64,000 nt of DNA, taken from positions 1,248,001 through 1,312,000 of the forward strand of contig CBDHHL010000056.1 in the NCBI GenBank assembly GCA_965263355.1, given 5' to 3'. Shown here piece after piece: positions 1 to 64,000 of the stretch; the stretch's first letter is position 1; each line of letters starts with the position of its first letter. This DNA is from Leptolyngbyaceae cyanobacterium (lineage in GTDB: Bacteria > Cyanobacteriota > Cyanobacteriia > Phormidesmidales > Phormidesmidaceae). The position numbers were made by a program, and so were the translations under genes. The notes below the pieces were generated by a model. That model did no database searches and was not told the origin of the DNA. It was given only the letters and a program-made list of their open reading frames with translations.

Positions 1-2
1 AG

Positions 3-371
3 AGTCCTCATCCAGAAATTGGTCAGCTTAGAACTGAACCTCCGCTCCCTGAATCAGATTCTCAGCCATCAGCGAAACAGAAGTACGTCGCCCTTTGGCA
101 GCGGTATAGTCAAGGGCTGACAGTTAGTGCTCCTGTAAATATAGATCTCCAGGTTGCACAGCGAGCTTTGAAGGATAGACAGGCTCGGAAGGATATTGCG
201 TTAATGCTCTCGGCGGGTAGTCCTATAGTGCGGCGAATTATTCAGGCTCAGGGTAAACAACCAGCGATGCTCTATGTGAATCAGATGGTTCGGAAAATTA
301 TTAGCCATCAGCCGACGCCAAAAACTCGGTTGCATCAACTGAGGCGTGGTCGGCAAATGGAGTTGAATTGA
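3..371 (+). CDS. 3' end of a plasmid-type (relaxase/mobilisation-associated) helical-repeat protein, 5'-truncated by window edge
   Basis: Frame is open from base 3 into the 168..371 ORF (…LWQRYSQG…IDLQVAQRALKD…KDIALMLSAGSP…). The motif resembles the units in 20711-21313. Family is recalled from cyanobacterial plasmid proteins. Confidence 0.4.
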   Translation, partial: SPHPEIGQLRTEPPLPESDSQPSAKQKYVALWQRYSQGLTVSAPVNIDLQVAQRALKDRQARKDIALMLSAGSPIVRRIIQAQGKQPAMLYVNQMVRKIISHQPTPKTRLHQLRRGRQMELN

Positions 372-1440
372 TGGGTAACTGGACAGTAAAGGTACTCCCC
401 TGGCCAGGTTGAGAAGTAACTGAAATGCTGCCGTTGTGAGCTTCAACAATCTGACGACTTAGGTGTAGTCCTAGCCCACTACCGGCACGGTTGTGACTAC
501 CTTGATGAAAGCTATGAAACAAATCAGTTTGTTCTGTTAAGTTCATACCGATACCTGTATCGGAAACACTGGTAATAACAGTGTTTTCTTGCTCTCCACA
601 TTTCAGTTCGAGAGTAACTTTTCCTGTGTCTGTGAATTTGATGGCATTACTAATCAAATTTGAAAAGACTCGACGGAGTTCTAAACGGGAGCCTGATATA
701 TGAATGTCGTCAAGTTCTATTATGAATACCAGGTTTTTCTCATCTGCCAATGGTTTGAGGTCTTGCATTGCTTCAACAATGATTTCTTTAAGACTGATAT
801 CGGTGAAGTTAAGCTGTTTGCGTCCTGCTTCGTAACGATAGACCTCCAGCAATGTGTTAGCAAGTTGAATAAGATGGTCGTTATTAATCCAGAGAAGTTG
901 GATAGCTTCTTGCGCTTCGGAAGGAAGTACACCAAAGCCTTCTTGTTTTAGAAGCTCCAGCATTCTTTCTGCTGCAACCAACGGTGTTCTGAGATCATGA
1001 GTTAGACGAGAGACAAAGTCTTCTCGTTGTCGGACCATATGAGCTTGGGCATCAATACTATGTTTGAGACGCAGTAAGCACCTCACTCGGGCAAGCAGCT
1101 CATCAATTTCTACTGGTTTTCGGATAAAGTCATCGGCTCCGGCATCCAAACCTTCAACTACATCAGATTGTTGCTGTGCTGTAATGAGAAGTATGGGGAT
1201 ATAGTTTGAGCCTTGTTTTTTTCGAATTTGATGAGTCAGTTCTACACCATCCATGACTGGCATCATGACATCTGAGATAACAAGATGGGGAGGTGATTGC
1301 ATTAATTTTTCTAGAGCAGCTTGACCATTACTCGCTGTTTCAATCTGATACTGCTTTAACTCTAAAACGGCCTCGATAAACTGCAAGTTCTCTGCAGAAT
1401 CATCAACAACTAAAATACGATCACACTCCGACTCAATCAT
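301..1440 (-). CDS. Hybrid sensor histidine kinase/response regulator (REC-HisKA-HATPase_c)
   Basis: Receiver ILVVDD…SDVMMP…KP; H-box THDLRTPL; N-box NLISNAIKF; G-boxes DTGIG and GSGLGL. Confidence 0.92.
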   Translation of the reverse strand: MIESECDRILVVDDSAENLQFIEAVLELKQYQIETASNGQAALEKLMQSPPHLVISDVMMPVMDGVELTHQIRKKQGSNYIPILLITAQQQSDVVEGLDAGADDFIRKPVEIDELLARVRCLLRLKHSIDAQAHMVRQREDFVSRLTHDLRTPLVAAERMLELLKQEGFGVLPSEAQEAIQLLWINNDHLIQLANTLLEVYRYEAGRKQLNFTDISLKEIIVEAMQDLKPLADEKNLVFIIELDDIHISGSRLELRRVFSNLISNAIKFTDTGKVTLELKCGEQENTVITSVSDTGIGMNLTEQTDLFHSFHQGSHNRAGSGLGLHLSRQIVEAHNGSISVTSQPGQGSTFTVQLPINSTPFADHASVDATEFLASADG

Positions 1441-1444
1441 AAAT

Positions 1445-2194
1445 TTAATTGATACATATAGTTCTAGGCAATGTCAGTTGAACAAACCTCTCAGACTCAT
1501 CACCTTGAACTAAGATACTGCCTTCCAGGGTAGTTAGCAGGGCTCTGATTGCTGCTAGCTCTAGCGTAAAGCTATGGGAATCGTGTAATTGACTGTCTAT
1601 CTGAAGTGTTTGTAAAAGACACAAATGTTCAATTGGATAGGTTGCTGGTAGCAAGATGCATAGAGACCAGCTTTTTGAATGACCTACAACCCTTGCAGTG
1701 TAAGCGTTTGCTATTGAGACAGGCTGAGTAATCTGGTGCAATACTTTCGTTAGGAGCTGATACAAATGGTTGCGCTCACATATCACATCCGTCTGCTCCA
1801 TCTCCCAAGTCAGGTTAAAGACGACAGCTTGCTCCTCCAACATAGTCTGTACATTAGTCACAATGTCTGGAAGTAATTGCTTGAGAGCAATGTGTGAAAG
1901 AAAGAGTGGACTTTGGGTTGTTTCTAGCTGAGCTACCTGCAGACAGGTGTCGACACGATTCAATAAATATCTATTTTGCTCCAAAATATTTTCTACAAGC
2001 GCCATTTGTTTGGGCGATAGCGATCCAGAATATTGACGCTGTAATAGCTGAGATAGCTGAATAGCAATGCTTAATGGCTGTCTAAGTTCATCAGATAGTA
2101 TCGATAATAAGCCTGAAAGATCAGCCATGTGAAGCGCCTTCTGGCTAGAGGAGCTGTCTTTCTCTATGCTGGCAGTTGCGAAAACCGGTGCCAT
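1445..2194 (-). CDS. Degenerate histidine-kinase-like protein (pseudokinase)
   Basis: HisKA-like LSDELRQPL has Asp at the His position; ATPase region lacks recognisable N/G boxes; 4 bp upstream of the hybrid kinase. Confidence 0.65.
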   Translation of the reverse strand: MAPVFATASIEKDSSSSQKALHMADLSGLLSILSDELRQPLSIAIQLSQLLQRQYSGSLSPKQMALVENILEQNRYLLNRVDTCLQVAQLETTQSPLFLSHIALKQLLPDIVTNVQTMLEEQAVVFNLTWEMEQTDVICERNHLYQLLTKVLHQITQPVSIANAYTARVVGHSKSWSLCILLPATYPIEHLCLLQTLQIDSQLHDSHSFTLELAAIRALLTTLEGSILVQGDESERFVQLTLPRTICIN

Positions 2195-2251
2195 TGATTC
2201 TTCTCTCCTGCAGCTACTTCTAAAAGTCGTTAAATAACGTTAGAGCTTTCT

Positions 2252-2299
2252 TTAGACTATGGCCTAATATAAGCATCTGTGCATCGACCGTAAGGTCTA
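2252..2299. promoter_or_regulatory. Divergent version of the paired 7-2-7 boxes in the pseudokinase/NarL intergenic region
   Basis: TTAGACTATGGCCTAA (2252-2267) and TCGACCGTAAGGTCTA (2284-2299), 32 bp apart. Confidence 0.4.
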
Positions 2300-2341
2300 T
2301 TTCCTAGTGCCTAATCCAGGTTCAGCAAAAGGTTATCTGTT

Positions 2342-3049
2342 ATGCCGTCGATCCGTATTGCCATTATCGAAGACCATGACTTGACTCGTATTGGTTTACG
2401 GACAACGCTACAGCAGCAAGATGGTTTGGAAGTCTTGGGAGAAGCGGCAGATGCCTCAACAGGGTTGCAGCTTTTGAAGGAGCTAAAGCCGGATGTAGCT
2501 ATTGTGGATATTAATTTGCCAGATGCGGATGGGATTGCTGTGACTCAACAGTTGCGGACACTACAGGCAAAGGAGCCAGAGTTTACCACCCGAGTGCTGA
2601 TTTTGACGATGCATGAAAATCCAGAGCGGGTGCTGGCGGCGTTTGCAGCAGGGGCTGACTCCTACTGTGTCAAAACGATTAAGACACCCATGTTAGTGGA
2701 GGCGATTCAAACGACGTTTGAGGGGCATGGTTGGATTGACCCGACGATTGCTGACATCGTGCTGAGCCAGGTGCGGCAAGAAGGCTCTAATCTGGTGGCG
2801 ACGGATATCAGCATCCATGGGCTGACGGAAGATGAGGTGGCTTCTATCGGTGAGAATAAGCTGACCAAGCGTGAATTGGATGTACTAGAGCTGATTGTGG
2901 CCGGGTACAGCAATACTGAAATTGGGGAAAAGCTATTTTTAAACTTGGGGACGGTCAAAACCCATGTGCGTAATATTTTGAGTAAACTCGCAGCTAGCGA
3001 TCGCACCCAGGCTGCTGTTAAAGCATTGCGTTCAGGCTTAGTTAAATAA
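2342..3049 (+). CDS. NarL/FixJ-family response regulator (REC + LuxR HTH), OrrA-like
   Basis: IIEDHDLTRIGL…VDINLP receiver; LTKRELDVLELIVAGYSNTEIGEKLFLNLGTVKTHVRNIL LuxR HTH. OrrA likeness is from memory. Confidence 0.9.
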   Translation: MPSIRIAIIEDHDLTRIGLRTTLQQQDGLEVLGEAADASTGLQLLKELKPDVAIVDINLPDADGIAVTQQLRTLQAKEPEFTTRVLILTMHENPERVLAAFAAGADSYCVKTIKTPMLVEAIQTTFEGHGWIDPTIADIVLSQVRQEGSNLVATDISIHGLTEDEVASIGENKLTKRELDVLELIVAGYSNTEIGEKLFLNLGTVKTHVRNILSKLAASDRTQAAVKALRSGLVK

Positions 3050-3060
3050 GGGATAGTTGT

Positions 3061-4542
3061 TCAAGTGTCAGGTTCTTCAGCCACTAGCCCTTGACTGCCA
3101 AGAATACTTTGTAAGCCTTCCATCGGGTCACTGACCTGCAGGCCATAGCAAGTGATCTTAAACTCACGCATGGTCTTCTCAAAATCGCTGAGCCGCTTTT
3201 TAACCACACTGATGGACTTGCGCAGTTCAATTTGTCCATCAGTGTGGCGCTCCATATATCGCATCAGAATCAAATTATCAGCCAGGTAGGTAAACCCAGC
3301 GGATGTAGCCCGTGTATCCCCTGCCAATGTCTCAGTTTCGTTAATTAACAACACCGTAACGCCCATGTTGATCAAATATTTACAGAGAGCATGGAGTTGA
3401 GCGATTAAGTTTTCATCGGCCATTGAAACACTGTAGCCAGATACGCTATCAATCATGACAATGTGAACATCTCGTTCCTCAACTTCGTTACGGACAATAT
3501 TGGAAAATTCATCAGGCGTATACTGGAGTGGCTCAATTTTGGAGATGACCAAGGTTGCCTGGTCAATCATGGCTTGAGCCGGAATATTGATAGCGTTGCA
3601 GCGTTTCAAAATACTGGAAACTTCTTCCTCAAAGGTATAGACTACCGAGCGCTCCCCTCGTCCTGCTGCTTCTTTCATAAACTGGAGACCAATGGTGGTC
3701 TTTCCCACACCGCTGGGGCCACTAAATACCGAGACCGTTCCTCGCTCAATGCCTCCATGCAAGAGTTCATCCAATGCCGGGATACCTGAGGATATAGGCT
3801 GCTGATCAAACTCACGCTTGTGTAAACGGGGCAATAATCTGGGAAAGACCTGAATACCTTGATTGCTCAGACGGATAGAATGACTGCCATCTCGAAAATC
3901 TGAGGTGCGAAACTTAGTCACCCGCAATGACCGTCGATCATCATTTAATACCAGGGTAATGACGCCATCGCTAAGAAACTGCAAGTCATTGTCTGGCAGT
4001 TCAGCGCTATGTTCTGACGTAAACAAAACTGTAGATCCCTGATCCAGAAGAAACCGAGTCAGCGATAGAACCTGTTTACGAAACTGAAACAGATCCGCAG
4101 TCAAGTAGCGAAATTGGGTCATGGAGTCAATAAAGATTCGGTGTGGATGCAGTGACTCCACAGTTTCCATAATCGCTTTAGAGATGGGTTCCCGTTCTAC
4201 CTCTGAAGCTGAAAAAATGTCATAGGACTGAGTCTCGGTAAAAAACTTAGCATCCGGACTGAGATCGAGCACTTCAACATCGTTGAGATTAAGACCAATG
4301 TGTTCTCCACTGGCAAGGATTTGCTCCCCCGGTTCGCTGAGGGTAATCAGCAACGTTTTTTCCCCAGCCCGTACACCTGCTGCCAGGAAATGGATGCCCA
4401 ATGTGGTTTTGCCAGTGCCTGGGCCGCCTCTCACCAAATAGGCACGCTTTTGAATTAAGCCGCCCTGGAGGATTTCATCCAAACCAGGTATACCAGTTGA
4501 TAACCTGGGAGTATCAAGGTTGCCAGAGGGAGTATCCACCAT
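3061..4542 (-). CDS. KaiC-like double RecA-domain ATPase (non-clock type)
   Basis: Two P-loops GGPGTGKT and GPSGVGKT; STGIPGLD/SSGIPALD starts; TFEE and KKR in the second domain; start taken at ATG 4542 (ORF extends to 4569). Confidence 0.88.
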   Translation of the reverse strand: MVDTPSGNLDTPRLSTGIPGLDEILQGGLIQKRAYLVRGGPGTGKTTLGIHFLAAGVRAGEKTLLITLSEPGEQILASGEHIGLNLNDVEVLDLSPDAKFFTETQSYDIFSASEVEREPISKAIMETVESLHPHRIFIDSMTQFRYLTADLFQFRKQVLSLTRFLLDQGSTVLFTSEHSAELPDNDLQFLSDGVITLVLNDDRRSLRVTKFRTSDFRDGSHSIRLSNQGIQVFPRLLPRLHKREFDQQPISSGIPALDELLHGGIERGTVSVFSGPSGVGKTTIGLQFMKEAAGRGERSVVYTFEEEVSSILKRCNAINIPAQAMIDQATLVISKIEPLQYTPDEFSNIVRNEVEERDVHIVMIDSVSGYSVSMADENLIAQLHALCKYLINMGVTVLLINETETLAGDTRATSAGFTYLADNLILMRYMERHTDGQIELRKSISVVKKRLSDFEKTMREFKITCYGLQVSDPMEGLQSILGSQGLVAEEPDT

Positions 4543-4608
4543 AGCACTACGGTTACAGCGTAAGGTCATCTATAACTATAGTTATCTATTGACCCAGTCG
4601 AATCATCT

Positions 4609-5733
4609 ATGCACAGGATATTGCTGTTAATTCAGCATCATAAAAATTATCAGCTTCTATCCGATTTCTTGGCTAAAGATTATGACGTTTTGCCTGCGGA
4701 GCCTCTAACGGATAGTGACAAACCTGCTCTGAATGGTCGTGATTTTGATCTGTGTCTGGTGGATGGCACCACATTAAATCAGGTATTGCCATGGTTGACA
4801 AAGACTCGTGCGGAGGTTGCTCCCCTTTGGTTACCCGTACTTTTAGTGCTGCCAAAGGGAAAAGCGGACCAGGTAAGTCATCAATGCTGGCAGAGCGTAG
4901 ATGAAATCATTGCCACACCGATTGAAAAGGTAGAACTGATGACTCGCATAGGCATGTTGTTAAAGGTCCATCAGCTATCACAAGACTTACTAGAAGCGAA
5001 TCAGGTTCTGCAGCAGCGGAATGAACAGCTACAGGAACTCAACCGACTAAAGTCTCAGTTTGTATCCATGGTTTCCCATGAGTTTCAGAATCCATTAGGG
5101 ACGGTTTCCGGTTTTTTACAGCTATTATCTCGGCAAGGGGACGAATTAGCTTTACCTAAGCGGCAGGAGTACCTTGCAAAAGCCCAGGCTACTCTCAAGC
5201 ACCTCAAGGCACTGGTCAACGACGTGTTGATTATTGGTCGGGTCGGTGTCGGCAAACTAAAATTTGAGCCAGCTACTACACATCTGATCGAGCTTTGTCA
5301 GACTCTGATGGAAGAAGTGCGATTTAATATGGCACAGTCTCGAACTATAGAATTTTCGGTTGTACCTGGATTTGAGAAAACGTTATCTGCAATAATGGTA
5401 GATAAAAACCTCTTAAGACAAATTGTGACGAATTTATTGACTAATGCTCTCAAATACTCTCCACAAGATTGCCCAGTAAGGTTTTCTTTAGGGTGTCAGG
5501 AAGGGACAATTAGTTTACGCATTCAAGATCATGGGATTGGTATTCCTGAAGAGGAACAGAAACGGCTGTTTGAGCCATTCTATCGAGCGTCTAACGTTAG
5601 TTCACAGCCAGGGACAGGATTAGGCCTGGCGATTACCCAGCAATGTGTGGAACTACATGGGGGAGTGATTACATTCACGAGTGATCTACAAGCAGGAACA
5701 ACATTTGAAGTCCGTTTGCCGCTCCTAACTTAG
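4609..5733 (+). CDS. Hybrid histidine kinase with atypical N-terminal receiver
   Basis: SHEFQNPL, NLLTNALKYS, DHGIG, GTGLGL; receiver lacks the acidic pair (LLLIQHH); divergent from the KaiC-like gene. Confidence 0.88.
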   Translation: MHRILLLIQHHKNYQLLSDFLAKDYDVLPAEPLTDSDKPALNGRDFDLCLVDGTTLNQVLPWLTKTRAEVAPLWLPVLLVLPKGKADQVSHQCWQSVDEIIATPIEKVELMTRIGMLLKVHQLSQDLLEANQVLQQRNEQLQELNRLKSQFVSMVSHEFQNPLGTVSGFLQLLSRQGDELALPKRQEYLAKAQATLKHLKALVNDVLIIGRVGVGKLKFEPATTHLIELCQTLMEEVRFNMAQSRTIEFSVVPGFEKTLSAIMVDKNLLRQIVTNLLTNALKYSPQDCPVRFSLGCQEGTISLRIQDHGIGIPEEEQKRLFEPFYRASNVSSQPGTGLGLAITQQCVELHGGVITFTSDLQAGTTFEVRLPLLT

Positions 5734-6225
5734 GAATGCCATATGGTCAAATAGATTGCCATTAATTCTTGATGACTCATATTTTGCCAGGGTGATGATG
5801 GTTGTGTCCTTCTCTTGGCGGAAAACATATTGATTTTTTTCTTCGGTGCAAGACCTTTGCCTAAGGTTAAGATGTTTAGGGATTTACTATTGCTCAAAAA
5901 AGAGTTTTGGCGACATAGTTTCCCGCGTTTTCGAGATAGAGACTTCCGATGTGTTTGCATAGTTTCAACAGGCTTATGACTCCGAGGGAAAATGGTCTTA
6001 GCATTAGTTTTTAGAGTCAGATGGCGAGCAAAGAACATCTTTGGATAACCTCACTTATGAAGAAACTCCCGCTTCCAGATATAGAAGCGGGACATTGTAG
6101 GCAAATAACAATCTGTCTCTGAAGGCTAGCTTCAAGCATAAGTGTAGTAGAACATAAATGGATTGACTTAACCTGCCATAAAAACTGACCTAAAATGCCA
6201 ATAGTCTCTAATATGGCTACCGTCA

Positions 6226-7239
6226 TTGGAAAACATTTATTATTCTGTCTCAGTTAAACTGGTTCAAGGCATTTTAGCTGCAGCCGAGTTAATGGAATTG
6301 CCAGCGGAAGAACTGCTTGCTGCCATTGGGCTTTCTACAACATCAGTCACCAATACTGATGAACGATTACCCCATAGTCAGTTTGTTGCTCTCTGGCGTG
6401 AAATTGCCCATCGTAGCCAAGACCCGGCTATTGGTGTGCGGCTAGCTGAGTTAACTAAACTAGAAACCTTTAATGTGACTGGCTATGCCATGAGCCATAG
6501 CCCTACCCTGGGGAGTGCTTTACGACGATTAATACGCTACAGCAGATTACTCTATGAGGGCATGGCCTTTGGTCTTTCAGTCGAACCTGAGCTGGCTACA
6601 TTGAATTATCAAGTGGTTAATGCAGCCTTACCACTCCCAGCGGTAAGTGTTGGCTGGACCCTGGCTAATATCGTACTTTGGGCCAGACGTAGTCTAGGTT
6701 GCGACTTGCCATTGATACAAGTAACGTTTCAACAACCGCCTTTGGCTGATAGTGCTGCCTATCGACAATTTTTTCAAGCTGAGCTGGTATTTAACAACGA
6801 GGCCAATGCGATCTGTTTCCATCCGACTTGGCTGGATCAGCCCTTACCTAATGCCGATTCGGGTCTCTGTGACTTGCTTGAAGGCTATGCTGAATCCTTA
6901 TTACTAAAGCTGCCACAGCCTGAAAGCTTTGTGACTCAATTACAGAACCTGATAGCGAAGGAATTGAGGGGACGTGAGCCCAAGCTGGATGCGATCTCAA
7001 CTCGTATGGGCTATTCTCCCCGCACACTTCAGCGCAAACTACAACAGGCGGGCACGTCGTTCAATAAGGTATTAGACGATATCCGGCGAACCCTAGCCTT
7101 TCAGTATCTGAAGGAAACTGCCCTTACAGCTAGCGAAATTGCCTTTCTACTGGGCTTTTCAGACAACAGTGCCTTTAATCGAGCCTTTCGCCGTTGGACA
7201 GGGACAACACCTGGTGAATATCGCAGGAAATCTTCTTAA
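6226..7239 (+). CDS. AraC-family transcriptional regulator (OruR-like)
   Basis: C-terminal SPRTLQRKL…EIAFLLGFSDNSAFNRAFRRWTGTTPGEYR; start codon uncertain. Confidence 0.9.
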   Translation: MENIYYSVSVKLVQGILAAAELMELPAEELLAAIGLSTTSVTNTDERLPHSQFVALWREIAHRSQDPAIGVRLAELTKLETFNVTGYAMSHSPTLGSALRRLIRYSRLLYEGMAFGLSVEPELATLNYQVVNAALPLPAVSVGWTLANIVLWARRSLGCDLPLIQVTFQQPPLADSAAYRQFFQAELVFNNEANAICFHPTWLDQPLPNADSGLCDLLEGYAESLLLKLPQPESFVTQLQNLIAKELRGREPKLDAISTRMGYSPRTLQRKLQQAGTSFNKVLDDIRRTLAFQYLKETALTASEIAFLLGFSDNSAFNRAFRRWTGTTPGEYRRKSS

Positions 7240-7251
7240 AACAAAGGCATA

Positions 7252-7299
7252 TCATCCAAATGGATGATGTGGTTTCCTAAAAATCATCCTTGCGATAGA
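7252..7299 (+). promoter_or_regulatory. Paired 7-2-7 operator boxes
   Basis: TCATCCAAATGGATGA (7252-7267) and TCATCCTTGCGATAGA (7284-7299). Confidence 0.75.
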
Positions 7300-7474
7300 T
7301 AGCATCTGAGAGTTTTAAAGGGTTGAATAAAATTCTGTCGATAGAGATAGGAAAGTCTTTCACAGATTCAAAACAGGTTATTTAAAGCTGTGTTACCTAG
7401 ATCAGTATCTCTATTTGATTTGACTTGATTTCTGTAACTGTTGGCGATTTACATTTCTGTAAAGGAGAAATGCG

Positions 7475-7663
7475 ATGGTTAACGCTAATGTTGGCACCAC
7501 TCATGGTTTTTGGGTTCAGGCAGGGACTCGAAATCATAAAGAGTTTTTCGTTCCGGAAGCACTTTATCAACTGATAAGTGTTGAGGCGTCTGGCTGGGCT
7601 TGGATTTGTCAAGATAATTCTACTTGCCATTTTATAGACCCTGACAACTTACGACAGTTGTAG
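7475..7663 (+). CDS. Small hypothetical protein (62 aa)
   Basis: AAGGAG RBS upstream; lies downstream of paired boxes. Confidence 0.5.
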   Translation: MVNANVGTTHGFWVQAGTRNHKEFFVPEALYQLISVEASGWAWICQDNSTCHFIDPDNLRQL

Positions 7664-7796
7664 TGTTTCAAGAAAAAGTCATGTGCTATGAATCACTTTT
7701 CACTATTCGTAGCAGAACAATCTTTACGTAAAGATTGATATTTCCCGGGATATCCTTAAACCAAATCTCATTTTTTATTTCGATGTGGGGAGAAAG

Positions 7797-8000
7797 ATGA
7801 AACGCTCACTTGCCTTTTTAATATTATTGTTCACGATGTTGCTATTGCCATTAACTGCCTGCAATTCGTCAGGTCAAGATGATTTAGATAATACTGCAGA
7901 GACAGAAGAAGTGCTGCCAGATTCACCAGATGAGTCAGCTGTGGACGAGGAAGTGCCTGGTGAAATTCCTGGTACTCCAGAAGATTCTTCTGCTGAGTAG
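7797..8000 (+). CDS. Small acidic lipoprotein
   Basis: MKR + hydrophobic stretch + LTAC lipobox, then D/E/P-rich disordered tail. Confidence 0.7.
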   Translation: MKRSLAFLILLFTMLLLPLTACNSSGQDDLDNTAETEEVLPDSPDESAVDEEVPGEIPGTPEDSSAE

Positions 8001-8014
8001 TCTATCACTAGATA

Positions 8015-8057
8015 ATGAGAGACAATCAAAATATCAGTCATTTTGATTGTCTCTCAT
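8015..8057. terminator. Perfect 18-bp stem hairpin after lipoprotein gene
   Basis: ATGAGAGACAATCAAAAT-N7-ATTTTGATTGTCTCTCAT. Confidence 0.6.
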
Positions 8058-8284
8058 CATTAAAACTTATGGTGTTTCAGAAAAAAGTCAGCTATCAGCG
8101 TAAACGACGCAGGCTTCCATCTCGAAAGCGTCGTAAGTTTCGTCGATAAAAGTAACTGCAAGCATGGGTTTGATCAAATTGAGAAAGACTTTATATGGGA
8201 TGCATTCAACCATTGGTTTATCTCACAGACTTTGAATAAATCCTGTGTTTAAATCTCAATGCTTTTAGCTTTGGACATTTTTCT

Positions 8285-8569
8285 ATGCCGATTTACGTTG
8301 GCCATTTGAGCAATGAAGTCACACAGGATGACCTGATTCAACTTTTTGAGGAGTACGGCACAGTCAAAAGTGTTTATTTACCCACAAACAAAGAAACAGG
8401 CCAGCCACGTGGCTCTGCGTTTGTGGAGATGAAAACCGATACAGAAGAGGCCAAAGCTATAGAGGCTCTGAATGGTTCTAAGTTGATGGGACGAAATATT
8501 AAAGTTAGTAAGGCAAAGCCTCCTAAGCAAGAAGATTCCTCTGAAGGTGATCGGAAAAAGAATCAATGA
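8285..8569 (+). CDS. RRM RNA-binding protein (Rbp family)
   Basis: RNP2 IYVGHL, RNP1 RGSAFVEM. Confidence 0.9.
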   Translation: MPIYVGHLSNEVTQDDLIQLFEEYGTVKSVYLPTNKETGQPRGSAFVEMKTDTEEAKAIEALNGSKLMGRNIKVSKAKPPKQEDSSEGDRKKNQ

Positions 8570-8613
8570 GTTTTGTGTCCCCTTCAGACTTTAGTTTCTC
8601 TGACAATTAATAA

Positions 8614-9444
8614 ATGTTTCCTATGAAGTATATTCAACCATCAGTTGATTGCTCTAGATTCTTTTATGTAATTTCCCATGAGCGATCTGGCACTCATTTT
8701 TTGATTAACAGTATTCGAATGAATAGTGCTATTGATCTGGATTATCTATCTGTTGGCGAATGGTTTGGTCCTTATGATCAGCCTCAGACTCAATTTGAGC
8801 ATATTGATAGATGTTTTGATTCGCTTAGCTCTGAACGCCACTATATTTTGAAAAGTCATTGCGATCGCGCCCTATTCGAGCAACGCTACCCACAAAGCAA
8901 AGTCGTTTATATTATGAGAGACTATCGAGATGTTCTAGTCTCTTATTATCATTTTCTAGATGCCCATCTAGACCGGGCTCGAAAACATAATCCGGAAATT
9001 TCTCAGCTGTGGTTTACAACATTTTCCGAGTTTATACGATGTCCAATACCTGATTTCTTAAGGTTTAACTATTCCCTTTATGGAAATTTCTCATCTCCAA
9101 TAGAACGATGGCTAAATCATGTGCTGCACTGGCTCAGAAATCCGAATGATCTGATCAAAATCGTTACCTACAGACAGCTCTACTTATATGCCCAAGAAAC
9201 CATCCAGGAAATATTAGGTTTTCTAGAGTTACCCAGTCGAAAGGTCTTCACTCGTCCAACATTTGACAATGCCTACTCCGTTATGCCTAGAAAAGGAATC
9301 ATTGGAGACTGGAAAAACCACTTTACTATTGAAGATGCAGATTTCTTAAACGCGTTTATTCTAGAATACTGTCCTTTAATTGACCAATATTCTCAAGATG
9401 TTAGCACGATAGCCCGTGAGGCAAGCCTTAAAGTAGCTGCATAA
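8614..9444 (+). CDS. Sulfotransferase domain protein
   Basis: 5'-PSB SHERSGTHFL, KSH, 3'-PB RDYRDVLVSYY, RKGIIGDWKNHFT. Confidence 0.88.
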   Translation: MFPMKYIQPSVDCSRFFYVISHERSGTHFLINSIRMNSAIDLDYLSVGEWFGPYDQPQTQFEHIDRCFDSLSSERHYILKSHCDRALFEQRYPQSKVVYIMRDYRDVLVSYYHFLDAHLDRARKHNPEISQLWFTTFSEFIRCPIPDFLRFNYSLYGNFSSPIERWLNHVLHWLRNPNDLIKIVTYRQLYLYAQETIQEILGFLELPSRKVFTRPTFDNAYSVMPRKGIIGDWKNHFTIEDADFLNAFILEYCPLIDQYSQDVSTIAREASLKVAA

Positions 9445-9513
9445 AAAGTTAATAGCACTGTCTCATCTTAGAAGAATATTGGTAATACTTAAGCCCCTTA
9501 CGTAACAGCCATA

Positions 9514-9563
9514 TCATCCAAACGGATGATATGGAATACTTCAAAATTCAACCTTGCGATGGA
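9514..9563 (+). promoter_or_regulatory. Paired 7-2-7 operator boxes
   Basis: TCATCCAAACGGATGA (9514-9529, symmetry extends 9509-9534) and TCAACCTTGCGATGGA (9548-9563). Confidence 0.75.
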
Positions 9564-9715
9564 TGATTTTCCCTAGTCGTAGGTGCTTAAATAGGCATCT
9601 CCCAATATAAAAAGGAAAGCACTTTAGTCTAGGGAAGAGCCTACCAATCTATCTCAATACTTTGGATGCGTTCCTAAATCTAACTCTCTATACGCCTAGC
9701 TTTGGAGACCTCTTC

Positions 9716-10015
9716 ATGTCGGTTTATGTTGGCAATTTATCTTATGACCTTACAAAGGATGATCTGACGCAACTTTTTGCAGAATACGGTACCGTTAAAA
9801 GCGTTCACATACCTAAAGATAGAAAAACTGGTCAGCAGCGAGGTTTTGCTTTCGTTGAGATGGCAACTAATGAGGAAGAGGCTACAGCTATAGAGACTTT
9901 GAATAAGTCCGAGTTTATGGGACAAAAGATAAAAGTCAACTCTGCTAAGCCTCGTAAGCAAGGAACTAGTTCGAAAAAGAAGAAGGACGTTTCTGACAGC
10001 AATCAAGGTTGTTGA
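9716..10015 (+). CDS. RRM RNA-binding protein (Rbp family)
   Basis: MSVYVGNLSY, RGFAFVEM; TTTGGAGA leader typical of cyanobacterial rbp genes. Confidence 0.92.
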   Translation: MSVYVGNLSYDLTKDDLTQLFAEYGTVKSVHIPKDRKTGQQRGFAFVEMATNEEEATAIETLNKSEFMGQKIKVNSAKPRKQGTSSKKKKDVSDSNQGC

Positions 10016-10044
10016 TAATCCTGCAAGGGTAAGGATGCATTGTA

Positions 10045-10386
10045 GTGGTGCATAAAATACCAAATGACTCCGATATGCGAGTTACTAGTATCCGTTTTGA
10101 GAGAGAGCTTATCGATAAGCTGAAAACTCTGGCAGATAAACGCGGGTATCAATCACTCGTAAGAGACGTGCTGTGGGATTATGTGCGTCAGCATTCGGAT
10201 GATCCTGGTTCCCAAATACAGCGCCAGCAAATCAGAGTGATTATGGCAGCTGATGCTCAACGTCGTGAGCGTTGCGCTTTAACAGGCACCATTATTGAAC
10301 CTGAAGAGGAAATGTGGTTAGCATTGACAACAGATTATGAGTTGGTATCGTTAAACATTGATAGCTTGTTAAATGATCTTGATTAG
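10045..10386 (+). CDS. Ribbon-helix-helix-like DNA-binding protein
   Basis: VTSIRFERELIDKLKTLA…YQSLVRDVLWDYV fits the strand-helix-helix pattern. Confidence 0.65.
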   Translation: MVHKIPNDSDMRVTSIRFERELIDKLKTLADKRGYQSLVRDVLWDYVRQHSDDPGSQIQRQQIRVIMAADAQRRERCALTGTIIEPEEEMWLALTTDYELVSLNIDSLLNDLD

Positions 10387-10512
10387 TTGAAAAAGTTGTT
10401 CCAAAGGCTCTCGATATGTCTGCGTTTCGCAAAACTGAATTAGACTACTCACTCAAGCTTACTCAAGGGAACTCGGCAGAAGTTTTTGATTCCTAAAACG
10501 TATGAATTGAGA

Positions 10513-10561
10513 TCATCCAAACGGATGATTTTACAGAGACTAGTTTAGGCCATAGGGCAGA
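10513..10561 (+). promoter_or_regulatory. Paired 7-2-7 operator boxes
   Basis: TCATCCAAACGGATGA (10513-10528) and TAGGCCATAGGGCAGA (10546-10561); TAGTTT 19 bp after the second box. Confidence 0.7.
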
Positions 10562-10844
10562 TCCTTTCTGTAACTGAATGTAGTTTGATAAAGGTACCCA
10601 AACAAATTTAATACATTCAGCCAGAGGGAATATGATTAAAGCCAATCGCTTTGATCATTTAAAGTTACCTCGAATGGGAATATAACAATAGACTATTCCT
10701 CTCAGAAATAGAGTTCTGATAGTCTCATAAAGCTAGATTCACAGTCACGGGCTATTCTGGTGTGGAAGGATAGCCTTTTCCTTCACGTAATTATTCTAGG
10801 CTCAACTGGTGGTTTAACCTTACGCTTCTCAAAAAAGAGGTCAA

Positions 10845-11321
10845 ATGGAACTTTGGACTCAAATGGATACCAATGCTGTACCTCTCCATGAGTACTGTGC
10901 TACAGCTGATAAGTTATGTGTCGGTGTTGTGGGTTACTCGGACCAACAATTTAATGATAAGAATGCTTTATCAGTGCTTCAGCACTCGTTTGATTATCTT
11001 TGTCAGGCAACTAATATTGAAGTTGTATCTGGACTAACGCGCAAAGGTATCCCTGAGCTTGCTTATGAGGAGGCTGTTAAGCGAGGTTGGAGAACAGTGG
11101 GAATTGCATGTATCAAAGCGTTTGAATATCCTTGCTTTCCTGTTAATGAAAGAATCATTGTCGGTATTAATTGGGGTGATGAAAGCACCACTTTTCTTAA
11201 AATGATCGATGTTTTGATTCGCATCGGTGGAGGCAAGCAGTCTCATCATGAAGCTTACTTGGCAAGATTTCAAGGTAAGTATGTTATGGAATTTGACCTA
11301 CCGGCTTTGTTGTCGGCTTGA
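10845..11321 (+). CDS. SLOG-superfamily (DprA/LOG-like) nucleotide-binding protein
   Basis: VGVVGYS…VVSGLTRKGIPELAY…TVGI…DVLIRIGGGKQSHHE pattern. Confidence 0.6.
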   Translation: MELWTQMDTNAVPLHEYCATADKLCVGVVGYSDQQFNDKNALSVLQHSFDYLCQATNIEVVSGLTRKGIPELAYEEAVKRGWRTVGIACIKAFEYPCFPVNERIIVGINWGDESTTFLKMIDVLIRIGGGKQSHHEAYLARFQGKYVMEFDLPALLSA

Positions 11322-11443
11322 TACAAGTCCTTGGTGAATACTAAAAATTCCTCTTTTCTTTATTGAAGGAGCTGTACGCATCCATTACAGTCGCTTTAGC
11401 ATTGCTTGGATTACTGTTCGAAGATATGTGTTTTTGGTAAATA

Positions 11444-11491
11444 TCATCCTTTCGGACGATGGGATGCACAAAACTTTATCCGCAGGGTAGA
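11444..11491 (+). promoter_or_regulatory. Paired 7-2-7 operator boxes
   Basis: TCATCCTTTCGGACGA (11444-11459) and TTATCCGCAGGGTAGA (11476-11491); TATTGT 19 bp after the second box. Confidence 0.72.
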
Positions 11492-11551
11492 GGTAAATTT
11501 TGAAGGTCTGTATTGTAATAGTGTTAGACTCATTGGTGAGGTAGGTCAGCG

Positions 11552-11755
11552 ATGAATAGTTTTCCTTGTTGCTCAGCGTCCCTATTACAGCATGTGCGTG
11601 GTTGTGAAATTTATTGGTTCTGTCGCCAGTGCTATGCAGAAATGCCTAACTTGAGTGACTTTATGCGATCGCAAGCCCATACGTTTACTAATACCCACTT
11701 ACCTCAGCTGCAATTAGTCAAGAATCACGCTTTAGGGATAGCATACGTGGCTTAA
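11552..11755 (+). CDS. Small Cys-rich (zinc-ribbon-like) cyanobacterial protein
   Basis: PCCS…LLQHVR…YWFCRQC…EMP; GAGGT RBS. Confidence 0.7.
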   Translation: MNSFPCCSASLLQHVRGCEIYWFCRQCYAEMPNLSDFMRSQAHTFTNTHLPQLQLVKNHALGIAYVA

Positions 11756-11994
11756 TCCCATAATTACCTGACCCGTCCGGGTATTTCCCAAGCGAGTCGT
11801 TTCAAAGTTTATGCCTACGAGCTTCCCGCTTCTACATCCAGGAGCGGGATTTTCTTTAAGGAGGAGAAATATGGTTATTTCATACGCTCATCAGCTGATT
11901 TGAAGCTCATCACTTCTCTATGCAAGAACCATAACGTTGTTGATGTAGTCAAAAAATGGGCTCAGTCGCTATCTCATAGGAGAGCGTTTTGATA

Positions 11995-14073
11995 ATGGAA
12001 CAATTTTCTGTCTGGTTAACAGTGGATCCTATTGTGTCATTTACAATTCTGCTACTAGCCAGTTTAACGGTTCCACCTCTGGTAGAAAAACTACGATTGC
12101 CAGGGTTGGTTGGACTACTATTAGCCGGAATCATCTTGGGACCCCATGGTCTAGGTTGGCTCAAGGCTGAGAGCGAAACTGTGAAATTGCTTTCAGATAT
12201 TGGCAAAGTGTACCTGATGTTTGTGGCAGGCCTCGAAATTGATATGCAAGCCTTTCGCAAAACTCGAAATCGTTCACTAGCTTTTGGGCTATTGACCTTT
12301 GCCATCCCACTGATCACAGGAACAGCTCTGGGGTTAGGTCTGAATATGGGTTGGAATGCTGCTATTTTACTTGGCTCTTTGCTAGCATCCCATACATTGC
12401 TGGCCTATCCGCTATTACAACGATTAGGTGTTGTACATAATCAGGCCGTCACAATTACCATAGGAGCCACAATCTTTACAGATATTGGGGCATTGTTGGT
12501 ACTGGCTATTTGTGTCTCAATTTATCAAGGCTCATTTACCTGGTTCCGTTTACTAATTCAACTAGTAATCTTGGGACTTTACGCTGCATTAATCTTGATT
12601 GGCTTGGATCGTCTAGGTAAAACTTATTTCCGCCGCAGTGGTAATGATGAAGGAAACCAGTTCCTATTTATTTTACTCGCACTCTTTGTATCGTCTGTTG
12701 GCGCACAGGTGATCCAAACTGAAAATATTGTGGGTGCATTTTTAGCCGGTTTAGCCGTTAATGATGTACTGGGTAAAAGCACAGTTAAAGAGAAAGTTGA
12801 ATTTGTTGGGACTGTTCTATTCATTCCTTTTTTCTTTATAGCGATGGGGCTATTGATTAATGTACCTGTATTTATTAGAGTTCTTTTGACTGACACGACA
12901 ACTGTTGCTGCTGTGGTTGCAGGGCTGATTGGCAGCAAATTTATTGCCGCCTGGTGTATCAAACAACTTTACAGCTATTCTTGGGTCGAGACCTTCACCA
13001 TGTGGTCTCTCTCATTGCCCCAGGTAGCGGCTACCCTGGCAGCAGCGCTTGTAGGTTATCAAGTAGGGCTTTTGTCAGAGGCTGTTTTTAATAGCATCAT
13101 TGTACTGATGCTTGTCACGTCTACATTAGGACCCGTTTTAACCCACCGTTATGCCCGTCATTTGTCAGTTCCAGATCGGCCACTGCCATTTATGACGCTA
13201 CCTATTTCTCAATCTAGTCGAAAAGCTGGTCCAGTCTTACCTTCGTTTAATGTTGTCGTTCCAGTTTATAATCCGGAGACAGAAGCTTATCTAGTAGAAA
13301 TGGCTGGACGACTAGCACAGCAACAGCATGGAAAACTGTTCCCATTGGCTATTGCTCAGCCAGTAACATCTCTGCATGACCCAACATTTACTAAGATTCT
13401 TCAACAAACACATCGACTCTTAACGCAGGCTACTGATATTGGTCAGCGTTTAGGTGTTCCAACTCATTCCCTACTTCGAATAGATCGCGATATTGCTAAT
13501 GGTATTTGCCATCACAGTTGTGAACAATCAGCTCAACTGATCGTAATGGGCTATGGCGATATGACAACGCTACAAGCTCGTCTATTGGGCAGTACTGTAG
13601 GTCAAGTCTTTGACTATAGTACTGCACCGGTAGCGGTTATGAAGTTGCTCCAGTCTCCATTACAACTACAACGGGTTATCGTCCCTATTTGGGATATCCG
13701 TCCATATTTCAACGCTCAAATTAAATTTGCTCAACACGTTGCTGCTGCTACTCAGACCATAGTCACTGTGCTCTATATCTGTTCTCCTCAAGCAACGGCC
13801 TCAGAACAAATGCTCTATTCGCATCAGATTCGACGGGTTCTGAATAGACAATCTTCTACAACTGATAACTCATTACCTAAGATTAAAATCAAAGTCGTGC
13901 CTCATAATGATGTTTCCATGATTGTTCTTCGATTTACACAATTGAGGGATTTAGTGGTGTTACACGGTCGAGATTTAATACTAGTCCGAGAAATACCTAC
14001 CAGTGAGTGGGGGACAACCCTACTACAAAAACTGACTTGTTCAGTTGCTTTATTTAAGGAACCAACGCTGTGA
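11995..14073 (+). CDS. CPA2 cation:proton antiporter with C-terminal USP-like domains (NhaS5-like)
   Basis: Multi-TM N-terminus (LMFVAGLEID, TIFTDIGAL, GAFLAGL), then VVVPVYNP…LIVMG USP region. Confidence 0.9.
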   Translation: MEQFSVWLTVDPIVSFTILLLASLTVPPLVEKLRLPGLVGLLLAGIILGPHGLGWLKAESETVKLLSDIGKVYLMFVAGLEIDMQAFRKTRNRSLAFGLLTFAIPLITGTALGLGLNMGWNAAILLGSLLASHTLLAYPLLQRLGVVHNQAVTITIGATIFTDIGALLVLAICVSIYQGSFTWFRLLIQLVILGLYAALILIGLDRLGKTYFRRSGNDEGNQFLFILLALFVSSVGAQVIQTENIVGAFLAGLAVNDVLGKSTVKEKVEFVGTVLFIPFFFIAMGLLINVPVFIRVLLTDTTTVAAVVAGLIGSKFIAAWCIKQLYSYSWVETFTMWSLSLPQVAATLAAALVGYQVGLLSEAVFNSIIVLMLVTSTLGPVLTHRYARHLSVPDRPLPFMTLPISQSSRKAGPVLPSFNVVVPVYNPETEAYLVEMAGRLAQQQHGKLFPLAIAQPVTSLHDPTFTKILQQTHRLLTQATDIGQRLGVPTHSLLRIDRDIANGICHHSCEQSAQLIVMGYGDMTTLQARLLGSTVGQVFDYSTAPVAVMKLLQSPLQLQRVIVPIWDIRPYFNAQIKFAQHVAAATQTIVTVLYICSPQATASEQMLYSHQIRRVLNRQSSTTDNSLPKIKIKVVPHNDVSMIVLRFTQLRDLVVLHGRDLILVREIPTSEWGTTLLQKLTCSVALFKEPTL

Positions 14074-14173
14074 TGATATCAGTCAATCTAAAGGACGATA
14101 GCAGTTAGCGTTGGTTTCAAATTTCGCATCATCCGCTGCCCTTGTTCACGCAATTGTTTTGCGGTTATTCGCG

Positions 14174-14785
14174 TCAAATTTTGCTTGTCCACGTTCGTAA
14201 CCCCTGCATGATCATATCGATGGACACTGTTCCGACGTAAAGTGCAGTTACACGACCCACAATTTCGACATATCGCTGAATTAACTTCTCACGCGTCGAA
14301 CGGACATAGTCATAAAGTGTTTTCAGAAGAATCATCACGAAAACAGAGATTGACAAGGCAGCCATGATAGTGCCGCAAGCCGCAAGTGGTTGAAGTCTCT
14401 TACCTATAACTACACTTGCGCTTAACGTGCCAGGTCCAATGAGTACAGGCATCGCGATCGCCCCAGCAAGCTGTTCGGATTCGCCGCGTAAGATTTCAAT
14501 TGCTGTCGGCCCACGAAAAAAAAATTGGAGACCGATCAACAAGAAAATAATCCCACCGAATATTTGAAAGGATGCAAATTCGGCTTGTATGATGCTTGAA
14601 AAAATCGCATCACCAGCGAGGGCGAAACAATTGAAGACTAACGCCGCAATGATTGAGGCACGGATGAGGACCGAGCGGAATATCCTTGCTTCGACGGTTT
14701 GAATGACATCTAGAAGGTAGATAACCACGAGAAAAGGGTTAAGCAGGGCGAGCAATAATGAAATCGCTCGAATTACATCGGACAT
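14174..14785 (-). CDS. MarC-family membrane protein
   Basis: LLNPF, SFQIFGGIIF, AMPVLIGPGT motifs; about 6 TM segments. Confidence 0.88.
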   Translation of the reverse strand: MSDVIRAISLLLALLNPFLVVIYLLDVIQTVEARIFRSVLIRASIIAALVFNCFALAGDAIFSSIIQAEFASFQIFGGIIFLLIGLQFFFRGPTAIEILRGESEQLAGAIAMPVLIGPGTLSASVVIGKRLQPLAACGTIMAALSISVFVMILLKTLYDYVRSTREKLIQRYVEIVGRVTALYVGTVSIDMIMQGLRTWTSKI

Positions 14786-15224
14786 TTGAATTCAGCCAAA
14801 AGTTACGAAGTTCAACCGTCTCCAAGAACTTATAAATATTGTACCTGCAAGAATTGCAAGCCTTATTAAAACTCGTTACTATCTTGTCGGCTGTAATGAA
14901 GATTTAGGGTGTAACAACCAGTAAAAAATCTTAACATACAAGTACACTGCCGCCGCTACTCCCTAACTATATATTCAGCGTCAGATCAGACAGATAAGCT
15001 CCGTAATCCTGCAATCTTATCTGTCATTTTTGGATGATATGAGATTTCTCCAAAAGAAGATAAATCACTATAGTATCTCAAGTATTTTTGGTGGCTTTTT
15101 ATTCAGGCTCGCTACCCAGTAGGTTATCTTTATTCTCCTTAAGAACTTCCCATAGAGTACAAATCTTCCGATAGGCATCTTCTACAGAAAGCTTTCCACT
15201 TGTTTGTAGTGCACAGATAGTAAC

Positions 15225-15363
15225 GGGCACTGGTTCCGTGTAATGGGAAAAATGCCTGAAAGGCCTATAGAGTAACGATTTGAGCGATCTTCTCCCAGAT
15301 CGGCTGTATCCCTTGCATTACAAGCGTTTTGGCTGAATCATCCCATCAGGCGGAACCAGTCCC
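15225..15363. mobile_element. MITE (~139 bp, no ORF)
   Basis: Terminal inverted repeats ACTGGTTCCGTGTAATGGGA (15229-15248) and TCCCATCAGGCGGAACCAGT (15341-15360), 17/20 match. Confidence 0.7.
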
Positions 15364-15450
15364 TAGATTAAGACTGTTGAAAAAACACCTATGCCCTAAT
15401 AGAGTTTACTTGTGCTGTATGAAGGCATGAGTCGTTGTAAAAATGCATCT

Positions 15451-16443
15451 TTAAGGATATTGCCAGTATTCACTCTCTAAATGATTAATGATTTTTTCAG
15501 CAAAGGCTTCTCCGGTAAAAATTTCAGCATCCCAGAGCCCGCCGGTACTAAAAACATTAATTTCAATCAGCAGATTGTTCATAAAGTCGAGTCCTACTAG
15601 AAAAAGGCCATCTTGCACTAGTTTAGATCCTATGGCTGTTACGATTTTACGCATTTCATCAGTGATCGTAGCCGGTTGAGCTTGTCCACCAGCATGGGTA
15701 TTGCTGCGAAAATCACCCTTAGCTGGAACTCGTCGAATCGCACCAGCTTTGTCATTAATTTCGAGTATATTCCCGTCAAAAACAACAACACGGGTATCTC
15801 CAGCATCTGCGCCAGGTAGGCAACGTTGAACCATGACCAGTCCTTGACGCAGAATTACATCCATGATTTGATTCAGGTTTTTATCTTGTGCTGACGCTAC
15901 AAAGAAGACATCATTGCCACGAGTTCCTTGAAGTGGTTTTAGAACAACAGGATCATTCAGGCGGCGGATAAAGTCGATGATTTCAGCCCGGTTTTGGCTA
16001 ACCAACGTCTCTGGTCGAGTAAACGCAGGTAGCTCCAACAGGTATAGCTTGGTTGATGCGCGAATGAGACCATCGGGCTGGTTAATCACGCAAACTCCTT
16101 GATCTTGGCACTGACGGGCCAAAGCCAGAGCAGCATGGTGGGCAGCTGCATGATGCAGATCTCGCGCTGGATTGGTGCGAATAAACAGAATATCTGTTTC
16201 GGATAGGGATCTGCTGGTGGGTTGGGTTTTCGAGATATCTTTGACTAAAATCTCTAAATCCCTAATTTCATTGGTTAGGCATCGAACCTGAGCCCATGGT
16301 TGACCGTCTGGTTGACAAGATAAATACCTGACACCTGTGATACTCACTTGGTGTCCTCGATGGATGGCAGCGCTAATTAGTATAGCAGTAGTTTGATCAG
16401 GCTGTATGTCGGTTGGGTCGTTGACCAGAAATGTAATCTTCAT
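15451..16443 (-). CDS. Glutathione synthetase-like (GshB-type) ATP-grasp ligase
   Basis: FIRTNP, VLKPLQGTRGNDVF, GDTRV, DFRSNTHAGG, VGLDF, IEINVFSTGG. Confidence 0.85.
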   Translation of the reverse strand: MKITFLVNDPTDIQPDQTTAILISAAIHRGHQVSITGVRYLSCQPDGQPWAQVRCLTNEIRDLEILVKDISKTQPTSRSLSETDILFIRTNPARDLHHAAAHHAALALARQCQDQGVCVINQPDGLIRASTKLYLLELPAFTRPETLVSQNRAEIIDFIRRLNDPVVLKPLQGTRGNDVFFVASAQDKNLNQIMDVILRQGLVMVQRCLPGADAGDTRVVVFDGNILEINDKAGAIRRVPAKGDFRSNTHAGGQAQPATITDEMRKIVTAIGSKLVQDGLFLVGLDFMNNLLIEINVFSTGGLWDAEIFTGEAFAEKIINHLESEYWQYP

Positions 16444-16456
16444 TGAGGTGAGTACT

Positions 16457-17521
16457 TTAATGGACCGCTAAATGTTCCAGGGTTGGAGCCTCTGGATTCT
16501 TCTCTTCGATGCTCGTATGGAAGAAATGGTTATCGGGGGTTGCGATCGCACCCAAATTCAAAATTCTGGCTCCTGTTTGAGCCACTGGATTCACACTTTT
16601 ACCAATCACAATACCTCTGCTGGGGGCTCGATACTGGCCAATAACCTCTCCAAAAATATTACGCTGTTGAGCAATGACCTGATCCGCTTCAACCAATTCT
16701 GTAGGCTTTGGCAGTACCTCCAAGAGGCCGCCCTGATCCGCATATATCCAATCAGAGCTTTCACATAAAACTGGTGGTGGTCCTGCACTCACGGTACGGC
16801 GAGGCAGCATGCCAATCTCAGACATTACCCGCCGCACACCGCTGAGAGATGCCTTAATATGTCGTAGTTGAAATACCTGCGGATCACCAATTTCGACAGT
16901 AATTGCAGGAATTCCTAAATCCATCGCTGTTCCTCGCAAGGTACGATCCGACGGCTCATTGTGCAGAATGATCTGTGGTCTTTGCAAATACGCCATCTTG
17001 GCCGTTACTTCATTGGTCATGTCGGCCCGCACGTAAAGTGAATTGATATTGCCAAAGCTGGCTGTATGTAAATCAATCAAATACTCAAAGTTGCGAACAA
17101 TACGGTTAACAAAGCGATGGGCATAAATTTCAGCAATGCTTCCGTTCGACTTCCCCGGCATCACGCGGTTCATATCAGTGCGGTCGTCAAAGGTGCGCGC
17201 ATTGTTGAGATACGCAGGAACATTCACCACAATCACCCCAACAACAGTTCCCCGTAAGGCTTTTAGGTCTAAGGTTTCAAACAAACGGTGAATGACTGGA
17301 ATACCGTTAAGTTCATTACCATGCAGGGCTGCAGTTAGTCCAAGAATCGGACCTGGGTGTTTGCCTCGCCCCACCATAACTGGCAAGCGAAGCGTTCGCC
17401 CCAATCCATCATTAATCAGATCAACTAGTAACCTTGAGCAAGCAGCCTGAGGCCATTGCTCAAGATTCAATTCCTTCACAACATAGGCACCCGGAAAATC
17501 TAGAGACGGTCGGCTACTCAT
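16457..17521 (-). CDS. Succinylglutamate desuccinylase/aspartoacylase (M14-like Zn hydrolase)
   Basis: ALHGNELNG (HxxE), DMNRVMPG, IDLHT, ITVEIG, C-terminal barrel-sandwich; start at ATG 17521 with AAGGA RBS. Confidence 0.9.
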   Translation of the reverse strand: MSSRPSLDFPGAYVVKELNLEQWPQAACSRLLVDLINDGLGRTLRLPVMVGRGKHPGPILGLTAALHGNELNGIPVIHRLFETLDLKALRGTVVGVIVVNVPAYLNNARTFDDRTDMNRVMPGKSNGSIAEIYAHRFVNRIVRNFEYLIDLHTASFGNINSLYVRADMTNEVTAKMAYLQRPQIILHNEPSDRTLRGTAMDLGIPAITVEIGDPQVFQLRHIKASLSGVRRVMSEIGMLPRRTVSAGPPPVLCESSDWIYADQGGLLEVLPKPTELVEADQVIAQQRNIFGEVIGQYRAPSRGIVIGKSVNPVAQTGARILNLGAIATPDNHFFHTSIEEKNPEAPTLEHLAVH

Positions 17522-17595
17522 GGTTTCCTTACACCTACATATCTTGGACATCTGCGTTGGAGCAATCTGGATAACAGCATGCTTACAAATCAACA

Positions 17596-19038
17596 CTACT
17601 CATAAATATCTCTCACAAACGCCGGATCCGGATTGAGTGAGGCAAACAAACGTCGACGAAAAGTACCCTTTTGGGTAGTTAGTTTTTGCGCCATTTTATC
17701 AATGGCAATCACGGACAAAATCGTTTGTAGATAGCCCTCGATCAGATCGTCTAAACCAATGCCCAGTTGATTAAAATCCCGACTATCCATCAGCATTAGC
17801 CGTTTAGATTCACTACTCCATGAGCCATCCTCATTTTTAATCGACAAATTGGTACCCAACATATCCCATGAGGAACATATCTCATCCAGAATTGTTGTTA
17901 ATGGTTTACGAGCACGTCTTGCATAGATTGCAACTGGATAAGCGCCTGCTGGACCCATGCCAATCATCATGCGTAAATCGGCTACATAGATGGCCTGGTG
18001 ACGATCAGGTAATGTACCCAAATGATAGAATCGCCCCTGTTTAGTTTGAGAACTCCAGCCAGAATTACCCACAAGACTTTGAACAATAAAGCGATCAAAC
18101 TGAAAGTCCAGCTGCATAAACTCTTCGAGTTCATATTTGTTGGTTAATGTGTAAACCCCCTGTCCCGCATTGCTGTAAGGATCTTTAACCACTGCAATAC
18201 CTCCCATCCGTTCCACCCAAAGAGGCACTTCTTCTTTGGCTACATCCCAAATAGTTTCAGGCGTGCGAATCATTAACCCTGTGGATTCTAGTTCAGCATT
18301 ATAAAAATCATAAGCTTTGGCTGCCATCAATTTGTTGCGACCACCGCTCAAACAGACGAGCACAGGGTTTAAGATAGCTGTACGAGTTAGAACAGGAATT
18401 CTGCTCCAGGGACGCTGAGTTACATAGCGAAAGGCAGCTCGGATAGCCTCCCATTCTCCTGTAGGGGTAAGAATTTCCATAACTCCATCCACAAAGCGAA
18501 CGGGTAGTTGATGATCATCTTGGAAACAAGGTACCCACCAGACTGGTTCTCCGGCCACTTCAGCCAGCATTGCAGCATAACCAGACGTTTCCATCTCATT
18601 TTTATCGTATAGAACAGCCAGTCCTCCTTTGGGCAATCGTCGACGTTTCAGAATAGGCATAAATGTCTGCTCTAGCAGCATACGATAGCCACTCTGTTCT
18701 TGGGCATCATTGCCAAAGGGCATTGACTTTTGGCCTGAAGGGCAAGAGTTTGTCTCAATAATAATGATACGTCGTACACCATCATCTGTCGTTGCTGGAA
18801 ACAAATCTGCTCCACCCCATTGAAAGTATTTGGTAGTGTGTGCTAAAACATCACGAACAGCCTTCGGATCAACTTCTGGATGGAGATGGACATAGCGATC
18901 AGCAATACGATTATTTCCTAAACTCAGGAAATACTGCACCATAGGGTGAATCTGAGCATTGAGCACCCGTGGATAGAAGTGTTCAGGAGTATCGAAACTG
19001 GCGGGAAAAACCTGCTGCACAGATTTTATCTGTTTCAT
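17596..19038 (-). CDS. Uncharacterised circularly permuted ATP-grasp ligase
   Basis: N-terminal IIETNSCPSG (ExN..PSG), then NKL, VVKDPYSNAGQGV, FIVQ, DLR; AGGAGG RBS before ATG 19038. Confidence 0.7.
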   Translation of the reverse strand: MKQIKSVQQVFPASFDTPEHFYPRVLNAQIHPMVQYFLSLGNNRIADRYVHLHPEVDPKAVRDVLAHTTKYFQWGGADLFPATTDDGVRRIIIIETNSCPSGQKSMPFGNDAQEQSGYRMLLEQTFMPILKRRRLPKGGLAVLYDKNEMETSGYAAMLAEVAGEPVWWVPCFQDDHQLPVRFVDGVMEILTPTGEWEAIRAAFRYVTQRPWSRIPVLTRTAILNPVLVCLSGGRNKLMAAKAYDFYNAELESTGLMIRTPETIWDVAKEEVPLWVERMGGIAVVKDPYSNAGQGVYTLTNKYELEEFMQLDFQFDRFIVQSLVGNSGWSSQTKQGRFYHLGTLPDRHQAIYVADLRMMIGMGPAGAYPVAIYARRARKPLTTILDEICSSWDMLGTNLSIKNEDGSWSSESKRLMLMDSRDFNQLGIGLDDLIEGYLQTILSVIAIDKMAQKLTTQKGTFRRRLFASLNPDPAFVRDIYE

Positions 19039-19168
19039 AACAAGACCTCCTGCTACCAATGTGGTTATGAAAATTCATAGAAAAATAGGTGTTGACAAGA
19101 TCGGTCATCCTATTTCTAGAGATCCCGTCCCCCGGTCATCATTGAAATTGAGTTTGGCTTAGATCACC

Positions 19169-19217
19169 TCTACCAGATGGATGAAAAAAACGGCTCAAAA
19201 TTCACCCGTTCGGTTGA
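19169..19217 (-). promoter_or_regulatory. Paired 7-2-7 operator boxes facing the ligase operon
   Basis: Minus strand: TCAACCGAACGGGTGA (19202-19217), then TCATCCATCTGGTAGA (19169-19184), 33 bp apart. Confidence 0.7.
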
Positions 19218-19309
19218 TGGCAGTTTCAATAATGTGACCGTTTGGCTAATGAAAAATTTTGGAGAGCCTTCTTGTAGTCACACCCTTTTTGCATAAAGAA
19301 TTTTTCGCA

Positions 19310-19357
19310 TCCCTCTTAAGGATGATTTGACTTAACTAATTTTGTCCGGGGGATAGA
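19310..19357 (+). promoter_or_regulatory. Paired 7-2-7 operator boxes facing the sigma factor
   Basis: TCCCTCTTAAGGATGA (19310-19325) and TTGTCCGGGGGATAGA (19342-19357), 32 bp apart. Confidence 0.65.
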
Positions 19358-19521
19358 TGTAAATCCTCTATACATGAGTAACACTAGCCACACCATCACA
19401 TTCAGATTTATCACTAAGAACAAGTTCGTTAACAGCATTTTGGGTCAATACCGTTTTGATACTTTATTAGCAATTTAGATTTTCAAATCTTCCTATTGTA
19501 AGCAGCGGAGGTGCTTTTCAG

Positions 19522-20550
19522 ATGAACCAATCCACTTCTTTTTCTACAGGTTCACCTACGTCCAGCAGCAAACCAACTAAACAGCGCGCTAACCAGTCCC
19601 CACTGTACACAACTGATGCTGTGCGAAGTTACTTACACGAAATTAGCCGTATATCTTTGCTAATTCCTGAGCAAGAAACCAGCTTGGGTAGACAAGTGCA
19701 ACGATTAATGGCGCTGTTAGAGTACCAAACTTGTTTATCAAAAACACTAGGACGATTACCATCCAAGGCAGAATGGGCTACGGTTACCGAATTAACTGAA
19801 GCGGCCTTAGAACAACAAATTCTTGAAGGACAGCGGGCTAAACGTAAAATGATCGAAGCCAATTTGCGTTTTGTAGTAGCGATTGCCAAGAAATATCAAG
19901 GACGTAATTTAGATTTATTAGACTTAATCCAGGAGGGAACGTTAGGACTCGAACGCGCTGTTGAAAAGTTTGATCCAACCAAGGGGTATAAATTTTCAAC
20001 CTACGCCTACTGGTGGATTCGCCAAGGGATAACTCGAGCGATTGCTCAACAGTCACGGACAATTCGCTTACCCATTCATGTTACCGAACAACTTAACCAG
20101 ATTAAGAGGATTCAACGCGAACTCTCTCAGAAACTAGGTCGAAAACCCTCACTACTTGAAGTCTCCCAGGAGTTAAACCTAGAACCAGAAAAAATGCACG
20201 AATACTTGCTTATGTCCACTAAGCCTGTATCCCTTGACATATGTGTAGGAGACAATCAAGATACGGAACTACAGGAGCTATTAGAAGACAATAGTATCTC
20301 TCCCGAAGATTTCATCATTTACCAAGCACTACGCCAAGATATTCAGGCCATGCTTTCTGAACTACCCCTCCAGCAACAAGAGATCATCAGGTTACGATTT
20401 GGGCTTAATGATGGTGTACAATTATCCCTTGTTAAAGTTGGTGCACGCATGGGCATTAGCCGAGAGCGGGTTCGTCAACTAGAGCATCAAGCTTTAAAGT
20501 CACTACGTCGCAAAAAAGCAAAAATCAAAGGGTATCTGGTAGCCAGTTAG
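19522..20550 (+). CDS. Group 2 sigma-70 factor (SigB/SigC-like)
   Basis: DAVRSYLHEI, MIEANLRFVVAIAKKY, DLIQEG, GYKFSTYAYWWIRQ, SRERVRQLE; no region 1.1. Confidence 0.93.
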   Translation: MNQSTSFSTGSPTSSSKPTKQRANQSPLYTTDAVRSYLHEISRISLLIPEQETSLGRQVQRLMALLEYQTCLSKTLGRLPSKAEWATVTELTEAALEQQILEGQRAKRKMIEANLRFVVAIAKKYQGRNLDLLDLIQEGTLGLERAVEKFDPTKGYKFSTYAYWWIRQGITRAIAQQSRTIRLPIHVTEQLNQIKRIQRELSQKLGRKPSLLEVSQELNLEPEKMHEYLLMSTKPVSLDICVGDNQDTELQELLEDNSISPEDFIIYQALRQDIQAMLSELPLQQQEIIRLRFGLNDGVQLSLVKVGARMGISRERVRQLEHQALKSLRRKKAKIKGYLVAS

Positions 20551-20710
20551 CTAAAGAAGGGATAAATTATGCATCCGGTAAAATCATCTCTAAACGGAAG
20601 CAAGATTGGACTGCGGATTTATAATCAACGACAGGATTTACATTCCTACGATCTAAATCTTGCGATCGCTTACGCCCAGGCTTACCACGATCCCCCGATA
20701 TCTGCAACGA

Positions 20711-21313
20711 CTAAATCGACTGAACCTGAGCCACAGTACCCTTAGCATATTGAGCATCCATTCCCTTCACCCCCTGCTGAAACTGAGCATACGGCCCCTG
20801 ATACAACAAATGAGTCACCGTCTCCGCCGACTCCCCAGCCCTCAGCGCAGCAGCCACCACCTGTTGGTCCAACTGAATCGCCGCCAGGTCGCTACTCACA
20901 TGCTCCCGATACAAATCAGCGTAACTCTGAATTTTGCCAGTCACCGCATTCGCATATTCCGTATACCGCTGCTTCTGAGCTGTATCCACCTGCGTTTTAG
21001 CATAGTGCAGTAGCTTGGGCAGAGCCGCCTTCTTCTCCTCTGGAGACTGCGCCCTCGTCTCACACTGCACATAGGGTCCCTAAGCAACAAACTGAATCAC
21101 CTGCCGGGGAGAATGACCTGCCTGTAATGCAACCTGAGCAACTGTGCGGTCCAGTTGTTGAGCTGTCTGTTGATCCTCAGGATTCTCACTCGCGTAAGCC
21201 TGAAATAACGTTTGATAATCCTCAAAATTCACTCTTAGAGCAGCCTTTGCTAGAACTAAATACTGTTCTCGTGCCTGCTGTCCCTTTTCCGTATCAGGCT
21301 CCCGAGGCCGCAA
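20711..21313 (-). pseudogene. Plasmid-type helical-repeat protein split by in-frame TAG
   Basis: 21080..21313 and 20711..21070 are in one frame (FVA*GPYVQ); two internal units LDxxVxxxALxAG…GPYxQ. Confidence 0.6.
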
Positions 21314-21373
21314 TGGAGCCTCTTCTCAAGTCGTTTCTTTATCCGCTTTAGGAGACTTAGCCATGATCAATTC

Positions 21374-21787
21374 CTACAACACATTCGAAAAGTCGTTGAG
21401 TAGATCATCTTGAGCCAACAGAGAAATCTCTCCTGTCGGTACCGCCATTGGGCTAATATTTGGAAATTCAGGCTGATCAGATTCGCTCGACGGGGGCTCA
21501 ATCCCAAACGTTTCCCGCAAATGCTGAATTTGCTCTTCCATTCGAATGATGGACTGACGAGCCAGGTCCTTTAGCTCTGCCTCCGAATGCTTACCAGTAT
21601 CCTGATAGGCAAAGGGTAGCCAGAAGGCGCGAGCCGCAGTAGCCGCCTTTTCTTTGCCTTTGTAGGTACGATGAATCAGCCAGCTATAAGTGACACCATT
21701 AGGGGAACTGCGATCTGGCTCAAAAATAAAGCGCACCCGTGACTTAGTGGGTTTATTTGGATCATCGTTACTGGGCTTGCGAGGCAT
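21374..21787 (-). CDS. Hypothetical protein of plasmid type (possibly a ParM-partner-like adaptor)
   Basis: Clean 137-aa ORF with ARAFWLPFAY motif; function is inference only. Confidence 0.45.
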   Translation of the reverse strand: MPRKPSNDDPNKPTKSRVRFIFEPDRSSPNGVTYSWLIHRTYKGKEKAATAARAFWLPFAYQDTGKHSEAELKDLARQSIIRMEEQIQHLRETFGIEPPSSESDQPEFPNISPMAVPTGEISLLAQDDLLNDFSNVL

Positions 21788-22028
21788 AGTGAAACATACA
21801 GATTTTGTCTATAGCCTAGCCTTTGCACCTATAGATGCTGACACCTTGCTAAATAAGTTAATATTTTAAGAGTTAAATTTGATTCATAGCGGATACAGTG
21901 CTGATCATTTTTACTCAGGAGCACCACCTAATTGGTTTTCAGGTCAGGTAAACGTCATGGTATCGGCACTCCATAGCTCCTATAACTGATCACCTACAAT
22001 AGGAAGATAGCGATGCGACCACACCAAC

Positions 22029-22820
22029 ATGGTTTCACAACCGCTCAAAACTATTCTGCCTAGTACAACAGAGCTGCCCTGCTCTGACGATACTCCTGTG
22101 GATAACGTAGGCCCCAGGACGTGGCGAAGCCAAGACCAGAATCTACTGCCCAATCTATTGCTGTTTCTATTGACTCGTATCTGGTCAGAGCGCATGGATT
22201 GGTTCTTCGGCGTAGACATGGCGGTGTATCACACAACAGGGTTAAGTCCGAAAGTCCCTGTTGTGCCCGATGCATTTCTAAGCTTGGGTGTGGAACGCAA
22301 AAAAGGTGGTAAATCCCGTAGAAGCTATGCCACCTGGGAAGAAAATGACACGGTGCCAGTCCTGGCATTAGAGATGGTATCCCATCAACCTAATGATGAA
22401 TATGATGCCAAGCGTGATCTCTATGCCAAGTTGGGCGTCCTCTACTATGTGGTTTACAACCCAGAGTATTGGCAACGGGACCGGCACCAGCCGTTTGAGG
22501 TCTACAAATTGATCGGCCAAACTTATAAACTGCAAATTGGCGAACCCTTTTGGATGCCTGAAGTAGGCATTGGCATTGGTCGCAGTCGTCGCATCTTAGG
22601 CGGAATTGAACAGGAAGTGCTGCTATGGTTCGATGCTGACGGTAAAGCCTATCCAACACCGGACGAAATTATTGAGTCTACAGAATCTGAGCTTATTGCA
22701 GAACGTCAGAAAGCTGAGGCTGAGAAGCAACGAGCTGATGCAGAACGTCAGAGAGCCGATCAGCTGGCCGAATACTTGCGATCGCTTTTGGAGATGACTG
22801 GAAATTTAAGGTGGAGTTAG
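22029..22820 (+). CDS. Uma2-family (DUF820) endonuclease-like protein
   Basis: DDTPVDN, VVPDAFLSLGV, LALEMVS, YAKLGVLYYVVYNP, AEAEKQRAD coiled tail. Confidence 0.9.
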   Translation: MVSQPLKTILPSTTELPCSDDTPVDNVGPRTWRSQDQNLLPNLLLFLLTRIWSERMDWFFGVDMAVYHTTGLSPKVPVVPDAFLSLGVERKKGGKSRRSYATWEENDTVPVLALEMVSHQPNDEYDAKRDLYAKLGVLYYVVYNPEYWQRDRHQPFEVYKLIGQTYKLQIGEPFWMPEVGIGIGRSRRILGGIEQEVLLWFDADGKAYPTPDEIIESTESELIAERQKAEAEKQRADAERQRADQLAEYLRSLLEMTGNLRWS

Positions 22821-22899
22821 TAGACATTCAGGACGCCGATTCAGAACAACAAGAACCTAAAATTCTAGAATCTAAGGGCAAATCTTCCGAACAATATGG

Positions 22900-23663
22900 T
22901 TGGTATGGGGAGTAAACTATTCGATGAATGCGCGGCTTAGTCCATTTTTCAGTCATACTGACGTAGACGCACTTTCTCTCACAGCGTCAGAGGTTCAGCA
23001 TCTGCAGCAACAGTCAATTGATCATCAGCATCCAGGTAATATTCTGCATGACTTTCAGGTTCTACTCGATTTCCTGACTCCTAACGGCACAAATGTTAGC
23101 AGTGCTCATAATTTCCTTCCCATGAAGTCTTTGGCTGACCTCAATCAGCGCTTTAGTCATCCGCTTGCGATCACCCTCAAACGTCCCCAGCAGAAGTCAT
23201 TTCCCTACATTCATGGCCTGTATCTGCTGTTGCGTACTTCTGGCTTAACGCTTGTTCAGGCTAAGGGCAAAAAGCAACAACTCGTACTCGATGAGGTTGT
23301 ACTCAATGCTTGGCATCAACTCAACCTAACCGATTTGACACAGATCACCTCTATCAGTTTTCCTACAAGGATCGGTTTGGTATTCTCCAAACTGTCATTC
23401 ATCCTGAAATCAATAGACCTCCCCATACGAACGAAACCTTAATTGGTGATTTACCCCTTGCTCCTGGAGCCAACATGACCTATCTCTATGATTTTGGAGA
23501 TCGCTGGAAATTTCAGGTGGAGCTTGAGAAAATGGAACCTCCTAATCCTCAGCTGAGCAAACCGCAAATACTGGCAACCCAGGGTGAAACTCCTCAACAA
23601 TATTGGGATGAAAATAGCTGGGATGGTGAGTGGGATGCAGGCGATTGGAATGAATATAACTAA
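22900..23663 (+). pseudogene. pRiA4b ORF-3-like protein, frameshifted and probably internally deleted
   Basis: Frame switch near 23335; C-terminal FDTDHLYQF…YLYDFGDRWKFQVELE…GETPQQY. Confidence 0.7.
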
Positions 23664-23783
23664 CTTGCATTTTATACTACCGTTTCTAATCATTGAAGTT
23701 GTTCTCTCAACAACGGACGGTTTTATGAGTAGGCATGCCTGAATGAGCACTTGTTTAATAACGTTTCAGGCTTTTAATCACTT

Positions 23784-24014
23784 TCAAGTCAAAGCCTTGA
23801 GAGCTTTGCACTGTGACGTTTTAGCAATCTTCATGGCTGTTTTTAAGTGGATGTCACGCTCGTAATTGACGTGAGCTTTCACAAGCTTAACAACAGACTG
23901 GGCATAGACTTGAGGCTCAGCAGTCTCAGCCAAAGCGGTAAAATAGGCAGGCAGTACTTTTCTCCAGTCAACACCAACCTGCCAGGATCCGGCTTCATCG
24001 GCAAAAAAGATAAT
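23784..24014 (-). pseudogene. 3' remnant of a hypothetical gene
   Basis: Manual translation IIFFADEAGSWQVGVDWRKVLPAYF…KALT*; no start, in-frame TGA just upstream. Confidence 0.45.
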
Positions 24015-24525
24015 GTTATCGTATCAATACTCAATGTATAACCCCAATCAACCGTTGCATACGGCAACTACCCAAGATTTATGGACAGCGCTTCTCCTTA
24101 AACGACGCTTCAACAACTTTGACCCGGAGCCGATTGTGCAAGACCTTTATGCCCAGCCACAGCTATGGCGCAAATTCTGGTTAGGATGGCTAGTATTTGA
24201 CGTTGCTTTTTACCAAAAGACAAACGAAGCACCGATCGCCCGTCTGCTAGAAATGCTTGTTTATGCCAGTGATGAGCGGCTGTATAAAAATGATGTTTTG
24301 TACATTCAGAGTGCCGATGATGAATGTGTTGCGCCTTTACTGGAGCTAGCGAAACAATGGCAGGTAGATAACTGTGAAGTTTATGATCGCACCCGACTAG
24401 CAAAAATTTTAGGCCGATTAGAAACCCTAATCGATGTGCTGGGCGAAGAAAAAATGACGCGCCAGATTGAGCAGTGGAAGGACCGTGGATGCTGTAGTCC
24501 CGTCATTGCGATGTGGTGGGATTAA
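24013..24525 (+). CDS. Hypothetical protein
   Basis: 170-aa ORF (RRFNNFDPE…MWWD); true start may be ATG 24034. Confidence 0.6.
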   Translation: MLSYQYSMYNPNQPLHTATTQDLWTALLLKRRFNNFDPEPIVQDLYAQPQLWRKFWLGWLVFDVAFYQKTNEAPIARLLEMLVYASDERLYKNDVLYIQSADDECVAPLLELAKQWQVDNCEVYDRTRLAKILGRLETLIDVLGEEKMTRQIEQWKDRGCCSPVIAMWWD

Positions 24526-24554
24526 AATAAAAATATGCGATTCAGGTCCACACT

Positions 24555-25352
24555 ATGACCCCACAGCAGATTCTAGATAACCAACCTCTAGAAAACGAGG
24601 ACATCGTAACCGAACTCGATATCAGTCACCTGGTGATCGAGGATGATACCCCAGTGGATAATTTTCAATCAGCTCAGCAACAGCGCTTGCTGGTAGAGCC
24701 ACTTTATAGCAGCCAGACGTTACCGCTACCATTTATTGCAGAAGCAAGTGTAGGCTTATTTTATAAGCTCAAGGGCGATCCGCCTATTGTGCCGGACGTA
24801 ATGCTGAGTCTGGGGGTCCAAAGAGCTGCTGATTATGCTAATCGACGAGACCGCTCTTACTTCGTTTGGGAATTTGGCAAAGTACCCGAAGTTTGTATTG
24901 AAATTGTGTCCAATCAGGAAGGCGATGAGGTTACTCTCAGCCAAAAATCCAAGCAAAAGGGGAAAGCCTCAAGTAAGCGGGACATCTATGCCCAGATTGG
25001 TGTGCCCTACTACGTCGTGTTTGATCCCTTACAGCAAATCCAAGATGAAGCCAATATGAATGGGGCACTTTTGCGCGTATGGATGATTTCCCCGATAGGC
25101 TATCAGGAACTCACAACCGCAGAGGGCATCGCCAATACGGACCAATCAGTCTGGCTCGAAGGTGCTGGTGTAGGGCTAACGCTGTGGGAAGGTCCGTTTG
25201 AAGAGGAGATATCTCGGCTGTGGTTGAGGTGGTGCGATCACAATGGCCAAATCATCCCCACTGGCGCGGAGGGCCAAGAAATCGAACGGCAACGCGCAGA
25301 CCGCCTGGCTGAACGCTTACGAGCCATGGGAATCAACCCTGACGAAATCTGA
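24555..25352 (+). CDS. Uma2-family (DUF820) endonuclease-like protein
   Basis: EDDTPVDN, IVPDVMLSLGV, PEVCIEIVS, YAQIGVPYYVVFDP, LRAMGINPDEI. Confidence 0.92.
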   Translation: MTPQQILDNQPLENEDIVTELDISHLVIEDDTPVDNFQSAQQQRLLVEPLYSSQTLPLPFIAEASVGLFYKLKGDPPIVPDVMLSLGVQRAADYANRRDRSYFVWEFGKVPEVCIEIVSNQEGDEVTLSQKSKQKGKASSKRDIYAQIGVPYYVVFDPLQQIQDEANMNGALLRVWMISPIGYQELTTAEGIANTDQSVWLEGAGVGLTLWEGPFEEEISRLWLRWCDHNGQIIPTGAEGQEIERQRADRLAERLRAMGINPDEI

Positions 25353-25388
25353 ATTCAACAGGTTCATGTGAAGCTCCATCCTCAGTGC

Positions 25389-25670
25389 AGCAGTAGAGTA
25401 GCTGAGTCATGATCAGCTACTCTACTGCTCGACAAATTCTTTACGAAGAGTAGCGCAAAAAATTAGTACAAGAATGGCTCTACATGACTTTCAAGGAGGC
25501 CTGAGCCAAAAATACTTAAAACCTTTACTGTGCATAGCTTTAGCTTTGGAGGTTCAAAATATCTGAAGCCTACTCGCTATGATGATAGAGCAGCTGATTA
25601 ACGGTCAGCTCATCTAATCTTGACGAATTTTTTGACAAAAAATGCCGCGAAAAATTAGTACATAAACTCG
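25389..25670. repeat. Two diverged direct repeats (192-bp period), each an inverted repeat with 7-bp spacer plus AAAAATTAGTACA
   Basis: TAGAGTAGCTGA-GTCATGA-TCAGCTACTCTA (25394-25424) and TAGAGCAGCTGA-TTAACGG-TCAGCTCATCTA (25586-25616); 13-mer at 25458 and 25650. Confidence 0.75.
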
Positions 25671-26219
25671 CACAGCATTTTTCACTCACCATAAAAACTT
25701 TGCCAGAAAATAAATTTAGCCTTTGAGTAGTTCTTTTGTAATCAGCCGGTCGAATAATTTCTCTAACCAAACCGGGTCTATACTGCCAAAGTATTCAAGG
25801 CATAACTCTTTTGAAGGAAGAGATTCATTACCAATAGAGGTGCCCTTTAGCAACACAGGTTTAACCGTTAACAATAACAAAGAGTGTTTTACAGGCTTAC
25901 CCATTCACTATATCGCTGTCTTCGTTTCCCTTATCTTTACAGCGAGCTTTTTCTTACTTTAAAGATGTATCAGAGCACAGGGGCAATCTTTTGTACGGTT
26001 CGGCTAAGTTCACCATCGAAGACTTACCCTGCGATATTGGAGCAGCCAGCCAAGACTTCGTATTATCGTATTAGATGTAAACCCCTAAGCTTGCCAACTA
26101 AATGTTGTCATCGAACAAAACTAGTTGCGCATTTATAACCAGAAAGATCGGCCATTTGTTGGTATTACAAATTAGTTGAGTGTCCTAAACTCCATGTATG
26201 TGCTGAAGGACTATGAACA

Positions 26220-26372
26220 ATGCCAACTGAACAGATGACAATTTATGTACCAGTACGCGTAAAAAAAGCGATCAAAGAACTGGCGTCTGCTAAAGATCAA
26301 TCGATGAACACAATTGTGGTAGAAGCACTGGAACTTGCGATCGCAGAGTGGACCAGCCAAAACACTTTCTAA
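26220..26372 (+). CDS. Small Arc/CopG-like ribbon-helix-helix protein (50 aa, not in ORF track)
   Basis: MPTEQMTIYVPVRVKKAIKELASAKDQSMNTIVVEALELAIAEWTSQNTF*; AAGGA upstream. Confidence 0.7.
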   Translation: MPTEQMTIYVPVRVKKAIKELASAKDQSMNTIVVEALELAIAEWTSQNTF

Positions 26373-26639
26373 CCTGTAACCTTTAGAACACGAGTAGCCT
26401 GGTACAAGAGAATAGATAGAAAAGGAGATGCACCCCCATGGTTTGTGTCCTGCTCATAAGAGCTATTTGTTGGCACATACACCCTGTGTCCGAACTCAGA
26501 CTTTTAGCTGAGCTTTCTACGCTATGACAGTAATGATAGGAGAAAATGCTCTCCTGTGCGCAAGAGTGTACATTATTAGAGCGTTCTTTACGATTGCCTA
26601 ATGTAGATCCAAAGAATATCTAGAAACTGTGAAGCGCTA

Positions 26640-27939
26640 CTAGGACAGCTGTTGTCTATGCCATTCACGAGCTTGCTCTCGAATGGCATTGTATTCTTCT
26701 GTGGACATTTTATCCAAGTTTCTTAAGATAAAATTCATTCGCCCTTGGGTCTGTAGTATATCGCGGTGACGGGCGAGGAAATCCCAGTAGAAAACGTTAA
26801 ACGGGCAGGCCTGAGCGCCGGTACGGGCCTTAGGATTGTATTGGCAGCCCTTACAGTAATCACTCATCCGGTTAATGTAGTTGGCTGAGGCTGCATAGGG
26901 TTTAGTGGCGAGTATGCCTCCATCAGCAAAAAGACCCATGCCAATCACATTGGTTTGCATCACCCAGTCATAGGCATCGATAAAGGCAGCATGAAACCAT
27001 GACTCGACTGCCTGGGGGGAAAGTCCAGCTATCAGGGCAAAATTGCTAAGGACCATCAACCGCTGAATATGGTGGTTATAGCCGGTTCGTTTGACCTGGT
27101 CAACACTCTGGTGCAGACAGTTCATAGGAGTATCGCCAGTCCAGAAAAAGTCTGGTAAGGGCTGATGGTGATCAAAAAAATTCTTTTCTGGATAGTCCTC
27201 ATCCACGTAGCTATAGAGACCGCGCATATACTCTCGCCAGCCTAAAACCTGACGGATAAAGCCTTCCACACTATTAAGCGGCAGGTTTTGTTGATGATAA
27301 GCGGTCTCTACCGCTTGAATAACTTCTAGGGGATGCAATAGCCCTATATTCAAGTTCAGGTTCAAACCACTGGGGTGCAGGGGGATTCATCCCTTTTTTA
27401 GGCGGTTTTCGGTTTTCCTTGTCATAGTTCCACTGACCGCCAATAGGGGTAGGTTTTGGGGTTGTCTCCGCCATGAGAATGCCATAGCGTTTGCGCCCTT
27501 CTCGATAAAACGACTCCATTAACAAGCGTTTACGACCGTCGGCCCACTGTTTAAATTCAGTAACGGACCATAGAAAGTGATTGTTGGGGACAAGGGTCAG
27601 CTGGCAAGGAAGTTTCAGGGTGTTAAGAAAACGAGCAAAGGGGCGGTCGGCAGGCTCCATAACCCGCAGTTCGGTAATCTTGTTATGGTTAAGCCACTGG
27701 TGTAAGGGCGTAGCAAAATCGTCAGTCACTTCATAGGCCACAGTGCGACCTGCCGCTTTTAACTCAGCTGCAAAGTGACGCATGGCCGACCACACCAGTA
27801 CTAGCTTTTGTCGGTGATAACGGCGTTCAGTACTGTGACGCTGGGATTCAATTAGGATAACGGGTGCTTCAGGTGCGCTGGCTAAGGCTGCCTGATTGTG
27901 CCACAGCTGATCCCCCAAGATCCAAATTCCAATAGTCAT
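26640..27939 (-). pseudogene. Cryptochrome/photolyase-related protein (FeS-BCP, PhrB/CryB-like), frameshifted by internal deletion
   Basis: ILGDQL, YHRQKLVLVWSAMRHF, GGQWNYDKENRK in one ORF; LNIGLL, FIRQVLGWREY, HHIQRLM and four Cys in a second frame; junction near 27355. Confidence 0.85.
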
Positions 27940-28125
27940 ACCCTAAGATGTCATTTGTATATATTCTTTAACTTATGGTGTTTTCCTGGGCACGCGCTAG
28001 TATTTGCGTATAGCGAATGTTCTGATGCACGAAGTGCAACTATCAGCAAGCTATACGACAGCTTAATTGGCAGCTTTAAAGCTAAAGTTTGCGCTGCATG
28101 TTCCCAAAATCAGGAGGCTATCTCC

Positions 28126-28815
28126 ATGAGTGCTGCTGAAGCCACACCCTGTGTTTTATTGGTAGAAGCGAATGAAGAATTGGCCCAGGATGTCAGTAAC
28201 GATCTGCGGGAGTCGGGCTATATTCCATTGGTGGCGACTACCATAGACTCGGGTTTACAGGAAGTGCGTGACCGTCATCCAGCACTGATTGTGGTAAATC
28301 GGATGTTGGCGGGCGAGTCGGGGTTGGATCTGTGTCAGCAGTTGCGATCGCAAGGTGACCGTACCCCAATGTTACTGATGATGGCCCGTGACAACCTGGA
28401 TGATCGGGTGGCCTGCATTGAGTCTGGAGCCGACGATTATTTTCTCAAACCCTACCGCAGCGATGAGTTTCTCGCCCTGGTCAGCGCCTATCTGCAACCC
28501 AGCGACAACGGTGTTGAGCAGCTAATCTTTGGTGAGCTGACCCTCAACGTGACCACCCGTCAAGCCAAGCGTGGCAATCGCCTCATTGACCTGACCATGA
28601 AAGAATTTGAGCTACTTAAATATTTAATGGAGCATCCCCGTGAAGTCCTCACCCGCGAGCAAATTCTAGAAAACGTCTGGGGATACAACTTTATGGGCGA
28701 ATCCAACGTGATTGAAGTGTACATTCGCTACCTACGCCTAAAAATCGACGCCGATGGCGAAAAGCGCCTAATCCAGACCGTACGTGGCGTCGGATACGTA
28801 TTACGCGAAACATAA
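28126..28815 (+). CDS. nblR: OmpR-family response regulator NblR
   Basis: Atypical receiver (VEANEE…VVNRMLAGESG), winged helix ENVWGYNFMGESNVIEVYIRYLR; AGGAGG before ATG 28126; next to DUF192. Confidence 0.82.
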   Translation: MSAAEATPCVLLVEANEELAQDVSNDLRESGYIPLVATTIDSGLQEVRDRHPALIVVNRMLAGESGLDLCQQLRSQGDRTPMLLMMARDNLDDRVACIESGADDYFLKPYRSDEFLALVSAYLQPSDNGVEQLIFGELTLNVTTRQAKRGNRLIDLTMKEFELLKYLMEHPREVLTREQILENVWGYNFMGESNVIEVYIRYLRLKIDADGEKRLIQTVRGVGYVLRET

Positions 28816-28884
28816 TCATGGGGAAAATGTAAACACCGGACCGCCATCGACAATGGAAAAAAATGGACAAGGTTAAAATAGTCG

Positions 28885-29520
28885 ATGCCTACTGGCAGTG
28901 GACGATGGTACATCGTAATGTTTAGCAAAGGAATCCATACCAGCGTGAACAATTGGCCCCAAAAGCACTATTTACCCGTATTAATCCTTTGCTGTTTATT
29001 AGTTGCCTGTAGCAGCGGTTCAGCCCCAACTGAGGAGATCAGTTCTACTCAGTCTAGTAGTCGCGTTGCTACAGCAGAAACCACTGGCACGCTGACTGTT
29101 GAAGCCCCTTCTAACAAATCACCTATCGGATCTGGCCAAGTGCTTCCCATTACTGCCCAAGCCATCATTGCAGGCGAAACCTTTGACCTGGAAGTTGCCC
29201 GTACACCTCGTCAACAACAGCTTGGTCTGATGTTCCGCGAGGCTCTACCTGATAACCAGGGTATGTTATTTCCCTTTAACCCACCGCGTCCCGCCCATTT
29301 CTGGATGAAAAATGTACCTGTGGGGCTGGACATGGTGTTTTTGTATCAGGGTAATGTGCAAGGTATTTTCGAAGCGCCGCCCTGCACGGCAGATCCTTGC
29401 CCTACCTACGGTCCTGGAAATCTGCTAGTGGACAATGTGATTGAGCTGCGCATTGGCCGGGCAGCGGAGTTAGGTCTGCAGGAAGGAGATGCGGTGGAGA
29501 TTACGTTTTTGGATTTGTAG
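28885..29520 (+). CDS. DUF192-family lipoprotein
   Basis: LVAC lipobox; GLMFR, GMLFPF, FWMKN, VIEL; true start probably downstream. Confidence 0.85.
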   Translation: MPTGSGRWYIVMFSKGIHTSVNNWPQKHYLPVLILCCLLVACSSGSAPTEEISSTQSSSRVATAETTGTLTVEAPSNKSPIGSGQVLPITAQAIIAGETFDLEVARTPRQQQLGLMFREALPDNQGMLFPFNPPRPAHFWMKNVPVGLDMVFLYQGNVQGIFEAPPCTADPCPTYGPGNLLVDNVIELRIGRAAELGLQEGDAVEITFLDL

Positions 29521-29546
29521 GGGCGCAGCATGCTGCGCCCACAGGA
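29517..29546. repeat. REP-like GTAG palindrome between convergent genes
   Basis: GTAGGGGCGCAGCATGCTGCGCCCAC; related element at ~39040-39066 (GGGCAACCACAAGGGATTGCCCCTAC). Confidence 0.6.
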
Positions 29547-29547
29547 T

Positions 29548-30699
29548 TTAACGCAACACCTGGCTAGCGGCAGATACGCCACTACCAGGGGTGAAGCCTT
29601 CGTAGCCGATAATTTGCAGCGTAGTTTCTAGGGAGGCGATGGTGGTGAGAATGTCGCGATCGCAGACAAACCCCAAGTGACCAATCCGAAAGATCTTGCC
29701 CTTCAGATGATCCTGACCGCCCGCTAGGGCGATATCAAACTGCTTACGCATCGTAGAGCGAATATCCTCAGGATTCACAAGGTCACCGGGGATCACAGAG
29801 GTTACCGCAGGACTGCTAAACTCATCGGGGGCTAATAGCGGTAGCCCCAACGCTTTCATGGCAGCACGGCAAGCCTGCTTTTGACGTTCGTGACGGGCAA
29901 AGATATTTTCTAGCCCCTCTGCCCTCATCATTTCTAAAGCAGCCTGTAGGCCAAAGTATAGGTTGACTGGCGGTGTAAATGGAGTACTGTCCTTGGCAAA
30001 GGATTTCCGATACTTCCCCAGATCCATATAGAACTTGGGTAGGGTGGCCTTCTCATAGGCAGCCCAGGCCTTTGCACCGACCGAGACAAAGCCCATGCCG
30101 GGGGGCAGCATAAAGCCTTTCTGAGAGCCAGACGCCACCACATCTAGCCCCAGTTCATCTACCTTCAGATCGTAGGAGGCCAAACTAGTCACCGCATCCA
30201 CAATGATAATGGCCTCGCCATGGGCCTTGACCTTCTCATTAATGGCTTCGACAGGGTTAAGCACACCACTAGAGGTTTCGCTGTGGGTAACGATAACGGC
30301 CTTGATAGCTTTCTCTGTATCAGCCGCCAGGGCCGCACCAAATTTTTCGGGATCGAGGGGAACGCCCCAATCTTCTTGGAATACTTCGACATCCAGGCCA
30401 AAGGCTTTAGAAATCTGCGCCCAGCGATCGCCAAACTTACCGTTGCTACCCACCAGCACCTTATCGCCAGCGCTAAGGAAGTTGATAATGCCTGCTTCGA
30501 CGACACCGGTACCACTGGCACATAGGGTCAAAACTTCATTCTTAGTTTGAAATAGCCACTGCAGACCTTCATTGACCTCGGCAATGATTTTGCCAAAATC
30601 GCCACTGCGGTGGCCAATGGGGTGTTTACCCATCGCTTGTAGGACCTTCTCGGGAACTGGTGTAGGTCCCGGAATCATCAGCATTGCTTTATTGTCCAT
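29548..30699 (-). CDS. Class V PLP aminotransferase (alanine-glyoxylate/serine-pyruvate type; 'soluble hydrogenase 42 kDa subunit')
   Basis: LMIPGPTP, IGHRS, HSETS, VDAVTS, SGSQKGFMLPPG, FRIGHLG; start ATG 30699. Confidence 0.92.
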   Translation of the reverse strand: MDNKAMLMIPGPTPVPEKVLQAMGKHPIGHRSGDFGKIIAEVNEGLQWLFQTKNEVLTLCASGTGVVEAGIINFLSAGDKVLVGSNGKFGDRWAQISKAFGLDVEVFQEDWGVPLDPEKFGAALAADTEKAIKAVIVTHSETSSGVLNPVEAINEKVKAHGEAIIIVDAVTSLASYDLKVDELGLDVVASGSQKGFMLPPGMGFVSVGAKAWAAYEKATLPKFYMDLGKYRKSFAKDSTPFTPPVNLYFGLQAALEMMRAEGLENIFARHERQKQACRAAMKALGLPLLAPDEFSSPAVTSVIPGDLVNPEDIRSTMRKQFDIALAGGQDHLKGKIFRIGHLGFVCDRDILTTIASLETTLQIIGYEGFTPGSGVSAASQVLR

Positions 30700-30870
30700 G
30701 GGTGGTTTAGAAGACGATGTATAAAAAGTGCATTCCCCAGAATCGCATAAGTTCTGACGGCACCCCCCGCATTTTTGAGGTGTTGTAAGGTTTGGGGGGC
30801 GCACGATTTTTCCAGGTAGACGGAATTTAGGATTGTCAGCAAAATATGGGGGATACTCCCTTATGTCGCC

Positions 30871-31359
30871 ATGGAAACTACATTGCAACAGCTAACGGCT
30901 CAACCTTTAACTGCTGAAGCATTTCGACCCTTTGGGCAGGTGCTAGGTCCACAGTGGGATGGCAAACCTTACGATGCTGAGGATGCTCAGCTGAAGCTGG
31001 ATGGGGGCGTTCCACGCTTTTATATTATGCAGCTGGAGCGGAAGGGCAGGCAGTTTGATCGGATTACACGGCATTTGGCCTGTACGCAGTGTTTGGGCTC
31101 GTTAGAGGGGAAAGAATGGCTGATGGGGGTGGCTCCGCCCTGTGATGGCAGTGCACCAGACCCAGACCAGATTCGAGCGTTTAGGATTCCTGGGGACTGC
31201 TTTATTAAGCTGGAGGTAGGCACCTGGCATGCGGGGCCTTTGTTTGAGACGGATGTGATTAATTTCTACAATCTAGAGCTAAGTGATACCAATGTGGTGG
31301 ATCACGATACGTGTAATCTAGAGCAGACCTACGGACTGGCGTTTACTATTGTTGACTAG
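30871..31359 (+). CDS. Ureidoglycolate lyase/hydrolase-family protein
   Basis: PLTAEAFRPFGQV, ITRH..CTQCL, GTWHAGP. Confidence 0.82.
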   Translation: METTLQQLTAQPLTAEAFRPFGQVLGPQWDGKPYDAEDAQLKLDGGVPRFYIMQLERKGRQFDRITRHLACTQCLGSLEGKEWLMGVAPPCDGSAPDPDQIRAFRIPGDCFIKLEVGTWHAGPLFETDVINFYNLELSDTNVVDHDTCNLEQTYGLAFTIVD

Positions 31360-31489
31360 GCAAGCGCTGCTACTAGAATGCGCATGAGATCGTCCAAATC
31401 TTCAGGGACACGATAGCTGTCTAGGCCCTGTTCAAAGTGTTTAGTCTTGCGATTTAACCACACGGCTTGGAAGGTTAGATCGTTCGACT

Positions 31490-32763
31490 ATCTAGGACAA
31501 TAGTTTGAGGGTCGCTGGAAAAGTATTGATGCATTGTCCATCCCTCCGGAAATAGAGACCCAGATGCAACGCTACTATGCCTCACTGTCAGAGAAAGAGC
31601 GCAGACGGTATGCCGGGATAGAAGCGGTGAAGCTGGGCCATGGTGGCATCAGCTACATCAGTCGAGTGCTGAGCTGTGACCATAAGACGATTAAATTTGG
31701 GATGTCAGAATTGGCCGGGGATATGGAGCTGAATGCAGGGGGTATTCGTCGGGCAGGCGGGGGTCGGAAATCGGCCTTTGAAACGATTGAAGGCCTGGAC
31801 GAGGCCTTTTTAAGAGTCGTCTCTCCCCATACGGCAGGCTCCTCGATGGATGAGCGGATCAAATGGACGAATCTGAGCCGTCCTAAAATTGCAGAATTGC
31901 TTGCCGACGACGGCATTCGTGTGAGTGTGACCGTGGTGGACCAACTGTTGAAAAAGCACACTATCGTCGTCGTCAAATGCGCAAAACCCGAGCAACGGGC
32001 AGCCATCCCCAGCGTAATGCGCAATTTGAGAATATCGACCAGTTGCGCCAACACTACGAAGCCGATGGCAATCCCGTGATGAGTGTCGATACAAAAAAAA
32101 AGAATTGATTGGTCCGTTCTATCGAGCAGGCTACACCTACAACACCGAAGTGATAGACGTCTATGACCATGATTGGCAATCGTTGGCGGAGGGGATAGCC
32201 GTTCCGCATGGTCTCTACGATTTGCGCCAAAACAAGGGCTATATTCAGATTGGGACCAGTCGAGATACCACTGAATTTGCCTGTGATTCCATCTACCACT
32301 GGTGGATGCACCATGGCCGGTACGACTATCCTAATGCCACCTCTATCTTGCTTCTGTGTGATGGTGGTAGCAGTAACGGTGCGCGCTATTATATCTTCAA
32401 GCAAGACCGACAACTGCTCGCCAATGACCTGGGCATTGAGATTCGCATTGCCCATTATCCCCGTATACCTCCAAGCACAATCCGATTGAACATCGGTTGT
32501 TTCCTCATGTGTCTCGGGCCTGTGAAGGGGTCTTCTTTGATTCTATCGAAATGGTGAGTGACTTCATGGCTAAAGCCACGACTCAGACAGGCCTCAAGGT
32601 AGTCACAACTATCATTGATGCTGTGTACGAGACCGACAGAAAAGCGACCAAGGCATTTCTAGAGCAAATGCCTATCATCTTCGACGAGTTTCTGCCTCAA
32701 TGGAACTATGTCGCTCGTCCTCAACAACTCTAAATCAGGACCTTATTTAATCCTTGTTCCTTA
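31490..32763 (+). mobile_element. Degenerate ISAzo13-family element
   Basis: LSEKERRRYAG, RRAGGGRK, SVDTKK, DHDW, LCDGGSSNG, IEHRLF, PQWNY spread over several frames; right end …TTATTTAATCCTTGTTCC; left end not clearly seen. Confidence 0.88.
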
Positions 32764-33077
32764 GCCAATAATTTTTCAACTTAAGTTGATATCTTTGGAA
32801 ACTTATCTTTCAATTCTTAGACACCTATCGATTAAATTTAAATTGGCAATAAATAATGTTATCTGAAGAGGAATATACCAGTTATCTGTAAGCACGTAGA
32901 AAGCCTAAGAGAGTCTTATTTCAGTGATTTTATCTAGCCTTATAGCTTATTTAATAGGAACTCACAGTTACTAAAACAGTTATTCAGCTAAAGTACGCAT
33001 TCTGATTCTGACTCCAAATTTTATTATGGATATGATCTGGGGAATACCTAGAGAGAAAACTATAGTATCGGCTTATT

Positions 33078-35402
33078 ATGAAAGGTAAAATTCAATTAGC
33101 CCCAGCCTTAGACTTTGAAGCAGTTGTTGCTGAAGTTAAAAAGACACCAAGGCTGCGTAAAGATATTGAATTTTACAGCAGAATTATTCACACTTTACCA
33201 GCACTCATCTGGCTAAAAGATCCTGATGGTGCATATCTAGCCTGTAATCATCGTTTTGAAGATTTTCTTGGTGCCTCTGAAGAAGAAATACTGGGTAAGA
33301 CCGATTACGATTTTATGAATGCCAGGTTGGCAGACTTGTTTTGTCGGTATGATAAGGACGTAATCCTAAAAGACTCTCCAGTAATCAATGAAGAATGGAT
33401 AACCTTTTCCAATAATGGGCATCGTGAACTTCTTGAGATAAATCGACTTCCCATGTATGGCAAAAATGGGGAGTTGGTTGGCGTACTAGGCATTGGACAC
33501 AATGTTACTATTCGTAGAGAATCAGAGTTTGTACATCAAGAGTCTGATGGAAGAGCCTTTTGTCTTGTAGGCACTCATGTTGATATAACTACTCGAAAGA
33601 AAGCAAAAACATTTGATGACAAGAATGCCGAGATTCTGGAAATGATTGCCACAGGGAAACCTGCATCAGAGATTTATGCAGAAATCGCATTAATGTATGA
33701 AGAACGTCACCCTGGGCTACGATGTTCAATGCTTGAATTACAGGATGGTCGACTTATGCACGGAGGAGCTCCAAGCCTGCCAAAGGAATATTGCGATGCT
33801 GTTCATGGTCTGAAAAACGGTCCTAACGTAGGTTCATGTGGTACATCAACTTATACTGGCAAGCGTGTTCTTGTTGAAAATATTGAAACCGATCCCAAAT
33901 GGGCCAAGATCAAGCATGTGGCACTTCCCCATGGTATGCGATGCTGTTGGTCTGAACCGATTAAAAATTCCTCAGGCATAGTTTTAGGTGCATTTGGGAT
34001 GTATTATAACTATCCCGCACTGCCAAATGAGGAGGAATCAAACGATCTTAAGTCTGCAGCAAGGCTGGCTGGGATTGTGATGGAGCGAGATCAGGCCCAA
34101 AAGCGTATACGAGAATTAGCGTATATCGATGACTTAACAGGAATTTCTAATCGTGCTAGCTTCTATCAGAAGCTTGAAATATCAATCAAACGGTCTAATC
34201 GCAGCAAATCACGTTTGGGGATTCTATACATTGACTTAGATGATTTTAAGAGTGTTAATGACACGTTAGGTCACGATGCTGGTGACTTACTACTACAGGA
34301 AATTGCTAAGCGGCTGCAGAAAGTTACTCGTGAAAATGATTTTGTTGCCCGCCTTAGTGGTGATGAATTCTGTATTCTTATCAATGATGTAAATAATAAC
34401 TATGCTGCAGCCTATGTGGCCCAACATTGCCTTAAAGTAATATCAAAGCCAGTCGAGCTATTGGCCAGAAAATTCACTCCAGCTTGCAGTATTGGGATTG
34501 CACATTACCCTGATGACGGTCCGGATCTTTCCACATTAATAAAAGCAGCGGATACGTCGCTTTATGCGGCAAAGGAACGGGGCAAAAATCAGTATGCCTT
34601 CTATAAGCCTGAATTAACTCGAAAAGCAGAGTATCGGTTTCGGATGGAACAAAATTTGCGAGAGGCGGTAGAAAAACAGCAGCTATCCTTGGTTTATCAA
34701 CCTCAAATTCAGCTTCTTACTGGCAATATTATCGGTGTTGAGGCATTGTCACGTTGGTATCATCCACGGTTAGGATATGTTTCACCTACTGATTTTATTG
34801 CTACAGCCGAGAAAATAGGAATGATTAAACCTCTCACTGAATGGGTATTAAAAACAGCCTGTAATCAAGCAGTTGCGTGGAAAAAGTTGGGTTTACCTGC
34901 GATTCGTATGGCGGTTAATATCTCTCCAGTTCACTTTCTCGATCAGGATTTCGTGTCATTGATTCAACGTGTTATTGATGAGACCGGCATGGTGCCATCA
35001 GAATTGGAACTCGAGGTGACTGAGAGTGTTGTGCAAACGGATCAGCAAAATCTCTCGACGTTTCAATCATTGAAAGAGCTGGGTGTATTGCTGGCAATCG
35101 ATGATTTCGGAACAGGCTATTCGTCGTTTGCATCTCTCAAACATTTGACAATTGATTGTCTGAAAATCGATAAGTATTTTATCAATGATATGCTAATTGA
35201 CTATAAAGCTAAAAGCTTGATTGGCTCTATGATAGAGATGTGTCGCAATCTGGAACATGAAGTCATTGCTGAAGGTGTTGAGACTGAAGAACAATGTCAT
35301 ACACTCCAAAATTTTGGTTGTGAAATTGCTCAAGGTTATCTATTTAGCAGACCTGTCAACTCTGATGAAATATCAAAACTTTTGAATAGTACTATTGCCT
35401 GA
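33078..35402 (+). CDS. PAS-GAF-GGDEF-EAL c-di-GMP protein
   Basis: PAS (IWLKDPDG), GAF (GSCGT…CWSEPI), REND I-site + SGDEF, EAL, DDFGTGYSS. Confidence 0.92.
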   Translation: MKGKIQLAPALDFEAVVAEVKKTPRLRKDIEFYSRIIHTLPALIWLKDPDGAYLACNHRFEDFLGASEEEILGKTDYDFMNARLADLFCRYDKDVILKDSPVINEEWITFSNNGHRELLEINRLPMYGKNGELVGVLGIGHNVTIRRESEFVHQESDGRAFCLVGTHVDITTRKKAKTFDDKNAEILEMIATGKPASEIYAEIALMYEERHPGLRCSMLELQDGRLMHGGAPSLPKEYCDAVHGLKNGPNVGSCGTSTYTGKRVLVENIETDPKWAKIKHVALPHGMRCCWSEPIKNSSGIVLGAFGMYYNYPALPNEEESNDLKSAARLAGIVMERDQAQKRIRELAYIDDLTGISNRASFYQKLEISIKRSNRSKSRLGILYIDLDDFKSVNDTLGHDAGDLLLQEIAKRLQKVTRENDFVARLSGDEFCILINDVNNNYAAAYVAQHCLKVISKPVELLARKFTPACSIGIAHYPDDGPDLSTLIKAADTSLYAAKERGKNQYAFYKPELTRKAEYRFRMEQNLREAVEKQQLSLVYQPQIQLLTGNIIGVEALSRWYHPRLGYVSPTDFIATAEKIGMIKPLTEWVLKTACNQAVAWKKLGLPAIRMAVNISPVHFLDQDFVSLIQRVIDETGMVPSELELEVTESVVQTDQQNLSTFQSLKELGVLLAIDDFGTGYSSFASLKHLTIDCLKIDKYFINDMLIDYKAKSLIGSMIEMCRNLEHEVIAEGVETEEQCHTLQNFGCEIAQGYLFSRPVNSDEISKLLNSTIA

Positions 35403-35459
35403 GTAGCAATTCGCCCAGTAACTTTCATCATCTGGTTTTGTTTTTTGGGGTTTGCCTCC

Positions 35460-35924
35460 CTAAAGTTTTTGCATCATAAACACACTATTTGGATCCTCTA
35501 GATAATCACCAAAAGGGCCTTGATACTCAAATCCATGACGTGTGTATAGGGCACGTGCTGTAGCAAACTCATCCATCGAACCTGTTTCCAGATTTAGACA
35601 TTTGTAACCACGTTGTTTCGCATTTCTAATGATGTGTTTTAGCATTGTTGAGCCAATTCCCCTACCCCGATGGGCCTGAGCCGTGCGCATTGACTTAATC
35701 TCACCGCTAGTAGCGTCCAGTTCTTTTAATGCACCACAGCCCACCAACTCATCTCCTTCCCAAACAGACCAAAACGTAATCTCTGGTATACGCAGTGCCT
35801 TTAGACCCAATGCATGCACACTTTCAGGGGGCGTAATCTTGTACATTTCGTCCAGATGTTCCTGGAGAAATGCAGCAATGGCTTGACCCGTTAGATCATC
35901 TTCGCGAATCTGAAATTGACTCAT
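35460..35924 (-). CDS. GNAT N-acetyltransferase (YedL-like)
   Basis: PPESVHAL, GEIKSMRT, RGRGIG, LETG. Confidence 0.9.
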   Translation of the reverse strand: MSQFQIREDDLTGQAIAAFLQEHLDEMYKITPPESVHALGLKALRIPEITFWSVWEGDELVGCGALKELDATSGEIKSMRTAQAHRGRGIGSTMLKHIIRNAKQRGYKCLNLETGSMDEFATARALYTRHGFEYQGPFGDYLEDPNSVFMMQKL

Positions 35925-36003
35925 CGTTGTTACTGGCTAGAGACACTTTTCCATTGTGAAGCAAATGATCGAGGAATGTGTATACAAAATAACCAGAAGC
36001 AAA

Positions 36004-37068
36004 TTAAGGTAGCTGCACCTTTTCTACCCCTTCCCTTGTCGCAACAATTGCCCATCGGTGTGTAGTATCTAATGCTAACGCCTGAATAATTCCGTGGACA
36101 GGATACTCCGCCAGAACCTGTCCACTCGTCAAGTCGATGGTAGCCAACCAGGATCCTGCTCCATAGATGAGCGTTTGTCGATCTAAAAACGCAATGGTAC
36201 TTTGCCACGGATGGTAGGCGGCATGGGGATGTTGGATATACGGCATAGGCTTTTCCCAAACAATGTGGAAAAAACTGGCAACGAGTTCTTTGTCGGAAGA
36301 GAAGTCATGGTCTGCAGGTATTTGCTGTAGCTTACTGCGATCTAGATAGCGACAGGTAATAAATGCCTGGGGCGGAGAGCCAACACCCTTATAACTAGTA
36401 TGGAGTAGATAATCACCCTCCGCACTTAAACATAGACGATCCTCATGACAGCGGACATCTCCCCAAAAATTTCCTAGATAAATAAGCTGGTCCGTTGCTA
36501 AATCGTCGATTCGATACAGCTCAAATTGTATAAACTGATCGGTATTTTCAACAATCAAAAACTGTAAGTGTGGATCCACTGCGATTATGCCGGTATAGTC
36601 GGTCCATCGTCGCTTCAGGCGCAGAATTGAAGACGGTATTAATGGAGAAACCAGGGGTACACATTGTACATCTCCAAAATTCTCAGCGACTACCAGGTAA
36701 CCAGGGCAATGATGCAGCGTATCAATCTCAGGACATGCGTCATGGCCAACGATCAGATCATCCATATTGGTCTCTTCTAATGGCATATGCGCTAGCCGTT
36801 GTCGTTGCTGTAATTGCCAACTATGCCAGTCGAGGAACAAAAGTGTGCTGTTGGTTTGACCCGGCTCAACCAGAACTAACGTATCGTTGACCCGACAAAG
36901 GGGTGGAATCCGTTGCCAATGAAATAAGACATGATGATCGTCCAGCATGCGAGGTGTTTGGCCAGATACGTCCCACCGGAGCAGCCGATTTGGATGCACT
37001 GGTGTGATCACCTCTTGGCGCTCTGGATGATAAACAATCGACTTACAATCCACACAGGTCATTTTCAA
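36004..37068 (-). CDS. Hypothetical protein, possible beta-propeller
   Basis: 354-aa ORF with short beta-strand/WD-like segments. Confidence 0.55.
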   Translation of the reverse strand: MKMTCVDCKSIVYHPERQEVITPVHPNRLLRWDVSGQTPRMLDDHHVLFHWQRIPPLCRVNDTLVLVEPGQTNSTLLFLDWHSWQLQQRQRLAHMPLEETNMDDLIVGHDACPEIDTLHHCPGYLVVAENFGDVQCVPLVSPLIPSSILRLKRRWTDYTGIIAVDPHLQFLIVENTDQFIQFELYRIDDLATDQLIYLGNFWGDVRCHEDRLCLSAEGDYLLHTSYKGVGSPPQAFITCRYLDRSKLQQIPADHDFSSDKELVASFFHIVWEKPMPYIQHPHAAYHPWQSTIAFLDRQTLIYGAGSWLATIDLTSGQVLAEYPVHGIIQALALDTTHRWAIVATREGVEKVQLP

Positions 37069-37172
37069 GGAGACTTTAATGTACAGGCTTGGTAAACGTG
37101 AATCTTTCTGTAGATCTTAGATTCTCCCAAAAAGAACTGTCGTTCCCAGCTAAATGAAATTCTATGCTTTGC

Positions 37173-38963
37173 CTATACTATCTGCAGTGCATGCAATTTA
37201 GAGTAAAGACCGTCCTGTTGCAGCAGTTGTCGATGATGGCCGATTTCTTGGATTTTTCCTTGATCTAGCACGATAATCCGATCGGCTTGACGAATTGTCG
37301 ACAGCCGATGGGCGACGACAAATGTCGTGCGTCCTTTCATGAGCTTTGACAGAGCGGTCTGGATCATAGCTTCAGAAGCTGTATCGAGCGATGCAGTGGC
37401 CTCATCTAAAATCAGCACCCTGGGGTTACGAATAAGGGCCCGAGCAATGGCCAGCCGCTGCCGTTGACCGCCTGACAGTCGCACTCCATTTTCGCCAATG
37501 GATGTATTTAATCCCTCGGGCAGCTGGGCAATAAAGTCTTCTGCCTGGGCGTCTTGGATGGCTTGTTTCAGGTGTGCATCAGCCACAGTTTCAGTGCCGT
37601 AAAGAATGTTGTCTCGTACATTGCCCTCAAACAAAATTGTTTCCTGGGCTACTACCGAAACGAACTGTCGATAGGTGCGCAGGTCCAATTGATTCATATC
37701 TTGACCGTCTAGTAAAATCCGGCCACTTGTTGGTCGCAAAAAGCCAATGACCAGATTAACCAGGGTAGACTTTCCAGCCCCTGAGGGACCCACCAGGGCA
37801 ATGGTTTCTCCGGCTGCTACGGTTAGCTCAATCCCTTGCAAAGCTGGATATGGCTGTTCTGGATAGGTAAAACTAACGTTCTCAAAGCAAAATGCCCCAG
37901 TGATCTGCTTAACTGCCTGTTTACCCTGGTTAGACTCTACGTCAGCACATTCTAGTACTTCGCCCACCGAGCAAATAGCCTCTACACCAGTGGCCATTTG
38001 GGGCAGGACCGCCAAAATTTGGGCAATGGACTGGGTCAGCGTATTAAAGTACCCCGTTAGTAACACTACATCCCCGGTAGAAATGTTGAGCTGTCCTGTA
38101 TAGGCCAGATAGGCGGATGTGAGTAAACAGGCCGCATTAAATAAACGCAGGGTGATCCAGGTAGACGCATTGGTAATGGCATTGATGCCGTCTAAACGCA
38201 TGCCTGCTTGCTTGACGGATGCCAACTTGGTCTGGGTACGCTCAATGGCGGTGGCCTCAGCCCCATGGGCGCGGGTAACCGGAACCAGCTTAATCATGTC
38301 TGTAAGATGGGCCGACATCGCCTCTACCTGTTTGCGAAAGGTGTGGTTGCGATCGCGCATCGGCTGCCTCAATACCCGCACAATTAGTACAGCTGCCGGC
38401 ACCGTCGCTACAAAGAACAGCAAAAACCAGGGGGCGCGCTGAGACGTGACGACAATGGCTATGGCTATGGTCAATAATGCTGCCGGAATAAACTGAAAAA
38501 CATCCCGAGTCAGCTGTTGAATTTTTTCCACATCCTGCAATAGTTTTGCCTGGATGGCTCCAGTACTACGGCGACTGTGATAGCTAATGGATAGCTGCTG
38601 CAGCCGCCAGGTCATGGCCGAACGCAGGGTTAACTCCATCTGGCGTGTGGCTGCACTCATAGCCCAAATGTGCAGATAGTGCATGGGCAGATTTTGAATA
38701 ATGCTGACCACCAAAATCGCACCGTTAATCCAAAGGCTGGACAGACTATGCTGTTCTGGCTGCGTCAAAATATCGATAATGTTGGCGATTATCAGGGGCC
38801 GAATCCATTCGGGGCTGTGTTTAATAACAAAAAAGCCAAACGACAGCGCCAACTTCTGCCAGTCATGACGGTAGAGCAGACACAGTGTCCGCAAGGGAGC
38901 ATCACTGCGATAGTCAAACCCAAGGCCAGCGGGAAAACTCTGAGCGGCAGAAACCATGGGCAT
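37173..38963 (-). CDS. ABC exporter, fused permease/ATPase
   Basis: TM domain; GPSGAGKS, LSGGQRQR, ILDEAT. Confidence 0.93.
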   Translation of the reverse strand: MPMVSAAQSFPAGLGFDYRSDAPLRTLCLLYRHDWQKLALSFGFFVIKHSPEWIRPLIIANIIDILTQPEQHSLSSLWINGAILVVSIIQNLPMHYLHIWAMSAATRQMELTLRSAMTWRLQQLSISYHSRRSTGAIQAKLLQDVEKIQQLTRDVFQFIPAALLTIAIAIVVTSQRAPWFLLFFVATVPAAVLIVRVLRQPMRDRNHTFRKQVEAMSAHLTDMIKLVPVTRAHGAEATAIERTQTKLASVKQAGMRLDGINAITNASTWITLRLFNAACLLTSAYLAYTGQLNISTGDVVLLTGYFNTLTQSIAQILAVLPQMATGVEAICSVGEVLECADVESNQGKQAVKQITGAFCFENVSFTYPEQPYPALQGIELTVAAGETIALVGPSGAGKSTLVNLVIGFLRPTSGRILLDGQDMNQLDLRTYRQFVSVVAQETILFEGNVRDNILYGTETVADAHLKQAIQDAQAEDFIAQLPEGLNTSIGENGVRLSGGQRQRLAIARALIRNPRVLILDEATASLDTASEAMIQTALSKLMKGRTTFVVAHRLSTIRQADRIIVLDQGKIQEIGHHRQLLQQDGLYSKLHALQIV

Positions 38964-39061
38964 TGGTTAACCAAAAATGTGACGGTACTCCTTTATTGTG
39001 ACTTATACGAGATCCTGGCTGCTAGCCTCTGGTATCCCAGGGCAACCACAAGGGATTGCCC

Positions 39062-40048
39062 CTACGATGCCACCACATCTCGCACAAACTCGACTAGCTT
39101 TTCACTGCCAACTTTAGCGGCTATATTAATCGGGAGCCTTCGCAAATACCAATAAACTGTCCAGGAAAGTGACTCTTGGGGAGAGATTTTTGTATAGGCA
39201 CCTTGTTGCTCAATTTCAATGTAGGGACGCTCAGCATTGGCAAAAATTTCAATCTCGCCTTCAGTGGGGGCCTGGTGGTCAAGGGGAATATCCTGGAATG
39301 ATTTGATCAACAGTTTGTCCCCATCTAGATGGGCCAACCAGCCTTCAGCCCCATCGGCATAAAGCTTTTGGTTAGCCTGAATAGTCTGGCTATCATACTT
39401 AAACCAGGTAATGCCATTTAGTTCTTGGGTGGTTAACGGCTCAAATGGCCCTGACCCCAATGTAGCATCGCCGGTTGGATAAAAGGTTAAACCGTCTGGA
39501 TGGACCCGTGAAACTTCCCAGGGAGAGAAGGTTTGAGATGTCTCTGAGAAGTTAGTGATTGTATACTCAACCGCAACCCTAGACCGTTGTACATCAAGCA
39601 CAAATCGTTTAGTGATTTGTAATTCTAGCTCAGCACTGATTTCACTTTTCATCAATACTGCAGAGCTATTTGTCTCTACCGTGTAGGGGTCAGTATCGAT
39701 TTCTGCAATGGGTGGCCATTCCCAGATATTTTGAGGACTGGGCCAAAAGGTAGAACCATAGTTCTGGGGATCTACAGAGGGGGGTGTCAAAATGTTTTCG
39801 TCATCTAATCGAAATGCGATTATCCTAGCCCCATGGGATGGATCGACCTCAAACGTGAGATTATCTGACTGCAACACATAGGGGTTAGGTTGACGAGGGG
39901 CTGTAGTCTGAATGTCTCTATCTTGGCTGGCCATCACTGGCTGACTGAGCATAAGCCAGCTGAGGGAAAATGCCACAATCGTTAATAGAATTGATCGGAG
40001 ACGGTTTTGCCCATATTGTTTAGTCACCCTGCAACACCCGTAAAACAC
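39062..40048 (-). CDS. Exported DUF4380-like (mutarotase-fold) protein
   Basis: Signal-like segment; GSTFWPSPQ..WEWPP, KLYADGAEGWLA, YIEIEQQG. Confidence 0.65.
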   Translation of the reverse strand: MFYGCCRVTKQYGQNRLRSILLTIVAFSLSWLMLSQPVMASQDRDIQTTAPRQPNPYVLQSDNLTFEVDPSHGARIIAFRLDDENILTPPSVDPQNYGSTFWPSPQNIWEWPPIAEIDTDPYTVETNSSAVLMKSEISAELELQITKRFVLDVQRSRVAVEYTITNFSETSQTFSPWEVSRVHPDGLTFYPTGDATLGSGPFEPLTTQELNGITWFKYDSQTIQANQKLYADGAEGWLAHLDGDKLLIKSFQDIPLDHQAPTEGEIEIFANAERPYIEIEQQGAYTKISPQESLSWTVYWYLRRLPINIAAKVGSEKLVEFVRDVVAS

Positions 40049-40097
40049 TAAGCTATCATTTTACATAACTACAGGTGGCTCAGGGCAAGCTCACAAA

Positions 40098-40913
40098 TTA
40101 TAGTGACTGTCTCACGTCATCAGTTTTTTGAACTTGTTCTGGGCTAAAGCCCGCCTGTTGTAGGTGATCTAAAAACCAAGCTTCTTGGTAGGCAGACTCC
40201 AGGTAGATGGCCTGTTGATAGGCCTGTTGGGCGGCAAGGGTGTCTTGGTTATCCCAATGGGCAATGGCCAGGGCAACTAGGGGATGGGGGTTACCAGGTT
40301 CCAGGTCAGCCGCTTGTTGGGCATTTGCGATCGCACGCCCATAATCTTCCAACCGATGGTATGCCAGACTCAGATTGTAATAGCCGATTTCATTGTCTGG
40401 CTGTAGGGTAACTGCCTTAGTATGGGTCTCTACGGCGTTTTTCAACTGGCCATCCACCAGATACACAATACCCAATGCATTTAAGGCAGGAACATGGCCA
40501 TCATTTTGCGCTAGCGTCTGTTGTAGTACATCAATGGCATTATCCGATTGCCCATCCAAATGTAAAGTCCAGCCTAAAATCACCTGTCCAGAGAGATTCT
40601 GTGGGTCCAATGTAACGGCCTCTTGGAGGGCTGCGATCGCATCTGTATAGCGCCCCTGCCCACGATATTCTAGACCTAGCTGACGATATTGAGCCGCAGC
40701 GGCTTTTTCTGCGGCAGAGGGTTCAGGGCCAGGCGCTTTGGCTGTCTCCTGGTTAGAGGTAGCTGGGGGCTGATTGACCGAGGTGGAGGGACTGGCAGGC
40801 TGAGATGGTGGGGAAGACCCACGGCACCCCAATAGGCTGACGACTAGTAGGGCACTAACCATGGCTTTGGCCGCTTGGCTTGGATTGCTATTTCGCATTA
40901 TGAATAATGACAT
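40098..40913 (-). CDS. TPR-repeat lipoprotein
   Basis: LLGC lipobox, P/S linker, several TPRs. Confidence 0.85.
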   Translation of the reverse strand: MSLFIMRNSNPSQAAKAMVSALLVVSLLGCRGSSPPSQPASPSTSVNQPPATSNQETAKAPGPEPSAAEKAAAAQYRQLGLEYRGQGRYTDAIAALQEAVTLDPQNLSGQVILGWTLHLDGQSDNAIDVLQQTLAQNDGHVPALNALGIVYLVDGQLKNAVETHTKAVTLQPDNEIGYYNLSLAYHRLEDYGRAIANAQQAADLEPGNPHPLVALAIAHWDNQDTLAAQQAYQQAIYLESAYQEAWFLDHLQQAGFSPEQVQKTDDVRQSL

Positions 40914-40930
40914 CCTGTAAACATAGATGA

Positions 40931-41257
40931 CTAATTGCAGTAGCCCTTCACCGCATCCATCAGAATAGCCCCACAGAAATTTGTCTTTTTAGTCGTCACA
41001 TTATAAAGACGGGCGTGGCGTAAATTGGCCCCTTGCAGATTAGCATGGTTGAGATTGACAGAGTCCAACTGAGCCCATCTAAGATCAGCATTACTCAAGT
41101 CCGCCCCCGCCAAATCCGCATTGCGAATGCGGACGCCTTTTAATCGACAACCTGGGCAGCGTTTAGTCACCCTCAAGGCCATTACCTTCAGCGGCGTCTC
41201 CGCCTGAAGCAACAGCAGTAAAATGACGGTAGTAAACAAAATTCGGATCAGCTTCAT
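40931..41257 (-). CDS. Pentapeptide-repeat protein
   Basis: Signal peptide, CPGC, A(D/N)Lxx repeats. Confidence 0.85.
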   Translation of the reverse strand: MKLIRILFTTVILLLLLQAETPLKVMALRVTKRCPGCRLKGVRIRNADLAGADLSNADLRWAQLDSVNLNHANLQGANLRHARLYNVTTKKTNFCGAILMDAVKGYCN

Positions 41258-41285
41258 AGCTTTCCCCCAGCCCTAAAAGAACAAC

Positions 41286-41505
41286 ATAAAATACGAGTCA
41301 ATAAACTTTAACAACAAACTATCCCTGTTGAGTGATCAATTGAAGGTGATTTCATTTGGCATGAGCATCAAGATACCGACGAGACATTTATTGTACTTGA
41401 TGGTACGCTGCGCATCGATTTTAGGGATGGCAGCGTTAGCCTCAAAACCGGTGAAATGTTTGTGGTGCCAAAGGGGGTGGAGCATAAACCCTATGCCAAA
41501 AATAA
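41286..41505 (+). pseudogene. Cupin-domain gene remnant
   Basis: [18 protein letters not shown], frameshift, then [22 protein letters not shown]…[16 protein letters not shown]; no ATG; 3' end replaced by foreign sequence. Confidence 0.75.
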
Positions 41506-41720
41506 TGTATTCACGAGTAATGCGTCCGAGGCAGCCCGAAGCAGATGGCGAAAACAAAAGCCTCTCCTAGGTAGGAAAGGCTTATACGAAATCCTGTTTG
41601 ATAGCACGGAGTAGAAGAGCCCAGGGATGCGCGGGAAAATAATGTACCCGTTAAGAGGCTTGGCGACAATTGGTTCCCCTTACGAAGGGGAGGAAATCCT
41701 ACAACACAATTTCAAACGGG
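41499..41720 (+). ncRNA. Structured non-coding element, candidate orphan IS110-family left end (bridge/seekRNA region)
   Basis: Several stems; hairpin loop AAAATAATGTA (41636-41646) is identical to the junction 41499-41509; blocks GCGTCCGAGGCAGCC and GATAGCACGGAGTAGAAG resemble IS110 non-coding ends from memory. Confidence 0.5.
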
Positions 41721-41805
41721 TATTCTATTTATTGGCAGATCCCTTACTTTATGATTGGCAGCAGACTCTCCTTTTTATTGTTCTTAAAGAGGAGAGAGTC
41801 TCTGA

Positions 41806-43923
41806 CTACTTCTTCAAGAACCACTGGGTAGGACGATAGGGATAGGCCCAATAGTAGTTATAGCTCTTAGCCGTAAATTCCTTAAAGTTACCCAGGTCAT
41901 TGCGGTGGTAAACCGGTTCAGCAGGGTTACCTACCGTACCAATAAACAAGAGATCCTGCTGAACAATATCAACAATCTCTTTACCCAAGGTGTCAGACTC
42001 AGGAGTACCCAGCGTGTACTGCTGGAACTCAGCCGACTTATCATCCAGCTCCTGCACCCAAGCAGGAGGCTCTAGCCCCTCAGCACCATCGGTTTCCAGA
42101 TACTTGGCCCAGAGATGACCGTTGCTCAGACCAAACTGATCACCAAAGGGAGCCACAAAGGGCTCACGGGAACCAACCAGTGTGGAAGAAGGATAGGACT
42201 TAGTCCAAGTCATCAAATCCAGGTCGTTAGCGACCTGACTCGCACGGTACTCGTCAGAGGTCACTTCCTTAAGTTGGACATTAATGCCAACATCATCCAG
42301 GTACTGGGCGAAGAGTTCGTGCATTTTAACAGGACCACCCTGACTGGAGTACTGCAGGTTGACTACTAGAGCACTGCCATCTAAGCGATCGCGTTTGCCA
42401 TCACCATCGGCATCCTCAAGCCCCATTTCATCCAGTAGAGCGTTAGCCTTATCAGTGCTGTACTCAGCCAGATAGTTTTTCTGCTCGTCGGTGACAAAGT
42501 TGACAGTACCGGGCTCAAAGGCAGTGTACTGAGCCGGTTCACCCAAGCCAAAGTACACCAGCTCATTCATCTCCTCACGGTTAAGTGCGTGGCTAGCTGC
42601 CTGACGGAAACGCAAGTCGCCAAAGATTTCCCGCAGACCTTCGTCCTTGTGGTTCACGTTAAAGGTGTATACCACCATAGATTCACCTACAGTTGGCACT
42701 ACATCCACTGTGTAGTCACCCTGCTCTTCATTCTGCTGTAGTACGGGAAGATCTTCACCAAAAACGGCCTGGGTCTTATAAACCGCTTCACCGTTAGAGA
42801 GCTTGAGGTTTTGTACTTCTTTTTCAGGGACGTATAGTTCGTCAATATTGCTGATGTAGGGCAGCTGCTGACCAGCAGTATCTACCTGGTGGAAGTAGGG
42901 GTTAGCCACCAGTTGACGCCCTTCAGTGGTGTCAGCAATCAGAATGTGGGACTCCAGCGTAGGCATAACAGGACGCTCTAAGGCTGCGGCCTTAGTCGCA
43001 TCCTTCAGCAAGGGAGAAGGTACATCTTTCCAGTCACTGTTACCGTAGTAGAAGTTTAGCGCCTCATCCCAGCTCTCAAAGCCAGCATCTTTAACATTTT
43101 TCTCTGCATTGGGGTCCACATCGGGGTGAAACTTACCCAGGAAGTGCTTAGGCAGGAAAGGCTGAGCGTAATCGGTGGCAAACAACGCCGTCAAACCAGG
43201 CTTGGCTTCAGCTAACGTAAAGGTAACGGTGGTCTCATCTACAGCCTCAACGGTCATGGGCTGACCCCCGACTAAGAAACGGTCGGGAGTCTCTTCGTAA
43301 ATAGTCTTATTAGAAATAACGTTGTTATACCAAAATGCCACGTCTTCAGCGGTGAAGGGCTGACCATCGGACCATTTGTGACCCTTGCGCAGATTAACGG
43401 TTAAGACGGTATAGTCATCGTTCCAGGCAAAGTCGCGGGCCACGTTGGGAACGATGGTCTGTAGGTCGTCAGCATAGCGGAAAAGGTTGACGTGACGTAC
43501 CGACAGTAGGTCAGATGTACCGGCTTCCGTTGCCTTGGAGAGACCGGTAAGGGTGCCACCATAGGCACCAATTTCGTTGTAAGGCATGACAACCAGGGGT
43601 TCTGCGGGCAGACGCTCACCCACAGCGGGTAACTTTTCGTTACCAACAATCTGTTCATTAAGAGCAGAGATTTCAGGGTTCTCACTAAAGGCCAGATCAC
43701 AGCTGCCAGCGGACTCAAGTTCGCTGAGTTCTAACTGTTGGGGGTAAGCTCCCTCAATGCCTTTTGCATCGGCTACGGTCGCCGTAGGACAGCCACCGTC
43801 AACAGTGGACGCGGTGTCAGAGGAAGAAGTACTGGTGGTGGTATCGGACCCAGTACCGCTACAGCCTACTAGGGTCAGGGCTAAGGCGGTAGCCAAGGTC
43901 GTTTTGGATGAGAAAAAGCGCAT
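41806..43923 (-). CDS. ABC substrate-binding lipoprotein, family 5 (peptide/nickel-like)
   Basis: LVGC lipobox; ERLPAEP, KWSDGQPFTAEDV, NPYFHQVD…QLPYI. Confidence 0.9.
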   Translation of the reverse strand: MRFFSSKTTLATALALTLVGCSGTGSDTTTSTSSSDTASTVDGGCPTATVADAKGIEGAYPQQLELSELESAGSCDLAFSENPEISALNEQIVGNEKLPAVGERLPAEPLVVMPYNEIGAYGGTLTGLSKATEAGTSDLLSVRHVNLFRYADDLQTIVPNVARDFAWNDDYTVLTVNLRKGHKWSDGQPFTAEDVAFWYNNVISNKTIYEETPDRFLVGGQPMTVEAVDETTVTFTLAEAKPGLTALFATDYAQPFLPKHFLGKFHPDVDPNAEKNVKDAGFESWDEALNFYYGNSDWKDVPSPLLKDATKAAALERPVMPTLESHILIADTTEGRQLVANPYFHQVDTAGQQLPYISNIDELYVPEKEVQNLKLSNGEAVYKTQAVFGEDLPVLQQNEEQGDYTVDVVPTVGESMVVYTFNVNHKDEGLREIFGDLRFRQAASHALNREEMNELVYFGLGEPAQYTAFEPGTVNFVTDEQKNYLAEYSTDKANALLDEMGLEDADGDGKRDRLDGSALVVNLQYSSQGGPVKMHELFAQYLDDVGINVQLKEVTSDEYRASQVANDLDLMTWTKSYPSSTLVGSREPFVAPFGDQFGLSNGHLWAKYLETDGAEGLEPPAWVQELDDKSAEFQQYTLGTPESDTLGKEIVDIVQQDLLFIGTVGNPAEPVYHRNDLGNFKEFTAKSYNYYWAYPYRPTQWFLKK

Positions 43924-43930
43924 GGTGCTT

Positions 43931-44821
43931 CTAGGATGTAGTTGTACGTGTTAACGGTTCGTTTGTAGGGGCGGGGGGCTGGTGCTGAGGTGAACGCTTG
44001 GGTGGAGCAGCTGTATAGCCAGGTACAGGAATGTCTGCCATGGCATCAGAGACGGTGATGCCAAGTAGGTTACAGAGGAGGGGCGCGATCGCAAGCTGAC
44101 TCAGCTCATCTCGATGTACCCCTGGTTCAAATCCAGAACCCAGGCAGAATAGCGGTGTTTCCCGTACATCCGGCAGCGGACCACCATGATTTTTATCAGC
44201 ATTCATGCCATGGTCAGCGGTAATTACAACGGTGTAACCAGCCGATTGCCAGCGAGGCACATATTGGGCCAACAGACTATCCATAGCGATGGTGCGATTG
44301 CGATACTCCGACGACTCACCGCCAAAACAATGGCCAGCGTAGTCAATCCCCATGGGATGCACCAACATAAAATCAGGCTGACAACCGAGCCTTAGCATCT
44401 CACCATCGGCAAACAAATGGGAGTCTGGATAATCGTCAGACCAATAAAACAGTCCATGCTGAATTGGCTGCCGAATATTGTGTTGTTGTCGTTCCGTAAA
44501 TGGATCAAAGGGCGACCCATTGTAAAGTTCACTAAACCAAGAGTAAGCAGCAGCAGCTGTTGTTAAACCATGGTTCACAGCCAAGTGAAACACACTTTCT
44601 TGATCAGATAGCCGCACCACCTCATTAGCCGTAATACCGCTAACAGATGTGGGCACCCCAGTCAACAACACTTCATATAATGGTCGAGATAGCGTGGGCA
44701 ACTCCGCCTTCACCTTGTAAAGACTAGCCTTTTTTATCTCCACCAAGTGAGTCAAGTATCCCATTGAGGTTTGAGCGACATCAAAACGCAAACCATCTAA
44801 AATAATGAGAATGACACCCAT
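43931..44821 (-). CDS. Alkaline phosphatase superfamily (nucleotide pyrophosphatase/phosphodiesterase-like) protein
   Basis: IILDGLR, PTLSRP, GIDYAGH, TADHGM. Confidence 0.85.
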   Translation of the reverse strand: MGVILIILDGLRFDVAQTSMGYLTHLVEIKKASLYKVKAELPTLSRPLYEVLLTGVPTSVSGITANEVVRLSDQESVFHLAVNHGLTTAAAAYSWFSELYNGSPFDPFTERQQHNIRQPIQHGLFYWSDDYPDSHLFADGEMLRLGCQPDFMLVHPMGIDYAGHCFGGESSEYRNRTIAMDSLLAQYVPRWQSAGYTVVITADHGMNADKNHGGPLPDVRETPLFCLGSGFEPGVHRDELSQLAIAPLLCNLLGITVSDAMADIPVPGYTAAPPKRSPQHQPPAPTNEPLTRTTTS

Positions 44822-44946
44822 ACTTATGTCAGGCTGACAACAAAACAGTCTGCGGCAAAATTTGACATACTGCTCTTAAGATTTACCTTAAGGGTAGTGT
44901 GCAAGACAGAACTCCCTGCTCACACTAATACAGCTGATAGTTAGAT

Positions 44947-44965
44947 AGGTTAAAAGCGGGTTAAA
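44947..44965 (-). promoter_or_regulatory. Pho box (SphR-type), two repeats
   Basis: Minus strand TTTAACCC-GCT-TTTAACCT, 11-bp period. Confidence 0.5.
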
Positions 44966-44989
44966 CTGTGGCTAATAACAAGAGAACCC

Positions 44990-45706
44990 ATGCGCCAAGA
45001 TGCCTTACCCCTCTACCTTCAAATTGCTGACGAGCTGCGACGTAACATCGAAGAATCGGTGTTTAATGTCGGAGACCAGCTGCCAACAGAACTAGAACTC
45101 AGCAAACGGTTTGGGGTGCATCGTCACACCCTGCGACGGGCTGTAGACGTCCTACGGCAAGAAGGTCTTGTGGATGTGGAACGGGGGCGTGGCACCTTTG
45201 TGGTGGCTCCCATTGCCTTGCCAATTGGCAAGCGCGTTCGTTTTAACGAAGCCCTCAAAGCGCAGTCCTTAACCCCCACCTGGCAGGTGCTGCGAATTAT
45301 TGAAATCAAGGTTGATCCTAAGCTTTCAAAGCATTTGGAGTTAGAGTTGGGGGCACCTGTCGTTTTGTATGAACGTTTAGCACTGATTGACAATCTTCCC
45401 ATCGACATTAGCAGCAGTTACTTCCCTGGTGAGCGATTTCCACAACTCTCAACCCATTGTGAAACCTATCGCTCCATTTCCCAGATGCTGATGAAAGAAT
45501 ATAACTGTGACCACCTACGTCGGTCCACACGGATTTCTGCTCGGGTGGCTCGCCCCCGCGATGCTCGTCTGCTAAAGATGCCAGCCAACAGCCCCATTTT
45601 GTTGTCAGAGTCGATTAACGTCGATCAGTCTGGTACCGTCATTGAGTACGGCGTGACTCGTTTTCGAGGCGATCGCATGGAGCTGGTGATGGGGCACGAT
45701 GTGTAG
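44990..45706 (+). CDS. phnF: GntR/HutC-family phosphonate regulator PhnF
   Basis: PLYLQIA…LPTELEL…RHTLRRAV wHTH + UTRA (TRFRGDR); adjacent to phnCDE. Confidence 0.88.
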   Translation: MRQDALPLYLQIADELRRNIEESVFNVGDQLPTELELSKRFGVHRHTLRRAVDVLRQEGLVDVERGRGTFVVAPIALPIGKRVRFNEALKAQSLTPTWQVLRIIEIKVDPKLSKHLELELGAPVVLYERLALIDNLPIDISSSYFPGERFPQLSTHCETYRSISQMLMKEYNCDHLRRSTRISARVARPRDARLLKMPANSPILLSESINVDQSGTVIEYGVTRFRGDRMELVMGHDV

Positions 45707-45839
45707 AGAGCCAGCAAGCGTTAGTAGTTTCAATCACATCGATTAGGATTTCAACGACAGGTTAAGACTCTTGGCTTAGGTGAAAGATCTACCCCTCAAG
45801 AGTTACAACAGATTATTGACAGAATCTAAACCTTTAACC

Positions 45840-45869
45840 CTTAACCTTTGCTTATCCAAATATTAATCT
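45840..45869 (+). promoter_or_regulatory. Pho box (SphR-type), three repeats
   Basis: CTTAACCT-TTG-CTTATCCA-AAT-ATTAATCT. Confidence 0.65.
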
Positions 45870-45928
45870 ACCTTGGTTTATCTCTTAAGCTGCTAACGAT
45901 GACAATTACTAGTGGACGTTTCTAGTTA

Positions 45929-45946
45929 TAGATGTCTATACATCTA
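45929..45946. promoter_or_regulatory. Putative PhnF operator
   Basis: Palindrome TAGATGTCTATACATCTA with HutC-type GT.TA.AC core. Confidence 0.65.
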
Positions 45947-46072
45947 AAGGGAGCCCTCCGATTACTTTACTGATAATTGACCTGGACTAAAGGGGATTTC
46001 CTGATTGGATGTCATTTCGTATATGTCATCTCGCACAATCCGCACAAAGTTATTGAATCCGGCAGAGACGCA

Positions 46073-46906
46073 ATGCAATCAGTCGCAGAAGTTAATTCGA
46101 ATATGGCATCTACGCAGTCTGCTGTGCAGGTGATGGGTTTATCAAAGGCGTTTAAGGGACGGCCCGCTTTGCGGGATGTCAGTATGCAAGTTATTGCAGG
46201 TGAAATGGTCGCTCTAGTCGGTGCATCTGGCTCTGGAAAATCTACGTTGCTGCGCAATCTCAACGGGCTACAGCAGGCAGACAAAGGCAGCGTGGAAATA
46301 TTTGGCAACGTCTTACAGCTAGAGGGTGAACTCCATTCAAAAGCGCGTCAGATTCGTAGTCAAGTTGGATTTATTTTTCAGCAGTTTAATTTAGTGAACC
46401 GCTTGACAGCATTAGAAAATGTGCTGGTCGGTAATCTGTCTCAGGTCTCCCTGTGGCGTTCCTTGGTCCGCAACTTTACCAAGGCAGAAAAAATGCGCGC
46501 CTTGTCCGCCCTGGAGCGAGTCGGCATTTTAGACCAGGCCCATAAGCGGGCTTCGGCCCTCTCGGGTGGTCAGCAGCAGCGTGTTGCCATTGCTCGCTGT
46601 TTGATGCAGGGAGCCAAAATAATTTTGGCCGATGAGCCGATTGCATCCCTGGATCCAGACTCGGCCCGTAAGGTGATGGAACTATTAACCAGCCTGAATG
46701 AAGAACAGGGCATTACAGTGGTTACGTCACTGCACCAGGTGCAGGTGGTACAGCGTTATTTCAAGCGTTCCGTCGCCCTCCGCCAGGGTGAGGTTTGCTT
46801 TGATGGTTATACAGTTGATTTAGATGCAGCCCGCCTCAACAGCATCTATGGTTCAGCTGCTGAAGAGCTGGTAATGAGCGGTCACAGTGAGGTATTTACA
46901 AACTGA
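46073..46906 (+). CDS. phnC: Phosphonate ABC transporter ATPase
   Basis: GASGSGKS, FQQFNLVNRL, LSGGQQQRVAIAR, ADEPIASLDP. Confidence 0.9.
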   Translation: MQSVAEVNSNMASTQSAVQVMGLSKAFKGRPALRDVSMQVIAGEMVALVGASGSGKSTLLRNLNGLQQADKGSVEIFGNVLQLEGELHSKARQIRSQVGFIFQQFNLVNRLTALENVLVGNLSQVSLWRSLVRNFTKAEKMRALSALERVGILDQAHKRASALSGGQQQRVAIARCLMQGAKIILADEPIASLDPDSARKVMELLTSLNEEQGITVVTSLHQVQVVQRYFKRSVALRQGEVCFDGYTVDLDAARLNSIYGSAAEELVMSGHSEVFTN

Positions 46907-46989
46907 CACCAAGCTGACAACCGTTCATTGCCTGGGGTTCTCCCACACACGGTTACAAAAAACGGATAGGATCAAAGGAACACAAAATT

Positions 46990-48057
46990 ATGACTATTAA
47001 CTCCTTGCGTCGATTCGCATCTTTGCTGGCGGCTTCCACTATGATGGTCAGCACTCTAGCTGCTTGTAGCGGTGCTGGCGATGTTGTTGAAACAACAACT
47101 GATGCTGTAGAAGATGCAGCTACTGCAGTAACTGAAGGTGGCACTTGTGCTGCTGATATTAAAGAAATTGAGTTTGGTATTCTCTCCACTGAGTCTGCTG
47201 ACAACCTTAAGCCTAAGTGGGAGCCCCTTTTGGCTGATATGACTGATGCTGTGGGTCGTCCTGTTAAAGGTTTCTACGCCACTGACTATGCGGGTGTAAT
47301 CGAAGGTATGGGTGCTGGCAAAGTCCAGGTTGCTTGGTACGGTGGTAAGTCTTACATCGAAGCCGCTGAGCGTTCTGATGCTGAAGCCTTTGCTCAGACC
47401 GTATCTTTAGACGGTTCCAAAGGTTACTACTCTCACCTAATCACTAATAAAGAAAACCCCATTGTTGGTGAGATCGACCTTGAAGCAGGCGATGGCGACA
47501 AGTATGTGATTGAGAATGCGGCTGATTTAACCTTTGCATTCAACGACCCCAACTCCACCTCTGGATTCTTGGTTCCTACTTACTACGTATTTGCTCAGCA
47601 AGGTGCTAATGCTGACAAGATTTTCAAAGAGTTAGTATTTGCTGGTAGCCATGAAGCAACAGCTCTAGCTATTTCTGAGAATCAAGTGGACGTTGCAACT
47701 AACAATAATGAGAGCTTAGGCCGGCTCAAAGATACATCTCCCGATGCCCTTGAGAAGATTCAGATCATCTGGACCTCTCCCGTAATTCCCAGTGATCCTA
47801 TTGCTTATCGTAAGGATCTGCCCGATTGCTTGAAGGATTCCATCAAGGACTTCTTTGTTGGTTATGACAACCAGGAAGTCATGGAAGGGCTACAGTGGTC
47901 TGGCCTTGATGCTGCCAAGGATGAGGACTGGAATACTATCCGCGAGTTGCAAATCGCTAAGGACCTTCTAGAAGTTCAGAACGATGAGAACTTGAGCGAT
48001 GCTGACAAGCAAACCAAGCTAGATGAGCTTAACAAAAAGCTTGAAGCGCTGAAGTAG
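46990..48057 (+). CDS. phnD: Phosphonate ABC transporter substrate-binding lipoprotein
   Basis: LAAC lipobox; ATDYAGVIE, DPNSTSGFLVP, GSHE, ATNN. Confidence 0.92.
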   Translation: MTINSLRRFASLLAASTMMVSTLAACSGAGDVVETTTDAVEDAATAVTEGGTCAADIKEIEFGILSTESADNLKPKWEPLLADMTDAVGRPVKGFYATDYAGVIEGMGAGKVQVAWYGGKSYIEAAERSDAEAFAQTVSLDGSKGYYSHLITNKENPIVGEIDLEAGDGDKYVIENAADLTFAFNDPNSTSGFLVPTYYVFAQQGANADKIFKELVFAGSHEATALAISENQVDVATNNNESLGRLKDTSPDALEKIQIIWTSPVIPSDPIAYRKDLPDCLKDSIKDFFVGYDNQEVMEGLQWSGLDAAKDEDWNTIRELQIAKDLLEVQNDENLSDADKQTKLDELNKKLEALK

Positions 48058-48314
48058 GGTGCCAACTTAAAGCGGAAAGTTTTCCCAAGGATAGACGTCA
48101 GAAGTCAGGAGCCAGAAGCAATATCCCTGCTGAAGTCTGGCTCCTGGATTCTAGATTCCTACTTAACCAGAATTTTTCGGTTTGAGTGGATACTCCTTGA
48201 GTAAACTCTTTCACTGAAGATCTGAAGATCTTACTTTCCTGAAATGTGCGGCATAGGCAGCCCATAGGCTGCCTGTGTTTTCTTAAGTTATGTTCAAGTT
48301 TTTCTATCCCAACT

Positions 48315-49244
48315 ATGTCTAAGTCGGTAGTTGCTTCCCAAACCTACGATAATGGTGTCGTGTCAGCTGACGTGATGCGGGTCTTGGCTGAAGAGAAAAA
48401 ACTGGTCACGCCTACGCGGATTGTGTGGTTGCTGGTTGCGATCGCAGTCCTTATCTACTCTGCCCAGGTCAGCGAACTGAGTTTTGGTGAGTTGTTCCAG
48501 GGTAGTGGCAATATGGCAGAATACATCTCTCGCTATTATCCTCCAGATTTCACCGATGCTGGTTTTCCCAAGTTTCGTCCCGAAAAATGTCCGACCTCGG
48601 ATATTGCCATGGGGTTGTTGGGGACCAATCAGCTACTTTGTATCCCTACTCAAGGCTATATTTTCGACATTATAGAAACCATTGGTATGGGGGTGTGGGG
48701 AACATTAATGGCTGCCATTGTGGCAGTCCCATTGAGTGTGGTTGCCGCTGAAAATATTGCGCCGTTGAGCTTAGTATTTATTGTTCGGCGATTTCTAGAT
48801 GCCATGCGTGCCATTAATGAAATTGTTTTTGCCCTGGTTTTTATTGTGGCAGTTGGTCTGGGGCCTTTTGCTGGTGTACTAGCATTATTTGTCCATACGG
48901 CAGGAACCTTGGGTAAGTTGTTTTCTGAAGCCATTGAAGCCATTGAGCCAGGTCCTGTAGAAGGCATTCGCTCAACAGGCGCTTCTAAATTACAAGAGGT
49001 TATCTTTGGTGTCCTGCCTCAGGTGATGCCTTTGTGGACGTCATTTACCCTTTATCGGTTTGAGGCGAATGTTAGATCGGCTTCTGTATTAGGAATTGTT
49101 GGTGCAGGTGGGATTGGTGTTTCACTAATTCAAAGTTTCCGTGGATTCAAATACGGAAAAGTTGCAGCTATTTTGCTGCTTCTCATCATTGCCGTAGGCA
49201 TTATCGATACGGTTTCATCTAAGATTCGCCAACGTTTAATCTAG
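48315..49244 (+). CDS. phnE: Phosphonate ABC transporter permease
   Basis: GLGPFAGVLAL, GKLFSEAIE, YRFEANVRSASVLGIVGAGGIG. Confidence 0.92.
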   Translation: MSKSVVASQTYDNGVVSADVMRVLAEEKKLVTPTRIVWLLVAIAVLIYSAQVSELSFGELFQGSGNMAEYISRYYPPDFTDAGFPKFRPEKCPTSDIAMGLLGTNQLLCIPTQGYIFDIIETIGMGVWGTLMAAIVAVPLSVVAAENIAPLSLVFIVRRFLDAMRAINEIVFALVFIVAVGLGPFAGVLALFVHTAGTLGKLFSEAIEAIEPGPVEGIRSTGASKLQEVIFGVLPQVMPLWTSFTLYRFEANVRSASVLGIVGAGGIGVSLIQSFRGFKYGKVAAILLLLIIAVGIIDTVSSKIRQRLI

Positions 49245-49259
49245 AGGAAAAAAAGGTCT

Positions 49260-49306
49260 GGCTCCCCTTCTCCCAATCCTGGGAGAAGGGGCTGGGGGAT
49301 GAGGGC
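49260..49306. repeat. Cyanobacterial dispersed palindromic repeat
   Basis: CCCCTTCTCCCA-ATCC-TGGGAGAAGGGG followed by CTGGGGGATGAGGG. Confidence 0.6.
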
Positions 49307-49464
49307 CTTCGATCATGACACAACTCTCCAACTTATGTATACACAGTAGACAAAATTAGGGGTTTTGATCAGGGGTTGAAAAATCTCAAATATGAGAAAT
49401 TACTAGCTGTTGAAACCTGTAGTTTCTTCTACGGTAAAGCTACAGTTCTGAGCCTAGACAAGGC

Positions 49465-50289
49465 TTAAATAATTCTCTTACGAATCACGCTGGATACCTG
49501 TTCGACGAGAAGAACAACCACAAAGATCACAATGATCACCATCAGGGCTTCGTCATAGCGCAAGAGTTGCATTGAGGTAGATAGCTCCACACCAATGCCC
49601 CCAGCCCCCACTAAGCCTAAAACCACCGCAGATCTCACAGAGGCCTCTAAGGCAAACAAAGTAGACGCAACAAATGATGGCAATGTGGTTGGGAAAATTG
49701 CCCCCATAATAATGCTGGCTTCTGACGCACCAATGGCCCTGAGTGCCTCGACGGGACCCGGTTCAATTTCCTCAATACGCTCAGCAAAGAACTTACCACA
49801 AAACCCCATGGTGTCTACGGTTAGGGCCATGATGCCAGCGGCTGGCCCTAACCCAACAACAATGATAAAAATAAGTCCCCAGATCAGGTCGGGAATCACT
49901 CGCAACAGAGTGACTAAACTGCGGCTTAGGGAAAATACCCAGGGATAAGGGGTGGTGTTTTTGGCCGCCAAAATAGAGAGAGGTAAGCTGAGTAACGCCC
50001 CAAAAACAGTGCCGACCAGGGCCATTTCAAATGTCTCTAGGGTGGAGCGAATGACACTACCTAAACGAGCTGGATTGGGGGGTAGGGCCTGATCTAGAAA
50101 GTTCCACAGACGAAAGAAACCTTGCCAAATTCTGTTGGGGGTTAGTTCACTAATCCATAGACCGTGGGTAAAAAATGCAAAACACACTAATATCCCGACA
50201 AATGCCAATGGTGACGGTTTTTGCCACCGGGGCGGGGCTGTGTGTGGAAAGGCTTCGTGCTCAGGCTGAGACGGGCTGGGATGAGTCAT
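49465..50289 (-). CDS. phnE: Second PhnE-type permease
   Basis: GLGPAAGIMAL, GKFFAERIE, EASVRSAVVLGLVGAGGIG. Confidence 0.85.
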   Translation of the reverse strand: MTHPSPSQPEHEAFPHTAPPRWQKPSPLAFVGILVCFAFFTHGLWISELTPNRIWQGFFRLWNFLDQALPPNPARLGSVIRSTLETFEMALVGTVFGALLSLPLSILAAKNTTPYPWVFSLSRSLVTLLRVIPDLIWGLIFIIVVGLGPAAGIMALTVDTMGFCGKFFAERIEEIEPGPVEALRAIGASEASIIMGAIFPTTLPSFVASTLFALEASVRSAVVLGLVGAGGIGVELSTSMQLLRYDEALMVIIVIFVVVLLVEQVSSVIRKRII

Positions 50290-51022
50290 AGAGCCAGCGT
50301 AGTTCTTGATCAGTTAATTGATGGGTGGGTGCATCAATGTGCACCTCTCCGTTGCGCAAACCAATGATGCGGTTAGCATAGTCCTTGGCAAGATCTAGCT
50401 GATGTAAGGTGCAGACTACGGTGAGCTGACGCTCTTGAACAATTTCCCACAGCAAATCCATCACCTCTCGGCCTGACTTGGGGTCGAGACTAGCAACAGG
50501 TTCATCCACCAAAAGTAAACTTGGATCTTGCATCAGCATACGTGCGATCGCAACCCGTTGTTGTTGTCCACCAGAAAGCGTATCCACACGTTGTTTCGCC
50601 AAGTGGGCCAGATTAACCCGTGCCAAACACTGCATTGCCCGCTCACGTTCTAGCTGTGGTGCAGTGGCCGGAAACCAATAACGCGGTCCCTTACTACGCC
50701 CTAATGCCCCTTGCAAAACATTGTGAAACGCACTCAAACTAGAGACCAAATTAAAATGCTGAAAAACCATGCCAATTTGGCGACGCAGCTGTCTCAGCTT
50801 TGGGGCACTAGCAGTTTCAATTGCCGCATCTCCGATCTGGATGCTGCCCTCAGCAAACGTCTCTAGGCCCACAATACAACGCAGCAGTGTAGACTTTCCA
50901 GAGCCGTTCGCCCCTAACAGCACAATCCCCTCTCCTGGCTGAGCCGAAAAACTCACATTTTTGAGAGCAATTGTGCCATTGCCATAAGTTTTCGACAATT
51001 GACGAACGGCTAGGGAAAGCAT
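50261..51022 (-). CDS. phnC: Second PhnC-type ATPase
   Basis: GANGSGKS, LSGGQQQRVAIAR, DEPVASLDP. Confidence 0.85.
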   Translation of the reverse strand: MLSLAVRQLSKTYGNGTIALKNVSFSAQPGEGIVLLGANGSGKSTLLRCIVGLETFAEGSIQIGDAAIETASAPKLRQLRRQIGMVFQHFNLVSSLSAFHNVLQGALGRSKGPRYWFPATAPQLERERAMQCLARVNLAHLAKQRVDTLSGGQQQRVAIARMLMQDPSLLLVDEPVASLDPKSGREVMDLLWEIVQERQLTVVCTLHQLDLAKDYANRIIGLRNGEVHIDAPTHQLTDQELRWLYDSSQPVSA

Positions 51023-51035
51023 CAGTTAATCCCCC

Positions 51036-51929
51036 TTAATCACCCACAAATTCAGTGAAGTCATTAATTCCAATCGCCTGATATGCCTCACGGATAGAAT
51101 TGTAGTCAGAATCCTGTACCTCAATCACCTCGGAGCCAGTGTATTTCTTGTTAGCTTCAACAGAAATAATGGCAGATACCAGTTTATCCTGGTTGTCGAC
51201 CATGGCTTGCTTAAGCTCATCCACATAGTCAGATGCTAAGGTGCTGCTGGCCACAAACACATCACTAGGTAGCAATGGGCCTGTTTCAATCAGCGGCAGG
51301 TCTTCTGGTTTTAAGCCTTCCGCTTCCAGGAATCGCTCATAATCTAGGGCAGAGCCACCCCAAGCATCCGTTTCGCCATTTTTAAATGCTTGCAGGTCTG
51401 TATCGCCTAGCAGCAAAATCTCTACATCATCTGGGCTGATGCCACCATCCACTAAAATTTTGGTTGGCCCCAGCTGACCACTTGTAGAACCCAAGTCAGA
51501 CATGGCAACTTTCTTACCCTTAAGACCGCTGATACTGTCAATACTACTATCAGGCTGGACAGCAATTACCGAACGATAGTTAGGACGAGTAATGGCAACA
51601 AAGGGCACCGCGTTGGTTTTTGCACGGATAACAACATATTCTGCAGGGCCTGTCAGGACCACGTCCACTTGATCAGACTGTAAAGCCACAGCTGCAGCAG
51701 TCCGATCAGCCACGGGAAAGAACTCAATATCCTTACCAGTGGACGACTCTAACGCATCACGGAATGGTTCGTAGTCCCGTTGTAATTCTTCTAACCCTTG
51801 GACATCCGTAACAGCAAACTTAAGTGTGTCCGGTGTGCGATCGGTAGTTGGTTGACCACTGGTACAGGCGGCAGCGACCAATCCTAACGAGAAGAAAATC
51901 GCGGTATTAAAAAAAGAACGGCGTTTCAT
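51036..51929 (-). CDS. phnD: Second PhnD-type binding lipoprotein (phosphate/phosphite/phosphonate family)
   Basis: MKRRSFF (Tat-like) + AAAC; GPAEYV, GSTSGQLGP. Confidence 0.8.
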   Translation of the reverse strand: MKRRSFFNTAIFFSLGLVAAACTSGQPTTDRTPDTLKFAVTDVQGLEELQRDYEPFRDALESSTGKDIEFFPVADRTAAAVALQSDQVDVVLTGPAEYVVIRAKTNAVPFVAITRPNYRSVIAVQPDSSIDSISGLKGKKVAMSDLGSTSGQLGPTKILVDGGISPDDVEILLLGDTDLQAFKNGETDAWGGSALDYERFLEAEGLKPEDLPLIETGPLLPSDVFVASSTLASDYVDELKQAMVDNQDKLVSAIISVEANKKYTGSEVIEVQDSDYNSIREAYQAIGINDFTEFVGD

Positions 51930-51966
51930 GGGTTGGAGCCTGGTAAAGAATGCTGTATCAATACAT

Positions 51967-52040
51967 ACATCTAGACAATACTGGACCCAGTCCGCCGACT
52001 TATTAATGCCCGTTTATGAAGTGATTAAGCTTTGAGTAAG
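51967..52040 (-). promoter_or_regulatory. Pho-box-like repeats plus PhnF-like site upstream of second phn operon
   Basis: Minus strand CTTACTCA-AAG-CTTAATCA-CTT-CATAAACG-GGC-ATTAATAA (52000-52040) and TTGTCTAGATGT (51967-51978). Confidence 0.5.
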
Positions 52041-52104
52041 CCTCTTCTATAAATGGTTTTGTATACTGGCCTGACAAGAGATTTTTTATCATCGGGCTCT
52101 ACCA

Positions 52105-52767
52105 ATGAATAATACAGCCACAGCTCACTTAGAATGGGATCAGCGTTGGCAAACGGAAGCAGGGCGAGCAGATTGGCTGGTGCCCGAAGCAGATGTAGTG
52201 GAGTTTACACAATCATTAAAAGAGTCACTGGGGTATACGCCCAAGGCACTGGACCTAGGTTGTGGTGTAGGTCGACATGCGGTTTATTTAGCCCAGTTGG
52301 GGTTTGAAACCTATGGATTAGATGGCAGTACAGCGGGTATTGTCCACGGTCAGAAAGAAGCATGTGCCCTCAACCTGTCTATCTATTTCACTGAAGGTTC
52401 AATGGAATATTTACCCTATGAGACCAACTTCTTTGACTATGTGTTGGCATTTAACGTGATTTACCATGGCGACCCTACCGTGGTTAGTCAATGTGTCAAA
52501 GAGATTCATCGAGTTCTCAAGCCAGGTGGTTTTTTCCAAGGGACGATGCTGTCTAAGCGAAATGGTAAATATGGCCTGGGAACTGAAATTGCGCTCAATA
52601 CCTTTGTAATTCCCAACGATGGTGACAAGGACCATCCTCATTTCTATTGCGACGCTAAAGAGGTGTGTCAATTGTTCACAGGCTTTGAGCTACGCAGTCT
52701 GGTAGACCAGGTACATAAAAAGAAAGACTCGTGGCACTGGCATCTGATTGCAGAATGTCGTGATTAA
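52105..52767 (+). CDS. Class I SAM-dependent methyltransferase
   Basis: ALDLGCGVGRH, FDYVLAFNVIYH, RVLKPGG. Confidence 0.9.
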   Translation: MNNTATAHLEWDQRWQTEAGRADWLVPEADVVEFTQSLKESLGYTPKALDLGCGVGRHAVYLAQLGFETYGLDGSTAGIVHGQKEACALNLSIYFTEGSMEYLPYETNFFDYVLAFNVIYHGDPTVVSQCVKEIHRVLKPGGFFQGTMLSKRNGKYGLGTEIALNTFVIPNDGDKDHPHFYCDAKEVCQLFTGFELRSLVDQVHKKKDSWHWHLIAECRD

Positions 52768-52891
52768 GCCGAGAGCGGGACCTCTCAATTAGAGTCTCAT
52801 GCAAAGACTGACAAAGACTTATTTAGAGGCTGCCCAGAGTTGATCATCAATCACATTAAGGCTATGGACAGCCGTCATCAGTTACTTAAGC

Positions 52892-53305
52892 TTAATCAGT
52901 TTGAGGCAAGCCGCGTTTTTTGCGAATAGCTGCCATCCCCATACCAATAAGCCCAGGCAAAAGAGCTGGAGTAGGAATTTCTTCGGATTCACTACCGCCC
53001 CCCTCAAGAAAGGCAATCGCAAGAATGGCACCGAACAATAGGATAACTCCAGCCTCTTCTAAATCGCTGTCATTGTCAGTGCCAGTTCCGGTTCCTTGCG
53101 AAATTAGTCCTGGTGTGTCGATGCCAAAATTGACGTCTCCCAACCCAGCTGGCTGGCTGCCAAGGGAAAAGGAATCAGTCGCATTAAACGTGTTAAAGCT
53201 ACCAGAGCGGATAGTAGCTGCATAGGTAGGTCCAACTGATGAAACTAATGAGGTTAAAATAGCCCCTAGAGCCACACAAGAAATTCTTTTCAACATTGTC
53301 ATCAA
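52892..53305 (-). CDS. PTPA-CTERM sorting-domain protein
   Basis: Signal peptide; C-terminal IPTPALLPGLIGMGMAAIRKKR. Confidence 0.85.
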   Translation of the reverse strand: MMTMLKRISCVALGAILTSLVSSVGPTYAATIRSGSFNTFNATDSFSLGSQPAGLGDVNFGIDTPGLISQGTGTGTDNDSDLEEAGVILLFGAILAIAFLEGGGSESEEIPTPALLPGLIGMGMAAIRKKRGLPQTD

Positions 53306-53434
53306 GCAAATAGAAGAACAACAAAACCATGAAGTGAATAAGTCTCAATACCTGGCAGATGACTTAAAAAATAACCTAGTAGAGCCTACACGTTAGACGT
53401 GCAATTTTTCTCAAAACTAAGCCGAAAAATTGGC

Positions 53435-53479
53435 ACAAGCGTAAAAAGACAAGCGCAAAAAGACAAGCGCAAAAAGACA
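53435..53479. repeat. 14-bp tandem repeat x3
   Basis: ACAAGCG(T/C)AAAAAG three times. Confidence 0.8.
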
Positions 53480-53963
53480 CTATGCGTCTATTGCTTTACC
53501 CTTATTCGTGGATTAAACGAAAGTTTAGAGAATAAGCGTCTGAATAACTGTTTAGGGATGGAAAATTGGCAGACCACCAATTCCATCCCTAAAACTGGTA
53601 TATCAGGTTGACTGAGGTCTCCGTAAGTACCCTGATAGTCTATTTAATAGAACTTTACTCTCTACGTTGATTTACTCTTGATTACTTGTTCTAGAAAGCT
53701 TTTATACTTATCTTTGCGAGCCACTTGGCTGACTGTAACGTTGTTCTAATAAAAAATCCTGGCTATCTGCTATCCAATGTTAGTGAACTCGGATTTGGCA
53801 TAAGTCTAAGAAGGGATATGTGAGGCGTTCTATGTAGCATACAAAAACCCCCATCTCCTTACATAAGGTGACGGGGGAAAATCTTCTCAAAGAATAGAAA
53901 ATTCTATAGCCCTCAAAATCTGATTATCTGGGGCTTTTGAGGCTTTATTGTTATGCCGGACCT

Positions 53964-55127
53964 CTAGGTAAGCTCACTTCGCAATGCCTGACGTTTAGCA
54001 ACATACTCCTGTAAGACCTGGTTATGGCCATCGAGTTGCTGTTGCATTGCAGCATATTGTCTCAGCAGGCTGGCTAACTCAGTGCGACGCTCAGTTAGTT
54101 TGGTGGCAATATGGTTGAGGGTTTGTTGTTCCATGGCGACCATTTGCTGCTGGTGGGATAAATCCATTAACTCCTGCAGGGTATCTGTGTAGGTAACCTC
54201 CTGCCAGAGGGGATCGGGAGATTCTACACTGACGGCATCAATATAGTCTACCAAGACAGTCTGGGCTGTGTATCGTAGTTGATTTTCAATTTGATAATAT
54301 ATGGCGTAAAGTTCTCCCAGCTGGGTATTGTCCAGGTCAGGGCTGCTAAATTCAATGGCAATGTCGTTTTCTAATGTCCGCAGCTGTTGCAGCTGACTTT
54401 GATATTGGGCATCTGCCGTTAATAGATCGGTGACAAAGCCAACTTCATCTGGCTGTAAGGCCAAGATAGATGTGACATCGGATATGTTTTGGTCGAGCTG
54501 TTGCGATCGCACCAACAATTCAGCTTGTCGATTAGCCAGGTCACTGCTGCGATAGGACAGAACCGTACGATGGGTTTGCAGATTTTGAGTCGTGTGCTTT
54601 GCCTGAAACAGCTGCATGTCTGCTCGCAGCTGACGGACCTGATCCTGGAGTTGAGGTACCTTTTGATCAATAAACTCCAACCCTTTACAGGTGCTCTCCT
54701 GACAAGTGCTGTCACTACCGGCACTAAAGGCTACACTTGACGTCGCCTGGGGATTTGCTATGGGGGGTGTAGACACCTCAGCCTCAGCCTCCTCAGCGTC
54801 TGCTTGGTTTACCGTTGTCCTATTGGTTGAGTTTGTATCCGTATCATCAAGCTGATACCAAAGCCCAGTTTCTGTATGCTGCATAATCGCCCCAGCAGAA
54901 CAGACAACCGTAGCCCCAATGGCTAAAGCCGTATGATATGGCCAGGGAGAAGAATAGGCCGTAGACACTGAGAGGTCATCTACCCAGTAATCATTATCGG
55001 ATGCAATATTTTCAGAGTCTATATCTTGATCTTGACGTTGGTAGAGCGTTTGATCCCCAAGACAGTCAGCAACTAATCGTTGCCAGGCGTGAATAGGTTT
55101 ATTATTGATGTTACAGAAAGAAGTCAT
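53964..55127 (-). CDS. GumC/Wzc-like coiled-coil protein (no kinase domain)
   Basis: One TM; KGLEFIDQKVPQLQDQV… coiled coil typical of EPS chain-length proteins. Confidence 0.6.
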   Translation of the reverse strand: MTSFCNINNKPIHAWQRLVADCLGDQTLYQRQDQDIDSENIASDNDYWVDDLSVSTAYSSPWPYHTALAIGATVVCSAGAIMQHTETGLWYQLDDTDTNSTNRTTVNQADAEEAEAEVSTPPIANPQATSSVAFSAGSDSTCQESTCKGLEFIDQKVPQLQDQVRQLRADMQLFQAKHTTQNLQTHRTVLSYRSSDLANRQAELLVRSQQLDQNISDVTSILALQPDEVGFVTDLLTADAQYQSQLQQLRTLENDIAIEFSSPDLDNTQLGELYAIYYQIENQLRYTAQTVLVDYIDAVSVESPDPLWQEVTYTDTLQELMDLSHQQQMVAMEQQTLNHIATKLTERRTELASLLRQYAAMQQQLDGHNQVLQEYVAKRQALRSELT

Positions 55128-55882
55128 ACCAACGAAGACAGAAACTACATGACTTGGCTTAATGCTGTTTACAGGAGTTTCTAGAAAATGTCCGGGGATT
55201 TCAGAAAAAATGCGTTGCCCTATAGCAATATATGCGATATGTAAAGATACTATGCTCCTGAGCCCTTAAACGTTTGACTTCAAATAGACCCATCACTCCC
55301 CAAAATTTGGGTAAAAACTTCTCTACAGATTTATCCTGAGTTACAGCACTATGCCCGTAAAGTGTGGGGGCATTCAAATCAACATCTTTAAACTTGATAG
55401 TCCAATGCTTATCTACGCGGGTAGATAACGTTGCATGGGTTAAACATCCGCAAGTCAGAAAGCAGCCTTCAAAATAGGCATTTGTTTTGACTGCTGATTG
55501 TCGCTCCCTAACGGCTGGAAAAAATTTTGGAAATTTTTCTCTTTTAAGTTAATAGCCCTAACCTTAAACTTAGTTAAGTTCCAGAAAATACAGCAGTTTA
55601 CATAAGCTGCTTCCAGATTGCTTACAAAAATACTACTAAAACTATAAGCACTTGATGAAAGTAACAAAACTTGTGTAAAGCCAGGGGTTTCTTTCCAGAT
55701 ATTGACAAAATATTACGATAACTGAACCAGACAGAATATGAGACATAAGTCCGCAAGTTATTCGCTTCAAGTTATTCGCTTATAGATACCCAGCAGGCTG
55801 TTGTCGTTAATCAAAATTGACCAACGCCCGCTTTTGAAAGGATACAGATACCACCCCTAGCGTTCAGATAGCTTTTTGCGTT

Positions 55883-56539
55883 ATGCGACTCTCATCATAC
55901 TCTCCCATGGCGCAGGTAATTGCACCTGCGATTCATCCTTCTATTGGTAGTAAAACTAAGCGGTGTATAGATATTGTTGGGGCCCTATTCGGCTTATCGA
56001 TTACCGCAATCTTGTTTCTGCCCATAGTATTAGTCATTAAATTAGATTCCTCAGGCCCAATTTTTTTTACACAGCGACGCTGTGGCTTAAAGGGTAAACC
56101 CTTCAGGATTTGGAAGTTTCGTTCGATGGTGACCAATGCTGACCAGCTAAAGCATTTAGTCAAAAACGAAGCGGCTGGACATATTTTTAAGAATCGAAAT
56201 GATCCTAGAATTACTCGGGTAGGTCAGTTTCTTCGAAAAACAAGTCTCGACGAGTTACCACAGTTTTTCAATGTATTAGTCGGTACCATGAGCTTGGTCG
56301 GTACTCGCCCCCCTACCCCCGACGAAGTGGCAAAATACTCTCAACATCATCTACAGCGTTTGAACGTAAAACCAGGCATTACCGGTGAGTGGCAGGTCTA
56401 CGGACGTTCCAATGTAGAAAATTTTGATGAAATTGTACGGATGGATCTGAACTATCAACGAAAGTGGTCAGTATGGTACGACCTATTTCTGATTTTGCGA
56501 ACCATTATCGTTGTTTTAGGTAAACAGGGGGCCTATTAA
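55883..56539 (+). CDS. Priming sugar transferase (Bac_transf)
   Basis: KRCIDI, KFRSM, DPRITRVGQFLRKTSLDELPQ, MSLVGTRP, KPGITG. Confidence 0.93.
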   Translation: MRLSSYSPMAQVIAPAIHPSIGSKTKRCIDIVGALFGLSITAILFLPIVLVIKLDSSGPIFFTQRRCGLKGKPFRIWKFRSMVTNADQLKHLVKNEAAGHIFKNRNDPRITRVGQFLRKTSLDELPQFFNVLVGTMSLVGTRPPTPDEVAKYSQHHLQRLNVKPGITGEWQVYGRSNVENFDEIVRMDLNYQRKWSVWYDLFLILRTIIVVLGKQGAY

Positions 56540-56678
56540 TAGTTGGCACATATGGCTAAGACGTCATCAGCCGCCATTCTTGCGCTAACTTACATTTGCC
56601 AATAATAACATTTCTGCTTTCCTAACAGTACCAGCGTTTGGTTAATTGTCCTACAAGTTGCCATCTATCTCGTTTGCC

Positions 56679-57311
56679 ATGACAAGCCTTCCTAGACCGT
56701 TCCCTTCTAAACCTGCTAAGTCATCTGCCAGCTATGACGCACCACAACCGTCTACAGGTAAGAACATTTGCTTAATTGTTGGCTTCACTTGCTTACTCGG
56801 TTTTCTAGTGGATGTGCTGGTGTTAAGTACACCGCCTGATCCATTTGGGTTACAGTGGCGTGTTAACGTACTACAGCAAATAGGCGATCGCAGTATTGTG
56901 TTACTATTTTCAGTTGCCCTTCTGATGTATGGTTTCTTAGATAAACGTCAGATTAAACGGCCATTAGGCTATGTATGTCTGGCTTTAGGGGTGGCCTTTA
57001 TTCTCTCTTGTGTGTTAGTGATTCGCGATAGTCTTATCTTACAAAAGGAGACTCTGCAAAATATCGCTAACCAAGAGCAGTATGTGCAGTCTCAAATTGA
57101 CGAAGCCCGCAATGGTGGCGATGAGCTAGAGGCACCCTTGACACCAGAACAGTTGCAACAAGCGTCTCAGCAACTTACAAGCCAGGCAACAACTCTAAAG
57201 GAGAATGCTCGTCAGGGGATTACTAAAGCAGGTGTGGCCAGTATGGGTAATTTAATTGCGGTAGGCCTTGGCATGCTTGGATTAGGTCGGTTAGGGATCA
57301 AGCGTTCTTAG
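56679..57311 (+). CDS. HpsJ-like membrane protein, cyanoexosortase-associated
   Basis: 3 TM + Q-rich helix + C-terminal TM; QWR…QQIGDR motif; genomic context. Confidence 0.7.
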   Translation: MTSLPRPFPSKPAKSSASYDAPQPSTGKNICLIVGFTCLLGFLVDVLVLSTPPDPFGLQWRVNVLQQIGDRSIVLLFSVALLMYGFLDKRQIKRPLGYVCLALGVAFILSCVLVIRDSLILQKETLQNIANQEQYVQSQIDEARNGGDELEAPLTPEQLQQASQQLTSQATTLKENARQGITKAGVASMGNLIAVGLGMLGLGRLGIKRS

Positions 57312-57404
57312 GGGCGTAAGCGTCGTTATGAAGATGTTGGCTTAGAGGCTTAATTGCTGTATTGCGATCGCAATTTCTATTCTCTGATAGTTTAACCACT
57401 ATAA

Positions 57405-57443
57405 AAATCCCTATACTTGGCTAAGCGTCAGGTATAGGGATTT
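57405..57443 (+). terminator. Intrinsic terminator-like hairpin
   Basis: AAATCCCTATAC…GTATAGGGATTT followed by a pyrimidine run. Confidence 0.55.
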
Positions 57444-57843
57444 CTCTTTCTATAACTTCTATCGTTAGCATGAACGTTATGTTGCGCTCATCAAAGTGTC
57501 ACCTTTTAGGGATAAAACAGCTTTATGAGTTTCATAATAATGAACAAGAAAGCTTGATGAACTTTCTTGTTTTGTTTTTGTATGTGCATCTTAACATTTT
57601 TGTATACGAATGCATGTATACGTCAACCGCTCCCTGTTTACTTGTGCGACGTTAACAGACAATCCAGACTTTAAACAAAGTGGGCAACTTAGCTTAAGCC
57701 ATGTCCAACGTTTAACCTGTAGCGTTACCTACAGAAAAAACAATTTTTCGGACGTGGATAAGATTTAAAAGGCTAGAGCTAGAGGTTTGAAGCGGTCTCT
57801 ACCAATACGTTTTATTCAAACCCAATTCTTCCCCACAAAAAAC

Positions 57844-58518
57844 ATGACGAATCAAATTCTAAAAGGTGCCCTATTTGCAGGGACATTAACTGTAGGCTTT
57901 TTGGCTCAAACTGAGTTTGCCAGTGCTGCATCTATTGTCTATGATTTTACCAGGTTTGGTGCCCCATTGATTGATGTTGCTCCTACTAGTTTTACTGCGG
58001 GTGGTGTGACTACCACTGTAAGCGGTAATGGTGTCGTGACCCAGACTGCTGCTGGTCTTGGTATTGCTAGACCCCTAAGTGTGGCTCCTCCAGAAGAGAT
58101 TGACGGTCTTGCTCTAAATGGCCCAGACTACATTGAGTTTGACTTTGGTAACATTTTTGTTGATATTGCCTCTGTGACATTTGGTTTGGTGGGCACCAAT
58201 GTGCCTATTCCAGGTATCGGTACCGTTGGTAATGACGACTTTAGCCTATCTGTCGACGGAAATTCTGTTCTGGAGAATACTGATATTCCTGGCGGTAATG
58301 GTTTAGACACTGGCGTTGGAGTCTTTGACTTTACATCAGTGTTGGCACCTTCAGGTAAGGTTTGGAGATTCACCGCGCCGGACCTGGATGATGATTTTAC
58401 CATTGCTAGCCTAACCATTGAGACTGAGGAGATTCCCACGCCAGCTTTACTACCTGGCTTAATCGGTATGGGAGTTGCGGCTTTTCGCAGACGTCGTGGT
58501 GATGTGTTAGATAGCTAA
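57844..58518 (+). CDS. PTPA-CTERM sorting-domain protein
   Basis: Signal peptide (ASA); IPTPALLPGLIGMGVAAFRRRR. Confidence 0.9.
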   Translation: MTNQILKGALFAGTLTVGFLAQTEFASAASIVYDFTRFGAPLIDVAPTSFTAGGVTTTVSGNGVVTQTAAGLGIARPLSVAPPEEIDGLALNGPDYIEFDFGNIFVDIASVTFGLVGTNVPIPGIGTVGNDDFSLSVDGNSVLENTDIPGGNGLDTGVGVFDFTSVLAPSGKVWRFTAPDLDDDFTIASLTIETEEIPTPALLPGLIGMGVAAFRRRRGDVLDS

Positions 58519-58572
58519 TGACATGTTAGTAATCATTAACTAAACAGTTAGGCCTGACCGCTGTGGAGTTAG

Positions 58573-58610
58573 CGAGGGTACTGTGACAATGCATCACAGC
58601 ACCCTCGTTT
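58573..58610 (+). terminator. Intrinsic terminator-like hairpin
   Basis: CGAGGGTACTGTGA-N7-TCACAGCACCCTCG-TTT. Confidence 0.55.
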
Positions 58611-58918
58611 CTGATTGAGATTTTTGACTAAGATAGCGTCAGGACATAAAAGATGTATTTTAGCGCAAATCTTATCGACTTTCTTTGTTAGATACTAATA
58701 ATACAATATTGTCTTATGTGGAGATAATTACTATAACTTAAGGTGGGTAATATTAAGATACAAAATGCCCCTATGTTACCTACTGTAAGATTTCAGGTTC
58801 TGTATCTCCTATCTTAGGTCAGTAGCTAGGTTGGGCCTTTAATTTGAGGGCTTAAACCCTTAACGATATCAACGAAACCTAGTTTTCATGTATTATTTCT
58901 CTCGGAGATGCTTGAATA

Positions 58919-59557
58919 ATGAAACTCAACCAATTTTGGAGTGCGGCGTTAGCTGTCTCCACATTTTCAACTGTTGCATTGGCTACACAAGAAGCGAAGG
59001 CGATGGCGCTATTTACCCTTGACTTCACGGATACTAGTCTCTTTACCAGAGGGACAGTCTCACCCGGTGATATTGATGGAATTGACTTAGGCGTTGTCAC
59101 CGTAGATGTACGAGGAAGAACTCGTGGCAGTAACCAGGCACAAGATCTTAGCTTCACCGGAAATGGTGTCGGTATTGTTGGGCATGGCAGTAACACTATC
59201 AACGGTTCCAATGGAGGGAGCTCTGATGAGCGTTTTCGCCTTGATTTTTCTAAGCAGGTGAAATTTACTGAGATTGTCTTTGGCAACGTTAATAATAACG
59301 GCAGTGATGATTATACCCTTAGAATAGATGGCAGTACTTTTGGGAGTGCCAATACTGATATCCCTCTTTCTGGTGTACTTTCACTTGATACTATTTTTGG
59401 TACTCGATTTGACGTTGAGGCACGCCAAAATAATGATAACTTTCGCATCACTAGTATTTCTGGTGAGGTGGTTCCCACACCTGCTCTTTTGCCTGGCTTA
59501 GTAGGGTTAGGTGCTGCCGCTTTGCGTAGACGTCGTCAAGAAGCCACTGACGCTTAG
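58919..59557 (+). CDS. PTPA-CTERM sorting-domain protein
   Basis: Signal peptide (AKA); VPTPALLPGLVGLGAAALRRRR. Confidence 0.9.
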   Translation: MKLNQFWSAALAVSTFSTVALATQEAKAMALFTLDFTDTSLFTRGTVSPGDIDGIDLGVVTVDVRGRTRGSNQAQDLSFTGNGVGIVGHGSNTINGSNGGSSDERFRLDFSKQVKFTEIVFGNVNNNGSDDYTLRIDGSTFGSANTDIPLSGVLSLDTIFGTRFDVEARQNNDNFRITSISGEVVPTPALLPGLVGLGAAALRRRRQEATDA

Positions 59558-59776
59558 AATCCACGTTAGGTGTAAACAGCTTATTTATTATGCATTAGTT
59601 GTTTAGCCAGTCAAGGTCTATTTTTATGTAGCCCCAGTAATACAAAGACCTTGACTATGTGAGCCTATCCCATTGGTGCTAAATATAGACTCAGACTTGA
59701 TTATCAGCTTAATTGACGTCTTATCAATCTATTATTGTTCTACTTAACGTAGTCAAAAATTATACTCTTGCTAATA

Positions 59777-59911
59777 TTTGGAGATTTGCTGCGTCTGATT
59801 TAATGTTGATTTTACCATTGCCAGCCTAACCATTGAAACTGAGGCGAGTCCCTCACCAGCGTTGTTGTCTGGCTTATTTGGTTGGATTCGCAGCCTTTTG
59901 TAAGCGTTGAC
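59777..59911 (+). pseudogene. Decayed copy of the 3' end of the 57844-58518 PTPA-CTERM gene
   Basis: GATTTTACCATTGCCAGCCTAACCATTGAAACTGAGG versus GATTTTACCATTGCTAGCCTAACCATTGAGACTGAGG near 58393; eroded SPSPALLSGL. Confidence 0.8.
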
Positions 59912-60260
59912 TAGTTATTCGATCATCCAAATCTACTTTTATTGTGTATTACGGCTGTTGCTTGCAAGTCTGCTTCAGACTGAAATACTGTTCAGCAAGA
60001 AGAACTTTGCTGACTTCCTTTATCGAATATTTATAATGATATCTTGTCTTACTAAAAAGCGTTGTTATAATTTTGGATAAAGTCCATTGAGGGTAAGGAA
60101 CATACTTTTTAGAAGTTCTTTTACCCATACGTCAGATGATGTATCTCCCGGCTCAGAGTAGCTAAAATAATTTGTTCGTTTCAAGGTACAGGCTTATTTC
60201 TACAGATAGAATTGACCAATCCTAATTTGTTTCATGTAGTTTTTTGGGAATACTTATCCA

Positions 60261-60890
60261 ATGAAAATAGGTAAGCTGTGGAGTGCGGCTATTACTGCCT
60301 CTACTTTTTCTGTTTTAGCTTTTTCCGCTCAAGAGGTTAAGGCCATGTCCTTTACTCTTGACTTTACAGACAATAGTGTATTCTTTGGTGCGCCATCTAG
60401 CATTTCTAATGTTAATTTAGGCGGCGTCAATGTAAATGTAAATGCTACTACGCGTGGTGGTGAAGATAGTCGACTGTTGACCTTTAACAATGCTGGTGTT
60501 GGCATCTTAGGTGATGGCATAGACAACATTAGTGGATCAGCTGGTATAGATAACGATGAAGTGCTCGAGCTTACCTTTTCTAAATTAGTGAGATTCACGT
60601 CAATTAATTTTGTTGGTATTACGCCTGGTAGCGATGACTTTGCGTTAAGAATTGATGGCACTATTTTTGGTGCCGACCCTACTCCCATCAGTTCTAATGC
60701 GTTTAATTTCGTATCGCCAGGTACAGATTTTGGTGCCCTATTTAGGATTGAAACCCGAGACAATAACGATCGATTTCGTATAAATAGTATTTCTGGTGAG
60801 GTGATTCCTACGCCTGCACTGTTGCCTGGGTTATTAGGACTAGGTGTTGCAGCATGGCGTAGACGTCGTCAAGATGCAACTGATGCCTAA
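60261..60890 (+). CDS. PTPA-CTERM sorting-domain protein (paralog of 58919-59557)
   Basis: Shares FTLDFTD, LRIDG, NND.FRI.SISGEV.PTPALLPG, RRRRQ.ATDA. Confidence 0.9.
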   Translation: MKIGKLWSAAITASTFSVLAFSAQEVKAMSFTLDFTDNSVFFGAPSSISNVNLGGVNVNVNATTRGGEDSRLLTFNNAGVGILGDGIDNISGSAGIDNDEVLELTFSKLVRFTSINFVGITPGSDDFALRIDGTIFGADPTPISSNAFNFVSPGTDFGALFRIETRDNNDRFRINSISGEVIPTPALLPGLLGLGVAAWRRRRQDATDA

Positions 60891-61175
60891 AGTAAAGCTG
60901 TAGTTTTATAACAGCTGATTATGTATCAGTCCTTTGCCCAGTGAAGGTCTATTTTCATTTTGGCTCTGGTAGTAAATAGACCTTCACTATCTGTCTACCC
61001 CTGTCTCCTGCCCTGACTTATTCTGGGCTTCTCGGGCTATGGTTTCTTTTACTTTTCCCGGAGTGGTCGCCAACTCTTCAGTAAATTACTTAGATAGAGT
61101 ATGAAAAGATAGTCAACTATCTAAAACGTTTAACGGTGCCATCTGGAAAAATAGTCTAGTGTGGAGTAGAACGCT

Positions 61176-62096
61176 ATGAACTGGATGCAGCAGATTAGTC
61201 AAAGGGGGCTTGAGTGCCTAAAAGGCATTATAAAGACTAATCATGGGCGAATAGTGTTACTGGGCCTTTTTATTGGTCTGCTTTATTTTCCAGTGTGGGT
61301 ACATGATTTAGTGATTCGTTCGATTAGTGGTTCTACCGGACTAGCACTTATTTCCTGTGCCGCTCTGATGGCACTCTTTCCCCTATGGAAAAATCGCCGG
61401 TATTTAACCCAACTATCGGCCTCCGAGGAAGATCAAGTTATTGGCAACCTTCTAATTTTGGGAAGCATTGCTATCTTGCCATTTTTTTACTCAGAGATGT
61501 GGGCGAAAGCGTTAATTTGGTTATTTATTTTAATTGGGATTACCCTTAGCACCTGGGGTGCTGCATTTTTTGCTAAGTACCCGCTCACAACATTTTTGAT
61601 TCCGCTAACGGTTTACACTCGACCTGGCATCCTTGCGCAAGGGGCTTGGCGTTTTGTAATGCCCCCTGATTTTCTGGAAAATATTATGGCTGCCGCCAGC
61701 GTAAAGGTGTTGCAGTTGATGGGGCAAGCGGCTGTCGCCCAAGGGCGGTTTATTACCATGCCAACGGGGGGCGCAGTGGAAGTGGCCTGGCGTTGTAATG
61801 GTTTTAATATGGCAGTAGCTATGGCTGTAACCGGGTTGCTGCTAGGTATCTTTTTTAAGCGCACGCGATCGCAGATTGCGCGATTAATGGTAGTCGGTGC
61901 TGTTGTGGGTCTGGTATTTAATGTACCTCGGGTGATGCTAATGGCTATGGCCCATGCCTATTGGGGCGAATGGTGGTTTGACTTTTGGCATGGGTCCTGG
62001 GGCGCACAGATTTTTGTTGGGGTATTGTTTACAGTTTACTATTATGTGGCTATGGCAATGCTCAATAGACAAAAGCGCAGTCTAAAAAAGGGTTAA
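61176..62096 (+). CDS. crtC: Cyanoexosortase C (exosortase/archaeosortase family; not the carotenoid enzyme of the same symbol)
   Basis: Multi-TM; catalytic Cys (VAWRCNG), Arg (FNVPR), His (FDFWHG); adjacent PTPA-CTERM substrates. Confidence 0.8.
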   Translation: MNWMQQISQRGLECLKGIIKTNHGRIVLLGLFIGLLYFPVWVHDLVIRSISGSTGLALISCAALMALFPLWKNRRYLTQLSASEEDQVIGNLLILGSIAILPFFYSEMWAKALIWLFILIGITLSTWGAAFFAKYPLTTFLIPLTVYTRPGILAQGAWRFVMPPDFLENIMAAASVKVLQLMGQAAVAQGRFITMPTGGAVEVAWRCNGFNMAVAMAVTGLLLGIFFKRTRSQIARLMVVGAVVGLVFNVPRVMLMAMAHAYWGEWWFDFWHGSWGAQIFVGVLFTVYYYVAMAMLNRQKRSLKKG

Positions 62097-62245
62097 CTGG
62101 CAATTTTTCTAAAACTGATTAGTGTCGCCAATAAACTCTCCTTTTCATTTCCTAAATCGTTATTAACAGTAACTGTTGGCAATGACTTGATTACTCAAAG
62201 GCCGTAAAGCTGATCTATTTCTAAGTCTAGAAAATCAGGTTGAGC

Positions 62246-63484
62246 TTAATTCTTTAATCTACTGGCTAGTGTTTTATCAAAAACTTGCTGCGTAAGACGC
62301 AAAATACGTAGTACGTAGTATAAGAAAAATAAATTTGATGGTAGTTCTATAGTAGCCAAGTCTGCCAATGTTGGTTCTAAGAGCGTTAAACAAAAACGTA
62401 GACGTTGGTGCCAACCAGGCATTAATTTGAGTTGGTGGAGTGTATAGGATACTTCAAATTTTGATTGGAGGGAATAGTGTTCCTGAGTGAAGATACTCTG
62501 TTGGATTGCCTTAGCCACAGTGTGAGTACAAGTGGAGTTCATTAGCTGTTGTTGTATAGTGTCAGGTAATATAACCCCGCATAGATCTTGTGCTAAGCTC
62601 AGACCTAACAAAAAGCTAGGTAACATTCCTAAATCGTTTGATCTGTCAAGTAGATACTCCCAGTTTAGATTTTCCTGTGCTTTTATCAACATTGCCAAAT
62701 CGCAAATCTTACCCAAATGACACCAAAGATCTTCAGCACCTTGGGCACATGAGATAAGGATACTGATCTCTGGAGTAAGACAAATAACTTGACGTCCTCC
62801 AAGATTTATTGTCTGGGTGTGTTGCCAAATCCATCTGACGTCAAACAAATGGGAAAATTGTTTTGATAGAATACCTTGGTGAATATCTAGGAAGAATTGA
62901 CTTTTAGGATTATATAAGCTAAATTCTTTCTGCGACTTAAGATATTCAAACTGTTGTTGCTTACTCAGTTTTGCTAGGTACGTCCTTTCTGTGGCAGCCA
63001 TGATGGTGTCACATTGATATCCATGTTTAACTGCAATATCCCTGAGAACTAAAAAGTCATTTGGGGCAACCAATAAATCGAGGTCGGAGAACATACGAAG
63101 TGATAAATCTCCGTAGGCAATCTGCGCTATTGTTGGACCTTTAAAGGTGATAGATTTAATACTATGGGCATCTAAAATATCCAGAAACGCTATCAGCTCC
63201 TGTACTAGTCTGAAGTTGCGCTGAATAGTCTGTAGGTGTAGTCTACGTAATTCCTGTAGGATATGATCTGGTACCGCTTGAGAAGAGAAAGGAGAAAGAG
63301 ATTTATATAGTAACGGCAGTAATCTATGAAACCGTGCTAGTTTTAGTAGCTTTTCCCAGTCTATTTTTGACTGTTTTATAATCTGCTGTATCTGTGCCTG
63401 ACGATTTAAGTCTGGATCGACATTAATACAGTTCAGCAGTAAGGCTATTTCTGGTTTCAAGGTAGACATATTTAAATCGCCCAT
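62246..63484 (-). CDS. Nucleotidyltransferase family protein (NTP_transf_5-like)
   Basis: FKGP…YGDLSLRMFSDLDLLV, LDIH. Confidence 0.85.
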   Translation of the reverse strand: MGDLNMSTLKPEIALLLNCINVDPDLNRQAQIQQIIKQSKIDWEKLLKLARFHRLLPLLYKSLSPFSSQAVPDHILQELRRLHLQTIQRNFRLVQELIAFLDILDAHSIKSITFKGPTIAQIAYGDLSLRMFSDLDLLVAPNDFLVLRDIAVKHGYQCDTIMAATERTYLAKLSKQQQFEYLKSQKEFSLYNPKSQFFLDIHQGILSKQFSHLFDVRWIWQHTQTINLGGRQVICLTPEISILISCAQGAEDLWCHLGKICDLAMLIKAQENLNWEYLLDRSNDLGMLPSFLLGLSLAQDLCGVILPDTIQQQLMNSTCTHTVAKAIQQSIFTQEHYSLQSKFEVSYTLHQLKLMPGWHQRLRFCLTLLEPTLADLATIELPSNLFFLYYVLRILRLTQQVFDKTLASRLKN

Positions 63485-63528
63485 AGGTAGGTGCCCATTT
63501 ATATCAACTTATTAATTAGCAACTATCG

Positions 63529-64000
63529 CTACCAATAGTTTTTAGCCTGAATTTCGAAGAGATAAGCATAGGTACGTTGCTGTCTCATAAGCTCCTGGTG
63601 AGTACCGCTCTCTACTATTCTGCCTTTATCCATTACATAAATCCGATCGGCCATCTTAACGGTTGAAAGGCGATGGGTAATTAAAATAGCGGCCTGATCT
63701 TGAATCAAATGTTTAAAGTTTCGAAATACTTCATATTCTGCTTTAGGATCCATTGCACTGGTAGGTTCATCCAAAACAATCAGTTGAGATTTTCGTAAAA
63801 AAGCTCTTGCTAAGGCTACTTTTTGCCACTGGCCTATACTAAGTTCTTCACCTTGATCAAAAATCTTACCGAGTATAGTGTCATACCCTGAGGGTAATCT
63901 TTGAATTACCTCATGGGCTCCTGCTTTCTTCGCTGCGAATACTACCTCGGGGGCATTTGATGCAAGCTGAGTGTTCCCAATCCAAATGTTATCATGTGCT
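63529..64000 (-). CDS. C-terminus of ABC exporter ATPase (5' part outside window)
   Basis: Frame open to window edge: ELSIGQWQKVALARAF…VLDEPTS…ITHRLSTV. Confidence 0.9.
   Translation of the reverse strand, partial: AHDNIWIGNTQLASNAPEVVFAAKKAGAHEVIQRLPSGYDTILGKIFDQGEELSIGQWQKVALARAFLRKSQLIVLDEPTSAMDPKAEYEVFRNFKHLIQDQAAILITHRLSTVKMADRIYVMDKGRIVESGTHQELMRQQRTYAYLFEIQAKNYW

Follow-up and report, generated by a model that had tools for sequence, protein, structure and literature searches.

Paired boxes with the MalT half-site precede six putative transcription units in a cyanobacterial genome region

The 64-kb window, i.e. the whole stretch of cyanobacterial DNA analysed, contains six intergenic sites (P1 to P6, Table 1), each composed of a strong 16-bp box followed by a weaker one, and all six pairs point at the next gene. 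We lean towards the view that they are the operator pairs of one LuxR/GerE-type activator, most probably the phosphorylated form of the NarL/LuxR-type response regulator encoded in the same window. The activating rather than repressing role, the identity of the binder, its binding and the stimulus are what we infer from the sequence.

Geometry and excess of the box pairs

The distal box is the palindrome TCATCC-N4-GGATGA, which is exact at three of the six sites and forms, together with its flanks, an 11-4-11 palindrome at P2. The weaker proximal box, T-N3-CC-N4-GRTAGA, follows after a spacer of 16-18 bp, with distal-to-proximal start distances of 32, 34, 33, 32, 32 and 33 bp from P1 to P6. 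A preliminary description of this DNA had listed six such pairs at spacings of 32-34 bp, and all of them were recovered, together with their polarity, which is flipped to the minus strand for the ligase operon at P5. It had also stated that the proximal boxes usually end in TAGA or CAGA, which is true for five of the six, the exception being P2 with TGGA. The 7-2-7 layout that it had assigned to the boxes did not stand: both layouts span 16 bp, but the inner four positions are not conserved and the conserved bases give a 6-4-6 geometry. T1, C6, G11 and A16 are present in all 12 boxes; T13 and A14 occur in five of the six proximal boxes, and A13 and T14 each in five of the six distal ones. As previously described for two pairs, a -10-like hexamer is located 19 nt past the box at P3 (TAGTTT) and P4 (TATTGT), and only at these two of the six promoters. 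In the proximal boxes, T13 and A14 give a -35-like start, TnGA, which is placed 17 nt ahead of these two hexamers. A good -35 was found in none of the six promoters, and a sigma-70 scan called none at P2-P6.

Table 1 Box pairs, their downstream genes and the regulatory genes nearby.
Feature	Position	Strand	Score or domain match	Downstream genes or context
P1	distal 7252-7267 (exact), proximal 7284-7299	+	48.6 bits (paired weight-matrix scan)	62-aa ORF, 71-aa lipoprotein-like ORF, RRM gene at 8285, sulfotransferase gene at 8614
P2	distal 9514-9529 (exact), proximal 9548-9563	+	49.1 bits	RRM gene (9662/9719-10015), 113-aa ORF
P3	distal 10513-10528 (exact), proximal 10546-10561	+	46.1 bits	284-nt leader with terminator-like hairpin, then SLOG gene (10845-11321)
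P4	distal 11444-11459 (1 mismatch), proximal 11476-11491	+	44.7 bits	67-aa Cys-rich ORF (11552), CPA2 antiporter with Usp domain (11989-14073)
P5	distal 19217-19202 (TCAACC..GGGTGA), proximal 19184-19169	-	42.5 bits	19059-15451 (-): 487-aa protein, AstE/AspA-like hydrolase, GshB-like ATP-grasp ligase
P6	distal 19310-19325 (TCCCTC..GGATGA), proximal 19342-19357	+	41.9 bits	group 2 sigma factor gene (19522-20550)
Weak diverged pair	2284-2299 and 2252-2267	-		within the 147-bp kinase/regulator gene spacer
NarL/LuxR-type response regulator	2342-3049	+	Pfam Response_reg 5.9e-24, GerE 3.4e-18	candidate box binder
Hybrid receiver-histidine kinase	301-1440	-	Pfam Response_reg, HisKA, HATPase_c	
HisKA-only protein	1445-2194	-	Pfam HisKA E 2.9e-8	divergent from regulator gene
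KaiC-like double-domain ATPase	3061-4569	-	Pfam KaiC 1.7e-74	possible signal input
Histidine kinase	4609-5733	+	Pfam HisKA, HATPase_c	divergent from KaiC-like gene (39-bp spacer)
AraC-family regulator (QhpR/GliR-like)	6226-7239	+	Pfam Arabinose_bd, HTH_18; NCBIfam QhpR 1.1e-67, below cut-off	

With at most one mismatch, TCATCC-N4-GGATGA matched four times compared to 0.15 expected matches, and at least four matches were reached in 0 of 100 shuffles. In an unbiased census of all hexamers, repeated perfect 6-N4-6 palindromes were seen for TCATCC alone (three occurrences), and three such palindromes of one hexamer were reached in none of 100 Markov simulations. The paired weight-matrix scan of the 64 kb gave 41.9-49.1 bits for the six sites (24.5-39.7 bits in leave-one-out scoring), with a 99.99th percentile of 10.9 bits and a next-best match of 15.4 bits, mirror readings of the six sites (up to 22.6 bits) aside. 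No further such pair was detected elsewhere in the window, and nothing past 20 kb, in agreement with the preliminary description. A chance origin of the box pairs is excluded. Outside the boxes, the identity among the six regions is only 0.12-0.45, so an origin as copies of one repeat was rejected as well. A seventh pair, previously assigned to the NarL gene, is present beside that gene in diverged form, but it is weak and scores only toward the divergent kinase gene (15.4 bits, against -9.9 and +4.9 bits toward the regulator gene), so that autoregulation finds no support in it; 1.22 Mb of control loci contained only two paired matches of at least 15.4 bits.

Candidate binder and likeness to known sites

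The local response regulator (235 aa) is encoded by the sole GerE-type helix-turn-helix gene in the window, which agrees with the earlier placement of a NarL regulator in one island with these promoters. The closest solved DNA-binding domains are those of LiaR and VraR (E 2e-16), and the residues aligned with the base-contacting Lys177 and Thr178 of LiaR are retained. The C-terminus of E. coli MalT (from NC_000913) is 44% identical to the regulator, and the recognition helices, GTVKTHVRNIL here and TTIKTHIRNLY in MalT, match, with KTHVRN and KTHIRN, respectively, at their core. Since K-T-H reading helices are frequent across LuxR/GerE-type regulators and, to our knowledge, binding of LiaR or VraR to GGATGA has not been reported, the helix match to MalT and LiaR is suggestive only as a clue to binding. 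The hybrid kinase is a conserved neighbour in this regulator family: of 80 cyanobacterial loci with a regulator homologue, 73 have a homologue of the kinase (~52% identity) next to it, and a homologue of the HisKA-only protein was found in none of the 80. NCBIfam matches of the KaiC-like ATPase are under the KaiC cut-offs.

The earlier attribution of the boxes to NarL/LuxR-type regulators is supported by their sequence, as the half-site is the core of the MalT box, GGA(T/G)GA in E. coli and Klebsiella (PMC7567727), and all 12 boxes fit the 16-bp frame T-N4-C-N4-G-N4-A of LiaR and VraR from E. faecalis and S. aureus (PMC4482077). In Actinoplanes sp. SE50/110, MalT activates a region of 51 genes, where 17 promoters have TCATCC-N5-GGATGA overlapping their -35 (PMC7567727). 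The inverted half-sites are shared with the distal boxes described here, as are the overlap with the -35, predicted here for the proximal box, the clustering of many promoters in one neighbourhood with a LuxR-family regulator gene, in Actinoplanes within its own regulated region, and the mixed, poorly annotated gene content (PMC7567727). The predicted start lies ~32 nt after the box here compared to 34.4 nt in Actinoplanes (PMC7567727). The two systems differ in the spacer (N5 versus N4 here), in the number of boxes per promoter (a single one reported for Actinoplanes versus a strong and a weak one 32-34 bp apart), and in the regulator, which is MalT-like in Actinoplanes (PMC7567727) versus a candidate response regulator of 235 aa here; moreover, the regulon of that actinobacterium is based on deletion and overexpression transcriptomes (PMC7567727), whereas the cyanobacterial one is predicted from sequence. 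In E. coli and Klebsiella, overlap with the -35 and several boxes per promoter are found too, but MalT boxes are asymmetric, G-flanked decamers and not 16-bp palindromes with A/T flanks (PMC7567727). Unlike the local regulator, MalT is a large STAND protein dependent on ATP and maltotriose.

A LiaR tetramer occupies a consensus site together with a secondary site next to it, and this dimer-to-tetramer model, with a strong site beside a weaker one, resembles the pair described here, the stress-response regulon of LiaR and VraR being a further likeness (PMC4482077). However, the LiaR sites adjoin with a footprint of ~43 bp, compared to 48-50 bp spanned by the pair, the secondary LiaR site has no likeness to the consensus whereas our proximal box retains the left half-site, and Lys174 of LiaR is replaced by Gly in the local regulator (PMC4482077).

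Other genomes and alternative explanations

Both boxes of P2 are present in a metagenomic orthologue (L164, 83% identical), in which all 12 distal half-site bases are kept and all four spacer bases are changed; its flanks are altered on both arms, from CCATA/TATGG to GCACA/TGTGC, and the 11-bp stem is maintained. At P5, a relative (X5) spans 19120-19230 with two changes, of which the listed one, at 19158, is not within a box. Two unrelated metagenome contigs found by motif only, L141 and L130, have the same palindrome in the spacer upstream of a GerE-type gene encoding a TVKTHV helix, in L130 at 34 bp ahead of the regulator start codon. A GerE-type gene in two of 54 metagenome loci is near chance level for regulator-rich genomes, and only the placement of the box upstream of such a gene is telling in these contigs. 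About 900 other cyanobacterial genomes contained no paired site outside coding genes, and the exact palindrome was enriched in none of 401 sampled genomes. The recognition helix of the local regulator is the consensus of 80 homologues spread over cyanobacteria, and such boxes are not above chance in the DNA around them. Therefore, either these homologues bind elsewhere or differently, or the local regulator is not the binder.

The boxes could thus serve as operators for a LuxR/MalT-type regulator whose gene lies in another part of the genome, e.g. a STAND MalT-like or another NarL-type protein, with the local regulator merely nearby, which we regard as possible though not probable. Besides the reading helix shared with homologues that lack boxes nearby, this reading is favoured by the presence of only a weak pair at the regulator's own promoter and by both published regulators of the half-site being MalT-type proteins and not response regulators (PMC7567727). 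Yet all six sites are found no more than 17 kb from the one GerE-type gene of the 64 kb, the Actinoplanes precedent has its regulator inside the regulon (PMC7567727), and the palindromes of L141 and L130 adjoin small or NarL-type GerE proteins, none of them MalT-sized. The same protein might also act as a repressor on the same sites, its proximal dimer blocking the -35 and its distal dimer stabilising it. MalT and LiaR activate from the same position (PMC7567727, PMC4482077) and the lack of a good -35 in all six promoters is typical for activator-dependent promoters, which makes repression unlikely, even though the predicted -35 and the proximal box overlap and the L130 palindrome is only 34 bp ahead of the regulator start codon.

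The strong palindromes may, alternatively, be RNA hairpins that terminate or stabilise the 3' ends of the preceding genes, without a shared regulator. All three exact boxes come after a co-directional gene and fold with their flanks into 10-11 bp stems (-12.7 to -17.4 kcal/mol), the G-U pairs of which are workable on plus-strand RNA only, and the L164 flank changes preserve such a stem. Hairpins need no fixed sequence, however, and 12 boxes share the TCATCC half-site, non-palindromic proximal ones included; the divergent spacer of P5 and P6 offers no gene to terminate, and these two fold weakly (-7.7 and -5.2 kcal/mol), a U tract is absent, and a terminator scan made no call at P1-P3. We therefore consider hairpins as the sole explanation very improbable, a dual role as operator and hairpin at P1-P3 being possible. 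Binding by the AraC-family regulator, or by one with a different fold, also seems improbable. The AraC-family gene, the only other one for a DNA-binding regulator in 1-21 kb, adjoins P1 with its stop codon 13 bp ahead of the first box, but no box is found upstream of it, three boxes are perfect palindromes whereas the sites of AraC-family proteins are usually asymmetric or direct repeats, and the half-site is documented as a target of the LuxR family.

Proposed mechanism and biological context

If the pairs are operators of a LuxR/GerE-type activator, one dimer would occupy the strong upstream palindrome and a second one the weaker box, which follows three helical turns later and whose right half (GRTAGA) would double as a poor -35 overlapped by this proximal dimer. 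Once bound, the regulator would recruit RNA polymerase as MalT does at its own boxes, and signals may enter via the kinases encoded nearby and the KaiC-like ATPase. The output would comprise six transcription units, encoding two RRM RNA-binding proteins, a sulfotransferase, a SLOG protein, small proteins, the CPA2-Usp antiporter, the ATP-grasp ligase operon and, at the sixth promoter, a group 2 sigma factor (61% identity to the best match in five other genomes), which would broaden the response. The preliminary description had considered this a mobile programme, plausibly for osmotic or desiccation stress. Integrase, transposase and tRNA genes are all absent in 1-21 kb and the GC content is only slightly lower there, so that mobility finds no support, and neither does the stress assignment, which was drawn from gene names only.

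The earlier proposal that the regulator drives the sigma factor gene has a cyanobacterial precedent, by analogy, in the Hik2/Hik34-Rre1 system, where Rre1 activates the group 2 sigma factor gene rpoD2/sigB (PMC13421787), in parallel to the control proposed at P6. Both Rre1 and OrrA are LuxR/NarL-type response regulators that turn on stress genes (PMC13421787, PMC9804601, PMC13131328). The motif proposed for Rre1, GTNCGGK (PMC13421787), is unlike the boxes and not enriched in the window (31 matches compared to 30 expected), which would speak against the local regulator as the binder if it belonged to the Rre1 family, and the OrrA literature searched gives no binding motif for OrrA (PMC13421787, PMC9804601, PMC13131328). 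Boxes of this type were known before from MalT regulators, and the six cyanobacterial promoters are a new example of it rather than a new principle.

Six polar pairs of a strong and a weak box

The six box pairs P1 to P6 lie where the preliminary description had placed them, with start-to-start distances of 32, 34, 33, 32, 32 and 33 bp between a strong distal box resembling TCATCC-N4-GGATGA and a weaker proximal one. As described there, each pair is polar and aimed at the next gene, the start codon of which follows 61-284 nt past the proximal box. The box pairs are real and well described. Three exact copies of TCATCC-N4-GGATGA and one with a single mismatch are present in the window; allowing up to one mismatch, these 4 matches compare to 0.15 expected, and 4 were reached in none of 100 shuffles. 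In a census of all 4096 hexamers, only TCATCC recurred in the window as a perfect 6-N4-6 palindrome, namely three times, a count reached in 0 of 100 Markov simulations. A paired weight-matrix scan gave scores of 41.9-49.1 bits for the six sites (24.5-39.7 bits in a leave-one-out procedure), compared to 15.4 bits for the best non-mirror hit and up to 22.6 bits for mirror readings of the six sites. Outside the boxes, the likeness of the six regions is at chance level (identity 0.12-0.45), P1 and P2 being somewhat alike (0.42-0.45). Since these regions are no more alike than chance, the six sites do not go back to a copied mobile repeat.

With regard to box anatomy, T1, C6, G11, G15 and A16 are common to all 12 boxes and C5 to 11 of them. 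The boxes had been interpreted as 7-2-7 inverted repeats; the 16-bp span implied by this interpretation holds, but the heptamer geometry does not, because positions 7-10 are variable and the half-site is TCATCC, so that the geometry is 6-4-6. NarL sites consist of two inverted TACYYMT heptamers with 2 bp between them, an arrangement from which the boxes depart. The box is preceded by A in six of six cases and followed by T in five of six. The right half of the distal box is GGATGA in four pairs and one base off in the remaining two (GGACGA, GGGTGA), and the left half is the exact complement of GGATGA in 4/6, whereas the proximal box combines a left half near TCATCC with the right half GRTAGA in five of six pairs. 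The weak box is more than a decayed copy of the strong box. These five right halves carry T13 and A14, compared to A13 and T14 in five of six strong boxes each, and the swap makes the TnGA start of a -35-like hexamer.

A -10-like hexamer 19 nt past the box, proposed for two promoters, was recovered at P3 (TAGTTT) and P4 (TATTGT). Both hexamers lie 17 nt past the -35-like hexamer and predict, from the sequence, a transcription start about 32 nt past the box. P1, P2, P5 and P6 are ambiguous, with no clear -10 at the same distance, and a plain sigma-70 scan revealed neither an enrichment nor a good promoter at P2-P6. The weak box may represent a trade-off in which one sequence serves as regulator half-site and as poor -35 at once; read in this way, the layout is the one expected of an activator-dependent promoter.

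Positions of the box pairs and of the genes and other features between 0.3 and 20.6 kb of the window, in gene order.
Feature	Position	Strand	Context
Hybrid receiver-kinase and HisKA-only protein	301-1440 (hybrid kinase)	minus	start of the gene order
Diverged box pair	2252/2284		147-bp spacer between kinase and regulator genes
NarL/LuxR-type response regulator, 235 aa	2342-3049	plus	divergent from hybrid kinase and HisKA-only genes
KaiC-like double-domain ATPase, then histidine kinase	3061-5733	minus (ATPase)	kinase divergent; 39-bp spacer
AraC-family regulator			after histidine kinase
Two small ORFs, RRM protein, sulfotransferase			after AraC-family regulator
P1	7252-7299
71-aa acidic protein	7785-8000		behind P1
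P2	9514-9563
11-4-11 palindrome	9509-9534		at P2
Second RRM protein and 113-aa ORF	10045-10386 (ORF)		after sulfotransferase
P3	10513-10561
Leader, 284 nt	10562-10844		between P3 and SLOG gene
Terminator-like hairpin and T run	10749-10776		in P3 leader
SLOG protein			after 113-aa ORF
P4	11444-11491
67-aa Cys-rich ORF	11552-11755		behind P4
CPA2 antiporter with Usp domain, then MarC protein			after 67-aa ORF
Operon: 487-aa protein, AstE/AspA-like hydrolase, GshB-like ATP-grasp ligase		minus
P5	19169-19217	minus
P6	19310-19357
GTNCGGK matches	19208-19214, 19344-19350		inside boxes of the P5/P6 spacer
Group 2 sigma factor			divergent from ligase operon

The candidate regulator and its putative half-site

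Judged from sequence comparison, the six pairs somewhat probably constitute a local regulon of a LuxR/NarL-type activator with MalT-type half-sites in a strong-plus-weak layout, of which the neighbouring response regulator would be the binder. That a NarL-type regulator is encoded in the same gene cluster could be confirmed, and its gene is the only one for a GerE-type helix-turn-helix within the 64 kb. The protein matches Pfam Response_reg over residues 6-123 (5.9e-24), where E10/D11, D56, T89 and K111 are present by eye and the receiver domain looks intact, and Pfam GerE over residues 173-228 (3.4e-18). The best solved matches of the DNA-binding domain are LiaR, VraR, GerE and NarL. The recognition helix, GTVKTHVRNIL, corresponds in the alignment to TTIKTHIRNLY of Escherichia coli MalT, the C-terminal domains of the two proteins being 44% identical (malT from NC_000913).

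This kind of system is already known; what is new lies in the details, namely its occurrence in a cyanobacterium, the N4 spacer, the fixed pairing of boxes and a response regulator as chassis. In Actinoplanes sp. SE50/110 (PMC7567727), 17 mapped starts within a 51-gene region are reported to have a -35 overlapped by the MEME motif TCATCC-5 nt-GGATGA, the 3' end of which lies 34.4 +/- 1.0 nt upstream of the start, and 42 of the 51 genes are lowered on deletion of a LuxR-family MalT gene located inside the region. The same report quotes GGA(T/G)GA as the core of the MalT box of E. coli and Klebsiella. Since the half-site of the window matches both this core and the Actinoplanes motif, it is a documented target of LuxR-family helix-turn-helix domains. 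The setting is similar in that the regulator is encoded inside its own gene neighbourhood, and the palindrome of two inverted hexamers recurs, but the 5-nt spacer does not, as the window has four such palindromes at N4 and none at N5 (at most one mismatch). Likewise, the core hexamer of MalT boxes is present here, but not their G-flanked decamer GGGGAKGAGG, the flanks being A on the left and T on the right. The promoter-proximal MalT box overlaps the -35 and lies about 34-35 nt from the start, compared to the distance predicted here for P3 and P4 only.

A second parallel is offered by LiaR, the sites of which are described in PMC4482077 by the frame T(X)4C(X)4G(X)4A, together with base contacts by Lys177 and Thr178 and a phosphorylation-driven tetramer covering the consensus site plus an adjoining weaker site. 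This LiaR/VraR frame fits all 12 boxes, while the frame alone occurs at 588 of 128,000 window positions, and the residues of the window regulator aligned with Lys177 and Thr178 are also Lys and Thr. With regard to the tetramer on two sites, the likeness is one of layout alone, namely a strong box separated from a weak one by 16-18 bp. Within the literature searched, we found no published report of the box motif in cyanobacteria; no published binding motif was found for OrrA and a loose 7-mer only for Rre1. This is the motif GTNCGGK, proposed in a review (PMC13421787) that also describes a link between Rre1 and rpoD2/sigB, a cyanobacterial parallel to the cascade predicted here via a group 2 sigma factor. 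Unlike the boxes, GTNCGGK is not enriched in the window (31 matches versus 30 expected). As it differs from the boxes and lacks enrichment, it counts against the assignment if the regulator belongs to the Rre1 family. Two GTNCGGK matches are located within P5/P6 boxes, in the divergent spacer preceding the sigma factor gene, which is probably a coincidence.

The main rival, binding of the boxes by a LuxR-type regulator encoded elsewhere in the genome, appears rather unlikely to us, but draws support from the distribution of the neighbouring regulator. The recognition helix of the latter does not differ from the consensus of 80 homologues across cyanobacteria (53-59% identical overall; best matches among representative genomes), and in the 1.22 Mb around these homologues, which have the same helix, boxes do not occur beyond chance; both points favour the rival. 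A hybrid kinase like that of the window adjoins the homologue in 73 of the 80 loci, and no common palindrome was found upstream of the homologues, the top hexamer being present in 8 loci. Some support for the neighbouring regulator comes from two metagenome contigs found by the motif alone. L141 carries the pair TCATCCTTTGGGATGA-N18-TCATCCTTTAGGTGGA in the spacer beside a divergent 95-aa GerE-type gene (helix NTVKTHVKHIF), and in the GC-rich L130, a NarL-type regulator gene (helix TTVKTHVARIL) is preceded by a perfect palindrome at 34 bp from its start codon. In genomes rich in regulators, finding a GerE-type gene in two of 54 loci does not by itself exceed chance; the weight rests on where the palindrome lies. 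A further pair had been reported upstream of the regulator gene itself at 2252/2284. It is present, but not aimed at the regulator gene, for which the score is negative; its 15.4 bits are obtained solely in the reading towards the divergent kinase gene. Because scores of at least 15.4 bits are so rare in control DNA (2 in 2.4 million positions), this hit is notable for a 147-bp spacer, albeit weak overall.

Relatives, metagenomes and hairpins

A true orthologue is available in L164, a metagenome contig of 1595 bp with 83% identity, which spans the end of the sulfotransferase gene, the box pair and two tandem RRM genes. In its distal box, all 12 half-site bases are kept and 4/4 spacer bases changed (AAAC to GTTT), and the proximal box has one change with the frame still fitting. 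Since the whole spacer region is 87% identical, this conservation test has little power. L164 (350-1050) has a tandem duplication of the RRM gene behind P2, which includes the conserved 5' leader of this gene. Among runs from relatives, X5 spans the two boxes of P5 and shows 2 changes there, of which the listed one falls outside the boxes; P2 and P3 are covered in part by X6 and X7, with changes partly listed.

Judged from the other genomes sampled, the motif looks lineage-specific. The exact distal box had at least one match in 88 genomes of a 401-genome phylum sample, with a maximum of 5 and no genome enriched. The paired pattern was not found in sets of 8 and 90 genomes (orders of G043 and G700, respectively) and from 5 further genomes, and its hits in 401 genomes of the order of G001, namely in G491 and G531, both lie inside an EAL-domain gene and are thus due to chance; these sets overlap partly and all are samples. 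A candidate in G283, among 31 loci scanned, was rejected for its 24-bp spacer and the lack of a clear downstream gene. G043 carries a 79% identical copy of the 487-aa protein, but a box is missing upstream of this copy, as is the exact box genome-wide. The 54 loci of the metagenome motif scan were judged by eye from GC content and flanks, a crude open-frame filter being too blunt for sorting them, and nearly all look like chance matches in GC-rich coding DNA. Four loci from one metagenome sample (L132, L146, L152 and L161) carry arrays of a different repeat built on ATCCCCCCGGAT, matching the pattern by chance. Four others (L119, L138, L140 and L158) are near-identical and carry the pattern, with a GerE-type gene in none of them; the ORF layout, checked for L138 alone, places the pattern in a spacer there.

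The three exact boxes each follow a co-directional gene and form, together with their flanks, stems of 10-11 bp (-12.7 to -17.4 kcal/mol), the G-U pairs of which hold on plus-strand RNA only. Both flanks are changed together in L164 (CCATA/TATGG to GCACA/TGTGC) with the 11-bp stem kept, and these paired changes suggest a second role as RNA or DNA hairpin, or arm-to-arm correction within the palindrome. Between the P2 palindrome and L164 (205-240), the 4-base centre is fully flipped and the arms are changed in match, which looks like a hairpin-loop inversion plus arm-to-arm correction. A hairpin cannot replace the regulator model, because the half-site recurs in non-palindromic boxes and P5/P6 have nothing to terminate.

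Gene neighbourhood and implications

The window has a GC content of 45% and encodes Rbp-type RRM proteins and a group 2 sigma factor of cyanobacterial type, which is an extra paralogue since it is only 61% identical to its best match in five other genomes. The proposal that the gene set is mobile was not upheld: 1-21 kb contains no integrase, transposase or tRNA, its GC content is slightly lower (0.40-0.45), and no match to positions 2000-21000 was found in a plasmid collection. The suggested role in osmotic or desiccation stress rests on gene names, i.e. the RRM proteins, the cation antiporter with Usp domain, the ligase operon and the sigma factor. The KaiC-like ATPase and a histidine kinase are encoded back to back beside the NarL-type regulator. 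As a KaiC-like gene is nearby in only 1 of the 80 homologous regulator loci (28% identity), this pair looks like a lineage-specific insertion in a conserved kinase-regulator module.

The long leader of the SLOG gene contains a terminator-like hairpin followed by a T run, and P3 may yield a short RNA or an attenuated leader instead of, or besides, the SLOG message; Rfam gave nothing at E <= 0.1 for positions 1-24000, this leader included. The small protein behind P1 has a signal peptide and a lipobox-like LTAC, and the one behind P4 a CxxxxxCxxC pattern, both without Pfam match. The N-terminal half of the 113-aa ORF resembles, by eye, a ribbon-helix-helix antitoxin-type DNA-binding motif, with no Pfam match at E <= 0.01.

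A far-reaching scheme, which we regard as quite improbable, would have the KaiC-like ATPase and the kinases gate a NarL-type regulator with a MalT-type reading head, which in turn would switch on a compact stress regulon of six promoters, with a group 2 sigma factor of its own among the targets; three of these promoters would have a 26-bp palindrome that is both a selected RNA hairpin ending one message and an operator arming the next promoter.

The principles of gene regulation are left unchanged by the finding. If the predicted regulon is true, GGATGA reading by a MalT-type head extends to a plain two-component regulator, the six promoters share a clear two-site grammar, and their strong-plus-weak layout could be adopted as a promoter design in synthetic biology. 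Cyanobacterial response regulators with a defined operator are few, and the locus would then represent a small, fully mapped cyanobacterial stress circuit, running from sensor kinases and a KaiC-like ATPase via one regulator and its six promoters to a downstream sigma factor.
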